NCBI GenBank assembly: GCA_038918115.1
Contig: JBCLAL010000008.1
Span: 73,072 to 137,071, forward strand
Length of the DNA stretch: 64,000 nucleotides
Source of the DNA: Pedobacter sp.
GTDB lineage: Bacteria; Bacteroidota; Bacteroidia; Sphingobacteriales; Sphingobacteriaceae
Reading direction: 5' to 3'
In this document: piece after piece, positions 1 to 64,000 of the stretch
Layout: each line of letters starts with the position of its first letter
How positions within the stretch are numbered: the stretch's first letter is position 1
Notes under the pieces: generated by a model
The model's database searches: none
What the model was told of the DNA's origin: nothing
The model's input: only the letters and a program-made list of their open reading frames with translations
Translations under genes and position numbers: made by a program

Positions 1-1049
1 AAAGCAGTCCGGTAATCATCTTTATGTCCACCTTTCATTTCATTCAGGCTCTTCATGAAGTTACCGCTGTAGAACTGCAGGCCGGGTTCCTGGGTGAAGA
101 TCTCCATCACCACGCCAGATTTATCTCCGCTTACTGTTGCAACCACATCTTTCTCGCCATGCGCATTTAACACATAGTTATGGTCATAACCGTCTCCAAA
201 TTCAAGCTGCTCATTTTTGTCTTTGATTCGTGTACCAATCTTTTCCGGTTTGTTGAAGTCGAAAGGTGTGCCCGCAACTGGTTCTATTTTACCATTCGGA
301 ATCAAGGTTTTGTCTACAGGTGTGTATTTGTCGGCCTTAATTTGTACGGTATGATCCAGGATGCTGCCACTTGCCTCGCCGTTCAGGTTAAAGAAAGCAT
401 GGTTGGTCAGGTTCACCACGGTATTCTTATCGGTGGTTGCATGGTAACTGATCTTCAATCCGTTGTCGTCCTGCAGGTCGTAAGTCACCTTTACGTCAAG
501 CTCGCCAGGGAAACCTTCTTCCATATCCTTAGATATATAGTGTAATTCCAGGGTATGTTCGTTTGGCTGCTGGGCATCCCACACTACATCCTGGAAGCCC
601 TTTTTGCCACCGTGAAGTGTATTCGGACCGTTGTTGGTGAAGATGGTATATTCTTTACCGTCAAGGCTGAACTTGCCATTGGCAATTCGGTTACCAACAC
701 GTCCGATGGTTGCACCGAAGTAGGGTTCTTTTGACTCCTGGAAGCCGGTTACCGAATTGAAGCCGGCAACAACGTCAATGAGGTTGCCATCCTTATCCGG
801 TACATACAGGCTCACGAGCCTGCCGCCATAGTTGGTGATCAACGCTTTTACGCCCGACTTGTTTTCCAGGGTATAAAGCGCTGTTTTCTTGCCGTCGATG
901 GTTTTTTCGAAATCTTTTGGGTTTAATGCCACTGTACTGCTTTGGTTAGTTGAGTTTGCTTCTTTGGTATTGCTGCCACTGCTGCAGCTGCTTGCAGCCA
1001 TAACGGCGCAGAGCACAAGAAGGTTAATTCGGTTGGTTTTTACGTTCAT
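1..1049 (-). CDS. galM: Aldose 1-epimerase (mutarotase), probable lipoprotein; 3' end runs off the window
   Basis: Not in the ORF track; translated by hand from ATG 1049: MNVKTNRINLLVLCAVMAASSC...ITNYGGRLVSL...GATIGRVGNRIANGKF...LHGG...VNLTNHAFFNL...GYDHNYV...EPGLQFYSGN, all aldose epimerase motifs. Frame is open to base 3. Confidence 0.93.
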   Translation of the reverse strand, partial: MNVKTNRINLLVLCAVMAASSCSSGSNTKEANSTNQSSTVALNPKDFEKTIDGKKTALYTLENKSGVKALITNYGGRLVSLYVPDKDGNLIDVVAGFNSVTGFQESKEPYFGATIGRVGNRIANGKFSLDGKEYTIFTNNGPNTLHGGKKGFQDVVWDAQQPNEHTLELHYISKDMEEGFPGELDVKVTYDLQDDNGLKISYHATTDKNTVVNLTNHAFFNLNGEASGSILDHTVQIKADKYTPVDKTLIPNGKIEPVAGTPFDFNKPEKIGTRIKDKNEQLEFGDGYDHNYVLNAHGEKDVVATVSGDKSGVVMEIFTQEPGLQFYSGNFMKSLNEMKGGHKDDYRTA

Positions 1050-1121
1050 TTTGATGAAATAACAGGTTAAGCTGATCTATATTTAGTTGCAGCACTAAGA
1101 ACGTAAAAAAATCCAGAACCA

Positions 1122-1484
1122 TCAACCCCGTTTGGCGCCCAGTAAAGATAGTGCTCCCACAATGAGACCCGTAATTCCCATGGCAATAAACGTGTTTCTG
1201 GCTGCTGGGTCCCTGGAGATTGCCGGTGCAGCCGCTATGCCGAGGGCCATTACCCCTGAGGCCAGGTCTATGATTGCATGTGTTTTATAGGATATACATT
1301 TAATTGCACCCCATTTTGCATCGGTAAGCAGGCTGGTACCCAGTTCGGCAATTGCGAAGGAGCGGCAAACCGTGGCAGCCTTGCTGTCCTTTTCAAATCC
1401 CATTAGCTTAGGTGCCAGCAATACGGCCGGAATATAACTGTAATCGGCATAAACATGCATCTCTTTGGTGATTCCTTTTATCAT
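1122..1484 (-). CDS. Small membrane protein (SPW-repeat-like hypothetical)
   Basis: 120 aa ORF with several hydrophobic segments and an H..xDY / H..xD internal repeat pattern; the family call is from memory only. Confidence 0.7.
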   Translation of the reverse strand: MIKGITKEMHVYADYSYIPAVLLAPKLMGFEKDSKAATVCRSFAIAELGTSLLTDAKWGAIKCISYKTHAIIDLASGVMALGIAAAPAISRDPAARNTFIAMGITGLIVGALSLLGAKRG

Positions 1485-1638
1485 GATCGTAGGGTTTAGT
1501 TATTGGATGATGGTGAAAGGGTACAAAATCAATGCCCATGGTAGCGGCTGGTGGGCAGCGCCTCAAAATCAAGTATATTCTGCAGCACATGGGGTAATTA
1601 CCTGTTAGTAAATGGGTAACCGGCACGGTCGAAACTGA

Positions 1639-1663
1639 AAACAGGAACGCTGGCATCTTGTTT
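1639..1663 (+). promoter_or_regulatory. AAAC-N15-TTGT motif, copy 1 (candidate alternative-sigma promoter)
   Basis: AAAC AGGAACGCTGGCATC TTGTTT, ending 31 nt before ATG 1695. Confidence 0.6.
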
Positions 1664-1694
1664 AGTAGCAGGACTTACCCTTTTAGCTTACGTT

Positions 1695-3179
1695 ATGCGC
1701 CGAATTAAACTTGTGTACCTGCTCTCTTTTCTCCTCATGTATGGCGCTATGCCCTTGTGTGCACAGCAGCTTGGCGGAGCCGCCAAGGAAGATTTCAAGA
1801 TCCGTATTGTTGCCGACAAGCTAAGTGATCCTTGGGAAATCAGCTATGGTCCGGATGGGCAGCTCTGGGTGACGGAGTCTAAGAACTATAAGGTTTGGCG
1901 GATAGATCCGGCAAGTGGAAAGCGGCAAGCGCTGCTGGATCTCAGCGAAGCGCGGGAGTTCCCGAGATATGATCAAATTGATGATAAAGAAGATGGTGGC
2001 AAACCCTGGCCGCAGGGTGGATTAATAGGCATGGCGCTGCACCCGGATTTGTTGAAAGGCAAACCTTATGTTTACCTAAGCTATATATACCGGTTTAAAA
2101 ATGCTGATGCGGTAGGTAACGGTTCAGAACCCGCATTTAAAGGTTACCATTTTGTAGGGCGACTGGTGCGCTATACCTATAGCCAGAAAGACCAGAAGCT
2201 GGCAGATCCATTGGTGCTCTGCGACAGCATACCGGCAAGCAGCGATCATAATGGCGGGAGACTGTTAATTGCTCCGGTGCAGGGTAAAAATTATCTGTAC
2301 TATAGTATTGGCGACATGGGAGCCGGGCAATTTGATAATGGTGGCCGGCAGAATAAGGCACAGGACAAGAACAGCTATGAGGGCAAGGTGCTGCGTCTCA
2401 ATACCGAACCGGACAAGGATGCGGATCCATTTGACCGCTGGATCCCCAACGACAATCCTTTTAATGGAAGCCGGCAAAACGCGGTATGGTCGCTTGGCCA
2501 CCGTAACCCGCAGGGACTTACCTATGCGCTTGTAAACGGTAAGGGTATGTTGTACAGCGTGGAGCATGGTCCTTATGGGGATGATGAGGTGAACCTGATT
2601 GAAAAGGGGCGGAACTATGGCCACCCGCTCATCATTGGCTATAATGACGGGAACTATGACGGTAAGGCTGCCTCGGTATCTGATCACCAGGAGATCCCTG
2701 GAAAGTGGCACACCAGTTATCCCCTGATTGTTTCAGAATCGGAAAATGCAAAGGCGATGGGCGCCGCATTCCGCGGACCCGAGTTCAGCTTTTATCCCAT
2801 TCCCGCAGATACGCTTGATCAGCTGTTCAATAATAAAGTTCAGGGTAAAGATCAGGAGTGGCAGGCATATGGGCCATCGAGCATTCAGCTATACACCAGC
2901 GATGGGATACCCGGATGGAAAAATTCTTTATTGATCACTACACTGAAAGGATCATCGCTGCTTCGGTTGAAGCTGGATGCGAGTGGAAAGATTTTAGATA
3001 AAGTACCCACGGTATATGTTAAAGGGAAAGTGCGGTATCGTGATCTGGCGATTTCTGCGGATGGTAAGAAAATCTATTTATCTGCGGATAATGCTGCGGT
3101 GAGTTCAGGGCCCTCTAAAGAGAATCCAGCGGAGGTTTCTTACAAGGGGTGTATACTCGAGTTAACGTACACGAGGTAG
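1695..3179 (+). CDS. PQQ-dependent sugar dehydrogenase (glucose/sorbosone dehydrogenase family), secreted
   Basis: Signal peptide; LSDPWEISYGPDG, GGLIGMALHP, HNGGRL, SLGHRNPQG, EHGP..DDEVN and RYRDLAIS motifs of the soluble PQQ beta-propeller dehydrogenases. Confidence 0.9.
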   Translation: MRRIKLVYLLSFLLMYGAMPLCAQQLGGAAKEDFKIRIVADKLSDPWEISYGPDGQLWVTESKNYKVWRIDPASGKRQALLDLSEAREFPRYDQIDDKEDGGKPWPQGGLIGMALHPDLLKGKPYVYLSYIYRFKNADAVGNGSEPAFKGYHFVGRLVRYTYSQKDQKLADPLVLCDSIPASSDHNGGRLLIAPVQGKNYLYYSIGDMGAGQFDNGGRQNKAQDKNSYEGKVLRLNTEPDKDADPFDRWIPNDNPFNGSRQNAVWSLGHRNPQGLTYALVNGKGMLYSVEHGPYGDDEVNLIEKGRNYGHPLIIGYNDGNYDGKAASVSDHQEIPGKWHTSYPLIVSESENAKAMGAAFRGPEFSFYPIPADTLDQLFNNKVQGKDQEWQAYGPSSIQLYTSDGIPGWKNSLLITTLKGSSLLRLKLDASGKILDKVPTVYVKGKVRYRDLAISADGKKIYLSADNAAVSSGPSKENPAEVSYKGCILELTYTR

Positions 3180-3252
3180 GGTTCTCTTATATTTAAATTT
3201 TTTTTTCAAAAAAATTACCACCATGTAATTTGTTCTGCCATACTTCTTAATA

Positions 3253-3267
3253 CTCGGAATGACCGAG
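3253..3267. promoter_or_regulatory. CTCGG-N5-CCGAG palindrome, candidate XRE operator (second copy 3753..3767)
   Basis: Perfect 5-5-5 inverted repeat, identical in both units, 17-18 nt upstream of each XRE start codon. Confidence 0.5.
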
Positions 3268-3285
3268 GATTAAAAATTAAATATT

Positions 3286-3534
3286 ATGTTAAAAATTTAT
3301 CCAGCCATCAAGTTCTTGAGATTGAAAAATGGTTTAACCCAACAACAAGTTGCAAACAAACTGAACTGTACAGTACCCGCCTACAGTAAATTGGAAACTG
3401 GCACAACGGAAATAACGCATGGCCTTTTAAAGCAGTTGTCGGTAATTTACGACATGAGTATTCGTGAGATCTATCAGCTTGCATTAGACCTCTCAAAAGA
3501 CGAGGATTACGAAAAGCCAGGTGATAAGAATTAG
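3286..3534 (+). CDS. XRE-family helix-turn-helix regulator, copy 1 (short C-terminus)
   Basis: IKFLRLKNGLTQQQVANKLNCTVPAYSKLETG is a classic HTH_3 pattern. Confidence 0.85.
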   Translation: MLKIYPAIKFLRLKNGLTQQQVANKLNCTVPAYSKLETGTTEITHGLLKQLSVIYDMSIREIYQLALDLSKDEDYEKPGDKN

Positions 3535-3583
3535 AGCATCATTGAAGGTATGAAGAAAGCATCTTGGTAAACTATGAAGTACT

Positions 3584-3641
3584 ATCGCCCTGGTTAGTGA
3601 AGGCATTCCAAATCGCCTAAACTAATCCGGCGATTTTTTTT
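3584..3641 (+). terminator. Long two-tier hairpin followed by a T-run, copy 1
   Basis: ATCGCCCTGGTTAG-tga-AGGC-loop-GCCT-aaa-CTAATCCGGCGAT followed by TTTTTTT. Confidence 0.65.
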
Positions 3642-3784
3642 AAGATGATCTTAAGATGTTTTTTAACGTACGCGTGTTAGGGTTCTCAAATTTTTAAAAT
3701 TTTTTTAAAAAAAATTACCACCATGTATTTTGTTCTGCCATACTTCTTAATACTCGGAATGACCGAGATTAAAAATCAAACATT

Positions 3785-4123
3785 ATGTTAGAAATTTATC
3801 CATCCATTAAGTACTTGAGATTGAAAAATGGTTTAACCCAACAACAGGTTGCAGACAAACTGAGCTGTTCAGTGCCTGCTTACAGTAAATTGGAAACTGG
3901 CGCAACAGACGTGACGCATACCCGTTTAACGCAGTTGTCGGCACTTTACAACATGATGATCTATCAGATCTATCAGCATGCAGAGCCAGTAGACAACTCA
4001 CTGGAGGAAACAAACAAAAAGCTTGCTAATAAAGTTCAAGAGCAGCAAGCAACCATTTCAGCGTTGCAGCGGAAGATCATTGAACTTTATGAAGAGAAGC
4101 ACCGTGATAAAGCAGCGTCATAA
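3785..4123 (+). CDS. XRE-family helix-turn-helix regulator, copy 2, with C-terminal coiled coil
   Basis: IKYLRLKNGLTQQQVADKLSCSVPAYSKLETG, then the heptad-like LANKVQEQQATISALQRKIIELYEE. Confidence 0.88.
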   Translation: MLEIYPSIKYLRLKNGLTQQQVADKLSCSVPAYSKLETGATDVTHTRLTQLSALYNMMIYQIYQHAEPVDNSLEETNKKLANKVQEQQATISALQRKIIELYEEKHRDKAAS

Positions 4124-4157
4124 TTAGATTTATACCAGGTCTTTATCATTAATCAAT

Positions 4158-4214
4158 ATCGCCCGGGTTAGTAGAGGCATTTCAAACAGCCTAAGCTAAT
4201 CCGGGCGATTTTTT
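4158..4214 (+). terminator. Long two-tier hairpin followed by a T-run, copy 2
   Basis: ATCGCCCGGGTTAG / CTAATCCGGGCGAT 14-bp stem with one G-T pair, inner AGGC/GCCT stem, T-run; sits between convergent genes. Confidence 0.7.
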
Positions 4215-4225
4215 CTAGACAATCT

Positions 4226-4570
4226 TTAAAACAACTCCTGCATGTCTCGGTCTGCAGTGTTAATTTTCTTTAGGAATTCATCGAATCCTGGTCCTTTCTG
4301 TTCACTGTACATACCGTATGCATCAGAGATGAAGGAAATACGCTCCTGATTATCTTTTAAGATATAGATCACGGCGTTATCTCCGGGATCTGAATGGCCT
4401 TCGAAACGGTATGTTTTAATAATAGTTAAATCTTCGGGACTATAGGTTTGGTCGATCTTATTACCTTTCATATGTCCGTCTTCCGTCATTGTCAATTCAT
4501 TATCGTAGCCCTTCTGCCTTAACTTTTCTAAAATCTGACTCAGGGTGTTCATTTCTGCTGGTTGTTCCAT
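4226..4570 (-). CDS. Conserved Bacteroidota hypothetical protein
   Basis: 114 aa with TLSQILEKLRQKGY and YRFEGHSDPGDNAVIY...DAYG motifs, recalled as a widespread uncharacterised family; function unknown. Confidence 0.75.
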   Translation of the reverse strand: MEQPAEMNTLSQILEKLRQKGYDNELTMTEDGHMKGNKIDQTYSPEDLTIIKTYRFEGHSDPGDNAVIYILKDNQERISFISDAYGMYSEQKGPGFDEFLKKINTADRDMQELF

Positions 4571-4593
4571 CTTTTCTTCGGTTTATGTAAATA

Positions 4594-4618
4594 AAACAAC
4601 AGCTGTTCTAAATAGTTT
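4594..4618 (-). promoter_or_regulatory. AAAC-N15-TTGT motif, copy 2
   Basis: Minus strand AAAC TATTTAGAACAGCTG TTGTTT, ending 23 nt before ATG 4570. Confidence 0.6.
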
Positions 4619-4634
4619 TTTAGGAAAGGGGCAC

Positions 4635-4667
4635 AAAAAAACAGCTGCCGTTTAGCGGCAGCTGTTT
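4635..4667 (-). terminator. Intrinsic terminator of metK
   Basis: AAACAGCTGCCG-TTTAG-CGGCAGCTGTTT perfect 12-bp stem with a minus-strand T-run. Confidence 0.85.
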
Positions 4668-4693
4668 ATATTAGTTAGAAAGTTGTTTTCTGG

Positions 4694-5944
4694 TTATAAT
4701 CCAAAAGCCGCTTTTACCTGGTCAACATAGTCCAGTTTCTCCCAAGTAAAAAGTTCCACCGTAACTACCTTTTCTTCACCATTAGGCGTTCTGAAGGTTT
4801 TGGTTACGGTTTCTGGTTTTCTGCCCATATGTCCATAAGCAGCAGTTTCGCTATAGATTGGATTTCTAAGTTTAAGTCTTTGCTCGATGAAATAAGGGCG
4901 CATATCGAAGATGCCTTCAACAATTTTCGCGATTTCACCATCAGTCTTAGATACCTTTCCAGTACCATAAGTATTGATGTAGATACCCATAGGTTTGGCA
5001 ACGCCAATGGCATAACTTACCTGTACCAGAATTTCATCAGCCACACCTGCGGCAACCAGGTTTTTAGCGATATGGCGAGTTGCGTATGCTGCGGAGCGGT
5101 CTACCTTGCTTGGGTCTTTACCTGAAAAAGCCCCACCACCGTGCGCGCCTTTACCGCCGTAAGTGTCTACAATGATTTTTCTTCCCGTTAAGCCGGTATC
5201 TCCGTGTGGCCCACCAATTACAAACTTGCCTGTAGGGTTGATGTGATATTGGATCTGATCATTAAAGAGGTGTGCGTACTGCGGATTCTTGCTGATAATT
5301 CTCGGAATGAGAATATTCACCAGGTCTTGCTTGATCTTATCCAGCATTGCTGCCTCTGCATCAAAATCATCGTGCTGTGTAGAAATCACGATGGCATCAA
5401 TTCTAACAGGGCGATTGTTATCATCATATTCCAGGGTAACCTGTGATTTTGCATCCGGTCGCAAATAAGTGATCTCGTCCATTTCGCGTCTAAGCAGTGC
5501 CAGCTCTTGTAAAAGCTTATGGGAAAGATCCAGTGCTAATGGCATGAAATCCTCTGTTTCATTGCTAGCATAACCGAACATCATACCCTGATCTCCAGCA
5601 CCCTGATCCTCCTTATTGGATCTGTCTACGCCTTGATTAATGTCTTGAGATTGTTCATGAATTGCCGAAAGAATTCCGCAGGAGTTTGCCTCAAACATGT
5701 ATTCGCTCTTGGTATAACCTATTTTTCTGATGACGTCGCGCGCTATCTGCTGTACGTCCAGGTAGGTTTTTGATTTTACCTCGCCAGCTAAAATAACCTG
5801 ACCTGTGGTAACAAGGGTTTCGCAGGCGACCTTAGAATCAGAATCGAATGCAAGAAAGTTATCAATGAGTGCGTCTGATATTTGATCTGCTATTTTATCA
5901 GGATGACCTTCAGAAACAGATTCTGATGTAAATAAGTATGACAT
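4694..5944 (-). CDS. metK: S-adenosylmethionine synthetase
   Basis: [35 protein letters not shown] signatures. Confidence 0.99.
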
Positions 5945-6024
5945 TCTAAATAATTTATTAACAATTAAAAATTAAATAAAATGGATGATGATCCTGGTCA
6001 AACAGTCAGTAAAAGGAAGTGTAT

Positions 6025-6095
6025 GGTGGTTAGCACTTTTTTTTACGTGGTTGCAATCCCGCTATCGTTAAATAGCATCTACAAATCAGTCCACT
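6025..6095 (-). ncRNA. SAM-II (long-loop variant) riboswitch upstream of metK
   Basis: Minus strand GTGG-A-CTGATTT...GCTAT-ttaacg-ATAGC...GATTGCAA-CCAC-GTAAAAAAAAGT-GCTAA. This matches the SAM-II core (P1 GTGG/CCAC, UGAUUU, UUGCAA, 3' GCUAA) with an inserted hairpin; it lies directly after a promoter and before metK. Confidence 0.8.
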
Positions 6096-6104
6096 TTAAG
6101 CGCC

Positions 6105-6135
6105 CAAAAATAGGATATAAATTCATATAGTCAAA
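6105..6135 (-). promoter_or_regulatory. Bacteroidota primary-sigma promoter for the riboswitch/metK transcript
   Basis: Minus-strand TTTG (6135..6132), 19 nt spacer, TATTTTTG (6112..6105), matching the -33/-7 consensus TTTG-N19-TAnnTTTG. Confidence 0.75.
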
Positions 6136-6174
6136 AAATATCAATTATTTTGCAACTTCTTTAAAAAGCTCACT

Positions 6175-7065
6175 TTGTCTAAAACGAACATCTTATTCAT
6201 CATCAATCCGATATCCGGGGGGCGCGACAAGACTAATATTCCAGGGCTGATCGACAGGTACTTGGACAAGTTGCGTTTTAATGCCAGTTACCGCTTTACC
6301 GAGTATGCCGGTCATGGTGCCGAGCTCGCGGCAGCAGCAGCACAGCAGCATTTTGATGTTGTTGTTGCCGTTGGGGGCGATGGAACGATAAATGAGGTGG
6401 CGACCGCAGTAATGGCACAGGGTAAGGTGCTTGGTATTTTGCCTTTTGGCTCGGGCAACGGACTGTCGCGCTATCTTAAAATTCCGATGAACACCGTCAA
6501 GGCTATAAAAGTGCTCAATGGGCAACATGTAAGGCGTATTGATACGGCCGTATTTAACGGTAAACGATTTTTTAACATGGCAGGAATGGGATTCGATGCC
6601 CACATCAGCTCGATTTTTGCAGGAAATAAGAAGCGTGGCTTGTCGGGCTATGTAAAACTGGGATTGAAGGAGATGTTGAACTATAAACCGGCAACTTATG
6701 AAATCGAGGTGGATGGTAAGACTATGGAAAGGAAGGCTTTTGTGGTTAGCATTGCAAACAGCTCCCAGTATGGGAATAATACATACATTTCACCTGAGGC
6801 CTCTATATCGGATGGCTTGTTGGATGTATGTATTGTGAAGTCCTTCTCCTTACTGTTGCTGCCAAAGCTGGCTTATCAGATGATAAGTGGCAGGACACAT
6901 CGAAGCGATCTCGTGGAGATCATCCGAGGGCGCTCCATAAAGATTGTACGCGATCACGCCGCACCGATACATATTGATGGGGAACCCTTTCAGATGGACA
7001 GAGAGATTGAAATTAGTATTGCACCTTTATCTTTAAATATAATAACACCAGCATATGAAGCCTAA
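6175..7065 (+). CDS. Diacylglycerol-kinase-family lipid kinase (YegS/BmrU-like)
   Basis: IINPISG, VGGDGTINEV, LPFGSGNGL, GMGFDA, ANSSQYG, IDGE motifs; TTG start. Confidence 0.92.
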   Translation: MSKTNILFIINPISGGRDKTNIPGLIDRYLDKLRFNASYRFTEYAGHGAELAAAAAQQHFDVVVAVGGDGTINEVATAVMAQGKVLGILPFGSGNGLSRYLKIPMNTVKAIKVLNGQHVRRIDTAVFNGKRFFNMAGMGFDAHISSIFAGNKKRGLSGYVKLGLKEMLNYKPATYEIEVDGKTMERKAFVVSIANSSQYGNNTYISPEASISDGLLDVCIVKSFSLLLLPKLAYQMISGRTHRSDLVEIIRGRSIKIVRDHAAPIHIDGEPFQMDREIEISIAPLSLNIITPAYEA

Positions 7066-7405
7066 GAAGAAGTCATTGGAGGACCTTGGTGGAATCATGT
7101 ATTCTACCAATCCGGACTTTGATTTTCCGGAAGAAGAGATTATTGAAACAACTGTTCCCAACAAGCAACAGGATCTGCGTGTAAGTCTGGATCGTAAGAA
7201 CAGGGGTGGAAAAGCCGTAACGCTGATCACGGGGTTCAGGGGCAGCGACGATGCCCTGCAACAATTAGGGAAGATGCTGAAGACAAAATGTGGGGTTGGA
7301 GGGGCTGCCAAGGATGGTGAGATTATCATCCAGGGTGATTTCCGGGATAAGGTTTTAGCGTTGCTGCTGAAGGAAGGCTTCAAAGTTAAAAAAGCGGGTG
7401 GTTAA
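7055..7405 (+). CDS. yciH: Translation initiation factor SUI1 family protein
   Basis: RKNRGGKAVTLITG, LKTKCGVGG, IIIQGDFRD motifs. Confidence 0.93.
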   Translation: MKPKKKSLEDLGGIMYSTNPDFDFPEEEIIETTVPNKQQDLRVSLDRKNRGGKAVTLITGFRGSDDALQQLGKMLKTKCGVGGAAKDGEIIIQGDFRDKVLALLLKEGFKVKKAGG

Positions 7406-7459
7406 AGCATTTGGTGAAATAAATACCTGAATCTGACTTCGCTTTCGTCTTTAAGTATT

Positions 7460-7467
7460 TAGCTTTG
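7460..7467 (+). promoter_or_regulatory. -7 element (TAGCTTTG) for pckA
   Basis: Matches TAnnTTTG and overlaps the ORF-track TTG start, so the real start is downstream. Confidence 0.55.
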
Positions 7468-7485
7468 GGCTTTAAACCAAATATT

Positions 7486-9090
7486 ATGTTAGAAGACTTA
7501 TTAACCGGACCTGATCTAAGGTATCTTGGATTGGATTCAAGTTTAATGAAGTACCACTTAAGTGTACCTGTTTTAGTTGAAGAGGCTCTGTTTAATGGAG
7601 AGGGTACGCTCGCCGAGTGTGGTGCACTGGCGATCGATACTGGAAAATTTACCGGGCGTTCGCCTAAAGATCGCTTTATTGTTGCCGATGCCATCACCAA
7701 TGATGAGGTTTGGTGGGGCGATATCAATATAAAGATTGAAGGAGAGAAATTTGATAAACTATATGAAAAGGTAACTACATACCTTAACCATAATAAGTAT
7801 TATGTGCGGGATACGTTTGCCTGTGCAGATCCGGACTACCAGATCGGTATTCGCGTGGTTACTGAAACCGCCTATCAGAATCTATTTGCCCATAACTTGT
7901 TCTTACGTCCCCAGCACCCAGACGCTCAAGTCCGTCCGGAGTGGACAATTGTAGCTGCACCAGGATTTGAAGCTAATCCGGAAGAAGATGGAACTCGACA
8001 AGGTAATTTCACCATCATTAACTTCAGCAAGAAGATCATATTAATAGGTGGAACAGGTTATACTGGCGAGATCAAGAAGGGTATTTTCTCTGTATTGAAC
8101 TTTCTGCTGCCTGTTGATCGAAAAACGTTGTCTATGCATTGTTCAGCTAACGTAGGTGCCGATGGAGATACGGCGATCTTTTTTGGACTTTCGGGAACAG
8201 GGAAAACTACGCTATCTGCGGATCCAAAACGAAGTTTGATTGGTGACGACGAACATGGTTGGGGTGAGCACGGGGTTTTCAACTTTGAAGGTGGCTGCTA
8301 CGCAAAATGCGTGGATCTTAGTCCTGAAAAAGAACCTGAAATCTATGCGGCAATCCGGTTTGGTGCGTTGCTTGAAAATACCAACTATTTTCCTGGAACC
8401 AGGGCAGTGAACTTCGCAGATATTACTAAGACTGAGAACACCAGGGTAGCTTATCCGTTAACCTATATATATAATGCTGTAGAACCTTCAATGGCCCCCA
8501 TGCCTAGGCACATATTTTTCCTGACTGCTGATGCTTACGGTGTATTGCCACCGATATCAAAATTGAACAAGGGGCAGGCGATGTTTCATTTTATTTCAGG
8601 CTATACGGCGAAAGTTGCCGGGACAGAAACCGGTGTAACGGAACCACAGTTGACGTTTTCCGCATGCTTCGGAAAAGCTTTTATGCCTTTGCATCCTACA
8701 AAATATGCCGAATTGCTAGGTGAGCAAATGGAGCGGCAACAAGTGCAGGTATGGTTGGTGAATACCGGATGGAGCGGCGGGCCATATGGAATTGGTAAAA
8801 GGATGAAATTAGCGTATACCCGGGCGATGATTACTGCCGCAATGGATGGAGTGCTCGCTGCAGTGGTTTATGCTACTGATCCGGTTTTTGGGTTGGAAAT
8901 ACCACAATCCTGCCCGGGTGTGCCTTCGGAGATTCTGAATCCTAAGAACACCTGGAACGATGGTGCTGCATACGACCGGCAGGCGAATTTACTGGCGCAG
9001 GCATTTTTAGATAACTTCAAAGCATATGAGCAATTCGCAAATGATGAATTGCGGGGATGTTTACCTAAAGTACGGGAAATAGCCCTTTAA
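7486..9090 (+). CDS. pckA: Phosphoenolpyruvate carboxykinase (ATP)
   Basis: TGRSPKD, MHCSAN, FGLSGTGKTTLS, IGDDEHGW, NFEGGCYAK, FSACFG. Start moved from TTG 7465 to ATG 7486. Confidence 0.98.
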   Translation: MLEDLLTGPDLRYLGLDSSLMKYHLSVPVLVEEALFNGEGTLAECGALAIDTGKFTGRSPKDRFIVADAITNDEVWWGDINIKIEGEKFDKLYEKVTTYLNHNKYYVRDTFACADPDYQIGIRVVTETAYQNLFAHNLFLRPQHPDAQVRPEWTIVAAPGFEANPEEDGTRQGNFTIINFSKKIILIGGTGYTGEIKKGIFSVLNFLLPVDRKTLSMHCSANVGADGDTAIFFGLSGTGKTTLSADPKRSLIGDDEHGWGEHGVFNFEGGCYAKCVDLSPEKEPEIYAAIRFGALLENTNYFPGTRAVNFADITKTENTRVAYPLTYIYNAVEPSMAPMPRHIFFLTADAYGVLPPISKLNKGQAMFHFISGYTAKVAGTETGVTEPQLTFSACFGKAFMPLHPTKYAELLGEQMERQQVQVWLVNTGWSGGPYGIGKRMKLAYTRAMITAAMDGVLAAVVYATDPVFGLEIPQSCPGVPSEILNPKNTWNDGAAYDRQANLLAQAFLDNFKAYEQFANDELRGCLPKVREIAL

Positions 9091-9145
9091 AGCACGAAAT
9101 TTGGGTTAAAATTTGCATTTCATTTTTTTTTTAGTTTTAATTGTG

Positions 9146-9177
9146 AAAGATTGTCTGGGAAGGGGCAATCTTTTTTT
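9146..9177 (+). terminator. Intrinsic terminator after pckA
   Basis: AAAGATTG...CAATCTTT stem followed by a T-run. Confidence 0.65.
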
Positions 9178-9357
9178 GATTTTACCAGTGTCTCTCGGTT
9201 AAGGTAACGAATTGATAACTTTTGAAATTTTAATGTAATATTAAATTGGAAATTTTAAATTTGTTATAGCAACAATTGCCTACATTAGCCGTTGAAGTGT
9301 ATTACAGAAATTATTTGAATTAAAACAAACTAAAAACAAAAAACTAAAAACAAAAAA

Positions 9358-10188
9358 ATGGCAAACGCACCAAAAACTACACCAGTTAAAAAAGAAGGCT
9401 CATCTTCAGCTTCTAACATGTTCGCAACATTAGTTATTCCGATTTGTATTATTATTGGTATCTGTCTTTACAAGTTTGTACTTGGTAATCCAGGAAACTT
9501 CGTGGATGGTAATCCTGACAATCACCCGATTCCAGGTAACTATGCAGGTATGGCTTACAAAGGAGGATTTATCGTACCGATCCTTATGGGTATGCTTTTA
9601 ATGGTAATCGTATTCTCAGTAGAACGTTTCATCGTTATTGGAAAAGCAACTGGAACTGGAAGCTTAGATGGTTTTATTAAGAAAGTACAAGGACTTTTAA
9701 GTGCAAACAACATTGAAGCTGCAATGGCTGAGTGTGACAAACAACAGGGTTCTGTAGCAAACGTAATTAAATCAGGTTTGAAAAAATACCGCGAGATGGA
9801 AGTAGAGCCTAACATGGATACAGATCAAAAATGTCTTGCAATTCAAAAAGATATCGAAGAAGCTACAACTTTAGAGATGCCAATGTTAGAGCAAAACTTA
9901 ACTGTAATTGCAACCTTAGTATCAGTAGGTACGTTGACAGGTCTATTGGGAACAGTAACAGGTATGATTAAGGCCTTCGGTGGTTTGGCTACATCTGGAG
10001 CTCCGGATCAGGCTGCACTAGCGAATGGTATTTCTGAGGCCTTGATTAACACTGCAACTGGTATCAGTACTTCAACTGTTGCAATTATCATGTACAACAT
10101 CCTTACTTCTAAGATTGATAAATTAACTTATGCAATTGATGAAGCTGGTTTCAGCATCATCCAGACTTATGCTTCTACGCATAAATAA
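9358..10188 (+). CDS. exbB: MotA/TolQ/ExbB proton channel protein
   Basis: GLLGTVTGMIKAF and GISEALINTA.G motifs; TAAATTTG -7 element at 9256..9263. Confidence 0.93.
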   Translation: MANAPKTTPVKKEGSSSASNMFATLVIPICIIIGICLYKFVLGNPGNFVDGNPDNHPIPGNYAGMAYKGGFIVPILMGMLLMVIVFSVERFIVIGKATGTGSLDGFIKKVQGLLSANNIEAAMAECDKQQGSVANVIKSGLKKYREMEVEPNMDTDQKCLAIQKDIEEATTLEMPMLEQNLTVIATLVSVGTLTGLLGTVTGMIKAFGGLATSGAPDQAALANGISEALINTATGISTSTVAIIMYNILTSKIDKLTYAIDEAGFSIIQTYASTHK

Positions 10189-10274
10189 GAAATAATGAAT
10201 TTTTTTTACCGGCTTTATGGAAAACCGGAAGAATAAACATCATTAATAAAAGAAACATAAGTAATATTTAAATT

Positions 10275-10892
10275 ATGCCAAGAGCAAAGGTTCAAAGAAA
10301 GAGTACTTCGATCGATATGACCGCCATGTGCGACGTATCGTTCCTACTACTGACTTTCTTTATATTAACAGCTACAGCACGTCAACCTGATCCTCTTAAG
10401 ATTACAATTCCATCATCTACCTACAAAATTCCGGTACCTGATGTTGATATTGCAAAATTATCAATTGGACATGGCAAGGTGTTTTATGAAGTAGCGGGAC
10501 AAGACGTGAAGATGGCCACTTTGGATAAAATGGCAGCTCAGTACAAGATTGAATTTACACCTACGGAGCGCAAGCGTTTCGGCGTAATCCAATCGTTTGG
10601 TGTACCATTTCAGAGCTTGAAGCAGTACATCAACTTACCTGATGAAGCTGCCCGTGAGAAATCTGGTTTGGCTACTGGAATACCTACAGATTCAACTAAC
10701 AATCAGTTAGCTGACTGGATTCTGAACTCTCGTCAGGCTGTTGCGGAGTTGCATTCTGAAGCGATGCGTATCAGTATTCGCGGAGATGCTGAGGAAGAGT
10801 ATCCAACGGTTAAAAAGATCGTAGATATCTTACAAAAACAGAAAATTAATAAGTTTAGTTTAATTACATCGGCCGAGGGCGGTGCTAAATAA
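10275..10892 (+). CDS. exbD: ExbD/TolR family protein 1
   Basis: IDMTAMCDVSFLLLTFFILT transmembrane motif with the conserved Asp; IRGDAEEEY. Confidence 0.92.
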   Translation: MPRAKVQRKSTSIDMTAMCDVSFLLLTFFILTATARQPDPLKITIPSSTYKIPVPDVDIAKLSIGHGKVFYEVAGQDVKMATLDKMAAQYKIEFTPTERKRFGVIQSFGVPFQSLKQYINLPDEAAREKSGLATGIPTDSTNNQLADWILNSRQAVAELHSEAMRISIRGDAEEEYPTVKKIVDILQKQKINKFSLITSAEGGAK

Positions 10893-10901
10893 AAAAAGGC
10901 A

Positions 10902-11453
10902 ATGGCAGAATTAGATACCTCCAGCGGGGGTGGCAAAAAAGGCGGCGGTAAAGTTAGAACCAAGAAAGCCAACACGAAAGTAGATTTAACCGCAATGGTG
11001 GATTTGGCTTTCTTGCTGATCACTTTCTTCATGCTAACCACGTCACTTTCGAAGCCCATTGCAATGGACATTGCAAAACCCGATAAAGACGACAAAAACG
11101 ATACGAAGTTAGAGCTACGTGCTTCACAGACCATGACGATCCTACTTGGTAAAAACAACAAAGTAGCCTGGTATATGGGTGAAGCAGGTAAGGAAACACC
11201 TACTATTGAAGGTTTTACAGAAGTAAGACAGTCTATTCTTAAAAACAAAAAGAAAGTTGCTGATTTATATGGTAACGATCCAAAGAGAACGCTTGTAGTA
11301 GTTATTAAGCCAACTTCAGGAGCAACCTATAAGAACTTTGTGGACATTATGGATGAGTTGAATATTGCTCAGATCACCGCGGCTCCGGCTATCGATGATG
11401 AAAACATCCTCGATTCTGAGATTACTGTAATGAAGCAAAATGGTATACTCTAA
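10902..11453 (+). CDS. exbD: ExbD/TolR family protein 2
   Basis: VDLTAMVDLAFLLITFFMLTT; IKP...ATYKNFVDIMDE. Confidence 0.92.
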   Translation: MAELDTSSGGGKKGGGKVRTKKANTKVDLTAMVDLAFLLITFFMLTTSLSKPIAMDIAKPDKDDKNDTKLELRASQTMTILLGKNNKVAWYMGEAGKETPTIEGFTEVRQSILKNKKKVADLYGNDPKRTLVVVIKPTSGATYKNFVDIMDELNIAQITAAPAIDDENILDSEITVMKQNGIL

Positions 11454-11480
11454 CATTTTAAACAACTAAAACCAAGCACA

Positions 11481-12299
11481 ATGTCTAAAATAGATTTGTT
11501 CAGAAAAGAATGGCTTGATGTTGTATTTGAAAACAAGAATAAGTCTTACGGTGCTTACAAGCTTCGTCAGAACAATGCTTCAACTACAACTAGAGCAACG
11601 CTGATGGCATCAGCAGCATTCATTTTGCTGTTCTTAACGCCAAAGATCATTAGTTTGATCAAAGGCTCACTGCCAGAAGAAGAAGTGGTGAAACAGGTAG
11701 AAGTTGCGATTCAGCCACCTCCACCAGTTGACCCTAAGACTCCGCCACCGCCACCGGTGGAGCCACCACCACCAAAAACCGATCAGGTGAAGTTCCCGCC
11801 TCCGATTGTAAAACCGGATGTTGAGGTGCGTGACCAGGAACCCCCACAGATCGAAGATTTGAAGAAGGCTGACCCAGGTCAGAAAACCATAGCCGGGGAT
11901 CCGGATGCTGACATCGTGATTACTGCACCCGTAGGTGAAGGTCCGAAACAAGCTGCAGTGGTAGAGGATAACCAGGTTTACGATTTCGTAAGTATCGAAA
12001 CCCCTCCAAGTTTCCCAGGTGGTATTGCTAAGTTCTATGCTTATGTTGGTAAGAACGTGAAATATCCGCCAATGGCAGCTGAGAACAATATTCAGGGTAA
12101 AGTTTTCCTTTCTTTCGTAGTAGAGAAAAACGGTGAACTTACTGATATTCAATTAGCTGGTAAAAAGCTTGGTGGTGGTACCGACGAGGAGGCAATCCGA
12201 GTATTGAAGGCTAGCCCGAAGTGGACCCCAGGAATTCAGAATGGAAAACCTGTACGTGTTAAGTACAACATTCCAATCAGTTTCACCTTATCGCAATAA
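11481..12299 (+). CDS. tonB: Energy transducer TonB
   Basis: N-terminal TM segment, Pro-rich linker, C-terminal YPPMA.ENNIQGKV..SFVVEKNG...EAIRV...W.PG.QNGKPVRV.Y.IPI.F. Confidence 0.93.
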   Translation: MSKIDLFRKEWLDVVFENKNKSYGAYKLRQNNASTTTRATLMASAAFILLFLTPKIISLIKGSLPEEEVVKQVEVAIQPPPPVDPKTPPPPPVEPPPPKTDQVKFPPPIVKPDVEVRDQEPPQIEDLKKADPGQKTIAGDPDADIVITAPVGEGPKQAAVVEDNQVYDFVSIETPPSFPGGIAKFYAYVGKNVKYPPMAAENNIQGKVFLSFVVEKNGELTDIQLAGKKLGGGTDEEAIRVLKASPKWTPGIQNGKPVRVKYNIPISFTLSQ

Positions 12300-12311
12300 G
12301 TGTTAAATAAT

Positions 12312-12536
12312 ATGTTTAACTACAATAATTTTAAGCAGAAATCGCCTCAACAGCGATTTCTGCTTATTTTCGGCCTAATCATTCTCCTGTTTTATTTCGG
12401 ATTAGGCATCCTTTTAATCTTTTGGACAGACATTCCTTTCGACTTCAAACCGATGTATCGGATTATGTTCGGGGTACTGTTGATCGTCTATGCCATTATC
12501 AGATTTTTCCGACTCAATAATCAGACAGAAAGATAA
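12312..12536 (+). CDS. Small two-TM membrane protein
   Basis: Two hydrophobic helices; tightly coupled in the operon. ATG 12312 preferred over GTG 12300. Confidence 0.75.
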   Translation: MFNYNNFKQKSPQQRFLLIFGLIILLFYFGLGILLIFWTDIPFDFKPMYRIMFGVLLIVYAIIRFFRLNNQTER

Positions 12537-12538
12537 GC

Positions 12539-13444
12539 ATGAAATACCTGGGATTACTTTTGATATTAATTTCGTTCGGCGCTTGTAAACAAAAGCAGAA
12601 TGGGGACGCTGCGGCAGAGAGCCGGACATCAGGTTCTGTGAAAATTTTGGTTGATGAAACATTCTCCAACATTGTAGACGAGCAGCTTATGGTTTTTAAT
12701 TCGGACTATCCTGATGCGAAGGTTGAATTGATAAACGGTCATGAGGAGCAGATTATACCTACTTTTTTGAATGATAGTGTACGTGTGATTGTACTATCGA
12801 GGATATTGACACCAAAAGAAGAGCAATACTATACAAAGCGTAATATAGTTGCTTATACGCAACGATTTGCCATTGATGGGGTAGCTTTAATTGCGAATGT
12901 TGAAAACCCGGATAGCACCGTGACAGCTGAGGACATGATCGCCATAATGAAGGGAACTTACACAGGTAATAAGAAGCTGGTATTCGACAGTCCTTATTCA
13001 AGTACCCTAAAGTATTTTAAAGATCTGGCTAAAATAAATACGCTTCCATCCAAGGGTGTGTATACTTTAAACAACAACTCGGACGTTATTAAATACGTTG
13101 CAGAAAACAAGGATTACGTTGGCGTAATTGGCCTTAACTGGTACCTGCGTGCTGCAAACGGAGCTCCGAATGTTTATTCCAAGGTTAAACTATTGGGTGT
13201 AAAGAATGTCAAAGGTGGTAAAGGCGATAATGCATTTTACAAACCAACTCAAGATAACCTCATCAGTGGAATTTATCCGTTTTTAAGAAATGTTTACATT
13301 ATCAATTGTGAAGGCAAGGATGGAGTCGGTACGGGATTTGCAAACTGGTTGTCGAGTCCTCGCGGACAACTTATAATCTTGAAATCAGGTCTGGGACCAC
13401 ATAAGCTGCTTTCAAGGGATTTTAACTTAAAGAAATCAAACTAA
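12539..13444 (+). CDS. PstS-like periplasmic binding protein family lipoprotein
   Basis: Lipobox FGAC; VDETF, FAIDGVALI, YPF.RNVYII motifs of the PBP_like/PstS family. Confidence 0.85.
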   Translation: MKYLGLLLILISFGACKQKQNGDAAAESRTSGSVKILVDETFSNIVDEQLMVFNSDYPDAKVELINGHEEQIIPTFLNDSVRVIVLSRILTPKEEQYYTKRNIVAYTQRFAIDGVALIANVENPDSTVTAEDMIAIMKGTYTGNKKLVFDSPYSSTLKYFKDLAKINTLPSKGVYTLNNNSDVIKYVAENKDYVGVIGLNWYLRAANGAPNVYSKVKLLGVKNVKGGKGDNAFYKPTQDNLISGIYPFLRNVYIINCEGKDGVGTGFANWLSSPRGQLIILKSGLGPHKLLSRDFNLKKSN

Positions 13445-13460
13445 ATAATATATTTGAAAT

Positions 13461-15164
13461 ATGAAGATGACAAAAAAAGCAATAACCTTGAGTCTAGGTT
13501 TAGCAGTAATGGGTTCTGCCTCTTTTGCTCAAAGCCTTGAAGATGCCAAGAAAGCCATTGATGCTGAACAGTATCAAAAAGCGACTTCGATGCTAAAAGG
13601 CCTTGTTAAATCTCAAGCCAGCAAAGGAGAGAATTATTTTAATTTAGGTGAAGTTTACTTAAAGACAGATTACATTGACTCTGCCAGAGCGGTGTTTACA
13701 CAAGGGTTGACTGCAGACCCTAAAAGTCCATTAAACTATATTGGTCTTGGACAGGCAGATTTATTATCAAACAATGCGGCTTCTGCTAAAACTAACTTTG
13801 ACAAAGCGGTAGACGTATCTAAGAAAAGCGACTACATTCCTCAACTATATATTGGTAAAGCATACATAGAAGTAGATAAACCGGACTTCAACGCTGCATT
13901 GCCGTATTTACAAAAGGCAGATGAATTGGATAAGAATGACAAGGATGCTGAGACTTTTTTAGCCCTTGGCGACTATTATGCTTACCAAAGAAAAAATTCG
14001 GAAGCGCTTCAGAGCTACATGAGGGCCCTGAACATCAATCCTAATATTTTAAGAGCTAAAGTTCAAATAGGAAGAATGTATAAAGAATCTCGTGCATTTC
14101 CGGAAGCAGAAACTGCTTTGAAAGAAGTTATTGCACAGGATCCTAACTATGGTCCGGCTTACAGAGAACTTTCTGAGTTATACAACCAATGGTCATTTGG
14201 AGATCCAAATGGACAAGCTAAATCGGCAGCTGCAATCGAAAACTATCAGAAATACCTTGATTTAACTGACAAGTCATTTGATTCACGTATCAGATACGCA
14301 CAGATCTTGTTCTATGCAAAGGATTTTCAGAAACTGGAGGCAGAGACTAATGCATTAGCAGCAATGGCTCAAAACAGCCCTAAGGGTCTTTTGATCTCAC
14401 GTTTGAGAGGTTATTCTGCGTACGAGAACAAAAACTATCCTCAGGCATTGGAATACATGAATGATTTCTTTACTAAGGTTAAGGACACCAGCCGTATTGT
14501 AGCGGATGACTACTTATACCTAGGTCAAGCGCAGATGCAACAGAAACAAGATAGCCTTGCCTTAATCAATATCACTAAAGCTGTTGAAATGGACTCAACT
14601 AAAGCTGAAGCATTGGCAAACATGGCAAAAGCTTTCTACGAAGCGAAAAATTATCCTAAAGCAGTTGCGACTTATGATGTTGTTAACCGTTTAAACCCGA
14701 GTGGTGTTGGTTCATTATATAACTATTACTATCATGGTTTAGCAGCTTATTTCAGCTATGCTGCAGATTATACCGCGAAAAAGAACCCATCTAAAGATCT
14801 ATTGGTTAAAGCAGATTCATCTTTTGCTAAATTGGTAAGGTTATCGCCAACTACCTACGATGGTTATCTATGGAGAGCAAGGGTTAACTATTTCAAAGAT
14901 AGCGAAACTGCTCCTCAAGGTATCTATGTGCCATACTACCAACAATACCTTGATTCTGCTGAGGTGCATGTAGACAAACAGACACCCGCAACTAAAAAGA
15001 ACATGGTAGAAGCTTATAACTCAATTGCTGGTTTCGCATCAACTAATGATAAAGAAAAAGCAAGAACTTACTGGAACAAAGCATTGGCAATAGATCCACA
15101 AAATGCAACTGCATCGGCTGGAATTAAATCTCTATCCGCTCCTGCTAAAACCGGCAAGAAATAA
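13461..15164 (+). CDS. Secreted tetratricopeptide-repeat protein, paralog 1
   Basis: Signal peptide (ASFAQ) and many TPR-like helical repeats. Confidence 0.88.
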   Translation: MKMTKKAITLSLGLAVMGSASFAQSLEDAKKAIDAEQYQKATSMLKGLVKSQASKGENYFNLGEVYLKTDYIDSARAVFTQGLTADPKSPLNYIGLGQADLLSNNAASAKTNFDKAVDVSKKSDYIPQLYIGKAYIEVDKPDFNAALPYLQKADELDKNDKDAETFLALGDYYAYQRKNSEALQSYMRALNINPNILRAKVQIGRMYKESRAFPEAETALKEVIAQDPNYGPAYRELSELYNQWSFGDPNGQAKSAAAIENYQKYLDLTDKSFDSRIRYAQILFYAKDFQKLEAETNALAAMAQNSPKGLLISRLRGYSAYENKNYPQALEYMNDFFTKVKDTSRIVADDYLYLGQAQMQQKQDSLALINITKAVEMDSTKAEALANMAKAFYEAKNYPKAVATYDVVNRLNPSGVGSLYNYYYHGLAAYFSYAADYTAKKNPSKDLLVKADSSFAKLVRLSPTTYDGYLWRARVNYFKDSETAPQGIYVPYYQQYLDSAEVHVDKQTPATKKNMVEAYNSIAGFASTNDKEKARTYWNKALAIDPQNATASAGIKSLSAPAKTGKK

Positions 15165-15185
15165 GGTTAAATAATTCAATTAATG

Positions 15186-15217
15186 AAAAGAGAGTGCCGC
15201 AAGGCATTCTCTTTTTT
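15186..15217 (+). terminator. Intrinsic terminator ending the exbB...TPR1 transcript
   Basis: AAAAGAGAGTGCC-GCAA-GGCATTCTCTTTT with a GNRA loop and T-run. Confidence 0.85.
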
Positions 15218-15251
15218 GTTTAAGGTCATTAGCTGACCGACTGTTAGAGAA

Positions 15252-16961
15252 ATGAGCATGACAAGATATCTATTCGCAGTTTTATTAATGCTAGGGGCAT
15301 TCAATGTCTCAGGACAGCAATTAGAAGCTGCAAGGAGAGCGATTGATGCAGAACAATACCAACATGCCGGAAAATTATTAAAAGAGCTACAGCGAACAAG
15401 TTCTAAGGCCGGAGCAGCATATTACTATTTGGGTGAGGTTTATATGAGGACTGGAAATGTCGATTCTGCAAGAACGGCCTTCAAGCAAGGAATTCGCTTA
15501 GAAGCAAAATTTCCCTTGAACTATGTAGGTTTAGGCCAGGACGCGCTAAGCCAAGGCAATGTACAGGCAGCGAGGACTTACTTTGAGAAGGCGTTAAGTC
15601 TTAGCAAAAAACGAAATTTTGAGACGCCACTTGCCATCGCAAACGCTTTTATGAATGCATCTAAGCCAGACATAGCTGCAGCTTTACCCTATTTACAAAA
15701 GGCAGATGAACTCGATAAAGCAGATAAGGCTCCAGAGATATTTATGGCACTGGGGAACTACTATGCTGCTCAGGGTAATTTAAATGCAGGTTTAGAGAAT
15801 TATACAAAAGCGCTAGCTATTGATTCGAACTTTTCACGTGCAAGTCTTCAGATCGGTGAGATGTATGTTGATGGCCAGCAATATGCGCTGGCAGACTCAC
15901 TACTGCAAACCCTGGCAAAAACTGAACCTGATTTCGGGCCCACGTACCGGATTTTTTCGGAAATGTATAAAGCACAATACCTCCTTGATTCTACCAATAC
16001 TAAAGCTGCAAAATTAGCCGGCGAATACTATCAACGCTACCTTGATGCTACAGGCCGGAGTTTCGATGGGTTGCTTAACTATGCGCAGTTACTTTACGAC
16101 TTGCGGGATTTCAAGAACCTTGAACAGGCAGCAGGAAATTTAAGCGGTATGTACACCAGCAACAAGCAGAAGTCGAATATGATGCTACGCCTGCAAGGCT
16201 ATGCTGCCTATGAGAATGGGCGCTTTCCCACAGCATTACAATACCTAAACAGCCTTTTTATTGCAGCTGATAACGCTGCTGAACTCAGGGCAGATGATTA
16301 TCTGTACTTAAGTTTGACACATCAAGCCTTGCGATCACCGCAACTTGCTTATGATAATGCGTTAAAAGCAATTAAGGTCGATGCTACGAAAACTGCAGCC
16401 TTGGAAAACATAGCCCTGGCATATTACACCGCCAGAAATTGGGTTAAAGCAGTGGAACTGTATTCAATAATGAAAAGTATGGGTGCAAAGCCGGCCAAAC
16501 TTGCGGAGCTGAACCTTTACCATGGGACTGCTTTATATTTCCAATATGTAGAGGGCTTTAATAAACAGGGAAATGCGTCAAGGAATTTACTTTCTCAAGC
16601 GCTGGCGCTCTATGATGAAGCACTGAAAGTTTCGCCTGATCTTATGGTTACGCATTTATGGAAGGCAAGAGCACTCTATTTACTGGAAGATCCGTATAAT
16701 CCTCAGGGCCTAATGGTAGCGCCTTATCAGGCCTACATTGACGGCGTAGAACGCAGTAATCAACCACAGACAGCAGCAACGAAGCGTAATATTGTAGAAG
16801 CTTATACAGTAATGGCAAACTTCGCAGTCCGAAGAAATGACAAAGATGCGGCAAGGAATTTTTGGAGTAAGGTCTTGTTATTAGATCCGCAATATCCCGA
16901 TGCCCTTGCCGGGATGAAGTCGCTTAACGCCTCTGTTAGAAATGCAAGGAAGTCATATTAA
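15252..16961 (+). CDS. Secreted tetratricopeptide-repeat protein, paralog 2
   Basis: Same length class as TPR1 and shared blocks (AIDAEQYQ, YLQKADELDK, GYxAYEN, VPYY/APYQ). Confidence 0.85.
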   Translation: MSMTRYLFAVLLMLGAFNVSGQQLEAARRAIDAEQYQHAGKLLKELQRTSSKAGAAYYYLGEVYMRTGNVDSARTAFKQGIRLEAKFPLNYVGLGQDALSQGNVQAARTYFEKALSLSKKRNFETPLAIANAFMNASKPDIAAALPYLQKADELDKADKAPEIFMALGNYYAAQGNLNAGLENYTKALAIDSNFSRASLQIGEMYVDGQQYALADSLLQTLAKTEPDFGPTYRIFSEMYKAQYLLDSTNTKAAKLAGEYYQRYLDATGRSFDGLLNYAQLLYDLRDFKNLEQAAGNLSGMYTSNKQKSNMMLRLQGYAAYENGRFPTALQYLNSLFIAADNAAELRADDYLYLSLTHQALRSPQLAYDNALKAIKVDATKTAALENIALAYYTARNWVKAVELYSIMKSMGAKPAKLAELNLYHGTALYFQYVEGFNKQGNASRNLLSQALALYDEALKVSPDLMVTHLWKARALYLLEDPYNPQGLMVAPYQAYIDGVERSNQPQTAATKRNIVEAYTVMANFAVRRNDKDAARNFWSKVLLLDPQYPDALAGMKSLNASVRNARKSY

Positions 16962-17010
16962 ATAACTTAAGAAAAAAATGGAGCGGGGTTGATATCCTGC
17001 CATTTTCTTC

Positions 17011-17018
17011 TATTTTTG
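17011..17018 (+). promoter_or_regulatory. -7 element (TATTTTTG) of the nuo operon
   Basis: TAnnTTTG 16 nt upstream of ATG 17035. Confidence 0.6.
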
Positions 17019-17034
17019 TGTGCAAAGCATATTT

Positions 17035-17406
17035 ATGGAAACCCAAAGTGTACCATCAGATTTCTTACCGATTATATTTCAGGTATTAGTAGCACTAGGA
17101 TTTGTAGTTGTAACGCTTGTTGCGACGCATTATTTAGGTCCACGCAGGAAAACGGCTGATAAGTTGTCTACGTTTGAGGCAGGAATCAAGGTGGTGGGTA
17201 ATGCCAGGCAGCCATTTTCCATCAAGTACTTTTTGGTGGCAATTCTTTTTGTGCTGTTTGATGTTGAGGTAATATTCATGTACCCATGGGCGGTAAATTT
17301 TCGCGAATTAGGCATGGAAGGAATGCTGGAAATGTTTGTGTTTATGGGCACCCTTTTACTAGGCTTCATATACGTCATAAAAAAGAAAGCGCTGGACTGG
17401 AATTAA
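17035..17406 (+). CDS. nuoA: NADH:quinone oxidoreductase subunit A
   Basis: FEAG, FSIKYFLVAILFVLFDVEV.F.YPW. ATG 17035 preferred over GTG 17020, which lies at the promoter. Confidence 0.96.
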   Translation: METQSVPSDFLPIIFQVLVALGFVVVTLVATHYLGPRRKTADKLSTFEAGIKVVGNARQPFSIKYFLVAILFVLFDVEVIFMYPWAVNFRELGMEGMLEMFVFMGTLLLGFIYVIKKKALDWN

Positions 17407-17511
17407 GCTATTTAGATTCTTTCTAAATCCGGCCAACATTATGTAAATTCCTCTATTATTGTAGATTTGTAGTTCATTCTTAGTCAGAATGAACTTTTTT
17501 TTTGTTAGATC

Positions 17512-18054
17512 ATGAGTGAAATCAATATCGTAAACGCCCCTCCGGGCATAGAAGGATCTGGCTTCTTTGCCACATCCTTTGATAAAGTCATTGGACTGGC
17601 TCGTTCGCACTCGTTATGGCCACTACCATTTGCGACCTCATGCTGTGGTATTGAGTTTATGGCAACCATGGGATCGCATTATGATTTCGGCAGATTTGGG
17701 TCCGAGCGATTAAGCTTTTCTCCGCGTCAGGCAGACCTGTTAATGGTAATGGGAACGATCGCAAAGAAAATGGGTCCGGTCTTGAAACAGGTGTACCTGC
17801 AAATGGCCGAACCACGTTGGGTGATGGCTGTTGGAGCCTGTGCTTCGAGCGGGGGAATCTTTGATACTTACTCGGTGCTACAAGGCATTGATGAGATCAT
17901 TCCAGTTGACGTGTATGTACCGGGATGTCCGCCACGTCCGGAAGCGATCCTGGATGGCTTCGGTAAGATTCAGGAGCTGGTACGGAATGAGTCAGGAAGA
18001 AGGCGCGATTCACCGGAGTACAAGCAATTATTAGCCTCATACGGAATTTTATAA
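17512..18054 (+). CDS. nuoB: NADH:quinone oxidoreductase subunit B
   Basis: FATSCCGIE, SPRQAD, GACASSGG, VPGCPPRPE. Confidence 0.98.
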   Translation: MSEINIVNAPPGIEGSGFFATSFDKVIGLARSHSLWPLPFATSCCGIEFMATMGSHYDFGRFGSERLSFSPRQADLLMVMGTIAKKMGPVLKQVYLQMAEPRWVMAVGACASSGGIFDTYSVLQGIDEIIPVDVYVPGCPPRPEAILDGFGKIQELVRNESGRRRDSPEYKQLLASYGIL

Positions 18055-18557
18055 TGACAGAAGAGACCAATCATACCCTAATACAACTATTAAGCGCTGA
18101 ATTTGGAGATCGGGTAACAAGCGTCGACGAGCCTTACGGTTTGTTGAGCATTGAGACGACCCGGGAAGATATTATCAAGTTGTTAAACTTCCTTAAGCAA
18201 GATCCACGAACGAATTTCCACTTCCTAACAGATATTACTGCTGTACACTATCCGGAGCGTGCACTTGGGTTGGCAGTAGTTTATCACCTGCACAATATGG
18301 TTTCTAAGGTGCGAATTAGGATAAAGGTATTTTTAAACACCCAGAGTCCGAACATTCCAACCGCCACCAACCTATGGAATGGCGCTAACTGGATGGAACG
18401 TGAAACCTATGACCTGTTCGGCGTTCAGTTTGATGGTCACCCGGACCTGCGCCGCATCTTGAATATGGATGAGCTTGGCGTACATCCGATGTTAAAACAA
18501 TACCCACTTGAAGATCCAAACCGGATGGACAAGAAGGATGAATATTTTGGTAGATAA
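18054..18557 (+). CDS. nuoC: NADH:quinone oxidoreductase subunit C
   Basis: WMERETYDLFG..F.GHPDLRRIL. Confidence 0.97.
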   Translation: MTEETNHTLIQLLSAEFGDRVTSVDEPYGLLSIETTREDIIKLLNFLKQDPRTNFHFLTDITAVHYPERALGLAVVYHLHNMVSKVRIRIKVFLNTQSPNIPTATNLWNGANWMERETYDLFGVQFDGHPDLRRILNMDELGVHPMLKQYPLEDPNRMDKKDEYFGR

Positions 18558-18559
18558 TT

Positions 18560-19774
18560 ATGGTACATAACAGACCTGTATTAACAGATAATGATCCACA
18601 AAGTGAGTTGGTGACCCTGAATTTGGGACCAACGCACCCAGCTACCCACGGTGTGTTTCAGAACGTGCTGCAACTTGATGGCGAAAGGATCGTGAGTGGC
18701 ATTTCAACCATCGGCTATATACACCGGGCATTTGAGAAAATTGCTGAACACCGTCCATTTTATCAGATTACCCCGCTAACAGACCGCTTGAACTACTGTT
18801 CTTCGCCGATTAATAATATGGGCTGGCACATGACCGTTGAGAAGTTGCTAAACATAACGATGCCTAAACGTGTGGACTACCTGCGAGTAATTGTGATGGA
18901 ACTTGCACGTATTTCAGACCACATAATCTGCAACACCATCATTGCCCAGGATACCGGCGCCACCACAACCTTCCTGTATTTATTTCAGTTCAGAGAACAC
19001 ATCTACGAGATATACGAAGAAATCTGCGGTGCAAGGCTAACTACCAATATCGGACGAATTGGCGGATTCGAACGGGATTTCAATGAGATTGCCTTCGCGA
19101 AGATCAATAAGTTCTTAAAAGACTTTCCTGCAGCTTTAAAAGAGTTTGAAAACTTGCTTACCCGTAACCGGATTTTCATAGACCGGACCGCCGGTGTAGC
19201 AGCTGTTACGCCTGAACAAGCCTTAGACTACAGCTGGACAGGTCCCTTGCTGCGTGCTACCGGCGTAGACTATGATGTGCGCGTCAGCGAACCTTATTCC
19301 TCTTACCAGGACTTCGATTTTGAAATCCCTGTGGGCACAAACGGTGATATCTATGATCGTTACCTTGTTCGTAATGAGGAAATGTGGCAGAGTGTAAGGC
19401 TCATTGAGCAGGCTTTGGAGAAGTTGAGAAATGAACCTTTAGGCATTTTCCATGCTGATGTGCCTGACTTCTATCTGCCGCCGAAAGAGGAAGTTTATAA
19501 CAACATGGAGGCATTGATCTACCACTTCAAAATTGTGATGGGTGAAATAGATGCTCCAAAAGCAGAAGTTTACCATGCTGTTGAAGGTGGAAACGGTGAA
19601 CTTGGATTTTATCTGATTAATGACGGGGGTAGAACGCCATATCGTTTGCACTTCAGAAGACCAAGTTTTATAAATTATCAAATGTATGCGCCCATGAGTA
19701 AAGGTATGCTATTGTCGGATGCCATTATCAACATGAGTAGTATGAATATTATTGCTGGAGAATTAGATGCTTAG
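18560..19774 (+). CDS. nuoD: NADH:quinone oxidoreductase subunit D
   Basis: NLGPTHPATHGV, GYIHRAFEK, DRLNY, GELGFY. Confidence 0.98.
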   Translation: MVHNRPVLTDNDPQSELVTLNLGPTHPATHGVFQNVLQLDGERIVSGISTIGYIHRAFEKIAEHRPFYQITPLTDRLNYCSSPINNMGWHMTVEKLLNITMPKRVDYLRVIVMELARISDHIICNTIIAQDTGATTTFLYLFQFREHIYEIYEEICGARLTTNIGRIGGFERDFNEIAFAKINKFLKDFPAALKEFENLLTRNRIFIDRTAGVAAVTPEQALDYSWTGPLLRATGVDYDVRVSEPYSSYQDFDFEIPVGTNGDIYDRYLVRNEEMWQSVRLIEQALEKLRNEPLGIFHADVPDFYLPPKEEVYNNMEALIYHFKIVMGEIDAPKAEVYHAVEGGNGELGFYLINDGGRTPYRLHFRRPSFINYQMYAPMSKGMLLSDAIINMSSMNIIAGELDA

Positions 19775-20279
19775 AGTAGAAGAACAACAACCTGTCGTGT
19801 TTCCAGAGACTTTGATAGCAAAGTTTAATGAAATTGTAAGCAGATATCCTGAAGGCAAGCAGAAATCTGCCTTACTACCGATTTTACATGAAGTGCAGGC
19901 GGTGTTTGGATGGCTTAGCGTTCCTTCTATGGACAATATTGCGGCTTACCTGGATATTAAGCCTATAGAAGTTTATGAAGTAGCATCATTTTACACGATG
20001 TATTTCCTTAAGCCGCAAGGCAAATATATGCTGGAGGTCTGTAGGACCGGGCCATGTTGTCTGGTAGGCGCAGAAAAGGTGATGGAACACCTTGAGCAAC
20101 GCCTAGGGGTTAAAGAGAATGAAGTGACGCCTGACGGTCTTTTTAGCTGGCGTGGTGTAGAATGCCTTGCCGCATGCGGATTTGGACCGGTATTACAGAT
20201 CGGACCGGAATATACCTTTTACGAAAACCTGAATGCAGAAAAGGTTGATCAATTGATTGAAGACTTACGAAAGAAATAA
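19767..20279 (+). CDS. nuoE: NADH:quinone oxidoreductase subunit E
   Basis: EVASFYTMY, VCRTGPC, VECLAAC 2Fe-2S ligands. Confidence 0.97.
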   Translation: MLRVEEQQPVVFPETLIAKFNEIVSRYPEGKQKSALLPILHEVQAVFGWLSVPSMDNIAAYLDIKPIEVYEVASFYTMYFLKPQGKYMLEVCRTGPCCLVGAEKVMEHLEQRLGVKENEVTPDGLFSWRGVECLAACGFGPVLQIGPEYTFYENLNAEKVDQLIEDLRKK

Positions 20280-21637
20280 TGGGGCGTAAACTATTATTAG
20301 AACATATAAACGTGCCGGGCATCAATACTTATGATGTTTATCGCCAAAATGGTGGCTACCGTGCAGCAGAGAAAGCCCTAAAAATGACTCCTGATGAAGT
20401 TGTGGAAGAGGTTAAAAAATCTGGGCTGCGCGGCAGAGGAGGTGCGGGTTTCCCAACCGGTATGAAGTGGAGCTTTCTGGCCAAACCAGAGGGAGTACCA
20501 CGTTACCTGGTTTGCAATGCAGATGAGTCTGAGCCAGGAACCTTCAAAGATCGTTTCTTGATGACGCATATCCCGCATGCACTAATCGAGGGCATGATCG
20601 TTTCCAGTTTCGCGCTTGGTGCAAAGACATCATACATTTATGTTCGTGGCGAGATGATGCCACAGATAAGAATCCTGGAACGTGCCATTGCTGAGGCGAG
20701 GAACGCGGGTTACCTTGGTAAAAACATTCTCGGCAGCGGATACGACCTGGAACTTTATGTACAACCAGGCGGTGGTGCATATATCTGTGGTGAAGAAACG
20801 GCTTTGCTGGAATCACTTGAGGGTAAGCGTGGAAATCCAAGGATTAAACCGCCGTTTCCAGCTATTGCGGGTTTATATGGCTGTCCGACCGTAGTGAATA
20901 ATGTAGAATCTATCGCAGCGACGGTGCCTATCATCAACGATGGTGGTGAAGAGTATGCCAAAATTGGCGTTGGAAGAAGCACAGGAACTAAATTGATCTC
21001 GGCTTCGGGTAATCTGGTCCGTCCTGGCGTATACGAAATCGAACTCGGCCTTCCCGTGGAAGAGTTTATCTATTCAGACGAATACTGTGGAGGTATAGCA
21101 AACGGTAAAAGGCTCAAAGCCACAGTTGCAGGCGGTTCTTCTGTGCCGGTATTGCCTGCAAATCTGACGCTTAAACAGGCGAATGGTGAACCAAGAGTAA
21201 TGAGCTATGAAGGCTTGTCTGAAGGTGGTTTTGCAACCGGTACGATGATGGGCTCTGGTGGTTTCATTGCGTTTGATGAAGATCAGTGTATGGTACGAAA
21301 CACCTGGAACTTCGCCCGCTTTTACTCGCATGAAAGCTGTGGACAATGCTCACCCTGCCGTGAGGGAACCGGATGGATGGAAAAGATCCTCCGCAAAATC
21401 GAACATGGCCAAGGAAAAATGAGCGATATAGACCTGTTGGTCGATGTAGCTAAAAAGATTGAAGGAAATACCATTTGTCCGCTGGGCGATGCAGCCGCAT
21501 GGCCGGTAGCCAGTGCGATCAGGCACTTTCGAGATGAATTTGAGTGGCATGTAAAGGAACCTCAACGATGCCTCGAGACCAACTATGGTCTGGCAAACTA
21601 TGCGGTCCCTATTGCAAAAACAGAAGTTACTACATAA
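20279..21637 (+). CDS. nuoF: NADH:quinone oxidoreductase subunit F
   Basis: GLRGRGGAGFPTG.KW, NADESEPGTFKDR, GAYICGEETAL, ESCGQCSPCREG. Confidence 0.98.
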   Translation: MGRKLLLEHINVPGINTYDVYRQNGGYRAAEKALKMTPDEVVEEVKKSGLRGRGGAGFPTGMKWSFLAKPEGVPRYLVCNADESEPGTFKDRFLMTHIPHALIEGMIVSSFALGAKTSYIYVRGEMMPQIRILERAIAEARNAGYLGKNILGSGYDLELYVQPGGGAYICGEETALLESLEGKRGNPRIKPPFPAIAGLYGCPTVVNNVESIAATVPIINDGGEEYAKIGVGRSTGTKLISASGNLVRPGVYEIELGLPVEEFIYSDEYCGGIANGKRLKATVAGGSSVPVLPANLTLKQANGEPRVMSYEGLSEGGFATGTMMGSGGFIAFDEDQCMVRNTWNFARFYSHESCGQCSPCREGTGWMEKILRKIEHGQGKMSDIDLLVDVAKKIEGNTICPLGDAAAWPVASAIRHFRDEFEWHVKEPQRCLETNYGLANYAVPIAKTEVTT

Positions 21638-21662
21638 TTTAACCAAATACATATCATCTGTT

Positions 21663-22667
21663 ATGAGTGATAAAGTGAAGGTGACAATAGACGGGATCAC
21701 GGTAGAAGTGGAACCCGGAACAACAATATTAAATGCCGCAAGGCAGATTGGAGGCGACATTGTGCCGCCGGCAATGTGCTATTACTCTAAACTTGAGGGT
21801 AGTGGTGGTAAATGCCGTACCTGCATTGTGAAGGTGAGTAAAGGCTCTGAAAAGGATCCACGCCCAATGCCAAAGCTTGTTGCATCATGCCGCACTACCG
21901 TAATGGATGGTATGGAAGTGCTGAACATTACTTCTCCAGAGGTTTTGGAAGCCCGTAGCGGTGTTGTTGAGATCCTTTTAATCAATCACCCGCTTGATTG
22001 CCCGATTTGCGACCAGGCTGGTGAATGTGATTTGCAGAACCTGACGTATGAGCACGGCTTGCAAAAAACACGATATGAATTTGAAAGAAGAACCTTCGAT
22101 CGACTTGATATTGGCGACAAGATCCAGCTGCATATGAACAGATGTATCTTGTGTTACCGCTGTGTGTTCCTCGCAGACCAAATTACCCAACAACGCGTAC
22201 ACGGTGTACTAAATCGGGGTGACCACTCTGAAATTTCAACTTACATAGAAAAGGCTATAGAGAACGACTTCTCGGGAAACGTTATCGACGTATGTCCGGT
22301 GGGCGCATTAACCGACAAGACATTCCGCTTCCGGAACCGTGTTTGGTTTACCAAGCCAATTGATGCACACCGGGATTGTCCAACCTGCAGCGGAAAAGTA
22401 ACCTTGTGGTATAAAGGACCAGATGTGCTTCGTGTAACATCAAGAAAAGACGTGTATGGTGAAGTAGAAGAGTTTATCTGCAACACCTGCCGCTACGACA
22501 AAAAGCAAACTGCTGACTGGGTTCTTGAACATCCAACACATATCAGTGATGCCTCGGTAATCTCATCCAACCATTATGAGACCATGCAGCCTTTGCCTGT
22601 AATACAGGATAATCCGAAGTTGCGGGAAGCGAATAAAATTGAACTTGAAAAAACCAGTAAATTCTGA
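21663..22667 (+). CDS. nuoG: NADH:quinone oxidoreductase subunit G (short, 334 aa form)
   Basis: CYYSKL...GKCRTC...SC (N1b), NHPLDCPICDQAGEC (N5), RCILCYRC...CPVGAL (N4). Start at ATG 21663 (MSDKVKVTIDG). Confidence 0.95.
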   Translation: MSDKVKVTIDGITVEVEPGTTILNAARQIGGDIVPPAMCYYSKLEGSGGKCRTCIVKVSKGSEKDPRPMPKLVASCRTTVMDGMEVLNITSPEVLEARSGVVEILLINHPLDCPICDQAGECDLQNLTYEHGLQKTRYEFERRTFDRLDIGDKIQLHMNRCILCYRCVFLADQITQQRVHGVLNRGDHSEISTYIEKAIENDFSGNVIDVCPVGALTDKTFRFRNRVWFTKPIDAHRDCPTCSGKVTLWYKGPDVLRVTSRKDVYGEVEEFICNTCRYDKKQTADWVLEHPTHISDASVISSNHYETMQPLPVIQDNPKLREANKIELEKTSKF

Positions 22668-23704
22668 TGGAGATCGCATTTGTTATAGAAAAATTCATAC
22701 TCATTACAATAATCTTCGGGATAAGTCTGGTGATTGCAATGTATTCAACCTACGCCGAGCGTAAGGTTGCAGCATTTTTGCAGGACCGCCTTGGCCCTGA
22801 TCGTGCGGGTCCTTTTGGTATACTTCAGCCCTTGGCCGATGGCGTAAAGATGTTCATGAAAGAGGAAATCGTACCTGCAAATTCCAGTAAATGGTTGTTT
22901 ATGGTCGGTCCAGGGCTTGCCATGCTAACGGCATGTATCGGAACCGCTGTAATTCCCTGGGGTACCCCGATCCAGATTGGTGAACGCGTTATTCCACTAC
23001 AAGTCACTAACATTAACGTTGGTATTCTATATATCTTCGGAGTGGTTTCTCTTGGTGTTTACGGTGTAATGATCGGTGGCTGGGCTTCGAACAACAAATA
23101 TTCACTCTTAAGCGCTATTCGTGCCGCCTCACAGAACATCAGTTATGAGATCGCCATGGGATTGTCGATCATTGCGCTTCTGCTCGTTTCGGGCACCATG
23201 AGCCTTAAAGAGATTGTAGAGCAGCAGCATGGCTGGCATTGGAACGTTCTTTATCAGCCGGTAGGCTTTATCCTTTTCCTGGTTTGTGCCTTCGCAGAAA
23301 CCAATCGTGCGCCATTCGACTTACCGGAATGTGAAACGGAGTTGATCGGTGGATACCATACAGAATACTCTTCAATGAAGCTCGGCTTTTACCTTTTTGC
23401 GGAGTACATCAACATGTTTGTTTCCTCTGCGGTAATTGCTGCCCTTTATTTCGGTGGATATAATTATCCGGGTATGGACTGGGTAATGCAACATACCGGA
23501 ACAACCATAGGACCGCTTATCGGTACGGCCGTATTTTTCCTTAAAATATTTGCATTCATCTTCTTTTTCATGTGGGTACGCTGGACCATTCCACGTTTCC
23601 GCTATGATCAGCTAATGCATCTGGGCTGGAAGGTATTAATACCACTGGCAATTGCCAATGTGATCGTTACCGGAGTTGTGATCGCGATAATTGAAAAATT
23701 TTAA
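22667..23704 (+). CDS. nuoH: NADH:quinone oxidoreductase subunit H
   Basis: ERKV.A.LQDRLGP, QPLADG.K, AETNRAPFDLPE.E.EL. Confidence 0.98.
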   Translation: MEIAFVIEKFILITIIFGISLVIAMYSTYAERKVAAFLQDRLGPDRAGPFGILQPLADGVKMFMKEEIVPANSSKWLFMVGPGLAMLTACIGTAVIPWGTPIQIGERVIPLQVTNINVGILYIFGVVSLGVYGVMIGGWASNNKYSLLSAIRAASQNISYEIAMGLSIIALLLVSGTMSLKEIVEQQHGWHWNVLYQPVGFILFLVCAFAETNRAPFDLPECETELIGGYHTEYSSMKLGFYLFAEYINMFVSSAVIAALYFGGYNYPGMDWVMQHTGTTIGPLIGTAVFFLKIFAFIFFFMWVRWTIPRFRYDQLMHLGWKVLIPLAIANVIVTGVVIAIIEKF

Positions 23705-23736
23705 TTCTCCGCTCGCGGAGCTAAATAGGGGGTTTG

Positions 23737-24237
23737 ATGGAACCATTAACCAATAAAAAGAAAGTATTAGAACAAAAGCCTTTAACACTTGCAGAGCGTA
23801 TGTATTTGCCTGCAATTACCAAAGGCTTGTCTATAACCATAAGTCACTTTTTCAAAAAGGAAGCAACCATTCGCTATCCTGAAGTAGAACGTGAGTTCTC
23901 CACGAACTGGAGGGGTATGCATTCGCTGAAGCGCGACGAGGACGGTCGCGAACGCTGCACAGCATGTGGTTTATGTGCGCTATCCTGCCCTGCAGAGGCC
24001 ATTACGATGATCGCTGCTGAACGTAAACCAGAAGAAAAGCATCTGTATCGTGAGGAAAAATATGCGGCAGTTTATGAAATAAACATGCTACGCTGTATCT
24101 TCTGCGGACTTTGTGAAGAAGCATGTCCGAAGGAGGCTATCTATCTCGATGGACCTATTGTGCCATCAGACTACCTCAGAAAGGACTTCATTTATGGAAA
24201 AGATAAATTGGTAGAAGCGCCGCTGGACGTTAAATAG
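23737..24237 (+). CDS. nuoI: NADH:quinone oxidoreductase subunit I
   Basis: CTACGLCALSCP and CIFCGLCEEACP ferredoxin motifs. Confidence 0.98.
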   Translation: MEPLTNKKKVLEQKPLTLAERMYLPAITKGLSITISHFFKKEATIRYPEVEREFSTNWRGMHSLKRDEDGRERCTACGLCALSCPAEAITMIAAERKPEEKHLYREEKYAAVYEINMLRCIFCGLCEEACPKEAIYLDGPIVPSDYLRKDFIYGKDKLVEAPLDVK

Positions 24238-24304
24238 ATCCAGGGAATACAGATTCTATAACGAAATATAAACCAGGCCAGAGGCCATAAAATAATTGTA
24301 ATTA

Positions 24305-24802
24305 ATGGGTACATCCGTGTTCTATATTGTAGCAGCACTTAGCATTTTCTTCTCCTTAATGGTGATCTTTTCTAAGAATCCCGTGCACAGCGTACTTTAC
24401 CTCATTGTAACGTTCTTCACTTTCACCGTGCACTACGTATTGCTAAATGCACAGTTCCTTGCGGTTGTAAACTTTATCGTCTACATGGGTGCAATCATGG
24501 TTTTATTCCTGTTTGTGCTTATGCTTCTGAATTTGAACAATGATAATGAACCGCTAAAATCGCCGCTGGTGAAAGCGGTAGGGATCATAGCGGGATGTTG
24601 TCTTGTGGTTACCCTCATCGGATCTTTAAAGGCTACAGCGGTTTCAAACCCCTTATTGCTTAAGAATCCTAATCTCGGATTGATCCAGAACCTGGGCCGC
24701 GAACTTTTCGGGCCATTCATGTTGCCTTTTGAATTGTCATCTATACTATTGCTTACGGCGATGGTTGGAGCTGTATTGTTAACTAAAAAAGAAAAAGTAT
24801 AG
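24305..24802 (+). CDS. nuoJ: NADH:quinone oxidoreductase subunit J
   Basis: KNPVHSVL, IVYMGAIMVLFLFV.M; position in the operon. Confidence 0.95.
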   Translation: MGTSVFYIVAALSIFFSLMVIFSKNPVHSVLYLIVTFFTFTVHYVLLNAQFLAVVNFIVYMGAIMVLFLFVLMLLNLNNDNEPLKSPLVKAVGIIAGCCLVVTLIGSLKATAVSNPLLLKNPNLGLIQNLGRELFGPFMLPFELSSILLLTAMVGAVLLTKKEKV

Positions 24803-25131
24803 TGGGAGAAATTACGCAAACTTTGCAGGGTGTGCCACTTAACCATTACCTCTGGTTAAGCGCAATAATCTTTTCGATCGGTGTATTAGGGGTACTAACC
24901 CGCAGAAATGCAATCGTGATCTTCATGTCTGTAGAATTAATGCTGAATGCAGTAAACCTGTTGCTTACTGCTTTTTCGGTGCACAACAACGATGCATCCG
25001 GACAGGTATTCGTGTTCTTCATCATGGCGCTGGCCGCCGCAGAAGTTGCCATCGGCCTCAGCATTATAGTGATGGTTTACCGCAACACCTCTTCAACCGA
25101 TATTAATGTCCTGAATCGCCTTAAGTGGTAA
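24802..25131 (+). CDS. nuoK: NADH:quinone oxidoreductase subunit K
   Basis: RRNAI..FMSVELMLNA, AAAEVAIGL; GTG start. Confidence 0.96.
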   Translation: MGEITQTLQGVPLNHYLWLSAIIFSIGVLGVLTRRNAIVIFMSVELMLNAVNLLLTAFSVHNNDASGQVFVFFIMALAAAEVAIGLSIIVMVYRNTSSTDINVLNRLKW

Positions 25132-25148
25132 AATAGAATAGAATAAAG

Positions 25149-27047
25149 ATGATCATAAATTTAGTTTGGCTGGTTCCACTGATTCCTTTCCTTGGTTTCA
25201 TCATTAATGGCTTAGGCAGAAATGTACTTTCAAAAGGCATCATTGCTTTCATTGGCAGCACTGCCGTATTTGCATCCTTTTTACTTAGCGTAGGGATCTT
25301 CCTCGCATTAGGTGCAGACACGCAAAAATCGCATGAGATCTTTCTATTCGATTGGATCAGCGCAGGACAGCTAAATATTCCCCTTTCCTTCCTGGTAGAT
25401 CCATTAAGCAGCATCATGCTCCTGATCATCACGGGTGTGGGCTTCCTGATCCATGTTTATTCGGCCGGATACATGCATGATGACGAGGGTTTTGGAAAGT
25501 TTTTTAGTTACCTCAACCTGTTCATCTTTTTCATGTTGTTGCTTGTACTCGGCTCCAACTATATCGTAATGTTCATTGGCTGGGAGGGTGTAGGTTTATG
25601 TTCTTACCTGCTCATCGGCTTTTGGTTTAGCAACAGCAGCTATGCTTCAGCGGCAAAGAAAGCATTTGTTATGAACCGTATTGGTGATTTAGGCTTTCTG
25701 ATTGCTGTATTCCTGATTTTTAACACCTTCGGAAGCTTGTCTTTTGCCGAAGTCTTCCCTAAGGCTGCAGGCCTCGCTTCCGGCGATCATACCATCCTCT
25801 TAATTACTTTGTGTCTGTTTATCGGCGCATGCGGTAAGTCGGCTCAACTGCCATTATTTACTTGGTTGCCGGATGCAATGGCGGGTCCGACACCAGTCTC
25901 TGCCTTAATACACGCTGCAACCATGGTTACCGCTGGGGTTTACATGATTGCCCGTTCTAATGTTCTATTTGATCTGGCACCGGTAATTCAGCAGCTTATA
26001 GCCATCGTTGGCCTTGCCACAGCATTGTTGGGTGCATTAATTGCGCTTACTCAGACCGATATCAAGAAAGTGTTGGCATACTCAACTGTATCTCAACTTG
26101 GCTATATGTTCCTCGGCTTAGGCGTTGGCGCTTATGATGGTGCATTCTTCCACGTGATCACACATGCTTTCTTTAAGGCATTATTGTTCCTCGGAGCAGG
26201 CTCGGTAATCCACGCCATGCACCATGCTCAGGATATGCGTCTGATGGGCGGATTGCGCAGCAAACTTCCGGTAACCTTCATAACTATGCTGATCGGAACC
26301 TTTGCCATCGCAGGACTTCCACCATTTTCAGGATTCTTTTCGAAGGATGAAATTCTTGCTCATGTGTACGAACATAATAAGCTGATGTGGGCTATTGGTG
26401 TCCTTACGGCTCTCCTAACCGCTTTCTACATGTTCCGAATGTTGTTCCTTACATTCTATGGCAATTACAGAGGTGCAGCACATCAGCCTGAAGACCATAT
26501 ACATGAATCTCCGAAGTCGATGACCATTCCTCTAATCATCCTTGCGGTGTTATCAGGAATAGGTGGCTTCATTGGTATACCACACAGTCTGGGTGGTCAG
26601 CACCTGCTTTCAAAGTGGTTGTCGCCGGTAATACAGCACCATGCTGCAGCACCAGACCATGCCACAGAGTATATGTTAATGGGTATCACTGTTGTTGGCG
26701 TTTTAATATCCACCGCAATTGCTTACAGTAAATATATTAGTAAAAATCATGTTCCTGTTCCGGATGAGGCGGAGCGGAGTCCTCTGGCTAAATGGTCATA
26801 CAACAAGTTCTATATCGACGAGCTGTACGACCTGTTAATTAGAAGGCCTCTCGATGCGCTTTCAGGATTCTTTTACAACATCGTTGATTCAAAAGTTATC
26901 GACGGTATCGTGAACGGACTTGGCTGGACTACCAATGAAGCAAGTAAAGGTTTACGACTGATACAGACCGGAAACGTAGGTTTCTACATCCTCATGATGG
27001 TAGTCGGCATCATTTCCATGTTATTGTATACATATTTATCCATTTAA
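25149..27047 (+). CDS. nuoL: NADH:quinone oxidoreductase subunit L
   Basis: GWEGVGLCSYLLIGFW, GKSAQLPL.TWLPDAM.GPTPVSALIHAATMV. Confidence 0.98.
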   Translation: MIINLVWLVPLIPFLGFIINGLGRNVLSKGIIAFIGSTAVFASFLLSVGIFLALGADTQKSHEIFLFDWISAGQLNIPLSFLVDPLSSIMLLIITGVGFLIHVYSAGYMHDDEGFGKFFSYLNLFIFFMLLLVLGSNYIVMFIGWEGVGLCSYLLIGFWFSNSSYASAAKKAFVMNRIGDLGFLIAVFLIFNTFGSLSFAEVFPKAAGLASGDHTILLITLCLFIGACGKSAQLPLFTWLPDAMAGPTPVSALIHAATMVTAGVYMIARSNVLFDLAPVIQQLIAIVGLATALLGALIALTQTDIKKVLAYSTVSQLGYMFLGLGVGAYDGAFFHVITHAFFKALLFLGAGSVIHAMHHAQDMRLMGGLRSKLPVTFITMLIGTFAIAGLPPFSGFFSKDEILAHVYEHNKLMWAIGVLTALLTAFYMFRMLFLTFYGNYRGAAHQPEDHIHESPKSMTIPLIILAVLSGIGGFIGIPHSLGGQHLLSKWLSPVIQHHAAAPDHATEYMLMGITVVGVLISTAIAYSKYISKNHVPVPDEAERSPLAKWSYNKFYIDELYDLLIRRPLDALSGFFYNIVDSKVIDGIVNGLGWTTNEASKGLRLIQTGNVGFYILMMVVGIISMLLYTYLSI

Positions 27048-27067
27048 AAGATCGTTCAGAAAACATA

Positions 27068-28534
27068 ATGGGACAAATTCTACTATTACTTCTTTTCTTT
27101 CCGCTACTGAGTGCCATTGTTGCCGCCTGTTCTGGCAAAGCGGCGAAAGCAGTCGCGTTTATTTCTTCGCTGATCTCGCTGGGTATTGCCATTACAATTG
27201 TTCTGAACTTTATCCCAGACGCAAGTCTGCAGTTCGCGGTCGATTATCCATGGATACAATCCCTGGGCATTAGTTTCAAGGCAGGTGTGGATGGCCTGAG
27301 CATTATTCCTGTGCTATTAACCAATATTCTGGTTCCGATTATCCTGTTAACTACTTTCAAAACCGAACATAAAAATGAACCCGCGTTTGTAGCGCTGATG
27401 TTATTTATGCAATCGGGTTTATTGCTGGTATTTACGGCGATGGATGCCTTTCTGTTCTACATCGGATGGGAAGCGGCACTTATCCCGATCTACTTCATCT
27501 GCGCCATCTGGGGCGGAAGCAATCGCATCCGTGTAAACATGAAATTCTTCGTGTATACCATCGGCGGATCGCTTTTCATGCTGCTGGGCATCATCTATCT
27601 GTTTTTGCAGAACCCTGCGCAGAACTTCGACATACAAGCCTTTTACCACCTGGATCTGGATGGAAGTCAGCAAAACTGGATCTTCTGGGCCTTCTTCCTG
27701 GCCTTCGCGATCAAGATGCCGGTATTTCCTTTCCACACCTGGCAACCGGATACCTACACCGAAGCACCCGCAGCGGGCACCATGCTACTTTCAGGCATTA
27801 TGCTTAAGATGGGTATCTACGGTGTAATCCGCTGGATTCTTCCGGTTGTTCCCTTAGGCTTAAACACCTGGGCGCCGACCGTAATCACCCTATCTATAAT
27901 CGGGATTGTATATGCCTCTATCATTGCTTTCAAACAAAAAGACGCTAAGCGCCTGGTTGCATATTCTTCCATTGCACACGTTGGATTAATCTCCGCAGGT
28001 ATCTTCGCGTTAAATACACAAGGCTTGCAAGGTGCAATGATCCAAATGCTAAGTCACGGTATCAACGTGGTAGGTCTTTTCTTTATCCTGGATATTATCT
28101 CCAGCAGGATGAAGACAAACACAATTGCTGATCTCGGCGGAATCGCTAAAGTAGCACCGAAGCTGGCCATTACCTTTCTCATTATTCTGCTTGGAACCGT
28201 TGCCTTACCTGGCACAAACGGCTTCATCGGTGAATTTCTGCTATTGCTGGGTGTTTATCAGCTGAATATCTGGGCTGCTGTCTTTGCCGGACTAACCATT
28301 ATCCTCGGTGCGGTGTACATGTTCAGAACGTATCAGGGTATTATGCTGGGCAAGACAAATGATCGAACCATCACTTTCAGGGATATTCAGGGAACAGAAC
28401 AGCTTGCACTATATATCATCTGTGCATTGGTTATCGTAATTGGTGTTTATCCAAAACCTATTCTTCATTTGTCAGAAGCAGCAGTACAACAATTATTGGA
28501 GCAGGTAAATCAAAAATTAATCTCTGTAAAATAG
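27068..28534 (+). CDS. nuoM: NADH:quinone oxidoreductase subunit M
   Basis: KMPVFPFHTWQPD.Y.EAP, LKMG.YG, AYSSIAHVG, LPGTNGF.GEF. Confidence 0.98.
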   Translation: MGQILLLLLFFPLLSAIVAACSGKAAKAVAFISSLISLGIAITIVLNFIPDASLQFAVDYPWIQSLGISFKAGVDGLSIIPVLLTNILVPIILLTTFKTEHKNEPAFVALMLFMQSGLLLVFTAMDAFLFYIGWEAALIPIYFICAIWGGSNRIRVNMKFFVYTIGGSLFMLLGIIYLFLQNPAQNFDIQAFYHLDLDGSQQNWIFWAFFLAFAIKMPVFPFHTWQPDTYTEAPAAGTMLLSGIMLKMGIYGVIRWILPVVPLGLNTWAPTVITLSIIGIVYASIIAFKQKDAKRLVAYSSIAHVGLISAGIFALNTQGLQGAMIQMLSHGINVVGLFFILDIISSRMKTNTIADLGGIAKVAPKLAITFLIILLGTVALPGTNGFIGEFLLLLGVYQLNIWAAVFAGLTIILGAVYMFRTYQGIMLGKTNDRTITFRDIQGTEQLALYIICALVIVIGVYPKPILHLSEAAVQQLLEQVNQKLISVK

Positions 28535-28537
28535 ACC

Positions 28538-29911
28538 ATGAATATCATTATAACAGTTACAGTAACAGCGCTGGTCGTTCTTTATGCAGGCTTGTTTAAA
28601 GCAAAGAAGGCATTATTACCACTTACATTAATTGGTTTGTTTACAGCATTAGGTTTTGCCATCAGCGCGTGGGATACCAATCATGTGTATTACAACATGA
28701 TGCAGATGGATAACTTCGGACTGGCTTTTTCGGCACTCTGTATCTCCGGTACCATCCTCATTTTTCTACTCACGCAGAATTACTTCGCTGAGAACAGCGA
28801 GCACGTCGCTGAATATTTTACCCTGATCCTGTTCTCCCTGGCGGGGATGATCATCATGGTTTCCTATAAGAACATGTCTATGTTGTTCATCGGCATTGAG
28901 ATCATGTCTGTGGCCTTGTATATCCTTGCGGGAATACGAAAGACGAACTTCGCCTCAAATGAAGCTTCGTTGAAGTATTTCCTTATGGGCGCCTTCTCAA
29001 CGGGCTTCCTTTTATTCGGGATTACCCTGATTTATGGCGCTACAGGATCATTTGACCTGGATGTTATCAACGAGTACCTGATCAGCAACTATAAGACCGT
29101 CTCACCTTTGTTCTATCCGGGTGTGATCCTGATGCTTATCGGATTAAGTTTCAAAGTAGGGGCAGTACCTTTTCACTTCTGGGTGCCCGATGTTTATGAA
29201 GGTTCTCCCAGCCTGATCATGGCTTTCATGGCTACTGTGGTTAAAACAGCCGGCTTTGCTGCATTTTTAAGGGTGTTTTCCGGAACTTTCGCGCCATTGC
29301 ACGACTTCTGGTTGCCACCGCTTATGGTTATCGTATGTCTAACTTTATTTGTCGGCAACGTTACAGCCCTTTTTCAAAAAAGCTTCAAGCGTATGCTTGC
29401 TTATTCGAGTATTTCACATGCGGGTTACCTGTTGTTCTCCCTGGTGTCTATCAGCTCAAGCAGTTCAAGTGACGTCCTGTTTTACGCAGCCGCCTATACC
29501 TTTGCAAACATCATCGCCTTCTCGGCAATGATCCTGGTGAAACAAAAAACAGGCGCAGAAAGCTTCGAGAGTTTCAACGGACTGGGTAAACGGAATCCAC
29601 TATTGGCAATTACGCTCACCATAGCCATGCTGTCACTTGCAGGTATACCGTTAACGGCAGGTTTCATTGGTAAATACGTAATGTTCCTGAATGTAATGGA
29701 TGGCTACCAGATCTATCTGGTTGCATTTGCAATCCTGAATGCCCTAGTCGGATTTTACTACTACTTCCGCGTTATTGTAGCTATTTACTTCAAGGAAGGT
29801 GCTGAACTGCAGCTTGCTATTCCGCTTCAATATAAGATAGTCCTGGTATTTTCAGTGCTTATTACGGTTTTCCTGGGTGTGTACCCTGGCTTAATTTTAA
29901 ACCTGATATAA
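28538..29911 (+). CDS. nuoN: NADH:quinone oxidoreductase subunit N
   Basis: EASLKYFLMG, FKVGAVPFHFW.PDVYEG, KRMLAYSSISHAGY. Confidence 0.97.
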   Translation: MNIIITVTVTALVVLYAGLFKAKKALLPLTLIGLFTALGFAISAWDTNHVYYNMMQMDNFGLAFSALCISGTILIFLLTQNYFAENSEHVAEYFTLILFSLAGMIIMVSYKNMSMLFIGIEIMSVALYILAGIRKTNFASNEASLKYFLMGAFSTGFLLFGITLIYGATGSFDLDVINEYLISNYKTVSPLFYPGVILMLIGLSFKVGAVPFHFWVPDVYEGSPSLIMAFMATVVKTAGFAAFLRVFSGTFAPLHDFWLPPLMVIVCLTLFVGNVTALFQKSFKRMLAYSSISHAGYLLFSLVSISSSSSSDVLFYAAAYTFANIIAFSAMILVKQKTGAESFESFNGLGKRNPLLAITLTIAMLSLAGIPLTAGFIGKYVMFLNVMDGYQIYLVAFAILNALVGFYYYFRVIVAIYFKEGAELQLAIPLQYKIVLVFSVLITVFLGVYPGLILNLI

Positions 29912-29956
29912 GGTCTTCTACAGATATTTATTTGTAGTTTTACGAAGAATAGAACT

Positions 29957-30598
29957 ATGCAAGATTTTTGGAACTATCTACAGCACCTAATCGACCCCGA
30001 AAAATTACTCAGAGAAGGTGGTTTCTATGTGGTAATGTTCGTGATCTTCGCAGAGACAGGGCTATTCTTCGGATTCTTCCTCCCGGGCGACTATCTGTTA
30101 TTCCTTGCCGGTATGTTTGTCGCAACCGGTAAACTCGACGTAAACATCTATGTACTTATTGTAGGCTTACTTGTCGCTGCCATCTCAGGCAACTTCACGG
30201 GTTATTGGTTCGGACGGAAAACCGGTCCGGTGCTCTATCAAAGAAAAGATTCCTTCTTTTTCAAAAAAAGATTTCTAAAGGCGGCAGAGGCCTATTATAA
30301 CAAACAAGGTGCATTTGCCCTGATCATGGGTAGGTTTGTGCCGATTGTGAGGACCTTTGCACCGATCATCGCTGGTGTGGTAAAACTAGACTTTAGAAAA
30401 TTCGCGTTATATAATGTCTTAGGCGCTATTTTTTGGATTGCTTCCTTAACTTTGCTCGGCTATTTTTTAGGCAAGAAATTTGAGAGGGAAATAAATCAAT
30501 ACTTACTATATATTATCTTAGGCTTCATCGTGATCACGACATTACCTGTAATCATCGCATTCTTGCGTAAAAGGTCTGCGTCAAGCAATGAAGAATAA
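29957..30598 (+). CDS. dedA: DedA family membrane protein
   Basis: FAETGL..GFFLPGD, G...GYWFG, GRFVPIVRTFAP. Confidence 0.93.
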   Translation: MQDFWNYLQHLIDPEKLLREGGFYVVMFVIFAETGLFFGFFLPGDYLLFLAGMFVATGKLDVNIYVLIVGLLVAAISGNFTGYWFGRKTGPVLYQRKDSFFFKKRFLKAAEAYYNKQGAFALIMGRFVPIVRTFAPIIAGVVKLDFRKFALYNVLGAIFWIASLTLLGYFLGKKFEREINQYLLYIILGFIVITTLPVIIAFLRKRSASSNEE

Positions 30599-30618
30599 AA
30601 AACTTTCTAAATTAAAAA

Positions 30619-31170
30619 ATGAATAAAGACGATCACCATCCGTGGCATCAAGTATCACCAGGCGAGCATCTGCCTGAATGTGTAAACGCAATTATTGAAA
30701 TTCCTAAAGGATCAAAAGCGAAGTACGAAATCGACAAAGATTCCAATCTAATCAAGCTTGACCGGGTATTATTCTCCTCGGTAATGTATCCTGCAAACTA
30801 TGGTTTTATCCCACAGACCTTCTGTGATGATAATGACCCATTAGACATCCTTGTTCTATGTTCTGTGGATGTTTATCCTTTATCTATTGTTGAAGCTAAA
30901 GTTATCGGTGTAATGCACATGGTAGACAATGGCGAACAAGATGATAAGATCATCGCAGTAGCTAAAAATGATATGTCTGTAAACTACATCAATGATATTG
31001 ATGAGTTGCCTCCACATACCATGAAAGAGATTGTACGTTTCTTCCAGGATTACAAAGCATTAGAAGGAAAAGATGTTGCTATCGAGCAATTGCTTGGTAG
31101 AGAATATGCGTTTCAAGTTATCAAAGAAAGTCTGGAACTGTACAATACGACCTATAGAAATAATTCTTAA
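30619..31170 (+). CDS. ppa: Inorganic pyrophosphatase (family I)
   Basis: [27 protein letters not shown] motifs. Confidence 0.97.
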
Positions 31171-32496
31171 ATGGGATTTCAGATATTTTTAACGTTTTTC
31201 TTAGTCGTCCTTAACGGCTTTTTCGTTGCAGCCGAGTTTGCAATCGTTAAAGTCAGAGCGTCGCAAATAGAAATACAAGCTAAATCGGGTAGTCGTGTCG
31301 CGAATATCGCTAAACATATTACCCTGCATTTAGACGGATACCTAGCTGCAACACAGCTAGGTATTACTTTAGCTTCCCTTGGGTTGGGATGGGTAGGTGA
31401 GTCTGTAATGGAACACATCCTCCATAACCTGCTTTCTTCGTTCGGCTCATCGCCGGAATTCATTGATTCAGTTTCAAAAACCGCTTCTCCAATCATCGCG
31501 TTTAGCGTAATTACTATTATGCACATCGTGTTTGGTGAGCTTGCGCCAAAATCCCTGGCCATTCAGCGCCCGGTACAAACCACGCTTTTCATCGCCTTCC
31601 CACTTCAGGTTTTTTATGTTGTATTCCGGCCATTTATTTGGCTCCTAAACGGATTTGCAAACATTATCCTTAAGGTTTTCGGCATCAATAACGTTGGTAG
31701 TCACGAAACCATACACAGTACTGAAGAACTGTACTATCTTTTAGACCAGGGTCGCGAAAGTGGCGCACTGGATACCAATGAGCATGAGCTTATAAAAAAT
31801 GTATTTGACTTTAATGAACGTGTTGTAAAGAACATCATGGTGCCGAGGACCAAAATCTCCGGCATTGCGTTAAACACTACCAAGGAAGAAGTGATCAACA
31901 TGATCATCTCCGAGGGTTACTCACGTTTTCCAGTATACGATGACATCATCGATAAAATTGTAGGTATCATCCACGCTAAGGACGTATTGCCATTGTTGGC
32001 AACGCACAAGGAGTGGAAGGTAAGTGATATCATCAGAAAGCCTTATTTCGTTCCAGAAACCAAGAAGATCAATGATCTGCTGAGTGAACTCCAACAAAAA
32101 CGTATACAGATCGCTATCGTCATCGATGAATTTGGTGGTACCGCCGGTATGGTTACCCTCGAAGACATCGTTGAAGAGATTGTTGGTGAGATCCAGGACG
32201 AATATGATGAGGAGAAGCCTACAGTTGAAAAGATTTCCGATACAGAGTATATCATCAACGCCTATGCAACGGTTTATGATGTGAACGAGTACCTGCCACA
32301 CGACCTTCCTGAGGATGAAGATTATGACACCATCGGTGGCCTGATCTCCCATACTTTCGGCCGTTTCCCTGAAGTTGGTGAAAGCGAAGAGTGCTATGGC
32401 TATCTGTTCACCATCCTGAAGAAAACCGAACAGAATGTCGAGACCGTTAAGCTCGAGCTCGTGATTAACAAGGAAGACGCTGTAGATTTACACTAA
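31171..32496 (+). CDS. HlyC/CorC (CNNM) family transporter: TM + CBS pair + CorC domain
   Basis: FFVAAEFA, GELAPKS, IMVPRT, YSRFPV, VIDEFGGTAG.VTLED..EEIVGEI.DE.D. Confidence 0.93.
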   Translation: MGFQIFLTFFLVVLNGFFVAAEFAIVKVRASQIEIQAKSGSRVANIAKHITLHLDGYLAATQLGITLASLGLGWVGESVMEHILHNLLSSFGSSPEFIDSVSKTASPIIAFSVITIMHIVFGELAPKSLAIQRPVQTTLFIAFPLQVFYVVFRPFIWLLNGFANIILKVFGINNVGSHETIHSTEELYYLLDQGRESGALDTNEHELIKNVFDFNERVVKNIMVPRTKISGIALNTTKEEVINMIISEGYSRFPVYDDIIDKIVGIIHAKDVLPLLATHKEWKVSDIIRKPYFVPETKKINDLLSELQQKRIQIAIVIDEFGGTAGMVTLEDIVEEIVGEIQDEYDEEKPTVEKISDTEYIINAYATVYDVNEYLPHDLPEDEDYDTIGGLISHTFGRFPEVGESEECYGYLFTILKKTEQNVETVKLELVINKEDAVDLH

Positions 32497-32505
32497 TGCC
32501 CGCCT

Positions 32506-33213
32506 ATGCATGTTTTCTATACGCCCGACCTTCAGGATCAGGCACGTTATACCCTTAATGAAGAGGAAAGCAAGCACTGCAGCAAAGTGCTTCGATTAAC
32601 TGCCCGCGACAAGGTTTACCTCGTCGATGGGCGGGGAGGACTTTTCGAGGCAGAGATCGAGTCGGAATCTAAAAAGCATGTCGGACTCCTGATCACCAAA
32701 ACCACCAGGGAATATCAGAAAAGAAACCATCACCTGCATATTGCCGTAGCGCCTACCAAGAACATAGACCGTTTGGAATGGTTCCTGGAGAAAGCTACTG
32801 AAATTGGCATTGACGAAATTACACCCATCATTTGCGAACGCTCTGAACGTAAGATCGTGAAGGAAGATCGCCTGCAGAAGGTGATCACCTCAGCGGTAAA
32901 ACAATCACTGCAGGCCTATCACCCGGTGCTTAATCCGGCAATATCCCTTACAGCGTTGCTGAAAGCAGAAAGTGAGGCTACCAAGCTGATTGCGCATTGT
33001 ATAGATGATGCCGAGCGCCAGTACCTTAAGGATCTGGTGCAGCCCCATGGTCGTTACCTGATCCTGATTGGCCCTGAGGGCGATTTCAGCCCGCAGGAGA
33101 TCACATCTGCCCTGGAGAAAGGATATCAGCCTGTGACGCTTGGTACGTCCCGCCTACGTACGGAAACTGCTGCACTGGCAGCTTGCTTCGAACTGAACTA
33201 CATTAACCGATAA
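32506..33213 (+). CDS. rsmE: 16S rRNA m3U1498 methyltransferase
   Basis: HC.KVLRL, EKATEIG, IGPEGDF, LG..RLRTETA. Confidence 0.96.
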   Translation: MHVFYTPDLQDQARYTLNEEESKHCSKVLRLTARDKVYLVDGRGGLFEAEIESESKKHVGLLITKTTREYQKRNHHLHIAVAPTKNIDRLEWFLEKATEIGIDEITPIICERSERKIVKEDRLQKVITSAVKQSLQAYHPVLNPAISLTALLKAESEATKLIAHCIDDAERQYLKDLVQPHGRYLILIGPEGDFSPQEITSALEKGYQPVTLGTSRLRTETAALAACFELNYINR

Positions 33214-33224
33214 AGCTTTACAAC

Positions 33225-33728
33225 ATGTATAAAGTAAAAGTAAACGGCCACTTCGAATATGAAGTTGACAAGCACAAAGCAGATTTTACTGTTAATGGAA
33301 CAGCTGTAGAACTGGACATCCAGAAATTACCCGGTTCTGCGAGCTCTAATGTGATCTATCAAAACAAATCCTACAACGTGGAAGTGGTTTCCTATGATGC
33401 AGAGGAGAAGACGACAACCGTTAAGATCAACGGAAATATATATACTGTAAATGTAGAAGATCAGTTTGATCAGCTGCTGAAGAAACTCGGAATGGACAGC
33501 GCGGCAGGGGCCAAAGTTCCTGACCTTAAAGCACCCATGCCAGGACTGGTACTAAAAATCATGGTAACTGAAGGTGCCGAAGTGAAGAAAGGAGATAATC
33601 TGCTTGTCCTGGAGGCGATGAAGATGGAGAACATCTTAAAGTCGACTACTGACGGTGTTGTAAAGAAGATTAACGTTGCACAAGGAGATAAGATCGAGAA
33701 GAATACGATTCTGCTGCAGTTTCAATAG
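33225..33728 (+). CDS. Biotin carboxyl carrier protein (biotin/lipoyl attachment domain)
   Basis: APMPG...LEAMKMEN biotinylation motif; the partner carboxylase is not in the window. Confidence 0.92.
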   Translation: MYKVKVNGHFEYEVDKHKADFTVNGTAVELDIQKLPGSASSNVIYQNKSYNVEVVSYDAEEKTTTVKINGNIYTVNVEDQFDQLLKKLGMDSAAGAKVPDLKAPMPGLVLKIMVTEGAEVKKGDNLLVLEAMKMENILKSTTDGVVKKINVAQGDKIEKNTILLQFQ

Positions 33729-33743
33729 TCGCTTAACATTTAT

Positions 33744-33791
33744 CCCATAAAAAAAGAGCGGTACCATTTGGTACCGCTCTTTTTTTATGGG
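33744..33791. terminator. Bidirectional terminator
   Basis: 22-bp perfect inverted repeat CCCATAAAAAAAGAGCGGTACC-ATTT-GGTACCGCTCTTTTTTTATGGG between convergent genes. Confidence 0.92.
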
Positions 33792-33802
33792 CCTTCGCCA
33801 AC

Positions 33803-35422
33803 TTATATTTTCTTCGGATTGAATTTCCTTGCAGGTTTTGTCTTAAAGTTATTGCTGCTGCGCGGGTTGATTTCAGAAGCACCAAGCATCGTCATTGCAC
33901 AACGGAAGCCGATATCAGCAGTAGATTCATCCTGTTGTAAGAAGCGTCTTGTCGCAGGATTTAACCACAATGCCTGATCATCCCATGATCCACCTTTGTA
34001 AATCCTTGATTTATCATTAACAAGCGTGATCTCACCATAAAGCTCGTTTTGTCTGTCGCGGTAGCCACGTTGGTCGGCAACATAGCTACTAGCTACAGTT
34101 GCATTACCCAATGAGTCCGTTGCGGTGCTGGCCGCAAGCGCGGCTTGTTTCTCTGCCCAGGTTTGCTTCTTGCCATTCGTAGCAGGAACAAGGATTGGGT
34201 TATTGTATTTATCTACAGCAATTTTAGCGGAACCTGGTTCTAACAACTTTTTATCCTGGAAGAAGTTACCACGGTAAGGGTTAAAAGCTTCAGCCGCCTC
34301 AAAAGTAGTCGGACGGAATACGTCAGATACCCATTCGTTAACGTTTCCAGCCATGTTATACAAACCGAAGTCGTTAGGTAGGTAAGATCTCACAGAAACG
34401 GTTAAGCTTCCTTTATCATTCAAAGATCCGCCAACACCCATATAATCACCTTTAGAACGTTTAAAGTTAGCAAGGATCATACCTCTGGTGCTTTTCTTTG
34501 CAGAGCTCAGACCCAATCCATCCCAAGGATAGATTTTGTTAGAGGTGATGTTCTCATACTGCGTATTGCCAATTAATCCAAGTGCAGCATATTCCCATTC
34601 TGCCTCTGTAGGTAAGCGGTAAGGTTGTTTAAGGATACCGTCTTCCAATCTTACGTTACGGGTTGGCGCATCAGCTTTTTTTCCTGTCGGATTTGTTGCT
34701 GCAGTACCAAGATCTTTCATGGCATTCTTACCACGGTCGTCATATTGTCCATTCAAGTATACATCTGTATTAAATGGACCTTCAGGACGAGGTGCTGCCT
34801 GAACCTGATCTTTCTTCTTGCCTTTACCGGTTCCATAAAGATCCTCGAAAGAGGTCATATAGCCTTGTGAACGTAATAGTAACTCATTCACCCTGGATGT
34901 TCTCCAGGTACAATAGCGTTGTGCCTGCTCCCAGCTTACACCTACCACAGGATATTCGCCATAAGCAGGGTGTCTGAGGTAGTTGTCTACATAAGGCTCA
35001 TTGTATGAGAGCGGTCTGCGCCATACCAGTGTGTCTGGCAACTCGTTGTAATAGTACTCATAATCATCCGGATACGATTGTCTGATCCAGTCCAGGTATT
35101 CCAGCCAGTTGGTGTTTGAAACCTCGGTCTCATCCATATAGAAAGAAGATACCGTGATTTCCCTTTTGTGGTTGTAATTTCCGAGTTCCTGACCAGGGAT
35201 ATCCTGAGCACTTCCACCCATTACAAATACACCACCTTCAATCGCTACTAAACCCGGACCAGGTGCGCCACGGTCGTAATTTGCCGGCACCTGAAAGCCA
35301 CCGAATTCTTTTTCATTATAATTCCAGCCTGTTTTATCCGACTTGCTGACAGTCTTGGATTTACAGGAATATAATCCAATAATAAGTAATGCAATTAATG
35401 AATACAGGTATGTTTTTTTCAT
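33803..35422 (-). CDS. gldJ: Gliding motility lipoprotein GldJ (SUMF1/FGE domain)
   Basis: Lipobox LYSC; KTGWNYN, SFYMDETEVSN..WLEYLDW, YPVVGVSW, LPTEAEWEYAA, GLYNMAGNVNEW; divergent from porV as in the usual gldJ-porU-porV locus. Confidence 0.85.
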   Translation of the reverse strand: MKKTYLYSLIALLIIGLYSCKSKTVSKSDKTGWNYNEKEFGGFQVPANYDRGAPGPGLVAIEGGVFVMGGSAQDIPGQELGNYNHKREITVSSFYMDETEVSNTNWLEYLDWIRQSYPDDYEYYYNELPDTLVWRRPLSYNEPYVDNYLRHPAYGEYPVVGVSWEQAQRYCTWRTSRVNELLLRSQGYMTSFEDLYGTGKGKKKDQVQAAPRPEGPFNTDVYLNGQYDDRGKNAMKDLGTAATNPTGKKADAPTRNVRLEDGILKQPYRLPTEAEWEYAALGLIGNTQYENITSNKIYPWDGLGLSSAKKSTRGMILANFKRSKGDYMGVGGSLNDKGSLTVSVRSYLPNDFGLYNMAGNVNEWVSDVFRPTTFEAAEAFNPYRGNFFQDKKLLEPGSAKIAVDKYNNPILVPATNGKKQTWAEKQAALAASTATDSLGNATVASSYVADQRGYRDRQNELYGEITLVNDKSRIYKGGSWDDQALWLNPATRRFLQQDESTADIGFRCAMTMLGASEINPRSSNNFKTKPARKFNPKKI

Positions 35423-35584
35423 AGACGCAAAGCGATAAACTTGAATGTTAAAATTACTAAAAATTTAAGTTACACAGCAAAATATATGTTTCTTCAAAAG
35501 TTACTTTATAATATTGAAACTTGCTCGCTATGTAATGCAGTGTCATCTAAATTGTAGAATTGTTTTAAAAATTATATTCTACAC

Positions 35585-36760
35585 ATGATTTTACGCGCTT
35601 CAACCAGACTTAAACTCCTGTTCTTACTTGTTTTTGTCCAAATCTACGACGCTGAAGCACAAAATTTTGATGGCGACCGACAATCCCATAGCAATTATGC
35701 TGCCATATCTACAAGCTTCCCTTTTCTACAGATCATGCCCGACCCCCGCGCCGCCGCTATGGGTGAAGCGGGTGTGGCACGCTCCGCTGATGTAAACAGC
35801 CTGAGCATCAACCCTTCAGCCCTGGTGTTCAGTCCTTATAAAGCTGGCTTGGGTGTGGCTCATAACCCATGGCTAAAAAGTGTGATAAAAGATGTGAACC
35901 TAAGCTATTTCAGTGCTTTTCTCAATTCCGGAACCCAGGCCGTCGGACTCTCGTTAAGGTACTTTTCTGTAGGTGAAACTACCTTCCGGGATGAGAACGC
36001 AGTTGCCCTAGGCTTCTTGCACCCCCTGGAGTATGCCCTGGATTTCAGCTACGCCCGTAAGCTCGGTCCCGGGTTTTCCCTCGCTGCTTCCGTCCGGTAT
36101 GCACAATCTCGTTTACAATTAAATGAGCAGGGGCTTGCCCTTCAAAATGCCGGTGCAGCGCTCGCCGTAGATGTATCCGCTTATATGATTAAACCGGCCA
36201 GTATTTTCAATTACGAGGCCGACCTCTCCAGGGGTATTTATCTCAGCAACCTTGGTCCATGGAATCAAAACGAACATACCATGCAGCGATATACACTCCC
36301 TGCAAACCTCAGGCTTGGCACGGCAGCAGCACTGAACCTCGACGAAGTAAGTCGCCTTACCATCGCTGCAGACCTGAACAAACTTTTAGTGCCATACAGG
36401 CAAGGCACTAATGGCGATGATCAGCCGAGCAGGAGCTTCCCTGCTGGAATATGGCGTTCCTTTAGCGATCGTAGCTTTGCGGAAGAGTTGGCGGAAGTGG
36501 GAGTGTCCGTCGGACTCGAGTACACCTTCAAGCAGCAGTTCTCCCTTCGAACCGGATATCTCTACGAACATCCGGGTAAAGGCAACCGCCGCTACATCAG
36601 TCTTGGCGCCGGAATGGTTTACCGCGGTATGGCGCTCGACCTCGCCTACCTGCCGGTGAACACCGAAAAAAGTCCCATGGCAAATACCTTAAAGATCGGC
36701 TTAATGTTTAATTTCGGGCAATTCGATGAACATAGACAGGGCTTAATCAGTCTTAAATAG
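35585..36760 (+). CDS. porV: Type IX secretion outer-membrane protein PorV (diverged)
   Basis: PFL.I.PD.RAAAMGEAGVA, SLRYFS.G, YARKL, GLEY, LRTGY.YE...KG.R.Y..LG.G; immediately upstream of ispF. Confidence 0.8.
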   Translation: MILRASTRLKLLFLLVFVQIYDAEAQNFDGDRQSHSNYAAISTSFPFLQIMPDPRAAAMGEAGVARSADVNSLSINPSALVFSPYKAGLGVAHNPWLKSVIKDVNLSYFSAFLNSGTQAVGLSLRYFSVGETTFRDENAVALGFLHPLEYALDFSYARKLGPGFSLAASVRYAQSRLQLNEQGLALQNAGAALAVDVSAYMIKPASIFNYEADLSRGIYLSNLGPWNQNEHTMQRYTLPANLRLGTAAALNLDEVSRLTIAADLNKLLVPYRQGTNGDDQPSRSFPAGIWRSFSDRSFAEELAEVGVSVGLEYTFKQQFSLRTGYLYEHPGKGNRRYISLGAGMVYRGMALDLAYLPVNTEKSPMANTLKIGLMFNFGQFDEHRQGLISLK

Positions 36761-36767
36761 ATAAAAT

Positions 36768-37250
36768 ATGAAAATTAAAGTTGGCTTTGGATTCGATGTC
36801 CACCAGTTAAAAGATAACCATCCCTTTATCGTTGGCGGTGTTAACCTCGAGCACCACAAAGGTGCTTTCGGTCACTCTGATGCAGACGTGCTGCTGCATG
36901 CAATCTGCGATGCACTTCTTGGTGCAGCAAACCTGCGCGATATTGGTTTTCACTTCAAGAATACCGACCCCAGGTGGAAAGGTATCAGCAGTATGATCCT
37001 TTTGCAGGAAACCATGAAGCTGATCAACGAAAAAGGTTATACGGTAGGCAACATTGACGCCATGTTATGCCTGGAAGCGCCAAAGATAAATCCACACATT
37101 CCGCAAATGCAGCAGAATATTGCAACTGCGATGGGTATCTCCATAGACGACATCTCCATTAAAGCAACCACCAATGAAACTATGGGTTTCATCGGCAGGG
37201 AAGAGGGGGTTGTAGCCTATGCGGTGTGCCTGATTGAGCGGGAGCGATAG
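36768..37250 (+). CDS. ispF: 2-C-methyl-D-erythritol 2,4-cyclodiphosphate synthase
   Basis: G.GFDVH, GHSDADVLLHAICDALLGA...DIG.HF, KATTNE.MGF.GR.EG. Confidence 0.98.
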   Translation: MKIKVGFGFDVHQLKDNHPFIVGGVNLEHHKGAFGHSDADVLLHAICDALLGAANLRDIGFHFKNTDPRWKGISSMILLQETMKLINEKGYTVGNIDAMLCLEAPKINPHIPQMQQNIATAMGISIDDISIKATTNETMGFIGREEGVVAYAVCLIERER

Positions 37251-37340
37251 GTAGATGCCTGTTCGCAACCAAGGCATAAGGCTTAAAAACAGGAAAACAA
37301 TTCCCTAAGGCCAGCGGTTAGTAAAAGAAAAATCCTAATT

Positions 37341-37649
37341 ATGAAAAGTCTATTCAAACCGGTTTTAGCATTTTCCTTTTTGACCCTGTCTTTAGCTGCC
37401 TGTTCTTTTGGCGATAAAGGTGATGAGTCTGTCGCGGATTCTGTAAGACTAGATACTACGCAGGCGCCGGCCATGAATTCGGCCAGCGGGCAAAGCCCCT
37501 CGGGTTCAGACTCAGGTGCAGCAGATACAACTGACCTCAAAGAAGCCAATATCAACACCTTTCAACGTGATAGCGTAAGCAAAGACCGTTCTGCAAATGG
37601 TGGTGCTGATGGTATAAAACAGAACTCAACACAGGGTTTAAAGAAATAA
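37341..37649 (+). CDS. Small low-complexity lipoprotein
   Basis: Lipobox LAAC followed by a D/S/G/A/T-rich, probably disordered chain. Confidence 0.75.
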   Translation: MKSLFKPVLAFSFLTLSLAACSFGDKGDESVADSVRLDTTQAPAMNSASGQSPSGSDSGAADTTDLKEANINTFQRDSVSKDRSANGGADGIKQNSTQGLKK

Positions 37650-37670
37650 TTCCAGAAAGTATTAATAAAC

Positions 37671-37698
37671 AAAAAGCCGGGCTAATGCCCGGCTTTTT
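37671..37698. terminator. Bidirectional terminator
   Basis: AAAAAGCCGGGC-TAAT-GCCCGGCTTTTT. Confidence 0.9.
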
Positions 37699-37720
37699 AT
37701 ACGTATAGGCTATGCGCCTT

Positions 37721-38257
37721 TTATGATGCTTGTTTTACAAATTGAATTTCGCCTATGATCTTCACCTCGTCGCCCAGCATTACACCGCCGGTTTCAAGGG
37801 TTGCATTATAGGTAAGGCCGAAATCACCACGCTTTAGTTTTCCTGTTAAAGTAAAACCTGCTTTAGTATTTCCCCATGGGTCTACCGCGGTTCCGCCAAA
37901 TTCTACGTCTAATATGATCGGCTGCGTCACACCTTTAAGGGTGATGTTGCCTGCAACTTTATAGTCATCACCATCGCGGGTGAATGAAGTTGATTCGAAA
38001 GTCAAGGTTGGGTGCGTATCCGCATCAAAGAAGTCCCCGGTTACAAGGTGCTTGTCACGGTCGGAGTTACCTGTATCCACGGAACTGATATCTGCGCTGA
38101 ACGTTGCTTTTGCATTTTCAAAATTGTTATCAGACTCACTTTCAAGTGTAGCTGAAAAATTTCTGAAACGTCCGGTTACCGTAGTAATCATGAGGTGTTT
38201 AACCTTAAACTCCAGTTCGCTGTGTGTTGGATCTAATGTCCATTGTGTTGTTGCCAT
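37721..38257 (-). CDS. YceI family lipid/polyisoprenoid-binding protein
   Basis: W.LDPTHS..EF.VKHLMI..V.G.F, RD.HL...DFFD, G.ITLKGVT. Confidence 0.94.
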   Translation of the reverse strand: MATTQWTLDPTHSELEFKVKHLMITTVTGRFRNFSATLESESDNNFENAKATFSADISSVDTGNSDRDKHLVTGDFFDADTHPTLTFESTSFTRDGDDYKVAGNITLKGVTQPIILDVEFGGTAVDPWGNTKAGFTLTGKLKRGDFGLTYNATLETGGVMLGDEVKIIGEIQFVKQAS

Positions 38258-38350
38258 GGTTGTTCGATTTAGATTATATCGTTTTGATAGAACAAAGGTA
38301 CCAACACACTCGTTTGCAAGCGTTGATGTATGTTAATAAATTAACATTGC

Positions 38351-38941
38351 TCAGACTTTGAAGTGTTTATGTGCTAAGTCTTTACGTACACGGCTTAATG
38401 ATTCCGGGGTAATGCCAAGGTAAGAAGCGATCATCCACTGTGGTACCCTTAAGGTCAGGTTTGGATATAACTTAACGAAATCGACATAACGCTCCTCCGC
38501 AGTGGCTGCCAGCAGCAGATTAATCCGGCGCTGCATAAAGCGAATTGCATTATTAAGCATCGTTGTATTCAGCAGGTTAAATTCCGGTGCATGTGCCGCG
38601 GCTGTGCAGAAAAAATCCTTAGGAATAATCAATGCTGTTGTGGGCTCAATAGCATCCATATTGAAATCAGACGCTTCATTGTTCAGCAGTCCGTTCCGGT
38701 CGGAAATCCACCAGCCTTCCGGTGCAAACTGGATGATGTGTGTTTTGCCCTTCTCATCTACCGAGTAGCTGCGCATCAATCCGTCAAGAATGAAGTAGGT
38801 CCTTGTGCTGGTTTCACCCTGGGAGAGTACCAGTTCGTTTTTCAAGAAGGTTGTTGTTTTTAGATGACTTGCAACAAGGTCGAACTGTTCGTCGGTAATC
38901 GACATCCTTTGCTGCAGGTAGGCTTTGAATTTATCAAGCAT
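38351..38941 (-). CDS. Crp/Fnr family transcriptional regulator
   Basis: cNMP-binding region (L.QGE...YFILDGLMRSY) and C-terminal PQWMIASYLGITPESLSR HTH. Confidence 0.93.
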   Translation of the reverse strand: MLDKFKAYLQQRMSITDEQFDLVASHLKTTTFLKNELVLSQGETSTRTYFILDGLMRSYSVDEKGKTHIIQFAPEGWWISDRNGLLNNEASDFNMDAIEPTTALIIPKDFFCTAAAHAPEFNLLNTTMLNNAIRFMQRRINLLLAATAEERYVDFVKLYPNLTLRVPQWMIASYLGITPESLSRVRKDLAHKHFKV

Positions 38942-38952
38942 ATAGTTGAAAT

Positions 38953-39117
38953 CTATTTAGATTTTGGATCTATATTGCTAAAATCTACACTGCACTTATT
39001 GCATCCCGTAGCACAGCCGCCATCCTTGCCCGGCTTAAGCGAACGAAAAATGATGCGGCCGATATAGAATACCGCCGCGGCAAATAATAAAGCTACTAAT
39101 AAGGTCTGCACATCCAT
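38953..39117 (-). CDS. FeoB-associated-type Cys-rich small membrane protein
   Basis: 54 aa from ATG 39117: TM helix then GGCATGCNKC. The ORF-track extension overlaps the upstream gene. Confidence 0.75.
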   Translation of the reverse strand: MDVQTLLVALLFAAAVFYIGRIIFRSLKPGKDGGCATGCNKCSVDFSNIDPKSK

Positions 39118-39166
39118 ACTCAAAATTAAAGAAAGCAGTCCGCTGACACGTCGAATCAATGTAAAA

Positions 39167-40354
39167 TTATGGTTCCATGAGACCGACGGTTCCACCTACC
39201 CAATCAAAGTCCTTATTGTAACGCACACCGATCATCTTTCCACGACTTAACCTCGCCAGGTTGATGGCCAGTATCGGTTCTTCATTGTCTGGCCAGAGAT
39301 ACATCAGCCGCAATTCTGCCTTCACACCGCCTGTTGGTGATTCTACGATAGGCTCATAGGTCACTTTCTCCTGCAACAGCCAATTCTCCGGGTCTTCGAT
39401 CTTTTCGATATCGGCCTTGGTCACATCAATGATCACGCCCATACCGGCGAAAGAAAACAGCGGCTTCAGCACGTAATTCTCGAGGTCCGGTGGCAGGGTT
39501 TTTAGCTCATGCAGAAAGAAGCTCTCGGGAACATACTTGCTCTCTAAATATGGCATGGTGTACTTACTAACCCGGTAAAACCAGTTCGGATGGGTCATCC
39601 ACTCTACATCAATGATCTCCCGGGGATCAAAACACTCCTTAAAAAGACTGAAGTCGTCCTTAACCTCATCAAAAATCAGGCGGTTATAGATCCGCTTGAT
39701 CCTTACATTCACACCATTTTCGCGATAACAGATGTGGTTGTCCTCCCTGAAAATATCCTCGATGCCCACGATCTTTATACCCAGGTGTTTGGCCGTGATG
39801 TAAAAATCGATCGCCGTTTTCTGTTTGTGTACATCAAGATCCATCAGCACCACCTGCTTTGGCGGATGGTCGCCTACAATCATCTTCCGCAGCAACTCGA
39901 TATAAGAACTGTCGTTTAAGCCATTGAAGTAGGGGGTAAGCTTAGGATCCAGCTCATAAACTTCCTTGTAGAGCGCTGCAAGGTGCATCTGAAAACCATA
40001 GAGGGAAGGAAATCCCTGCATTTCAATAAGTTTCGGTGCCAGCTTGCCCTCAGCATCTTTAGTAATGCCGAAGTCGAGGGTAAGAAAATGCGGGTGACTA
40101 TTTTCAAATGGAACCTCCCACTCAAAAGGAATGGCCTTTTTAGTTAAGGTCTTAAATCCGGGACGCCTGATGATGTTTACAATTTCTTCACCTGCTTTAA
40201 TCAATTCGTCTCGCAGATCATTTGGTATAAACACAGGTGTCTCCGCAAGTCTGAACTCAATAGGAGGGAAGCCCTCGTCTGCTTTGTTCAGAAATGCTTC
40301 GTATTTCGCAGCGGTAAAGCCAGCGTTGAAACGCTCCCGGTAGGTGTTAATCAT
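39167..40354 (-). CDS. Circularly permuted ATP-grasp-type ligase (glutathione/GSP synthetase-like)
   Basis: LDFG...KLIEMQGFP, IYNRL, YVLKPLFSFAG.GV, WLLQEKV, ELRL elements typical of circularly permuted ATP-grasp amidoligases; family recognised by eye. Confidence 0.65.
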   Translation of the reverse strand: MINTYRERFNAGFTAAKYEAFLNKADEGFPPIEFRLAETPVFIPNDLRDELIKAGEEIVNIIRRPGFKTLTKKAIPFEWEVPFENSHPHFLTLDFGITKDAEGKLAPKLIEMQGFPSLYGFQMHLAALYKEVYELDPKLTPYFNGLNDSSYIELLRKMIVGDHPPKQVVLMDLDVHKQKTAIDFYITAKHLGIKIVGIEDIFREDNHICYRENGVNVRIKRIYNRLIFDEVKDDFSLFKECFDPREIIDVEWMTHPNWFYRVSKYTMPYLESKYVPESFFLHELKTLPPDLENYVLKPLFSFAGMGVIIDVTKADIEKIEDPENWLLQEKVTYEPIVESPTGGVKAELRLMYLWPDNEEPILAINLARLSRGKMIGVRYNKDFDWVGGTVGLMEP

Positions 40355-40356
40355 AG

Positions 40357-41190
40357 TTATGCTTCTTGTAAGGTGTTTGCAACGACACTGGAGATGAAGT
40401 TCGGCAGAATCACCTGCTGTGTCAGGGAAATGCGCTCAGGATCCTCCACACTATCCAGCATGTCATAATACTTTTCTTCACCGTGATTGTCGATGATGGA
40501 CTTCTTCTTATCTTCTTTAAGCAAGTGCATGCGCATACCGGTTGGGTCTGCTTCAGGGTGAAACTGGGTACCCAGAATTTCATCCGTAAAACGGATCGCC
40601 ATAATGCAGCGCTCCAGGTCAACATTCGGTCTTTCCTTTTCTAACGCGAGTATACTCGCTCCAAAACTTTCAAAAGCAGCCTCATCGGGTTCTATCACCT
40701 GCCAATCGCGACTGTCTACCGAATAGAAAGGATTGGTCAAGCCGCTAAAGGCTGGTTCTTGCTCCCCTGCTTCGGTAAGCGTGATCGGAAAAATGCCAAA
40801 GGCATTAGACTTACGCTCTGTCACGTTGCCAAGCTTAAATTTGCGGCAGGCCAGCTGAAAGGAATGACAGATTAGAAAAACAAACTTCTTCTCTGCTTCA
40901 TTGCTGGCATTGTGCTGGTGTATCTGTTCCAGAAGATCAAAAAATCTGTTCTCCCATTCCTGGCCTTCCCCATCATACGGACTTCCCGGGCCGCCTGTAG
41001 AAATGTACAGGTGGTAATTCAGGTCTGGTAATTCAGCTTTCCGTCTCAAGTCAAAGATCTCGAGTGAAAACGCTATACCATGATCCTCCTGGTACTTGCC
41101 CAGTATTTCTATAATCCCCCGCATGCCCTGGTTGGGCGAGCCATTATTCATATCTATAATGGCAACTTTCATCTTCTTATTATTATCCAT
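40357..41190 (-). CDS. Class I glutamine amidotransferase-like protein
   Basis: TGGPGSP oxyanion loop, ICHSFQ nucleophile elbow, QFHPEAD (Cys-His-Glu triad). Confidence 0.88.
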   Translation of the reverse strand: MDNNKKMKVAIIDMNNGSPNQGMRGIIEILGKYQEDHGIAFSLEIFDLRRKAELPDLNYHLYISTGGPGSPYDGEGQEWENRFFDLLEQIHQHNASNEAEKKFVFLICHSFQLACRKFKLGNVTERKSNAFGIFPITLTEAGEQEPAFSGLTNPFYSVDSRDWQVIEPDEAAFESFGASILALEKERPNVDLERCIMAIRFTDEILGTQFHPEADPTGMRMHLLKEDKKKSIIDNHGEEKYYDMLDSVEDPERISLTQQVILPNFISSVVANTLQEA

Positions 41191-41192
41191 TT

Positions 41193-42299
41193 TTACTGTT
41201 TCGCGCCTATAAGCGTCTGGCTGGTTATAAAGTCTACAACCGATTCCAGCTTGCCGGTCTGTTCAAAGACTGCTAATTGCCGGTCTGCACCTGTTCCGTT
41301 TTGCAGCATCTTATGCACGTAGTTGATGTCATCCCGGCAACCCAGTTCATCAACAACATCATCCACAAAGTCAAGCAGTTCCAGGATCAGGTTGCGGCAG
41401 TTAACCTCCATTTCCTTGCCAAAGTCTATCAGGTTGCCGTCAATCCCGTATCTCGCCGCACGCCATTTGTTCTCGTTGATCAGCGCCCGGGAGTAGTTTA
41501 TGAAAGACATATTCCGCAAGCGTAGCTGGTATAACTTCGCACAAAGGGCCTGAAAAAGCGCTGTAAGCGCCATTGTCTCATCGATCAGCATCGGACAATC
41601 ACATATCCTGAACTCAATGGTCTGGAAAAAAGGGTGTACCCTGATGTCCCACCAGATCTTCTTCGCATTATCAATACAGTTCGTCTTGATGAGTAATTTG
41701 ACATAACTATCATAATCCTCTATGCTGTTGAAGATGTCAGGAATTCCCGTACGGGGAAACTTATCAAAGATCTTGGTCCGGAAGGACTTGTATCCGGTAT
41801 TCCTGGATTCCCAGAAAGGCGAATTCGTAGATAATGCAAATACGTGCGGCAGAAAGTAGCGCACCTGGTTGGCAATATGTACCGCAAGTTCCCTGGATTG
41901 GAAACCCACATGCACATGCAGTCCAAAGATCAGGTTTGAACGCGCAGCTTCCTGAAGCTCATTAACAATTTCATTATAACGCGGATGTTCTGTAATTAAT
42001 TGTTTCTCCCAGTGTGAAAAAGGGTGGGTGCCTGAGGCACCTATCCTTAATCCCTGTTCGCCGGCAAGCTGCGATACGGTGTACCGCAGCTGCGAGATTT
42101 CTTTCCGCGCCTGTGTCGTGTCGGTGCAGATGCCCGTTCCAACTTCCACCACAGCCTGGTGCATTTCTGCCTTTACCTGGTCCTTATGGATCTTTTGCGC
42201 AGCTTCAACAATTTTCTGGTCATGCGAAGTGAGCTCCCGGGTAACCGGATCAACAACCATGTACTCTTCTTCGATACCAAGTGTAAACTCGTTTTTCAT
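41193..42299 (-). CDS. Carboxylate-amine ligase, YbdK/GCS2 family (glutamine synthetase fold)
   Basis: TLGIEEEY, VEV.TG, GTHPF, FGLHVHVG, ALS.NSPFW, WWDIR.HP...TIEFRICD. Confidence 0.93.
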   Translation of the reverse strand: MKNEFTLGIEEEYMVVDPVTRELTSHDQKIVEAAQKIHKDQVKAEMHQAVVEVGTGICTDTTQARKEISQLRYTVSQLAGEQGLRIGASGTHPFSHWEKQLITEHPRYNEIVNELQEAARSNLIFGLHVHVGFQSRELAVHIANQVRYFLPHVFALSTNSPFWESRNTGYKSFRTKIFDKFPRTGIPDIFNSIEDYDSYVKLLIKTNCIDNAKKIWWDIRVHPFFQTIEFRICDCPMLIDETMALTALFQALCAKLYQLRLRNMSFINYSRALINENKWRAARYGIDGNLIDFGKEMEVNCRNLILELLDFVDDVVDELGCRDDINYVHKMLQNGTGADRQLAVFEQTGKLESVVDFITSQTLIGAKQ

Positions 42300-42318
42300 G
42301 ACATCCGCTTAATAGCCG

Positions 42319-43602
42319 TTATTTTTTACTGCTGCTTTCTTTTTTTGCTTTTGGCGCGGCTGCTTTAGCTGGGGCAGACTTAGCCGGCTTGGCCGCTTTC
42401 TCTGCCTTAGGCTGCGCTGCGCCTGCTTTCGCTGCTGGTGCCTTCTTTGCTGCTGGTGCTGCATCTTCAGCTTTAGAATCTTCGCCGGCTTTAGCACCTT
42501 GCTCCGCTTTAGTGGCAGATTTTGGCTTGCTTGCCTTTGTCGCTTTGGCAGTGCCGCTGGTCTTAGCCGAAGCTTTTTTCTGAGGTTCCAATTCTACCGG
42601 TGCAGCCAGCTCTTCTGTTACCGGAATTTCACCCGCTGCTTCAATCTTAATTTTCGAACCTGCTTTTACCGATCCTTTCACATATTCACCCCAGGTCAGG
42701 TTATCCTGATTTGGCTTGTGTGCCCTGGCACGTTCAATCGCATACAGCGCCGAATGTTCAACAACCCAGTTGAAGTTCTCTTCCCCAACGCTGGTCAGCT
42801 CCGCATCAGGTGCCGGATTGCAGAAGTCGATCGCATAAGGTATACCATCGCGTACCGCAAATTCAACGGTGTTGAAATCGTAACCCAATGACTGGTTCAG
42901 CTTAATCACATAATCGTGTATGGTTTGCAGCAATTCTTCGCTTGAAGGTCCTTTATCTACGGCATAGCGCAAGTGGAAAGGATTGTTTGGCTCATACTGC
43001 ATAATCCGCACATACTTACCGCCAATGCAGTAGCAGCGATAATATTCTTCAAACTTAATCTCTTCCTGCAGCATCATCACCAGCTGTCCGGTTTCCTTGT
43101 GCTTTTCAAAGAATTCTTCCTTGTCGCTGATCTTGTAAACGTCTTTCCAACCCCCGCCATCAAAAGGCTTCATATAGGCCGGGAAGCCCGTATATTCAAA
43201 AATAGCATCCCAGTCGAGCGGATATGCAAGGTTGCTGAAAGACTCGTCGCTTGTATCGGTCGGAAGCTCCCTGGAAGGGATCAGCGTTGTCTTTGGTACC
43301 GGGATACCAAGCTTCACAGCAAGCGCATTGTTGAAGAACTTCTCGTCAGCGCTCCACCAGAAAGGATTATTGATTACGGCTGTTCCGGTGATTGCAGCAT
43401 TTTTCATTGCCGAACGGTAAAAGGGAACACCCTGGGAAATACGGTCGAGGATCACGGCATAATCCAGTGGCTCAGCCTGTAATACCTTGTCAAGGCGCAC
43501 AAACTCGGCCTCAAACTCGCCCGCTGCCAGCTCATTAACACGTTTTACAAAAGCTTCAGGAAAAGATCGCTCCTGGCCAAATAAGATACCAATTTTTTTC
43601 AT
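42319..43602 (-). CDS. RimK-like ATP-grasp ligase with an Ala/Lys/Pro-rich C-terminal tail
   Basis: VINNP...DEK, P.PKT, YMKPFDGGGWKDV, LQEEI, VEFAV.DG.PY.IDF.NP; the last about 115 aa are low complexity. Confidence 0.85.
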   Translation of the reverse strand: MKKIGILFGQERSFPEAFVKRVNELAAGEFEAEFVRLDKVLQAEPLDYAVILDRISQGVPFYRSAMKNAAITGTAVINNPFWWSADEKFFNNALAVKLGIPVPKTTLIPSRELPTDTSDESFSNLAYPLDWDAIFEYTGFPAYMKPFDGGGWKDVYKISDKEEFFEKHKETGQLVMMLQEEIKFEEYYRCYCIGGKYVRIMQYEPNNPFHLRYAVDKGPSSEELLQTIHDYVIKLNQSLGYDFNTVEFAVRDGIPYAIDFCNPAPDAELTSVGEENFNWVVEHSALYAIERARAHKPNQDNLTWGEYVKGSVKAGSKIKIEAAGEIPVTEELAAPVELEPQKKASAKTSGTAKATKASKPKSATKAEQGAKAGEDSKAEDAAPAAKKAPAAKAGAAQPKAEKAAKPAKSAPAKAAAPKAKKESSSKK

Positions 43603-43619
43603 CGTCTATGAATTAGTTG

Positions 43620-44324
43620 TTATAGTTTAGATAGATAGTCCGGTAACATCTCCCGCCAGATCGGCCAGTCGTGGTCGGCGTCGGGCCGGATGTCAAGCCA
43701 ATGGGAGATACCCTTCTTATGTAAGATTTCTGATAATTGTTCATTGTAGGGCCTGCAGATGTCACGGTCGGAAGTGCCAAGCACGATCTTCATGTTCCAG
43801 AGCTCCGGGTTATTCGAATCCGGCAGGTAATCTACCGGGTTATTAAAGTACACATCTTCATTATAAAAGCCGTCCAGCTGCCCGCTGATATCAAAGGCGC
43901 CACTCAGGCTGAACATATGCGACACCAGCCATGGATAGCGAAAGGCAAAATTCGCAGCATGATAACCACCAAAGCTGCAACCTGAGGTAATTACCCGATG
44001 GTGACCAGTCTCGTGCTGTGCACGGGGCACCAGTTCTTCCAGCAGCATCCGGTCATACCAGGTATGATTCTTAATCCGCTGCTCGGGAGACACCGCTTTG
44101 TTGTAAAAACTCAGGCTGTCAACGCCATCCGGACAATAGACTTTGACTTTCCCGGAATTGATGAAATACTGTATGCTTTCGATAAGTTTAAAGTCTTTGT
44201 TCTCAAAGTAGCGGCCCTGACTGGTAGGAAATAGAAGAAGCGGGTAGCCGCCGTAGCCAAAGGTCAGCATGTCGATGTCCATACTCAAGTTTGGACTGTA
44301 CCATTTGATGTATTCCTCCTGCAT
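43620..44324 (-). CDS. Alpha/beta-hydrolase esterase 1
   Basis: GCSFG nucleophile and DHDW catalytic His; LFPTSQG oxyanion region. Confidence 0.88.
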   Translation of the reverse strand: MQEEYIKWYSPNLSMDIDMLTFGYGGYPLLLFPTSQGRYFENKDFKLIESIQYFINSGKVKVYCPDGVDSLSFYNKAVSPEQRIKNHTWYDRMLLEELVPRAQHETGHHRVITSGCSFGGYHAANFAFRYPWLVSHMFSLSGAFDISGQLDGFYNEDVYFNNPVDYLPDSNNPELWNMKIVLGTSDRDICRPYNEQLSEILHKKGISHWLDIRPDADHDWPIWREMLPDYLSKL

Positions 44325-44364
44325 GAAAGTAATTTAGATAATAAGATACGAAGAACTACTCTTT

Positions 44365-44388
44365 AACAAGTATCCTATTCTTTTGTTG
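44365..44388 (-). promoter_or_regulatory. (C)AAC-N15-TTGT motif, copy 3, for the ligase operon
   Basis: Minus strand CAAC AAAAGAATAGGATAC TTGTT, ending 40 nt before ATG 44324. Confidence 0.55.
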
Positions 44389-44418
44389 CTAAAATCAGTT
44401 GATATTTAAAAAAATAGG

Positions 44419-44441
44419 AAACATTTTACGGGGAGCCTTTG
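44419..44441 (+). promoter_or_regulatory. AAAC-N15-TTGT motif, copy 4, for the divergent esterase
   Basis: AAAC ATTTTACGGGAGCCT TTGT, ending 14 nt before ATG 44456. Confidence 0.55.
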
Positions 44442-44455
44442 TAAATAGATAAACC

Positions 44456-45265
44456 ATGAAGATCGCCGAGCTTAAAATCACTACGCACACCTTGCAATCC
44501 CATTGGCTGAAAAGGCCTGTGGAACTCATTGTTTATGCGCCGGTGGGCATTCCGGCAAATATCCCGATGAACCTGCTTTTGCTTAATGACGGACAGGATG
44601 CAGAAGGCTTGCAACTGGAGGAAGCACTGCGCGACCTTTATGCCAACCAACGTATTGATCCGGTGGTGCTGGTGGGCATTAAGTGCTCAGCAGAACGCAT
44701 ACAGGAATATGGTGTTGCCGGCCGACCTGATTTTCAGAACCGGGGTAGCAAAGCTGACCTTTATAATGAGTTTATCGTAACGGAGCTGCTGCCGCAGTTG
44801 GAAAAACTGCTGAAGATCAAGCTTCAGGGCAAGAAAGGCTTCGTGGGTTGTTCCCTTGGCGGCTTAAGCGCTCTGGATATCTGCTGGCGCAATGATAAGA
44901 TATTTGATGTGGTTGGTGCTTTTTCCGCTTCTTTCTGGTGGCGCAAAAGAGACCTTGAAGATGGCTACACGCCCGATGACAGGATCATGCACCAGGTGAT
45001 CAGGGAAAGGGGGGATAAACCGGAGCTCCGGTTCTGGCTGATGACCGGCACGGAGGATGAAACTGCCGACCGTGATGGTAACTTCATCATCGACTCTATA
45101 GACGACACCATCGACATCATTAAGTCCCTGCTGGATAAAGGATATTCACGTCCGCATGATGTTTTCTATTATGAGATGGTCGGTGGAAAACATGAAGTTG
45201 ACACCTGGGCCAAAGCGATGCCGGCCTTTATCTGTTGGGCATTCCCAAGAACGGCAGTCTTTTAG
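44456..45265 (+). CDS. Alpha/beta-hydrolase esterase 2 (Fes/putative esterase family)
   Basis: LLLNDGQD, GCSLGG nucleophile, SASFWW, G..DE, GKHE...W. Confidence 0.88.
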   Translation: MKIAELKITTHTLQSHWLKRPVELIVYAPVGIPANIPMNLLLLNDGQDAEGLQLEEALRDLYANQRIDPVVLVGIKCSAERIQEYGVAGRPDFQNRGSKADLYNEFIVTELLPQLEKLLKIKLQGKKGFVGCSLGGLSALDICWRNDKIFDVVGAFSASFWWRKRDLEDGYTPDDRIMHQVIRERGDKPELRFWLMTGTEDETADRDGNFIIDSIDDTIDIIKSLLDKGYSRPHDVFYYEMVGGKHEVDTWAKAMPAFICWAFPRTAVF

Positions 45266-45314
45266 TATCAAGATATTAGCCCATTTCATAGGCGGTTTTT
45301 ACGATTAAAAACCT

Positions 45315-45322
45315 TATCTTTG
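45315..45322 (+). promoter_or_regulatory. -7 element (TATCTTTG) for typA
   Basis: Canonical Bacteroidota -7 box 22 nt before ATG 45345. Confidence 0.7.
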
Positions 45323-45344
45323 CGCCAAAATACAGGCGCATTTT

Positions 45345-47150
45345 ATGCAAAAAATTAGAAACATAGCTATTATAGCACACGTCGATCACGGTAAAACCAC
45401 CTTGGTTGATAAAATTTTACACACTTGTTCAATTTTTCGTGACAACGAGCAGACAGGTGAATTGATTCTGGATAACAATGATCTGGAACGCGAACGAGGT
45501 ATTACCATCGTTTCTAAAAACGTTTCCGTACGGTACAAAGACGTTAAAATCAATATCATAGATACTCCTGGTCACGCGGATTTCGGCGGTGAGGTAGAAA
45601 GGGTATTAAAAATGGCCGACGGTGTATTGTTGCTATGTGACGCTTTTGAAGGTGCCATGCCACAAACCCGTTTCGTAACACAAAAAGCTTTGGCTCTAGG
45701 TCTTAAGCCTATTGTTGTTGTAAATAAAGTAGATAAAGAAAACTGTCGCCCTGAAGAGGTTTATGAGCAAATCTTTGAATTGTTCTTCAACCTTGAGGCT
45801 ACTGAAGATCAGTTAGACTTCCCTGTAATCTATGGTTCATCTAAACAAGGATGGATGAGCACAGACTACAAACAACCAACTACCGACCTGTTCCCATTAT
45901 TAGACGCTGTTGTTGCTTCAATCCCAGCTGCACCAACCAATGAAGGAACACTTCAAATGCAAATCACCTCTTTAGATTATTCTTCTTTCGTAGGTCGTAT
46001 TGCAATTGGTCGTGTACACCGCGGTACCATTAAAGAAAACCAACCAGTTACGTTGATCAAACGTGATGGTAAAATGGTTAAGTCAAGAGTAAAAGAACTA
46101 TATACATTTGAAGGTTTAGGTAAGATCAGAGCTACAGAAGTAAGTTCAGGTGATATCTGTGCTGTTGTTGGTATCGATGGTTTCGAGATCGGTGATACTA
46201 TTGCAGATTTCGATGCACCAGAGCAACTGCCTGTAATCAGCATTGATGAGCCAACCATGAACATGTTGTTCACCATCAATAACTCTCCTTTCTTCGGTAA
46301 AGAAGGTAAATTCGTTACCTCTCAGCGTATGAAAGAGCGTCTGTACAAAGAGATGGAGAAAAACCTTGCCTTGAAAGTTATTGAGACTGAATCTCCTGAT
46401 TCTTACTTGGTATACGGAAGGGGTATTCTGCATTTATCTGTATTGATCGAAACCATGCGTCGTGAAGGTTACGAGCTTCAGGTAGGTCAGCCACAGGTTA
46501 TCATCAAAGAAATTGACGGTAAAAAATGTGAGCCTATTGAAACTTTGATCGTTGATGTACCGGGTGAAGTTGCTGGTAAAGTAATTGAGCTGGTTACGCA
46601 ACGTAAAGGTGAGTTGTTGATCATGGAGCCAAAAGGCGATCTTCAACACTTAGAGTTTGATATCCCTGCACGTGGTATCATCGGTTTGAGAAACAACGTA
46701 CTTACAGCTACTGCTGGTGAGGCGATCATCGCACACCGTTTCAAAGCTTACGAGCCTTGGAAAGGTGTAATCCCTGGCCGTTTAAGTGGTGTAATGATCT
46801 CTATGGATAAAGGTACAACTACTGCTTATTCAATTGACAAACTTCAGGATAGAGGCCGTTTCTTCGTTGATCCGGGTGTAGATATCTATGAAGGTCAAAT
46901 TGTTGGTGAGCACATCCGTGATAACGACTTAGTGGTGAACATTGTAAAAGGTAAGGCTTTAACGAATATGCGTGCATCTGGTACAGATGATAACACCCGT
47001 ATTGCACCAGCTATCAAATTCTCACTGGAAGAAGCTATGGAGTACATCCAGTCTGACGAATACATTGAGATAACTCCGATCAGCATGCGTTTACGTAAAA
47101 TTCACTTAACTGAGAATGCGCGTAAAATCAACGCTAAAAACTACCAATAG
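45345..47150 (+). CDS. typA: Translational GTPase TypA/BipA
   Basis: [45 protein letters not shown]. Confidence 0.99.
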
Positions 47151-47195
47151 GATTTAGCTATTACTTCTTCAAAGAAGTATAAGTATCATATATGG

Positions 47196-47226
47196 AATGC
47201 CGGCAGTAAATACTGCCGGCATTTTG
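47196..47226 (+). terminator. Intrinsic terminator after typA
   Basis: AATGCCGGCAGT...ACTGCCGGCATT stem followed by TTTG. Confidence 0.85.
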
Positions 47227-47288
47227 TTTACATTGGGCTAATTTTTCTGGCCTGAGATTTTCATAATTTTGCATCAAAATATAAGATC

Positions 47289-48005
47289 ATGGAATCATTA
47301 AGCGGAAAAAACGCAATCATAACAGGAGCCGGAAAGGGCATAGGCAGGGCAGTAGCCATTGAGCTTGCCAATGAGGGTGTAAACATCGGATTAATGGCCA
47401 GAACTGCTGCCGATCTGGAGGCAGTGGCTACCGAACTGCAGGCTTATGGCGTTAAAACAGCCATCGCGACAGTTGATGTTTCGAATATGGAAGAAGTGAA
47501 TGCAGCAGTAGCTAAGGTGAAGACTGAATTGGGTGCTATAGACATCCTGATCAACAATGCCGGTATTTCTTCATTCGGAAAGTTCATGGAACTGGAGCCT
47601 GCAAGATGGGAAGAGATCGTAAAAGTAAATCTTTTCGGTCCTTACTACATGACCCGTGCGGTACTGCCAGACATGATAGAAAGCAAATCGGGCGACATCC
47701 TGAACATCTCTTCAACTGCAGGTAAAAACGGTGCTGCGGTAACCAGCGCATACAGTGCCTCTAAATTTGCGTTGATCGGTATGTCAGAATCATTAATGCA
47801 GGAAGTTCGTAAGCACAACATCCGTGTGAGCACCTTGCTTCCAAGTACGATCGCTACAGATATGGCGAAAGATCTTAAACTTACAGACGGAAATCCAGAG
47901 CGGGTAATGCAACCTGAGGACTTCGCCGAATTTATGGTGTCTCAACTGAAGCTGAACCGACGCGTTTTTGTGAAAGAAGCAGGTTTGTGGTCAACAAACC
48001 CCTAA
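47289..48005 (+). CDS. Short-chain dehydrogenase/reductase (3-ketoacyl-ACP-reductase-like)
   Basis: [17 protein letters not shown]; TAATTTTG -7 box at 47264..47271. Confidence 0.92.
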
Positions 48006-48021
48006 ACATTACATAAAACAG

Positions 48022-48052
48022 AAAAAGGGGAAATATAGATTTCCCCTTTTTT
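48022..48052. terminator. Bidirectional terminator
   Basis: AAAAAGGGGAAAT-ATAG-ATTTCCCCTTTTT between convergent genes. Confidence 0.88.
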
Positions 48053-48073
48053 TATGTGCCTCTATCAGGCTGA

Positions 48074-48637
48074 TCAGGCATGTTGCCCATCATGTTCGCC
48101 TTCGGCAAATTCTTCAACCATTTTATCGTTGAAAGCAGGCAGGTCGTCCGGACTTCTGCTGGTCACCAATCCCTGGTCAACCACCACTTCTTCATCCACC
48201 CATTCTGCACCGGCATTAACCAGATCTACCTTCACGGTCTGGAATGAGGTTAGCTTACGACCTTTTACCACATCTGCGGTAATCAGCACCTGTGGTGCAT
48301 GGCAAATTGCTGCCACTGGTTTTCCGGCGGCAAAGAAGGCTTTTACGAGGCTGATTGCTTCATCACTGCGCCTTAAGGAATCAGGGTTTAACACACCACC
48401 AGGTAAAAGTAAACCATGGTAGTCTTCTGCTTTCACGTCAGCAACGGTTTTGTCTACATCAAGCTCAATTGTCCAGTCCTTGTCGCCTTTCATAGCCTGG
48501 ATCTTTCCCGAGTCTGTAGAGATGATATGTACGGTTGCACCTTCTTCTTTCAGGCGTTGTACCGGACTGGTAAGTTCCGATTCTTCAAATCCGCTTGCCG
48601 CAAGCACCGCAATGTTCTTATTATTTAATTGTCCCAT
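48074..48637 (-). CDS. pfpI: PfpI/DJ-1 family protein (type 1 glutamine amidotransferase domain)
   Basis: GFEESEL, LLLPGG, AAICHAP, LVTSRSPDDL. Confidence 0.93.
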   Translation of the reverse strand: MGQLNNKNIAVLAASGFEESELTSPVQRLKEEGATVHIISTDSGKIQAMKGDKDWTIELDVDKTVADVKAEDYHGLLLPGGVLNPDSLRRSDEAISLVKAFFAAGKPVAAICHAPQVLITADVVKGRKLTSFQTVKVDLVNAGAEWVDEEVVVDQGLVTSRSPDDLPAFNDKMVEEFAEGEHDGQHA

Positions 48638-48673
48638 CGTTTTTGTATTTAGGTTAAAAACTTAGTGGTATAA

Positions 48674-48698
48674 AGACAAGTCAGGAAGAGGATTGTTT
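48674..48698 (-). promoter_or_regulatory. AAAC-N15-TTGT motif, copy 5, for pfpI
   Basis: Minus strand AAAC AATCCTCTTCCTGAC TTGTCT, ending 36 nt before ATG 48637. Confidence 0.6.
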
Positions 48699-50306
48699 GC
48701 GCGAATTGATGGAAAGGAGGTAGACGTCAGCTCCAGGACAGCTTCTGCACAAGATCGTGGTTCGGCCGTAGTTCGGCCGTGCTGCATTTATATGTGGTTC
48801 TTTCAATACCAGATCAGCGAGGCGCATTTGATTCTGAGATTCTGGATCGACACGTTTAGATAGGCTATCCCTCCGATTTTTGAAGCTTTCTATAACGTTT
48901 TCTTCTATAGCATCAGGGCCAGGAAACAAGTTTGCGCCCATGAGCACTAATTTTTCCACCTTTTCCGGATGCCTTAATGCAAAAATCAACGCCGTATTTC
49001 CACCGTCACTCCAGCCAAGTAAGCTGGCCTTTCTTATCGATAGGGAATCCATCACTACTGAAAGGTCATCAGCAAATTGTTCGTAAGTGTAGGGTGATAC
49101 CCTGTTGTTGGTGCTGTTACCCTGGCCCCTTGTGTCCAGGGTAATTACTCTGAAACACCGGGATAGTGGTTCAATCTGTTCTCTAAATGAATTGATGCCC
49201 TCATTATTCCCATGCAACAAGAACAAGGGGCTGCCTTTGCCATATGATTCGTAATAAATTTCCCCTTTATCAACCTTAATACGTTTACCTCGATTGTTCC
49301 CGTATACTAGGACTTTTAATGCAGGATTGTTCTGGATGATTTCAGCCTCACTGCCCGGCTGACTATCGGCTACATTTTCCTTGCTTCTCTTTATTGAGGA
49401 TGCCTCAAGCGCTACAAGCAGATAAGAACCTGATACCTTTTGCCAAGGTGCTTCTCCTTTAATCCTGTACAGGCTTGAGCGTAATGGTCCGGGAAATGAC
49501 GGTATAAAGAATGCCGACTGCGTGCTTTCGCCTGGCAATGGTTCCAAATCTAAAATGGCCAAAGAAACAGCTATTTCTTTTCTCCCCTGTATGTTTATTT
49601 CGTAAGGCCGTAAGTCTACACTTTGAGTATTTGGCATGCCTGTCTCTGTGGTCCCCTCTATATCAAAAACTACATCTTTGTGAAGGATAGATTGATCCGG
49701 CAACCCCTCTTTAACACTATAGATGTTCATTCTAACTTTAATCTTCCTAAAGGTTCTGCGGTTTATTTTAAAACTTAGCTTCTTTAAAAATACATTTTGA
49801 TCTATTTTCAAAACTGTAGCCTGCTCGCGCCCTTTCTCATCACTGTGTTTTGGTATATTCTTATACATCGCCGGAAAGAATACAATACTTGCATTTGAAC
49901 GGCCATAACTTTTGACTTGACCAGGTTTTGCTTTGATGTCCACCATCTCAAGGATCTGTGGTGATTCATTTAGCTTGATGATCCTTTCTGTTCTTAAAAA
50001 AGAGTTCCAGTCCATCTTTACCCTTTTGTAGCCAACAGCTGAAAAGAAAATTGAATCCCTTTCCGCGATGTCAGCGGGGAGGTAGGAAAGTGAATATTGG
50101 CCTATAGAATCAGAAACCGTACCTATAGGCTTGTTCTTAATTCCTATGCTTACGTATGGCAGTGGCAAGCCAGATTGCCCATCAAGGGTTACGCCCTTTA
50201 ATATGTTGGATTGGGCACGAGCATTATTTCCGAAAGTTTGTAATACATAGATAGAAAGGAATATGAGCCTTAAGGTACTACGGAATAACAGAATGGATTG
50301 ACGCAT
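48681..50306 (-). pseudogene. Carboxypeptidase-regulatory-like domain fused to an alpha/beta hydrolase, apparently 3'-truncated
   Basis: Signal peptide, LPYVSIGIK...GTVSD..G, then LLHG, DTRGQG, GWSDGG. Recognisable hydrolase sequence stops at EPHINAA, before the catalytic Asp/His region; the last codons run through a 10-bp repeat and the pfpI promoter motif. Confidence 0.6.
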
Positions 50307-50704
50307 GACTAACCAGATTGGTTGCCAAATATTATCAAACGGTGAACAAGAACGAAAAAATTAACCTAATTTAACATCCAGATTTATACCTAGGACAATT
50401 ATCTTTATTATTTTGAACAGGTGAAAATAACTGCTAGTTGGCAACGAGAATACCACCTCAAAAAACGAATATTTCACCTTTGGCCTAACGCTGCTGAACA
50501 AAGTTCGATTAGCTTACACCGTTGTAAGTAAGGAGGAGTATCAACTCAAAAAGTATCAGAAATGGTAGATAAGAAATTGCTAGATTAGATATGTGAACTC
50601 ACCATTTGTTGCTTGGCAGTATATACATACATCAAGATTTTTGAATATGTATGATTGATAATCAGAGGAATACTAACATTTCAAACAAGTTTCGCTGTTT
50701 TCTG

Positions 50705-51796
50705 CTACTTGGGTAAGGCGATCATCTGAATAACACTGCCCTGTTGAATTTCGTCCGAGCCGGGTAGTCCTACATTTGGATGCACTCCGATGTATAAGAC
50801 ATTCTCATAGAGTGCAATGCCGAGAGGATCATGTAAATCAACACTATCAGCAGGCCCTTCAGTAGGCGCGCCATATATATCGTGAACTGGTACGCCTGCA
50901 ACTACACTAACAGTACCGTTTGATGACACTTTTTTTATTTGATTATCGCTGGCAATTAAAAAACTTCCATCAGCCAAGGGCAACAAGCTATCATTCTTAA
51001 CATTAATATCTTTCTTTACCAAGGTCACAGTGCCTTTTGAACTTATTCTATAGATGCCGGTACCTGCTGCATAAATTGTTTTATTCATAACAGCCAAACT
51101 CCTGATATTCCAAGGAGATGAAAGCGTACCAACCGGGCCTTTGGTCAGTGTACTTACCACACCTGCGCGCGAAATCTTACGGATTAGGCAATCACTGTCG
51201 AGCCCTCCACTCTGGTCATCAATCACATAGATTGCTCCGTCTTCACACACTGCAATTGCTGTCGGCCTCCGAAATAAAGCTGTTTTAGCCGGTCCATCCC
51301 GATACCCTCTTGCATCCATGCCCGCAACAGTTGTAACCCTACCTTCTTTGGTGACTTTGCGAATTTTACTAAATTCAGCAACGTAAAGGTTTCCGTCCGG
51401 ACCTAGGGCAATTCCGCTTGGGGACCGAAGAACAGCCTGCGTTCCTAAACCATCCACGGATTCTCCCCCTCCGCTACCAGCCAAGGTTGTAACGCTTCGG
51501 TCACTAATCTTAATTTTGCGGATTAGATTTGGATCTAACGCATATATATATCCATCATCTGCGACCATTTGACTCACTTCTAAGAACCCGGCCTGGTCGC
51601 CAATCCCATTATTCTGATTCCTGTAAAATGAATTACCCGCCAACGTATACACATAGTTCGGGGTCAAGCCTGTGACAGCTGTTGCATTAGTAAATTCCTG
51701 CACTGCGTTGTTAGTAGCTGGCACATCCTTCTCACAACTAAGTAAAGTGCTTGACACAGATAGAGCTGCAAGCATAAAAACATACATCTTTTTCAT
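50705..51796 (-). CDS. NHL-repeat beta-propeller lipoprotein
   Basis: MKKMY...LLSC lipobox (ATG 51796 preferred); TLAG.G...DG....A....P.GIA...DGNLYVA repeats. Confidence 0.85.
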   Translation of the reverse strand: MKKMYVFMLAALSVSSTLLSCEKDVPATNNAVQEFTNATAVTGLTPNYVYTLAGNSFYRNQNNGIGDQAGFLEVSQMVADDGYIYALDPNLIRKIKISDRSVTTLAGSGGGESVDGLGTQAVLRSPSGIALGPDGNLYVAEFSKIRKVTKEGRVTTVAGMDARGYRDGPAKTALFRRPTAIAVCEDGAIYVIDDQSGGLDSDCLIRKISRAGVVSTLTKGPVGTLSSPWNIRSLAVMNKTIYAAGTGIYRISSKGTVTLVKKDINVKNDSLLPLADGSFLIASDNQIKKVSSNGTVSVVAGVPVHDIYGAPTEGPADSVDLHDPLGIALYENVLYIGVHPNVGLPGSDEIQQGSVIQMIALPK

Positions 51797-52060
51797 AATC
51801 AGTTCATTAGGGTCTTTTTTATTAAAAATACCCATAGTTTAACCAGGTTTTAAATAGCAAGGAGATAAACAAGTCACAAGCCAACATTATTTTTAAAAAA
51901 CGAACCTTTAGTATGGGCGCCTTACCTCAATACATTGTATCATTAAAGTAACCGAACGGTTATTCTTCAGTGCTGATCAACAATTAAGGTGTCTATTTTT
52001 GGTAACCCCTGTATTTGGGCCTCAGTGGTACCTACCAGAAAAGCCCTTGCTAAATAATAA

Positions 52061-52861
52061 TCATGGTGCTAACGTGTATCTAATGTTCGCCATTGCAATC
52101 CCTTTATGTGTGATACTGAGATCTTCAATTGGGCTATGATTAGAGAAAATTGTTACCACATTGAAAGGCTTCTCAGCCTGCACATTAAACAGCTGCGCTT
52201 CAGAAGGCGTTTTAACGGGAAAGGTTATGTCGCCCCCATTTGAGTCCCGCAAGAAGTTTCCAACGGCGACTCTAAATGTAAAATTCTTGTTCTGTCTGTT
52301 CGGTGAAAGTTCAAAGCCGAATTCCAGGCAGGGTTTAGACAAGACGATCATAAAGGTTTCTCTAAACTCAGACATAAACAAGATTTCTGGATGTTCATTC
52401 TCTACGTTAGGCAAGGTGTTCCAATGCGCAGTCCAACCCTGTGGCGATGGTGTTGTAGGTTTTAATCTCCTGACATGGATTGCCTTACCATTTCCATCTC
52501 CGCTGAAAAATGCAATGTTCAGGCCGGTTGAATTTATTTGATGGTAAGTCTTTCCTTCCTCCAGCTGTGCGATTGGGAGGAGAGATGTTCGTTCGATATA
52601 GAACTGATTAGGGCTACCGTTCGAACTAGAGGAGGTTCCCGCAAGAGGCGGATACGGAGGAAGTGGAATCGGTATCGGCTGTCCCGGTTCAATACCGGGT
52701 TCTAGTGTACCATCTGGTACCTCGGGCACGGTGAGTGGAAATCCAGTAGAGACTGCGCCTATTTCAGCATGCTCTCCAATGTTGCTTTCAACTTTTGAAC
52801 AACCCGAAGCAGCAAATAGGCATGCTGCAGCAAGGAACCATCTGACAGTAAATCTTTTCAT
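52061..52861 (-). CDS. Uncharacterised lipoprotein, paralog A
   Basis: Lipobox ASGC, Pro-rich linker, C-terminal domain clearly homologous to 52883..53671. Confidence 0.8.
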   Translation of the reverse strand: MKRFTVRWFLAAACLFAASGCSKVESNIGEHAEIGAVSTGFPLTVPEVPDGTLEPGIEPGQPIPIPLPPYPPLAGTSSSSNGSPNQFYIERTSLLPIAQLEEGKTYHQINSTGLNIAFFSGDGNGKAIHVRRLKPTTPSPQGWTAHWNTLPNVENEHPEILFMSEFRETFMIVLSKPCLEFGFELSPNRQNKNFTFRVAVGNFLRDSNGGDITFPVKTPSEAQLFNVQAEKPFNVVTIFSNHSPIEDLSITHKGIAMANIRYTLAP

Positions 52862-52882
52862 AATTTTTTAATTAATGAACTT

Positions 52883-53671
52883 TTATTCAGCCAGTTTATA
52901 CCTGATATTAGCCAATGCTACGCCATCGTGTGTGATGCTCAAATCTTCTCCTGCTTCCCTGTAACGTGAAACTGTGATCACGGAAAAAGGAGCAGTGGCT
53001 TGAACGCTGTATAACCGGGCTCCGTTTGGGGTTCTGGTAAGCATTGCCGTGCCGCCTCTTGTTTCATCGAAATAATAGTTTCCAACATAAAATCGGAAAC
53101 CAAAATTTTTATTCTGCCTGTTTGGTGCAAGTTCAAATCCAAATTCAATACAGGGCTTAGATAAGATAATCATGAAGGCTTCTCTAAATTCAGCAACAAA
53201 CAAGACTTCAGGATGCTTGCTTTGTGTTTGATTCAAATTATTCCAAGTGCAGGTCCAACCATAAGGGGCCGGGGTTGTTGGCTTCAGCCTCCTGACCTTT
53301 ATCGCTTTTCCGTCGCCATCGCCGCTAAAAAAAGCCATATTTAAAGCCGGAGTATTCAACTGGTGATAAGTCTTCCCTTCCTCTAAAAAGCTGAAATTAA
53401 AACGATTTGTTCTGGTCAGGTATTCAGGGGTCGGTACGTTAGCGTTATTCCACTCCGTGGTTCGGAATGGCGGATCGGGCGGGATCGGAATGGAGAGTGG
53501 ATTGCCGGGCTCTATACCTGGTTCCGGTGTGTTGCCTGGTACATTTGGAATGGTAAGCGGATTGTCTGCGGCTACACTTCTAATTGGCACATTCGCTACA
53601 GCACCCCAGAAGAGTGCAGTTACACTTATACAGGCCGCAGCAAAGCAGCATTTAACAATGAACTTTTTCAT
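52883..53671 (-). CDS. Uncharacterised secreted protein, paralog B
   Basis: Signal peptide without a Cys at the paralog-A lipobox position; same linker and domain as paralog A. Confidence 0.8.
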   Translation of the reverse strand: MKKFIVKCCFAAACISVTALFWGAVANVPIRSVAADNPLTIPNVPGNTPEPGIEPGNPLSIPIPPDPPFRTTEWNNANVPTPEYLTRTNRFNFSFLEEGKTYHQLNTPALNMAFFSGDGDGKAIKVRRLKPTTPAPYGWTCTWNNLNQTQSKHPEVLFVAEFREAFMIILSKPCIEFGFELAPNRQNKNFGFRFYVGNYYFDETRGGTAMLTRTPNGARLYSVQATAPFSVITVSRYREAGEDLSITHDGVALANIRYKLAE

Positions 53672-53807
53672 AACCTCATTAAGCTAAACCAAATGGACGG
53701 TGATAAAGACGAGCTCATCAATGTTGCACTAACATTCAGGCTTCGCCTCTAACGCTTAAATCTCTGTATAGAAAAATTGTATTTCAATCGCTAGTTGTAG
53801 GTATTCT

Positions 53808-54275
53808 TTAGCTTTGTTCCACTTGATATCTTTCTACTAGTCCATTTTCATTCATTATAATAACCAAGAAATTAGGATCAATAGTTGACCAGCCAACTGG
53901 GTAATGAAGTGTGAACACAGGCTTTGCATGTAATTTATTGAAAGTATCTCTCTCAGTCACTATCTTTTCCAGGTTTTCTGGCTTAAGGTTGTCAGGGTTT
54001 GAAAACGAAATTGAATCTGGTATAACAATGTTTTTAGGTAATCTTTGTTCAATACCTTCTTTGTAGGGCTTTCCGAGTAATTCTAAGACCTCTTCTTTTG
54101 ACATCCCAGGTTTTAACTTGTTCTTCATCAAATCATTCACCATTCCTGCTCTTGGATTGGAATTATCTTCCGCCTGTGGATGCTTAATCCACAATGCGCT
54201 ATCGAATCTAGACGAAGGATTGCAACTAAATAGGTGAGCAATGAGGAGAACGGCCGCGAATTTGTTCAAATACAT
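53808..54275 (-). CDS. SmpA/OmlA(BamE)-like lipoprotein
   Basis: MYLNKF...LFSC lipobox (ATG 54275 preferred); LKPGMSKEEVLELLGKP motif. Confidence 0.7.
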   Translation of the reverse strand: MYLNKFAAVLLIAHLFSCNPSSRFDSALWIKHPQAEDNSNPRAGMVNDLMKNKLKPGMSKEEVLELLGKPYKEGIEQRLPKNIVIPDSISFSNPDNLKPENLEKIVTERDTFNKLHAKPVFTLHYPVGWSTIDPNFLVIIMNENGLVERYQVEQS

Positions 54276-54372
54276 GATCTGTGAAGGTTTTATCTTTAAG
54301 ATGAGCGGCCATAAGCGACTATCGATCATCCTTAAATGATTATATTAGAGGTAAATACTTCTTTTAGCTGTC

Positions 54373-55680
54373 ATGAAACCGTTACTAACCATGCTCTGCA
54401 TCCTATTCTCTATCAACCTTAGTCAGGGACAGAACAGCAGAATTGTTACAACTGATATTATAAACTTCTGGACGGCTTACGATCAAATAAACTCGACTAA
54501 AGATACAAGTAAACAGTACGCATATATCGATAAATTATTTCTAAGTAAAGGTACGCCAGGTTTAAAAGCCTTAATGAAAGTAAGAGACTATACAGCAAAA
54601 TCGTATGTTGATGCCATTCATCAATATCCTTTATTTTGGCAGTCAATCAGGGAAAACACACTGAAGGCTCCAAGTTTCGCAACTGCTATCAACGGAGGAA
54701 TCAGAAAGCTGAAGAAATTATATCCCGAGCTGAGGCCTGCTACGATCTATTTCAGTATTGGTGCGTTACGCACAAGCGGAACGACCCAAAAAGATCAAAT
54801 ATTAATTGGGAGCGAACTGGCACTCGCAGACCCAACTACCAATACAAAAGAGTTTCCAGAGAATTTAGCGCACCTAAAGCCGTTCTTTGAAAGTAATCCT
54901 ATAAAATCGGTTGTATTTCTCAATTTGCATGAGTTCGTGCATACCCAGCAAAAAACTACTATCGGAAATTCGCTTTTGGCGCAATGTGTAATGGAAGGTG
55001 TTGCGGAGTTGTTGGCCGTTCAAGCCACTGGGCAAGCATCCTCAACACCTGCATTGACTTACGGACATATAAATAATGTACGAATCAGAGCGGTTTTTTC
55101 TAATCAGATGTTCTCCGCTGATAACAGGTTTTGGCTGTACAGTAATCGTAACAGTGAGTTTGGTATGCGAGACCTGGGCTACTATGTTGGATACGCCATT
55201 TGCCAGGGATATTATCTGAATGCCAGGGAGAAAAATCAGGCAATTAAGACAATGATCGAACTTGACTACAACGATGAACAAGCACTGAACCGATTCGTAG
55301 ATCAGTCCGGATATTTTGAACAGCCGGTCTCAAAGATTCGTGACAACTATGAAAAGGAGCGACCAAAAGTTACCAAAGTTGTTGAATTGAATAATTTAGC
55401 CAGTAATGTAGATCCAGGAATCCGCGTGATTACCATTGAATTCTCAACCCCGATGAATCCTTCCTTTCGTGGCTTCGAATTTGGCCCTTTAGGTGAGTCA
55501 AATGCCCTCCGGATTAAGCGCTTTATTGCCTTTTCCGAGGATCGTAAAAGCATTAAAATAGAGGTTGAGATGAAGCCCGCTCAGCGGTATCAACTCCTGA
55601 TTTCAGATAGATTTGAAGATGTAGAGGGCCGGTCTTTAACTCCTTACCTTATTGACTTTACGACTGGCACAGGAAAATAG
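54373..55680 (+). CDS. Secreted putative Zn-dependent peptidase (DUF2268-like gluzincin) with C-terminal Ig-like domain
   Basis: Signal peptide; HEFVH...EGVAE; GYYVGY; C-terminal VDPG...ITIEFSTPMN beta-sandwich. Confidence 0.75.
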   Translation: MKPLLTMLCILFSINLSQGQNSRIVTTDIINFWTAYDQINSTKDTSKQYAYIDKLFLSKGTPGLKALMKVRDYTAKSYVDAIHQYPLFWQSIRENTLKAPSFATAINGGIRKLKKLYPELRPATIYFSIGALRTSGTTQKDQILIGSELALADPTTNTKEFPENLAHLKPFFESNPIKSVVFLNLHEFVHTQQKTTIGNSLLAQCVMEGVAELLAVQATGQASSTPALTYGHINNVRIRAVFSNQMFSADNRFWLYSNRNSEFGMRDLGYYVGYAICQGYYLNAREKNQAIKTMIELDYNDEQALNRFVDQSGYFEQPVSKIRDNYEKERPKVTKVVELNNLASNVDPGIRVITIEFSTPMNPSFRGFEFGPLGESNALRIKRFIAFSEDRKSIKIEVEMKPAQRYQLLISDRFEDVEGRSLTPYLIDFTTGTGK

Positions 55681-55902
55681 TTAAGAAACTCTTTTGTCAT
55701 CCAAACCCATGGATCTCTGCAAAAAGGAGCTTTTTGGGAGGGGTATTTGTATCAAAACTGTTATGCTGAGGGCGTTTATTTGCGATTTATATTAAAATAA
55801 TATTTCTATTATTGCTTTATAAAGTCTTTTCATTTAAAAAAATCCAATTAAAACTCCTTTTTGTATCCACATGGCTGAAAATCCAAGCTTTTATCATCCT
55901 AG

Positions 55903-55914
55903 TAAAACGTTTTA
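55903..55914. promoter_or_regulatory. LacI-family-type operator palindrome
   Basis: TAAAACGTTTTA perfect palindrome with central CG, in the leader of the SusC/D locus. Confidence 0.45.
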
Positions 55915-56218
55915 TCTTTTTCAGTTCGGCATTTCCCATTAATAATCGATTAATTTTAAACTATGAACATATTTCTACGCAAAGCCTTTTTCTCCAAACC
56001 ACAAGCTTTCTCTAAGTCCGTAACCTGATTAGAGAGAGAGATACTTAATACATGAAAACGCCGCCGCAGGTTGGCCTTTCTGTGTAGCTTCTAAATCGAA
56101 AGCTAGTAACGCATTTTATTACCCCTTAACAGGGGACAATTGATTTAACCAAGGCCTTGGTTGAGTCCGGGGATTGTTATGCCTTTTTTTAACCATAATC
56201 AACTAAAACAATTAATTT

Positions 56219-56779
56219 ATGACACTCTTTAAATTTACCAAGAGCACCGTGGGACTGTGTCTTGTCCAGGTTTTTCTACTTGGATGCAGCAAGGAAGAAT
56301 ATCCTGCTGTAGATCTTTTCACCTGGAAGGCCAAAGTGGACGTGACCGATAAGGCAAAAATTTCGGTCAACGTCGAAAACAGCAGCGGCGCAGATGGCCA
56401 GGAAGGCTCCCTGAAAGTTGTTGACAATGATTTCAACTCAAAATTCCTGATCAATCCTCATCAGTCAGATTTCTACATGCAACTGTCCTTCCCTGCCGCA
56501 CAACAGGTAGCATCTTACACCTTGACCTCGGGAAATGATGCACCGGGAAGAGACCCTAAGGATTGGAAATTCAGCGGTTCGATGGATGGCAATACTTGGG
56601 TTGATCTGGACGAAAGAACCGGAGAAACCTTTTCGGGACGCAATGTCACAAAGACTTATAGTTTCCAGAATATCGTGCCCTACAACCATTACAGGATCAG
56701 CATCTCTGCGATAGGTAGTGGAACGCTGTTTCAGTTGTCTGAATGGCGGGTAATCGAAGTGCCAGCGGAACAGCAATAA
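56219..56779 (+). CDS. Discoidin (F5/8 type C, CBM32-like) domain lipoprotein
   Basis: Lipobox LLGC; YTLTSGNDAPGRDPKDW.F.GS.DG..W..LD motif. Confidence 0.82.
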   Translation: MTLFKFTKSTVGLCLVQVFLLGCSKEEYPAVDLFTWKAKVDVTDKAKISVNVENSSGADGQEGSLKVVDNDFNSKFLINPHQSDFYMQLSFPAAQQVASYTLTSGNDAPGRDPKDWKFSGSMDGNTWVDLDERTGETFSGRNVTKTYSFQNIVPYNHYRISISAIGSGTLFQLSEWRVIEVPAEQQ

Positions 56780-56815
56780 TATTTAAACAGCTAACCATTT
56801 GATTTAACTAATAAT

Positions 56816-59800
56816 ATGAAGAAAATTATACAATTAATTGACCACAAGCTTAAACGCTATGGGCTAAATGCGCTGGCACTGACAATAGTTCCCTATTGTT
56901 TTTCAATGCCTTCAGCAAATGCCGCAAGCATAGATATTCATAGCTCATCCTGGGTTTACCAAGCTAAAGCAGATATAACCATCCGTGGTTTAATTAAAGA
57001 TGAATCAGGTTTACCATTACCGGGCGCAGGTGTACGGGTAAAAGGCAGTTCGATCACGACTGCTACCGACACTAACGGCGCATTTACCATCACCGTACCT
57101 GATCAAAACGCAGTTTTGCTGGTTACCTATGTGGGGTATGATGTGCAGGAAATTACTGTCGGTACACAAAAAGTACTGGATATACGCTTGAAAGAATCTC
57201 AAGGTTCCGATTTACAGGAGATTGCCATTGTGGGTTTTGGAACGCAAAAAAAAGAAAGCCTTGTGGGTGCTCAGTCTTCTGTTAAGGCCTCTGAACTGAG
57301 ACAACCAGTTTCCAGTATGAGTCAGTTGTTGGCCGGACGTATTCCTGGAGTACTCAACGTGTCCAGAAATGGAGAGCCGGGCGCAACGGGATCGGATATC
57401 TTTATTCGTGGTATATCCTCACTCAATTCAAATGACCGCGGACCACTGGTAATCATTGATGGGGTTCCGAACCGTAGTCTGAATGACATCAGCGTGTACG
57501 ATGTAGAAAATTTCACCGTGTTAAAGGATGCTGCTGCCACAGCGGTTTATGGTATACGTGGTGCAAATGGTGTAATCCTGATTAATACCAAACAAGGGGT
57601 TACAGGTGCGCCGAGAATCAACGTAGAGTACTATGAAGGGATTAGTAGTTTTACCAAAAAGCCGGAATTGATTGATGGGGTTGATTATATGAACCTGGCC
57701 AATGAAGCCAAATACTCTGATTACCTGAGGGGCGGGGCCGCTGGTGCATTTTCACCGGCATATTCAATTGATGCAATTGAAAGAACTGCAGCGGGAACGG
57801 ATCCTATCCTTTATCCAAATGTAAATTGGTTCGATGCGATCTACAATGATTTTGGCAGGAACCGGTCGGCCACTGCAAACCTTTCCGGAGGGGTGACTAA
57901 TGCGAGATATTATGTGTCATTGGGGTATTATAGTGAGGATGGATTATTCAAAACCGACGACGCGGTAAATGATGCTGCGAAACAGAGCTTCAAACGCTAC
58001 AACGTAAGTACCAACTTAAACTGGGATATCACCGGTACTACCAAATTAGATTTAGGCATAAAGGGCATTCTTTCACAAACAAGCTATCCAAGTAACCTGC
58101 TTGCCCAGGATATATTTAATCAAGCCTTTTTAATTAACCCCACTTCCTTTCCGATACTTTATCCGAATGGTAGCCTGCCGGGGATTAGTCCACAGGCTGA
58201 TCAGCGAAATCCATATGGTGATGTTACGAGAAATGGCTACAGGATAGGTTATGCTAATCAATTGTATTCCAATCTTCGTTTAACACAAGATCTGAAAGCA
58301 TTAACACCAGGGTTATCAGCAACAACAATGTTCTCCTTTGATGTTAACAACAATAACTCCATTTACAGAACAAAAAGAGAAAGTTTGTATAGGATCAGTC
58401 CCAACGATCCTTACATCGTGCCAGGAGATCCAACTTCGGGCTATAAATACGGTTTGATTTTACAAGGCCAGGAATTTTTAAATTATGCCACCACAAACGG
58501 CGGTGACAAGAAAATGTATTTTGAAGCAGCCATTAACTATAACCGCACATTTGGCAAACACGCGGTTACAGGGTTGGTATTGTACAATCAGAATGACAAT
58601 ACTACCCCATTTGCAGGCAACCTTACGCTTTCTATCCCATATCGTTTACAAGGCGTTGCCAGCCGTGCAACCTATGCGTATGACAACCGTTACTTTTTTG
58701 AGGCTAATGTGGGTTATAATGGTTCAGAAAACTTTGCTCCAGAAAAACGCTATGGCTTTTTCCCGGCATTTGGGATAGGATGGTTGCTGTCCAATGAGAA
58801 ATTTTTCGAACCCTTAAAAAATGCTATTCAAATGGTAAAATTCCGTTACTCCGATGGTATTGTGGGTAGCGGGGGCAGCGGCTCGGGGTATGTGGGCAAC
58901 GAGAGTGAGCGGTTCTACTATCTGACGAAAGTGGGAAGTGCAAGTGGCTATACTTTTGGTCAGAACGGAGATATTTCACCCGGCGGATTGGGTGTAACGG
59001 CCTACGGAGTAGATGTAACCTGGGCACAAACGCGCAAGCAGGATTTGGGCTTTGAATTGAAAACCTTAAACAACAACTTCTCTTTGATTGTAGACTTTTA
59101 TAAAGAACGCAGGAAAAATCAATTCATCACACGTGGGACTGTACCGAATTACGGAGGACTGGCCAATACGCCGATTGGGAACCTAGGGATCGTTGAAAAT
59201 AAAGGTATTGATGGAACTATCCAGTATGATGCTCAGCTGGGAACAGAATGGTCGCTTAACTTAAGGGCCAATCTTACTTTCAATAAAGATAAAGTGGTTG
59301 AAAATGACCAGGCACCGCAAGCTTATCCTTGGATGGAGCTCCGGGGAACCAATGTGCTTGCTGCCACACGTGTAGGTTATATTGCAGAGAAACTGTTTGA
59401 CAGCCAGGAGGAAATTAATGCAAGTCCAGCACAGTTTGGTACACTGATGCCAGGAGATATCAAATACAAAGATTTAAATGGTGATGGCCGTATTGACTCG
59501 TTTGACCGCACTGTCATCGGCAGGGGTGATATGCCGAGTACAACCTACGGCTTCGGCTTCTCGTTAGGCTATAAAAACTTTGATTTTGGACTGTTCTTCC
59601 AAGGGCAGCATAATGCAGATATCCAATTGAATATCCCATCATTTGCTAATTCGGGCGGTTTAGGAAATATGCTTGCGGTAGCAGCAGATCGTTGGACACC
59701 CACAAACCCTAGCCAGGATGTAGTGTATCCGCGGTTATCGTATGGTGGCACCAATAACAATAACTACCAGGCGAGTACCTGGTGGCAGCGCGACATCAGT

Positions 59801-60010
59801 TTTCTTAGATTGAAAAACGCTGATTTGGGATACACACTTAAAGAAGGTATCAAATCAATTGGTGTAAAGCGCTTGAGAATCTATGCAATGGGATACAATG
59901 TGTTTACGATCAGCAAGTTTAAACTTTGGGATCCTGAAGTTGGAACTAACAACGGTACAAGGTATCCATTAACCTCTAATTACTCTTTAGGCCTCACAGC
60001 CAATTTTTAA
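56816..60010 (+). CDS. SusC/RagA family TonB-dependent outer-membrane transporter
   Basis: CarboxypepD-like N-terminus, VVGFGTQKK, PLVIIDG, LKDAAATAVYG.RGANGVILI.TK plug, YGSENF, C-terminal YP....Y.LGL..NF. Confidence 0.96.
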   Translation: MKKIIQLIDHKLKRYGLNALALTIVPYCFSMPSANAASIDIHSSSWVYQAKADITIRGLIKDESGLPLPGAGVRVKGSSITTATDTNGAFTITVPDQNAVLLVTYVGYDVQEITVGTQKVLDIRLKESQGSDLQEIAIVGFGTQKKESLVGAQSSVKASELRQPVSSMSQLLAGRIPGVLNVSRNGEPGATGSDIFIRGISSLNSNDRGPLVIIDGVPNRSLNDISVYDVENFTVLKDAAATAVYGIRGANGVILINTKQGVTGAPRINVEYYEGISSFTKKPELIDGVDYMNLANEAKYSDYLRGGAAGAFSPAYSIDAIERTAAGTDPILYPNVNWFDAIYNDFGRNRSATANLSGGVTNARYYVSLGYYSEDGLFKTDDAVNDAAKQSFKRYNVSTNLNWDITGTTKLDLGIKGILSQTSYPSNLLAQDIFNQAFLINPTSFPILYPNGSLPGISPQADQRNPYGDVTRNGYRIGYANQLYSNLRLTQDLKALTPGLSATTMFSFDVNNNNSIYRTKRESLYRISPNDPYIVPGDPTSGYKYGLILQGQEFLNYATTNGGDKKMYFEAAINYNRTFGKHAVTGLVLYNQNDNTTPFAGNLTLSIPYRLQGVASRATYAYDNRYFFEANVGYNGSENFAPEKRYGFFPAFGIGWLLSNEKFFEPLKNAIQMVKFRYSDGIVGSGGSGSGYVGNESERFYYLTKVGSASGYTFGQNGDISPGGLGVTAYGVDVTWAQTRKQDLGFELKTLNNNFSLIVDFYKERRKNQFITRGTVPNYGGLANTPIGNLGIVENKGIDGTIQYDAQLGTEWSLNLRANLTFNKDKVVENDQAPQAYPWMELRGTNVLAATRVGYIAEKLFDSQEEINASPAQFGTLMPGDIKYKDLNGDGRIDSFDRTVIGRGDMPSTTYGFGFSLGYKNFDFGLFFQGQHNADIQLNIPSFANSGGLGNMLAVAADRWTPTNPSQDVVYPRLSYGGTNNNNYQASTWWQRDISFLRLKNADLGYTLKEGIKSIGVKRLRIYAMGYNVFTISKFKLWDPEVGTNNGTRYPLTSNYSLGLTANF

Positions 60011-60020
60011 TACAAACAAC

Positions 60021-61853
60021 ATGAAAAAAATACTCTTATATACAGGTTGCCTATTGCTCTTAGTGAGTAATTATAGCTGCAAAAAATACTTGGATCAGGT
60101 GCCCGATGATAGATTGACCTTTCAGCAGCTATATGAAAAAAAGGCGACAGTAGATCAGGCCTTGGCCAACGTGTACAGCACCTTGCCAAACCAGGTGATG
60201 GACCGTGATGCAAGTGCAACGGGAAATATCGGACCATGGACAGCGGCTTCTGATGAAGCGGATTACACCTTGCCAAATTTTTCAGAAAGTGTAAACAGTG
60301 GTGCCTGGGACGCTACTAGCGGGTCGGTAAATTACCACTGGCAAGCCTACTACCGGGGCATACAAGCAGCAAGTACGTTTATGGCGAATGTGAACAGGTG
60401 TACCGACTGCAATATTGGTGGCACAGACCTGGTGACACGCTATTATAATGAGGCAAAAGCGCTACGAGCCATCTATTACTACTATTTAATCAGGCAATTT
60501 GGTCCTGTAGTACTGTTAGGCAATGATCCGGTTCAGTCAGACGCACCGCTTTCGGAAATTAGTAAAGCCCGCAGTTCGATGGACGAATGTGTAGACTATA
60601 TTGTAGCCGAGCTAGATGCAGCATCTTTAGCACTCCCTGCTACACCACAGGCAAATGAAGACTATGGGCACATTACCAGTTCGGTGGCAGATGCGTACAA
60701 AATCCGAACCTTAGTCACTGCTGCGCGCCCTTTATTTAACGGCAATACCGATTATGCTTCCTTAAAAAACCAGGACGGAAAACAACTGATTAATCAAGTC
60801 GCGAGTGTAGAGAAATGGAATAAAGTTGTTGCCGCTACTAAAGCATTTTTAACCAAGCCAGAGTATGCCAGCTATGCGCTGTATTCAGTGTCTGCTACAC
60901 CTTCTGGCTTAACGAACACGCCATTTAACCGGGCATTTATAGCTACCAGAGACGTATTTTTAAATGGCTACAACTCAGAAATCATCTTTGGAAGAGGTGG
61001 CGATGTTACCTTCTACCAGTACTCGCTGGCACCTAATCACAATGGTGCTTCCGGTGGAGATAAGGGCGGATCATTTTTATCACCTTCCCAACAATTGGTT
61101 GATGCTTTTTTTACGGCCAACGGGTTGCCTATAGACAATGACCCAAGTTATACGGCACTGGGCACGTCAGCCTATCAGGCACCAGATCCTAACGACCAAA
61201 ACGCAAAGCGCGAGATCAGTAACATGTATGTTAACCGCGAACCAAGGTTTTATGCAAACATCACCTATACTGGTCGCAAATGGATCAACCCGCAATCTAA
61301 TATCATCACAGATTTCACTTTCAATGGCAATGCAGGTAGAGGTGCGATTGCTAATAATGATTACTCTAAAACCGGTTATACCTCAAGGAAACACCTGACG
61401 GTAGCTGGTTGGACTTCTGGTAGGCCGATCTTTGCGGTCATCAGACTGGCTGAGATTTACCTTGATTATATCGAAGCTTTACAGGAAACAAACCCCTCGG
61501 ATCCAGACATCCTGGTGTATTTAAACAGGATCCGCAACAGGGCAGGTATAGCGCCTTATGGAAGCGGAGCCGACGCAATTGCCATCCCCGGGGACATGCG
61601 TGATGCTATTCGCAGGGAACGACGTGTGGAGCTGGCCTTTGAAATGGACCGGTATTTTTATACCAGAGAATGGAAAATAGCGGAAGCTACAGATACACAA
61701 ATTCGGGGTCTGAACATCAGTCAGAATGCGCCTGGGTTTTATACCCCGGTTGTAACCGAGAATCGCGTGTTTCAAAAGAAACACTACCTATGGCCAATAC
61801 CATATGGAGAAATACAAAAAGTTCCGGTTATTGTACAAAATACAGGCTGGTAA
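60021..61853 (+). CDS. SusD/RagB family lipoprotein
   Basis: Lipobox YSC.KYLD..P, EA..LRA.YY..L...FG.V, RLAEIYLDY.EA, IRRERRVELAFE. Confidence 0.96.
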   Translation: MKKILLYTGCLLLLVSNYSCKKYLDQVPDDRLTFQQLYEKKATVDQALANVYSTLPNQVMDRDASATGNIGPWTAASDEADYTLPNFSESVNSGAWDATSGSVNYHWQAYYRGIQAASTFMANVNRCTDCNIGGTDLVTRYYNEAKALRAIYYYYLIRQFGPVVLLGNDPVQSDAPLSEISKARSSMDECVDYIVAELDAASLALPATPQANEDYGHITSSVADAYKIRTLVTAARPLFNGNTDYASLKNQDGKQLINQVASVEKWNKVVAATKAFLTKPEYASYALYSVSATPSGLTNTPFNRAFIATRDVFLNGYNSEIIFGRGGDVTFYQYSLAPNHNGASGGDKGGSFLSPSQQLVDAFFTANGLPIDNDPSYTALGTSAYQAPDPNDQNAKREISNMYVNREPRFYANITYTGRKWINPQSNIITDFTFNGNAGRGAIANNDYSKTGYTSRKHLTVAGWTSGRPIFAVIRLAEIYLDYIEALQETNPSDPDILVYLNRIRNRAGIAPYGSGADAIAIPGDMRDAIRRERRVELAFEMDRYFYTREWKIAEATDTQIRGLNISQNAPGFYTPVVTENRVFQKKHYLWPIPYGEIQKVPVIVQNTGW

Positions 61854-61863
61854 TTTAATCCTA

Positions 61864-61900
61864 AGCGGCCGTTCACTGAAAGATGAACGGCCGCTGTATT
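61864..61900 (+). terminator. Terminator after susD
   Basis: AGCGGCCGTTCA-loop-TGAACGGCCGCT 12-bp stem followed by GTATTT. Confidence 0.8.
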
Positions 61901-62090
61901 TAACATTTCATTCTATGAGACTAGCAATCATCTGTCTTTCGCCAGAAGAAAAGCTACACCAAAAGATATAAATATATACAGACATCAATTTGTGTGTACT
62001 ACAAGTATCACGTACTATGCAGATACCTTGTTGAAATTCAATTTTAATCGCGAGTATATAGAGTAACTAGCTTGAATCCTGACACACATC

Positions 62091-63011
62091 TTAAAAACCA
62101 CTAATAGTTAGTGGAATGTAATAATGAGCGCTCATGTTATGTGTTTTGTTTGTATAAACAACTCCAAAAAAATACTCTCCATTCGCCCATGCTTTTTCAC
62201 CATCAATTCTACTTGCAGGAGTATTGTTGTCGAGAGATGCTCCAATTGTGAATTCTTTTGGACTGAAGTCGGGTAAGCCGACATAATTGGTGAAGGTTTC
62301 TATGGCTGTCAGATCAGTGTGCCCTCTAAAGTCAGTTACAATAACCTTTGTGAAGTCTATTTTGTCAACAGATTCAGGTAGATGTCCTGCACTTTTCTTA
62401 ATTAAAAGGGTATACATTATCCCCTGATCCTTCACCTTGCTAACATCAACGAAAGCTCTCAGCCTTTCGTTTTTGGCATAGCCTTTATCATCTCCTAGCA
62501 TGAATCCGCGGTTGAGTATATAAACGAAGCCTTTGTCAACTTTCTCCAGCATCAAGGAATACATTTCTGGATTGACGGGAAGAGTTTCCGCACTAACAAG
62601 TGTTATGTTGTGCTTTTCTACTTTAGTTAGACCGTTTTCATCTTCGATTTCAATAATGAAATCATAGGATCCTACTGGCGCACCTTCAGGGATGGTAAAA
62701 TGTTTATGAACATTGGTATTCTTCAAACCTTTAAATTCGATCCAGGTAAGCTCAAAGGACCAATCTTTCGTATAGGTACTTTCGGGTCTTTGTTTAATCT
62801 GCACTTGAACAGTGTTGATCTTATTGCCGGCGGTCACATCCATATCTAAATGGAAGTCTCTTCCAATTACGCCTTGCCCATTGTTTCCAGAGCCGATTTC
62901 CAAATTTTCAATCATTGGCGAAGCAAGTTCGGCTTCAACCTTATCTTTTTTACAAGCCACGAAAGCGGAAGTAAAAAGAAGAATTAGTAGTAGTGTTTTA
63001 ATCGTCTTCAT
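62091..63011 (-). CDS. DUF4625-like lipoprotein
   Basis: MKTIK...FVAC lipobox (ATG 63011 preferred); G.DFHLD...NVHKHFTIPE.AP.G.Y motif recalled for DUF4625. Confidence 0.7.
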   Translation of the reverse strand: MKTIKTLLLILLFTSAFVACKKDKVEAELASPMIENLEIGSGNNGQGVIGRDFHLDMDVTAGNKINTVQVQIKQRPESTYTKDWSFELTWIEFKGLKNTNVHKHFTIPEGAPVGSYDFIIEIEDENGLTKVEKHNITLVSAETLPVNPEMYSLMLEKVDKGFVYILNRGFMLGDDKGYAKNERLRAFVDVSKVKDQGIMYTLLIKKSAGHLPESVDKIDFTKVIVTDFRGHTDLTAIETFTNYVGLPDFSPKEFTIGASLDNNTPASRIDGEKAWANGEYFFGVVYTNKTHNMSAHYYIPLTISGF

Positions 63012-63170
63012 TTCTTTAATTTTAGTACTCGAATCAATTTGATCTGTAGTTGTTATCAAGACAACCATTACCATAATAGGTACGCCATTCTGAATGGCCT
63101 AGGGAATTAGTAGAGGAATAGACGAAATCGCAAATGCGATTATAATTTTCATTTTCCAACCGTTGAAAAT

Positions 63171-64000
63171 CTACAGGCGTTTGACCTTCTGACCTGCAGC
63201 CTGAAGCATCAGATTATGTAACTCATAATTCCGAACAAAGGAATTCAACAATTCACTTCCTGGCCCAAACATGGCTAGTTCCACATAGTCTGCTGAATGG
63301 TCCATTGAACCCCAGCCCACCGAGGTATAAGCGGTTTGTAGCCGCGCAAGTTCCCGATAAGGCAAATTTCTGGGATTGTAAACTCCTTTTTCATCCAATG
63401 TCTGATAGTGCTTGAGTACCGTTGCGGCCTCATCCTTGGTGACAGCGTAGCCCTGTGCGTCTGCTATCTTATCAATGAGCGTTGATATGCTGGTATTTCT
63501 GTCTATTCCACTTAAGATCCATTCATTAGTATGCCTAAAGGTTTGAATCCTGTCGAAATTGTGGTTTGCTTTATTTCCATAGAATAAGCCTGGATTCGCA
63601 TTTCCATTGTCTGTTGTAATAACAACCAGCGTATGCTTGTTTTCTTCTGCAAAATCTAACACTACTTTAATTGCATCATCAAATGCGATCTGATCATAAA
63701 GAAGTGCTCCAATGTCATTTGCATGCGCCGCCCAGTCTACCTTTCCAGCCTCCACTTGCAGGACAAATCCTTTGGGGTTTTTACTGAGTTTTTCAATTGC
63801 TGTTGCAGTCATTTCCGAAAGCGTCGGTATACGCTCAACCAGGTTAGCATCATTCGCCTGGTCAAGGGTATATGGAAGTCCATCCTGGTGGAAAACTCCA
63901 AGCAGCTTTTTGTCAGTTTTCGCTGCATGCATAAGGTCCTTCTTGTTTTCTAGTACAGCATAGTTTGCATTACAATATCTTTCAAATACATCATCTTTGT
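63171..64000 (-). CDS. Alkaline phosphatase, C-terminal part (start lies beyond the window)
   Basis: Frame is open to the window end; GFVLQVEAGKVDWAAHAND, TL.VITTD, W.S.DHSADYV.L...GPG. Confidence 0.88.
   Translation of the reverse strand, partial: KDDVFERYCNANYAVLENKKDLMHAAKTDKKLLGVFHQDGLPYTLDQANDANLVERIPTLSEMTATAIEKLSKNPKGFVLQVEAGKVDWAAHANDIGALLYDQIAFDDAIKVVLDFAEENKHTLVVITTDNGNANPGLFYGNKANHNFDRIQTFRHTNEWILSGIDRNTSISTLIDKIADAQGYAVTKDEAATVLKHYQTLDEKGVYNPRNLPYRELARLQTAYTSVGWGSMDHSADYVELAMFGPGSELLNSFVRNYELHNLMLQAAGQKVKRL

Follow-up and report, generated by a model that had tools for sequence, protein, structure and literature searches.

The dyad AAC-N17-GTT, together with its N18 form, recurs at a characteristic distance upstream of genes throughout the genome of Pedobacter sp. 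and probably (we put the probability at about 0.8) comprises the -35 and -10 elements of a promoter class read by an alternative sigma factor of the ECF type that drives a general-stress regulon of roughly 120 promoters and about 150 gene-site pairs. A promoter of this kind had been proposed in an initial annotation of a 64-kb stretch of the genome (here called the window), on the basis of five (A/C)AAC-N15-TTGT sites. That proposal is supported by the position of the motif, its spacer tolerance and directionality, the depletion of housekeeping boxes, the kinds of gene that carry it and its match to promoters of Bacteroides thetaiotaomicron. The recurrence is real, but the core is AAC-N17-GTT and the sites number ~120 rather than five.

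Across the whole window the pattern as originally described occurs 12 times against 11.6 expected, a figure reached in 46 of 100 shuffles, whereas the zone 12–65 nt 5' of start codons holds three sites at N15 versus about 0.3 at control spacers; the motif is thus seen to exceed chance only once position is taken into account. Genome-wide, the same zone contains 138 AAC-N17-GTT sites and 81 with N18, compared with 35.5 at other spacers, placing the core well above background near starts, with a four-fold spacer-specific excess at N17. In an unbiased genome-wide scan of upstream DNA covering all 3-mer/3-mer pairs at spacers of 8–25, AAC-N17-GTT is the top spaced dyad (167 observed versus 50 expected, z = 16.6). 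No enrichment of AAC-N17-GTT was found in coding DNA or between convergent genes. The 3' end of the motif peaks 21–30 nt before the ATG, about 25 nt being typical.

Sequences around the core give the motif a direction. In tandem intergenic regions, comparison of A before AAC with T after GTT gives discordant counts of 30:10 (p = 0.002), and purines peak 9–10 nt after GTT (0.68 and 0.62 versus about 0.46). Both N17 and N18 are enriched and orthologous sites switch between the two lengths (as at pfpI and at the SigK/RskA-type ECF operon described below). Cores with a single mismatch show no enrichment, both halves being equally strict. TAnnTTTG boxes, of which no clear example had been seen at the five originally named genes, are depleted at motif genes genome-wide (11% versus 24%, p = 0.016), and no fixed offset of these boxes relative to the motif was detected. 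At yceI, however, the reported lack of such a box is contradicted by a perfect one at 38293-38300 that is kept by the orthologues.

ECF promoters have AAC at -35, a 16–17 nt spacer and (C/T)GT(T/C) at -10, and the Pedobacter motif, read as AAC-N16-TGT(T/C), fits the architecture of ECF (group 4) promoters. The full consensus would be (t)(t)naAAAC(a)(a)-N13-(t)TGTT(w)(w), in which the -35 AAC may be read by the sigma-4 domain and the -10 (T)GTT by the sigma-2 domain, with transcription predicted to start 9–10 nt after GTT to give leaders of about 15–20 nt.

The genes that carry the motif form what we interpret as a general-stress regulon with oxidative, desiccation, stationary-phase and DNA-repair functions. 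Pfam matches include catalase, Ku, DAGK/YegS, transaldolase, alpha-amylase, GSDH, an MBL-fold hydrolase, a GAF-PAS-HisKA kinase, DUF3072, YqcI/YcgG, YtxH, a YdaD-like SDR, PNPOx-like/GSP26, Usp (UspA), DUF4142 and DUF892, joined in the window by PfpI and GCS2, and classic general-stress genes make up the top 40 (assigned by Pfam for the top sites and otherwise named by eye). A number of housekeeping-looking members (cspA-like, mnmE and queG, also named by eye) count against this reading.

A promoter motif of this form is already known. PM2 of B. thetaiotaomicron is near-palindromic, with centres at -30 and -10, has the MEME consensus RAAMAAW...TWTGTTWWW and is enriched at oxidative-stress and stationary-phase genes (Ryan et al. 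2020, PMC7366714). When we compared the -50..+1 promoter sequences of this species, AAC-N17/18-GTT was present in eight of the 13 SigH-1 iModulon promoters, with the mapped start 8–10 nt after GTT in those eight (BtModulome 2025, PMC12596196 Table S9). [quoted passage not shown] Judged by its sequence, the Pedobacter motif is the Sphingobacteriaceae counterpart of PM2, a promoter class already published: it is the same AAC(A)-N15/16-(T)GTT near-palindrome with the same choice of N17 or N18, it precedes similar kinds of gene (YtxH, Dps/ferritin-like, OmpA, alpha-amylase, acid and oxidative stress) and it occurs alongside ECF sigmas of the SigH-1 subfamily. The differences are that Pedobacter is an aerobic soil bacterium of the order Sphingobacteriales, with three paralogous SigH-1-like sigmas as against the one named in B. 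thetaiotaomicron, a regulon that includes catalase, Ku, PfpI, GSDH and many small acidic proteins, and a second ECF/anti-sigma operon under a motif promoter.

The three homologues of BT1197 (SigH-1), each full length and 37–40% identical to it, are the most likely readers of the motif. One of them lies amid five motif-bearing genes. A perfect site was sought at their own promoters and found at none of the three; the promoter of BT1197 itself is sigmaA-like. Scanned against subfamily models, the candidate sigmas gave SigK, SigH_actino and SigY-type matches, all below cut-off. The assignment is made ambiguous by another ECF gene that carries a conserved site. This SigK/RskA-type sigma (PF04542 + PF04545) is followed by an anti-sigma gene with the RskA_C domain (PF10099), has M. 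tuberculosis SigK (4nqw) as its nearest solved structure and scores 116 against the NCBIfam SigK subfamily, below the cut-off of 226. Its promoter has AAAC-N17-GTT 26 nt before a TTG start; of about 25 ECF genes, no other has a perfect site where a promoter would lie. The site is found in 16 of 17 same-genus orthologues, at N17 or N18 and with the spacer sequence free, and is missing from most paralogues. We infer that the operon either stands at the second level of a sigma cascade or supplies another reader of the motif.

In 80 Pedobacter loci the motif was found 57 times at N17 and 51 times at N18, versus about 24, and another genome of the same genus (G004) is likewise enriched (20 versus 8). 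No enrichment was seen in two distant Bacteroidia families, one of which is without a SigH-1-like ECF; the other has a broken copy (two in-frame TGA) plus a 43%-identical homologue. The presence or absence of a SigH-1-like ECF fits the motif in five of the six other genomes compared; the exception, G055, encodes such a sigma at 68% identity, yet its 319 kb show no motif enrichment.

That the main reader is instead the SigK/RskA-type ECF, acting as an autoregulated switch in which the membrane anti-sigma is inactivated under stress, releasing the sigma to transcribe its own operon along with the regulon, seems to us possible but rather unlikely. Its singular and well-conserved promoter site would be explained, and the gene is missing from G029, G030 and G055, all of which are without motif enrichment. 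G004, however, is motif-enriched and keeps the conserved pfpI site despite having no orthologue (the best match is a fasciclin-linked paralogue at 41% identity); in other genera of the Sphingobacteriaceae the gene directly adjoins lipA and the site is missing; and the protein is just 30% identical to BT1197, the sigma experimentally tied to the promoter class in B. thetaiotaomicron.

A second, improbable reading treats the 23-bp near-palindrome as an operator at which a dimeric global transcription factor binds over the core promoter. Several features suit an operator: the core equals its own reverse complement and its inner flanks (AACAA...TTGTT) are symmetric, enrichment is highest for fully palindromic forms, the motif depends strictly on both halves, sense and antisense counts are similar in tandem regions, and of 178 short intergenic regions between divergent genes, 25 have one central site 12–65 nt from both starts. 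Half-sites of an operator would, however, be 20 bp apart, and the orthologous sites tolerate a +1 change in spacer; the outer flanks are directional and the purine peak stands at a fixed distance; the sigmaA boxes that would have to be regulated are depleted and unpositioned; and in B. thetaiotaomicron starts are locked 8–10 nt after GTT, with expression dependent on an ECF sigma. The architecture, moreover, equals that of ECF promoters as generally known. Random occurrence of a pattern with little information in AT-rich DNA between genes would account for the window-wide count, the core having six specified bases only, but the spacer controls and the dyad scan refute this, and with site positions conserved in dozens of genomes we regard it as having next to no likelihood.

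EcfG (ECF15) general-stress promoters of Alphaproteobacteria have the form GGAAC-N16/17-CGTT, sharing with the Pedobacter motif AAC at -35, GTT at -10 and equal spacing (AAC-N17/18-GTT), a regulon with catalase, Ku, DUF892/YciF-like, DUF4142-like and small hydrophilic proteins, and the function of a general-stress sigma where the lineage has neither RpoS nor SigB. The EcfG consensus nevertheless does not describe the Pedobacter motif, in which GG and C are not conserved: A stands at -1 (67–73%) and is preferred at -2 (44%), and GTT is preceded by T in 60% of cases and by C in only 8%. None of the candidate sigmas is an EcfG orthologue, and because the phylum differs the resemblance is one of convergence in role. 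The SigR/SigH (ECF12) promoters of Actinobacteria (GGAAT-N18-GTT) likewise have a GTT -10 preceded by a pyrimidine and serve thiol/oxidative-stress genes such as thioredoxin, and the NCBIfam SigH_actino model was second-best, far below cut-off, for the two SigH-1-like copies scanned; here, in contrast, the -35 is AAAC rather than GGAAT and no ZAS-type anti-sigma adjoins the SigH-1-like genes. The SigK-RskA (ECF19-like) arrangement, an ECF sigma gene followed by one for an anti-sigma whose C-terminal domain is of the RskA type, is present here. Housekeeping promoters of Bacteroidota, read by sigmaABfr, have TTTG at -33 and TAnnTTTG at -7; they share with the motif a similar start-codon distance and short leaders but are unrelated to it in sequence, and at the level of single genes the one class nearly excludes the other.

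Features of the window (coordinates within the 64 kb) and candidate sigma genes elsewhere in the genome (contig:coordinates)
Feature	Position	Strand	Details
GSDH promoter, putative ECF-type (PM2-like)	1639..1663	+	AAACAGGAACGCTGGCATCTTGTTT; AAC 1640-1642, GTT 1660-1662; N17; flank score 4.8; 32 nt from motif end to ATG 1695; predicted transcript start about 1671-1672
PQQ-dependent glucose/sorbosone dehydrogenase (GSDH) gene	1695..3179	+	PF07995, E = 1.5e-52; predicted regulon member
Hypothetical gene promoter, putative ECF-type	4594..4618	-	AAAACTATTTAGAACAGCTGTTGTTTT; AAC 4617-4615, GTT 4597-4595; N17; score 4.8; 24 nt from GTT end to ATG 4570; predicted transcript start about 4586-4585
114-aa hypothetical protein gene	4226..4570	-	predicted regulon member
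Weaker candidate site	37295..37319	+	AAAACAATTCCCTAAGGCCAGCGGTT; N18; score 3.3
102-aa ORF	37341-37649	+	21 nt beyond the weaker candidate site
yceI 'variant'	38291..38315	-	AAC-N18-GTT overlapping perfect sigmaA -7 box TACCTTTG
Five-gene unit, putative operon	39167..44324	-	annotated from Pfam results
Esterase, putative operon member	43620-44324	-	
ATP-grasp-like protein, putative operon member	within 39167..44324	-	427 aa
GCS2 glutamate-cysteine ligase family 2, putative operon member	41193-42299	-	
Class-I glutamine amidotransferase (GATase), putative operon member	40357-41190	-	
Protein of unassigned function, putative operon member	within 39167..44324	-	395 aa
Ligase-operon promoter, putative ECF-type	44365..44387	-	AACAAAAGAATAGGATACTTGTT, perfect palindrome; N17; score 4.1; 40 nt from motif end to ATG 44324; predicted transcript start about 44356-44355
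DJ-1/PfpI family gene	48074..48637	-	PF01965, E = 2.6e-55; predicted regulon member
pfpI promoter, putative variant ECF-type	48674..48698	-	AAC-N16-TGTC; AAC 48697-48695, TGT 48678-48676
SigH-1-like ECF sigma	C1:267533-268066		homology to BT1197
SigH-1-like ECF sigma	C6:107037-107567		homology to BT1197
SigH-1-like ECF sigma	C2:548780-549307		homology to BT1197
SigK/RskA-type ECF/anti-sigma operon	C8:151666-153072		sigma 152524-153072; RskA_C anti-sigma 151666-152520

Three of the five sites originally named in the window, those of GSDH, the 114-aa hypothetical protein (which has no Pfam match) and the ligase operon, fit the motif exactly. The five genes 3' of the ligase-operon site probably form one operon, as their tight spacing suggests, and the site is conserved as GCAACAAAAG-N-GTT in five Pedobacter orthologue loci (L014, L033, L045, L061 and L076) and was not found in most of the others compared. 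The pfpI site is a variant: AAC-N15-TTGT is present, but the -10 portion reads TGTC, as in RpoE-type -10 elements. It overlaps the stop codon (48681) of the upstream hydrolase gene and is conserved in the form AAAAC(A)-N15/16-yTGT(C/A) 5' of ~35 pfpI orthologues from same-genus genomes and Pedobacter loci, where both boxes are kept and the spacer sequence is free.

The remaining site of the five, at 44419..44441 (+) upstream of an esterase gene at 44456, was wrongly included, as the spacing to TTGT is N16 rather than N15 and GTT is missing. The site holds instead a decayed sigmaA -7 box, AGCCTTTG; the stretch ...GAGCCTTTGTA corresponds to the canonical box TACCTTTG, which a majority of the 80 orthologous loci from Pedobacter keep. 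We assign this site and that of yceI, which had been listed as a spacer variant, to the ordinary sigmaABfr class. Orthologues of yceI keep a TAnnTTTG box (TAATTTTG or TAACTTTG), whereas AAC-N17/18-GTT is retained in only about half of them; the yceI site is most likely an ordinary housekeeping promoter, and possibly a dual one.

One weaker candidate site absent from the original list precedes a 102-aa ORF for which a Pfam search returned no matches. In transcript data, related sequence was found in soil metatranscriptome contigs only. Outside the window, a second GSDH paralogue (C1:630715) likewise bears the motif.

The Bacteroidota are not known to possess RpoS or SigB, and except in one gut species little is understood of how they respond to general stress. 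The initial annotation had proposed that AAC-N15-TTGT sites in the window are promoters of an alternative sigma factor driving such a response, with a genome-wide scan near start codons as a check. The host genome (4.02 Mb, from a member of the Sphingobacteriaceae close to Pedobacter), in which the window spans C8:73072-137071, was scanned using ~3,277 genes called by a simple codon-usage ORF caller, with the same pattern at other spacer lengths as the control, and the motif proved to be enriched. AAC-N15-TTGT occurs 5' of genes 96 times in sense and 78 times in antisense orientation, against ~27 at other spacers, and the excess is limited to promoter-holding non-coding DNA, with none in coding sequence or between convergent genes. 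When all 3-mer pairs at spacers of 8–25 were compared without bias, AAC-N17-GTT ranked first (167 vs 50, z = 16.6), followed by its own sub-patterns, the N18 form and then the sigma-54 type dyad TGG-N8-TTG, itself enriched in upstream regions genome-wide (70 observed vs 31 expected). In the zone 12–65 nt 5' of start codons, N17 is found 138 times and N18 81 times, compared with 35.5 at control spacers, an excess of ~150 gene–site pairs or ~120 distinct sites, and the motif most often ends 21–30 nt before the ATG. Single-mismatch cores show no enrichment; PWM refinement also left the core strict, because all seed sites had perfect cores. These ~120 promoters offer a concrete, testable regulon for one soil member of the Sphingobacteriaceae.

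That the motif is instead an operator, bound by a dimeric regulator, deserves serious weight, since the core is self-complementary, both of its halves are strictly needed and the motif is about as frequent in antisense as in sense. Five results nevertheless favour a promoter. Both N17 and N18 are used, and orthologous sites (those of pfpI and of an ECF operon, for example) switch between them whilst the spacer sequence drifts. Between tandem genes, whose orientation sets the direction, the two flanks of the motif differ: A preceding AAC and T following GTT are discordant 30 to 10 (p = 0.002), and a purine peak lies 9–10 nt after GTT. TAnnTTTG boxes, the -7 element of the housekeeping sigmaA, keep no constant distance from the motif and are depleted among the genes that carry it (11% vs 24%), observations that also led us to reject the TTG of TTGTT as a sigmaA -33 element. 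The arrangement AAC, 16 nt, (T/C)GT(T/C) matches ECF promoters such as those of E. coli sigmaE, EcfG and SigR/SigH. Lastly, published work on Bacteroides thetaiotaomicron connects the same motif with mapped transcript starts and with an ECF sigma factor. A real promoter class, read by an alternative sigma factor as originally suggested, is thus supported over an operator. Related RNA-derived sequence was found in soil metatranscriptome contigs only, other matches being DNA of relatives.

The transcript starts of B. thetaiotaomicron have been mapped, and its promoter motif 2 (PM2), active in stationary phase and enriched for oxidative-stress genes, accounts for 5.7% of primary starts (Ryan et al. 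2020; PMC7366714). For the SigH-1 (BT1197) regulon, SigH-1 being an ECF sigma, a later study (BtModulome 2025; PMC12596196) reported a -30/-10 box and TGTT at -10; CRISPRi knock-down of SigH-1 significantly changed 31 genes, with iModulon members down-regulated. Among the -50..+1 sequences of 13 SigH-1 promoters (PMC12596196 Table S9), eight contain AAC-N17/18-GTT, with the start 8–10 nt after GTT. On sequence grounds PM2 and the host motif are the same promoter type, given these SigH-1 promoters and the published consensus (RAAMAAW...TWTGTTWWW; PMC7366714, PMC12596196). The host regulon is thereby linked by sequence to an experimentally mapped system, and the host promoters would add to an already known class, their sigma assignment and transcript starts being predictions. 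The ECF motif SM6 of F. psychrophilum was rejected as a counterpart: it has a CGT -10 box and belongs to type IX secretion system genes, a different regulon.

The host genome contains ~25 ECF genes, and the sigma factor reading the motif can be narrowed to four candidates. The BT1197 protein was recovered from gut-metagenome contigs via a published sgRNA target, its upstream sequence matching the published promoter except for a single base. Its best host homologues are three paralogous ECFs (37–40% identity) on contigs C1, C6 and C2, and the C2 copy is surrounded by five motif-bearing genes, several of them for small acidic proteins. The fourth candidate, a SigK-like ECF, stands in an operon whose next gene encodes an RskA_C anti-sigma; the operon lies ~14.6–16 kb beyond the 3' end of the window. 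This SigK-like gene is the only ECF with a perfect site at its own promoter, and AAAC-N17/18-GTT is kept there in 16 of 17 same-genus orthologues; its identity to BT1197 is only 30%. This ECF is absent from the same-genus genome G004, although G004 shows the motif, and outside the genus the gene lies directly next to lipA and lacks the site. In a synteny check of G004 the neighbouring gene was no guide, being non-syntenic even in the comparison genome G003. Among the ECF genes of G004, a scan for autoregulation turned up nothing beyond a weak site, located at an unrelated ECF. On balance we favour the SigH-1-like sigmas as predicted readers of the motif, with a probability of about one half. 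The conserved site of the SigK/RskA operon suggests a sigma cascade or a second reader; the operon would then be a regulon member or a second reader, to which we give a clearly lower probability. As both types are ECF sigmas, the main conclusion is independent of the choice. A second large sigma, RpoS/RpoD-like with regions 2–4 and scoring below every NCBIfam cut-off, was rejected because it is strain-specific, with no orthologue in 18 motif-keeping same-genus genomes; it may be part of a mobile or defence element.

G004 and three further comparison genomes (G087, G055, G019) encode SigH-1-like ECFs, and G029 has none; in G030, which like G029 represents a distant Bacteroidia family, the copy is broken by two stop codons and accompanied by a 43%-identical homologue. 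G004 shows clear enrichment of the motif and G087 weak enrichment; G019 possibly has it at N18, and G029, G030 and G055 show none. Enrichment is also found in 80 Pedobacter loci, but is weak in one further genus of the Sphingobacteriaceae and lacking from two other families of the Bacteroidia. The motif is widespread, extending well past Bacteroides, yet not universal in the class Bacteroidia.

Within the window AAC-N15-TTGT occurs at chance (12 matches vs 11.6 expected). Five fixed-spacing sites had been listed, of which three are exact, those of the PQQ-dependent glucose/sorbosone dehydrogenase (GSDH), a hypothetical protein and the ligase operon. The pfpI site departs from the full motif in its last base, and the esterase site had been miscounted; in most of 80 Pedobacter orthologue loci the stretch aligned with the latter, 5' of the gene at 44456, is the canonical box TACCTTTG. 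The supposed +1-spacer variant at yceI is most likely an ordinary housekeeping promoter, perhaps a dual one, as a perfect TAnnTTTG box lies inside it.

Features in the window (plain coordinates) and elsewhere in the host genome (contig prefix)
Feature	Coordinates	Strand	Remark
Exact motif, GSDH	1639-1663	+	read from sequence, exact-pattern search
Exact motif, 114-aa hypothetical	4594-4618	-	read from sequence, exact-pattern search
Exact motif, ligase operon	44365-44387	-	read from sequence, exact-pattern search
pfpI site	48674-48698	-	AAC-N15-TTGT, continuing as TGTC
Esterase site (rejected)	44419-44441	+	N16 spacing, without GTT
TAnnTTTG box at yceI	38293-38300	-	TACCTTTG; kept by orthologues
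Element TTAACATACATCAACG	38321-38336	-	between Crp/Fnr-family gene (38351-38941) and yceI
Ligase operon	39167-44324	-	
SigH-1-like ECFs	C1:267533, C6:107037, C2:548780-549307		
Motif-bearing genes around C2 copy	C2:545879-551809		
SigK-like ECF/RskA_C operon	C8:151666-153072		
RpoS/RpoD-like sigma (rejected)	C2:358813-359682		
60-130-aa ORFs (examples)	C7:119073, C3:434, C9:93604, C2:550726, C2:374139		among best sites
Divergent regions with a shared site (examples)	C7:66358-66434, C2:173896-173972, C1:569237-569316		site palindromic; ~ten-fold over control spacers; the C7 region separates a thioredoxin/aminotransferase pair

Upstream of yceI, ~70 Pedobacter loci share the element TTAACATACATCAACG in the form (T)TCTTA(T/C)CATACATCAATG; it is probably the operator of the adjoining Crp/Fnr-family regulator, distinct from the stress motif. 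The ligase operon encodes an esterase, a 427-aa ATP-grasp-like protein, a glutamate-cysteine ligase of family 2 (GCS2), a class-I glutamine amidotransferase and a 395-aa unknown protein, and may specify a pathway for a small gamma-glutamyl compound.

By Pfam, the genes following the 40 best sites include catalase, Ku, DAGK/YegS, transaldolase, alpha-amylase, a second GSDH, an MBL-fold hydrolase, a GAF-PAS-HisKA kinase, DUF3072, YqcI/YcgG, YtxH, a YdaD-like SDR, a PNPOx-like 'general stress protein 26', Usp, DUF4142 and DUF892, and the window's PfpI and GCS2 operon belong with this set. The overlap with the SigB, RpoS and EcfG regulons is strong, and the label 'general stress' given at the outset is therefore apt. 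A few members resemble housekeeping genes (thioredoxin, cspA-like, mnmE and queG, named by eye), whilst many others encode small acidic proteins without a family. Many of the best sites precede 60–130-aa ORFs with acidic or low-complexity products without a Pfam match, some alike by eye; these are candidate new small stress proteins. The motif thus provides a simple annotation rule for stress genes, many small unknown proteins included, in Pedobacter and its relatives.

At the 17-nt spacing the -35 (AACA) and -10 (TGTT) boxes of the 23-bp site are mutual reverse complements, so that one site could fire both ways. We tentatively raise, as a testable idea and a possible rather than a probable one, that the promoter is intrinsically bidirectional, the same ECF holoenzyme binding on either strand, in which case two divergent stress genes would be switched on together; a cascade from a SigH-1-like sigma to the SigK/RskA-type operon would be a further possibility. 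Of 178 short intergenic regions between divergent genes, 25 have a single central site 12–65 nt from both starts, compared with ~2 at control spacers.

Follow-up and report, generated by a model that had tools for sequence, protein, structure and literature searches.

A two-module cluster of amide-forming ligases and hydrolases in Pedobacter and other Bacteroidota: a candidate pathway for an oligo-amide metabolite

Related ligase–hydrolase systems

Operons that join ATP-grasp and COOH-NH2 (GS-fold) ligases with GATase-like thiol peptidases have been proposed, in passages of PMC4431377 (section 7) and PMC2588565 (section 6), to make peptide-derived metabolites. Amidoligase–peptidase neighbourhoods were predicted from comparative genomics by Iyer, Abhiman, Burroughs & Aravind (2009, Mol Biosyst 5:1636), as cited in PMC4431377 (ref. 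16). In the literature searched, which did not include the text of Iyer et al., no product is assigned to such a cluster. Passages of PMC12568646 describe glutathione synthetase, glutathionylspermidine synthetase (GspS), the peptide-spermidine ligases YgiC/YjfC and Cp1B as enzymes that couple the carboxylate of a peptide or acid to an amino acid or polyamine; the YgiC/YjfC activity is given there from its ref. 48.

The cluster described here follows the same ligase–hydrolase logic as the amidoligase–peptidase neighbourhoods. Its six genes, G1–G6, lie in a stretch of 64,000 nt from Pedobacter sp. (the window), within which all positions are counted (table 1). (i) GspSA and YgiC/YjfC share the predicted fold of G5 (Foldseek E 1e-12 to 1e-11, with GSP_synth matches under threshold). 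The pairing of a ligase with a Cys-based hydrolase in G5 and G4 also recalls GspSA with its synthetase and amidase halves. However, G5 stays under the threshold of PF03738, the hydrolytic partner is a free-standing protein with a GATase fold in place of a CHAP domain, and the present genome is without glutathione synthesis. (ii) As in glutathione biosynthesis, a GCS2 ligase (G3) and a glutathione-synthetase-fold ligase (G5) are co-inherited, occurring together in 70 of the 80 genomes that carry either. In contrast to that pathway, there is a third ligase, G2, which accompanies G3 most constantly, and G5 has only 12–16% sequence identity to glutathione synthetases. A glutathione substitute, one of the products suggested in an earlier note on this DNA, is unlikely because BshC, of the bacillithiol route, is present, whereas the genome (completeness 99.99%) has no match to GshA (PF04262) or GST_N_3 (PF13417) and its best GshB match (PF02955, 20.8 bits) is under the cut-off. 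(iii) RimK, LysX and ArgX are structurally nearest to G2. The corresponding profile matches are weak, far below the family cut-offs for both RimK (TIGR00768, 32.9 bits against 143.4) and LysX (TIGR02144, 26.6 bits against 275.6), and an acceptor of the S6 or LysW type is not evident at the cluster.

Table 1. Features of the cluster and its flanks, with positions in the window.
Feature	Position	Strand	Remarks
FeoB-associated Cys-rich small membrane protein	38953-39117	-	PF12669, 33 bits; likely start MDVQ...
G5, glutathione-synthetase/glutathionylspermidine-synthetase-type ATP-grasp ligase (predicted)	39167-40354	-	395 aa; no Pfam family
G4, class I glutamine-amidotransferase-fold protein (predicted)	40357-41190	-	277 aa
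G3, YbdK/GCS2 carboxylate-amine ligase (predicted)	41193-42299	-	368 aa; glutamine-synthetase-fold amidoligase
G2, ATP-grasp ligase (predicted)	42319-43602	-	427 aa
G2 C-terminal Lys/Ala/Pro-rich tail	42319-42657	-	~112 residues; predicted disordered
G2 catalytic part	42658-43602	-	LysX/ArgX/RimK structural type
G1, esterase 1	43620-44324	-	234 aa; operon gene no. 1; short PF00756-type serine hydrolase
Imperfect palindrome AACAA-N13-TTGTT	44365-44387	.	G1/G6 intergenic region
G6, esterase 2	44456-45265	+	269 aa; divergent; cytoplasmic; siderophore-esterase/esterase D-like serine hydrolase

Gene order and predicted activities

The earlier note had described a tightly spaced operon with a divergent esterase, named a family for each gene and judged the catalytic motifs intact. 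This description stands for gene content, order, spacing and families. All six genes are in place, the gaps between G1, G2, G3, G4 and G5 on their common strand were recomputed as 17, 19, 2 and 2 nt, and the family assignments are upheld by Pfam/NCBIfam profiles and by Foldseek searches with structural models. Catalytic residues are kept in G1, G3, G4 and G6. The short gaps suggest that G1–G5 are co-transcribed. RNA evidence for the locus consists of two short metatranscriptome contigs and nothing further; a soil metatranscriptome contig with 100% identity spans 44081–44337, at G1. Immediately 3' of G5 lies a gene for a FeoB-associated Cys-rich protein, a neighbour found only in Pedobacter and Mucilaginibacter loci (Sphingobacteriaceae). 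Whether it belongs to the cluster is uncertain.

One part of the description did not hold. The motif AAC-N15-TTGT, said to occur on both arms, is a single palindromic site read on two strands. The window contains 12 occurrences of the motif where 11.6 are expected, and the palindrome is missing from the matching intergenic region in 15 relatives. A motif at chance frequency and without conservation leaves the proposed general-stress role, which rested on it, without support.

G3 is predicted to be a gamma-glutamyl-amine ligase of the YbdK/GCS2 family, from profile scores (PF04107, 208.5 bits, cut-off 21; NF010039, 540.9 bits, cut-off 371) and homology to the solved E. coli YbdK (1r8g, E 4.7e-49). 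Its sequence shows the motifs GIEEEY and HVHVG, and it is the sole GCS2 gene of the genome. Its identity is 92% within the genus, close to that of TypA (92–95%), and 46–74% for orthologue-grade matches across the phylum. Across the phylum, G2 homologues share 50–68% identity and 87 alignment columns do not vary. Both ligases are unusually conserved and evolve very slowly.

By its structural model, G2 is a LysX/RimK-like ATP-grasp protein, and it forms a highly conserved family of its own. The core of its AF2 model has a pLDDT of about 90 and matches LysX/ArgX at TM 0.75–0.77 and the RimK-domain protein 5i47 at TM 0.72. K145, G149–G151, D259 and N262 are invariant, in agreement with the Lys, Gly-rich loop and D/E-x-N metal site that mark the ATP-grasp fold. 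Residues 315–427 have a pLDDT below 50. Basic tails of variable length occur in nine of 32 homologues, several families being represented; the unusual length of the basic tail is the sole feature particular to the present window.

G5 has no Pfam or NCBIfam match at E<0.01. GSP_synth (PF03738) is hit below threshold in 14 of 35 homologues (best E 0.014), and G5 falls short of the circularly permuted ATP-grasp families PF14403/PF04174 (CP_ATPgrasp_2, 12.4 bits against 32). Its confident AF2 model (pLDDT 85.9, pTM 0.87) resembles, over the whole chain, the ATP-grasp fold of the glutathione synthetase/GspS type. Foldseek matches to 3n6x, eukaryotic glutathione synthetase, YgiC/YjfC and GspS have E-values of 1e-14 to 1e-11. 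The model matches 33 PDB chains at E<0.001 (TM 0.5–0.65), every one of these top 33 being a glutathione synthetase, homoglutathione synthetase, GspS, YgiC/YjfC, 3n6x or Cp1B. The characterised folds closest to G5 are the carboxylate-coupling enzymes listed at the outset.

G4 has the predicted class I glutamine-amidotransferase fold and is a candidate hydrolase, glutaminase or acyl-transfer enzyme. PF00117 is matched by G4 (38 bits, cut-off 22.8) and by 26 of 26 homologues, in which the triad C108/H211/E213 is invariant. Stand-alone amidotransferase NCBIfam models are matched too, whereas Peptidase C26 (PF07722) has no match in G4 or its 25 homologues at E<0.01. Five homologues also match the MetA/HTS acyltransferase model (HTS, PF04204), so the fold alone leaves the chemistry of G4 unfixed. 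Both esterases match PF00756. G6 (83.2 bits) has an invariant triad, S133/D201/H246, and a weak resemblance to BES and IroE-like esterases in the PDB. G1 (30.7 bits) has S117 and H218; its GCS117FG elbow and H218 are retained in 17 of 19 homologues and absent in two.

Two modules across the Bacteroidota

Co-inheritance was counted over one set of 301 Bacteroidota genomes from 142 genera. The gene set occurs in 74–89 of the genomes and 49–58 of the genera, with common soil, freshwater and marine families among the carriers. G3 and G2 are found together in 75 genomes, singly in one and 14, and neither in 211. For G5, present in 74 genomes, and G2 the counts are 72 with both, two with G5 alone, 17 with G2 alone and 210 with neither (Fisher p 4e-50). 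These co-occurrence statistics ignore the shared ancestry of the genomes. Co-inheritance of the three ligases is almost perfect and persists in families that carry G5 on a separate contig from G2–G3. The set is thus jointly inherited across the phylum, and adjacency in many families together with this unlinked co-inheritance bears out the view of the genes as one functional set.

The locus consists of two modules. In 80 G2-seeded loci, G3–G2 and the esterase G6 make up the constant core, and G6 is divergent to the other two in nearly all. The add-on is the separable pair of G5, the glutathione synthetase-like ligase, with a hydrolase; G5–G4 stands isolated in several loci. G5 is nearly absent without G2, yet 17 genomes have G2 without G5, which fits an action of G5 on the product of G2 and G3. 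The hydrolase is exchangeable. A Peptidase_M29 aminopeptidase occupies the G4 position in six loci, Amidohydro_3 partners G5 in 10, and in one genus a fourth ATP-grasp gene and an M17 aminopeptidase are added to the cluster. These swapped-in partners are peptide or amide hydrolases. One family has a sodium/solute symporter fused to G5 or next to it, which points to a small imported substrate.

The proposed pathway and its alternatives

The preferred reading, with a probability of roughly 0.6, is that the locus represents, in this genome, a pathway of two modules shared across the phylum, for ribosome-free synthesis and turnover of a small cytoplasmic oligo-amide (peptide-like) metabolite. The steps may be ordered as follows. 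(i) G3 and G2 would each use ATP to activate a carboxylate, by way of an acyl phosphate, and then join it to an amine. (ii) The core would thereby form two bonds and yield, for example, a gamma-glutamyl-X dipeptide plus one more residue. (iii) G6 and G1, assigned to the core module, would most likely hydrolyse this product, its ester or thioester derivative, or a side product. (iv) G5 would place a third block, an amino acid or polyamine-like amine, on the free carboxylate of the core product. (v) G4 would reverse or trim the bond made by G5, as a split counterpart of the E. coli Gsp amidase and synthetase halves. The earlier note had read the cluster as a stress-induced source of a glutamyl peptide. 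The pairing of ligases and hydrolases fits its ribosome-independent synthesis and turnover; the link to stress is unsupported, glutathione substitution is unlikely, and nothing in the analysis shows the residues of the product to be glutamyl. Two cytoplasmic esterases without an explained part in amide chemistry speak against the pathway model.

A variant of this model makes G4 an ammonia donor instead of a turnover enzyme. Because G4 matches amidotransferase models and not peptidase C26, and lies 2 nt from G5, it might pass glutamine-derived ammonia to G5, which would amidate the product of G2 and G3 in the manner of MurT/GatD, with a peptide amide as the end product. The complete Cys–His–Glu triad and the isolated G4–G5 pairs agree with such an arrangement. 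Neither M29 in the G4 slot nor Amidohydro_3 beside G5 is a channelled ammonia donor, however, and the HTS matches again weaken any argument from fold; this variant is unlikely.

The acceptor might also be a protein or carrier peptide. The nearest folds to G2 act on a protein C-terminal glutamate and G2 has a basic tail, so a macromolecular acceptor is conceivable: G2 would extend a C-terminal or side-chain carboxylate, like RimK on S6 or LysX on LysW, G3 and G5 would attach more units, with G4, G1 and G6 as erasers. The recurrent Lys-rich disordered tails could serve for docking to a target that is acidic or bound to nucleic acid, and the unusual conservation of G2 and G3 is in keeping with this. 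Against it, no small conserved acceptor gene was found within or beside the operon, where the search was made, and the sole small neighbour is the Cys-rich membrane protein of one family. The symporter fused to G5, the aminopeptidase and amidohydrolase partners typical for small substrates, and the distance of G2 from the RimK and LysX cut-offs likewise make protein modification doubtful. Less probable again is its specific form in which G2 and G3, with G5, write a ribosome-independent peptide tag on a macromolecule of aerobic Bacteroidota and G4, G1 and G6 erase it. Such a tag would modify a C terminus or a side chain in a RimK/LysX-like manner, with the Lys-rich tail of G2 docking the enzyme on its acidic or nucleic-acid-bound target.

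In the E. coli Puu pathway, which proceeds by gamma-glutamylation, PuuA and PuuD pair a GS-fold ligase with a GATase-fold hydrolase. Uptake with salvage or detoxification, with ATP-dependent conjugation to retain an amine or amino-acid analogue after its import and the hydrolases to free it later, would suit this resemblance, the symporter, and two distant G5 homologues that adjoin spermine-synthase-domain and deacetylase-family genes, but is improbable given three further distant homologues without such neighbours, the absence of a conserved oxidoreductase or aminotransferase from the cluster neighbourhoods examined, and three ATP-consuming ligases, too costly for catabolism.

On the preferred reading of a synthesis-and-turnover pathway, three ATP-dependent ligations and faithful retention imply that the product is probably of general physiological importance. 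Carriers make up about a quarter to a third of the sampled Bacteroidota genomes. The product could be a cofactor-like peptide, a peptide–amine conjugate or a protective solute; we know of no such compound in Bacteroidota. Its identification would give functions together to several large families that are now 'hypothetical' or vaguely named, namely the Bacteroidota YbdK subfamily (PRK13515), a new ATP-grasp family, a new glutathione synthetase/GspS-like family missing from Pfam and a new GATase-fold family.

Operon layout and enzyme families

The cluster comprises five head-to-tail genes, G1 to G5, and a divergent sixth, G6. By ORF coordinates, the spacings from G1 through to G5 are 17, 19, 2 and 2 nt, and a 131 nt intergenic region separates G1 from G6. 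Base composition is even over the cluster region, which gives no sign of recent import.

Coordinates of the cluster genes and flanking features
Feature	Position	Strand	Remarks
G1, esterase 1	43620-44324	minus	ORF, first of five head-to-tail
G2, LysX/RimK-like ATP-grasp ligase (fold level)	42319-43602	minus	ORF
G2 C-terminal tail, Lys/Ala/Pro-rich	42319-42657	minus	disordered in AlphaFold model, residues 315-427
G3, putative YbdK/GCS2 ligase	41193-42299	minus	ORF
G4, class I glutamine-amidotransferase-fold protein	40357-41190	minus	ORF
G5, glutathione-synthetase/GspS-type ATP-grasp ligase (fold level)	39167-40354	minus	ORF, last of five
G6, esterase 2	44456-45265	opposite to G1-G5	ORF
FeoB-associated Cys-rich small membrane protein, Crp/Fnr-family regulator, YceI and terminator	37669-37700 and 37721-39117	minus	3' of G5

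The labels that the earlier note gave to all six genes agree with profile searches, structural models and conserved residues. G3, G4, G1 and G6 pass the family tests. 'RimK-like' for G2 and 'circularly permuted ATP-grasp-type' for G5 fail by sequence-family cut-offs and hold at the level of predicted fold only. A PDB search by sequence alone returned no usable match for G2, G4, G5 or G1. G3 clearly belongs with the YbdK/GCS2 carboxylate-amine ligases: its PF04107 score is 208 bits and its NF010039 score 541 bits (cut-off 371), and it matches Escherichia coli YbdK (1r8g) at E 5e-49. G4 scores 38 bits on PF00117, the class I glutamine-amidotransferase fold, as matched by all 26 of its homologues; residues C108, H211 and E213 are invariant among them. 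None of the 26 matches the peptidase C26 profile, and five additionally match the MetA/HTS acyltransferase model.

G6 and G1 belong to the PF00756 serine hydrolases and lack signal peptides. The Ser-Asp-His triad is invariant among G6 homologues. S117 and H218 are present in the window's G1 and in 17 of its 19 homologues; the other two, from two genomes of one family (L047 12312-13025 and L054 12278-13003), have lost the Ser nucleophile as well as the catalytic His and are likely to be pseudo-enzymes. Their operons also lack G4.

G2 falls below every family cut-off (RimK 33 versus 143 bits; LysX 27 versus 276 bits). Its AlphaFold model, with a core pLDDT of ~90, is that of an ATP-grasp enzyme. 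The nearest structures are LysX/ArgX (TM 0.75-0.77), followed by a RimK-domain protein (0.72) and then by D-Ala-D-Ala ligases. Profile searches place G5 in no Pfam or NCBIfam family. For the G5 model (pLDDT 86, pTM 0.87), 33 PDB chains match at E<0.001, with top values of 1e-14 to 1e-11; every one is a glutathione/homoglutathione synthetase, GspS, YgiC/YjfC, 3n6x (a putative GspS) or Cp1B, the E-64 ligase. Below-threshold profile matches of G5 to GSP_synth and circularly-permuted ATP-grasp families agree with this result.

Transcription and candidate regulatory elements

Two soil metatranscriptome contigs are 100% identical to the window, one within G5 (39485-39758) and the other (44081-44337) spanning the 5' end of G1 and the 13 nt ahead of its start codon. 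These contigs weakly support transcription of the operon in nature and do not show co-transcription. A contig from run X2, derived from a relative (95-99% identity), links position 43086 directly to 43331, leaving out 244 nt inside G2; the shorter side of the joint is only 44 nt, and the contig may reflect misassembly or a deletion variant.

The first strong terminator 3' of G5, with a 14-bp stem, sits only beyond YceI. The order of Cys-rich protein, Crp/Fnr regulator and YceI is kept in Pedobacter, and the Cys-rich membrane protein (54 aa) is conserved in Sphingobacteriaceae only. Local regulation by the Crp/Fnr protein is possible; alternatively, the unit could be read as one long transcript.

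The earlier note linked the cluster to general stress and reported an AAC-N15-TTGT motif on both arms. The window has 12 copies of the motif, where 11.6 are expected. The two arms are both strands of one palindrome, AACAA-N13-TTGTT (44365-44387), which was not found in the equivalent region of 15 relatives. The motif is therefore rejected as a stress promoter element. Several of the 15 relatives, mainly the closest Pedobacter loci, have in common a TAnnTTTG-type box before G6, which is the ordinary primary-sigma element of Bacteroidota. A sigma-70-type scan found nothing exceeding shuffled sequence. An Rfam search of 37000-47500 returned no riboswitch or leader, only terminator look-alikes at 37650-37750. 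The analysis gave no evidence of a stress regulon.

Co-inheritance and neighbourhoods

Of 301 high-quality Bacteroidota genomes, 74 carry a G5 homologue, covering 49 of 142 genera. G2 and G3 were searched in the same genomes and cross-tabulated.

Genome counts for ligase pairs (Fisher p-values ignore shared ancestry; the pattern spans dozens of genera)
Pair	Both	First only	Second only	Neither	Fisher p
G5 and G2	72	2	17	210	4e-50
G3 and G2	75	1	14	211	4e-55
G5 and G3	70	4	6	221	5e-56

In many genomes where G5 appears alone, other contigs carry G2 and G3; the link among the three ligases is therefore independent of adjacency. The earlier proposal that the genes form one set is supported by this co-inheritance. 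G5 is almost never found without G2, whereas 17 genomes have G2 but no G5, which fits G5 acting on a G2/G3 product. Sequence conservation is also much higher in G3 and G2 than in the remaining cluster genes. G3 shares 92% identity within the genus, as much as the neighbouring TypA, and its orthologue-grade matches across the phylum are 46-74% identical. For G2 the figures are 72% in the genus and, for close orthologues over the phylum, 50-73%; those for G5, G4 and G1 across the phylum are 35-50%.

Neighbourhoods of ~19 kb were compared around G5 in 60 of its 74 carriers, and a G2-seeded scan gave matches in more than 595 genomes, the best 80 loci being examined. The full order esterase-G2-G3-G4-G5 recurs among the 60 G5 loci, in many families. 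In the best 80 G2-seeded loci, all from Bacteroidota, G3-G2 and a divergent G6-type esterase form the constant unit, and roughly half of these loci also carry G5-G4. The hydrolase partner is exchangeable: a Peptidase_M29 gene occupies the G4 slot in six loci, and an Amidohydro_3 gene partners G5 in ten. Directly beyond G1, three loci of one genus (L070, L085 and L086, about 1200-5900) add an ATP-grasp_4 gene and an M17 leucyl aminopeptidase, together with a third, longer esterase (~373 aa), making four ligases in all.

Among G5-like proteins, one is labelled Elusimicrobiota and one Chlorobiota. Two distant G5 homologues, P0143 and P0178 (L172 8001-9737), one of them labelled Elusimicrobiota, have an N-terminal extension of ~160-190 residues. 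At its start is a hydrophobic stretch like that of a signal peptide, an odd feature in an ATP-dependent ligase.

Proposed mechanism and alternatives

Among characterised systems, those nearest to the cluster are GspSA with YgiC/YjfC, glutathione synthesis, and RimK/LysX. The analysis establishes the folds, the conserved residues, the layout of the operon, the co-inheritance and the exchange of hydrolases. The following mechanism, for which we infer the step order, the chemistry of G4, the role of the esterases and every substrate, is given a probability of roughly 0.6. (i) G3 and G2 would each form one amide bond via an acyl phosphate, jointly building a core compound. (ii) Where present, G5 would couple another amino acid, or an amine, to a free carboxylate, in the manner of glutathione synthetase, GspS and YgiC/YjfC. 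(iii) G4, or its M29 or Amidohydro_3 replacement, would trim the product or reverse the G5 step. (iv) G6 and G1 would hydrolyse the product, or its ester or thioester form. A polyamine as G5 substrate is only a lead: two of five distant G5 homologues adjoin Spermine_synth or Hist_deacetyl genes, and three have no informative neighbours.

Alternatively, the enzymes may tag proteins. The structural relatives of G2 favour this reading, as does its basic tail of ~112 residues, which resembles histone H1 and might tether the enzyme to a polyanion, the nucleoid or the ribosome. Nine of 32 G2 homologues, spread over several families, have shorter basic tails, so the feature has been gained repeatedly or retained patchily. 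The unusual length of the tail is the one atypical feature of the window's copy of the cluster. A LysW/S6-type acceptor within the cluster is rejected, as its ORFs of at least 25 aa include no LysW-like, S6-like or other small acceptor.

G5 and G4, found as an isolated pair in several loci, may instead be an amidotransferase pair after the MurT/GatD pattern. Another possibility is that the cluster traps or salvages an imported amine. In one family a sodium/solute symporter accompanies a G5-type ligase (L055 7570-10173, L056 7546-10176, L057 8989-11568); G5 is fused to the symporter C-terminus in two genomes, giving a protein of 867-876 aa, and in the third the genes are separate, adjacent and 18 nt apart.

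Glutathione-type supply through YbdK, also raised earlier, is rejected: in the genome (99.99% complete) GshA and a GST_N_3 (PF13417) match are absent, GshB stays below its cut-off, G3 is the sole GCS2 gene and BshC is present (435 bits), so YbdK does not supplement the usual glutathione pathway. Bacillithiol probably already fills the low-molecular-weight thiol role. The thiohistidine-dipeptide ATP-grasp system (PMC13674229) is separate and NHISS-linked, and is not that of the cluster.

A literature search, with the Aravind-group 2009 survey outside its scope, found no characterisation of the cluster or of the Bacteroidota YbdK family and no assigned product. Aravind's group has proposed amidoligase-peptidase neighbourhoods whose logic the cluster shares (PMC4431377, section 7; PMC2588565, section 6). 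The three-ligase system is real and strongly conserved, a so far uncharacterised variant among ATP-dependent amidoligase/hydrolase operons.
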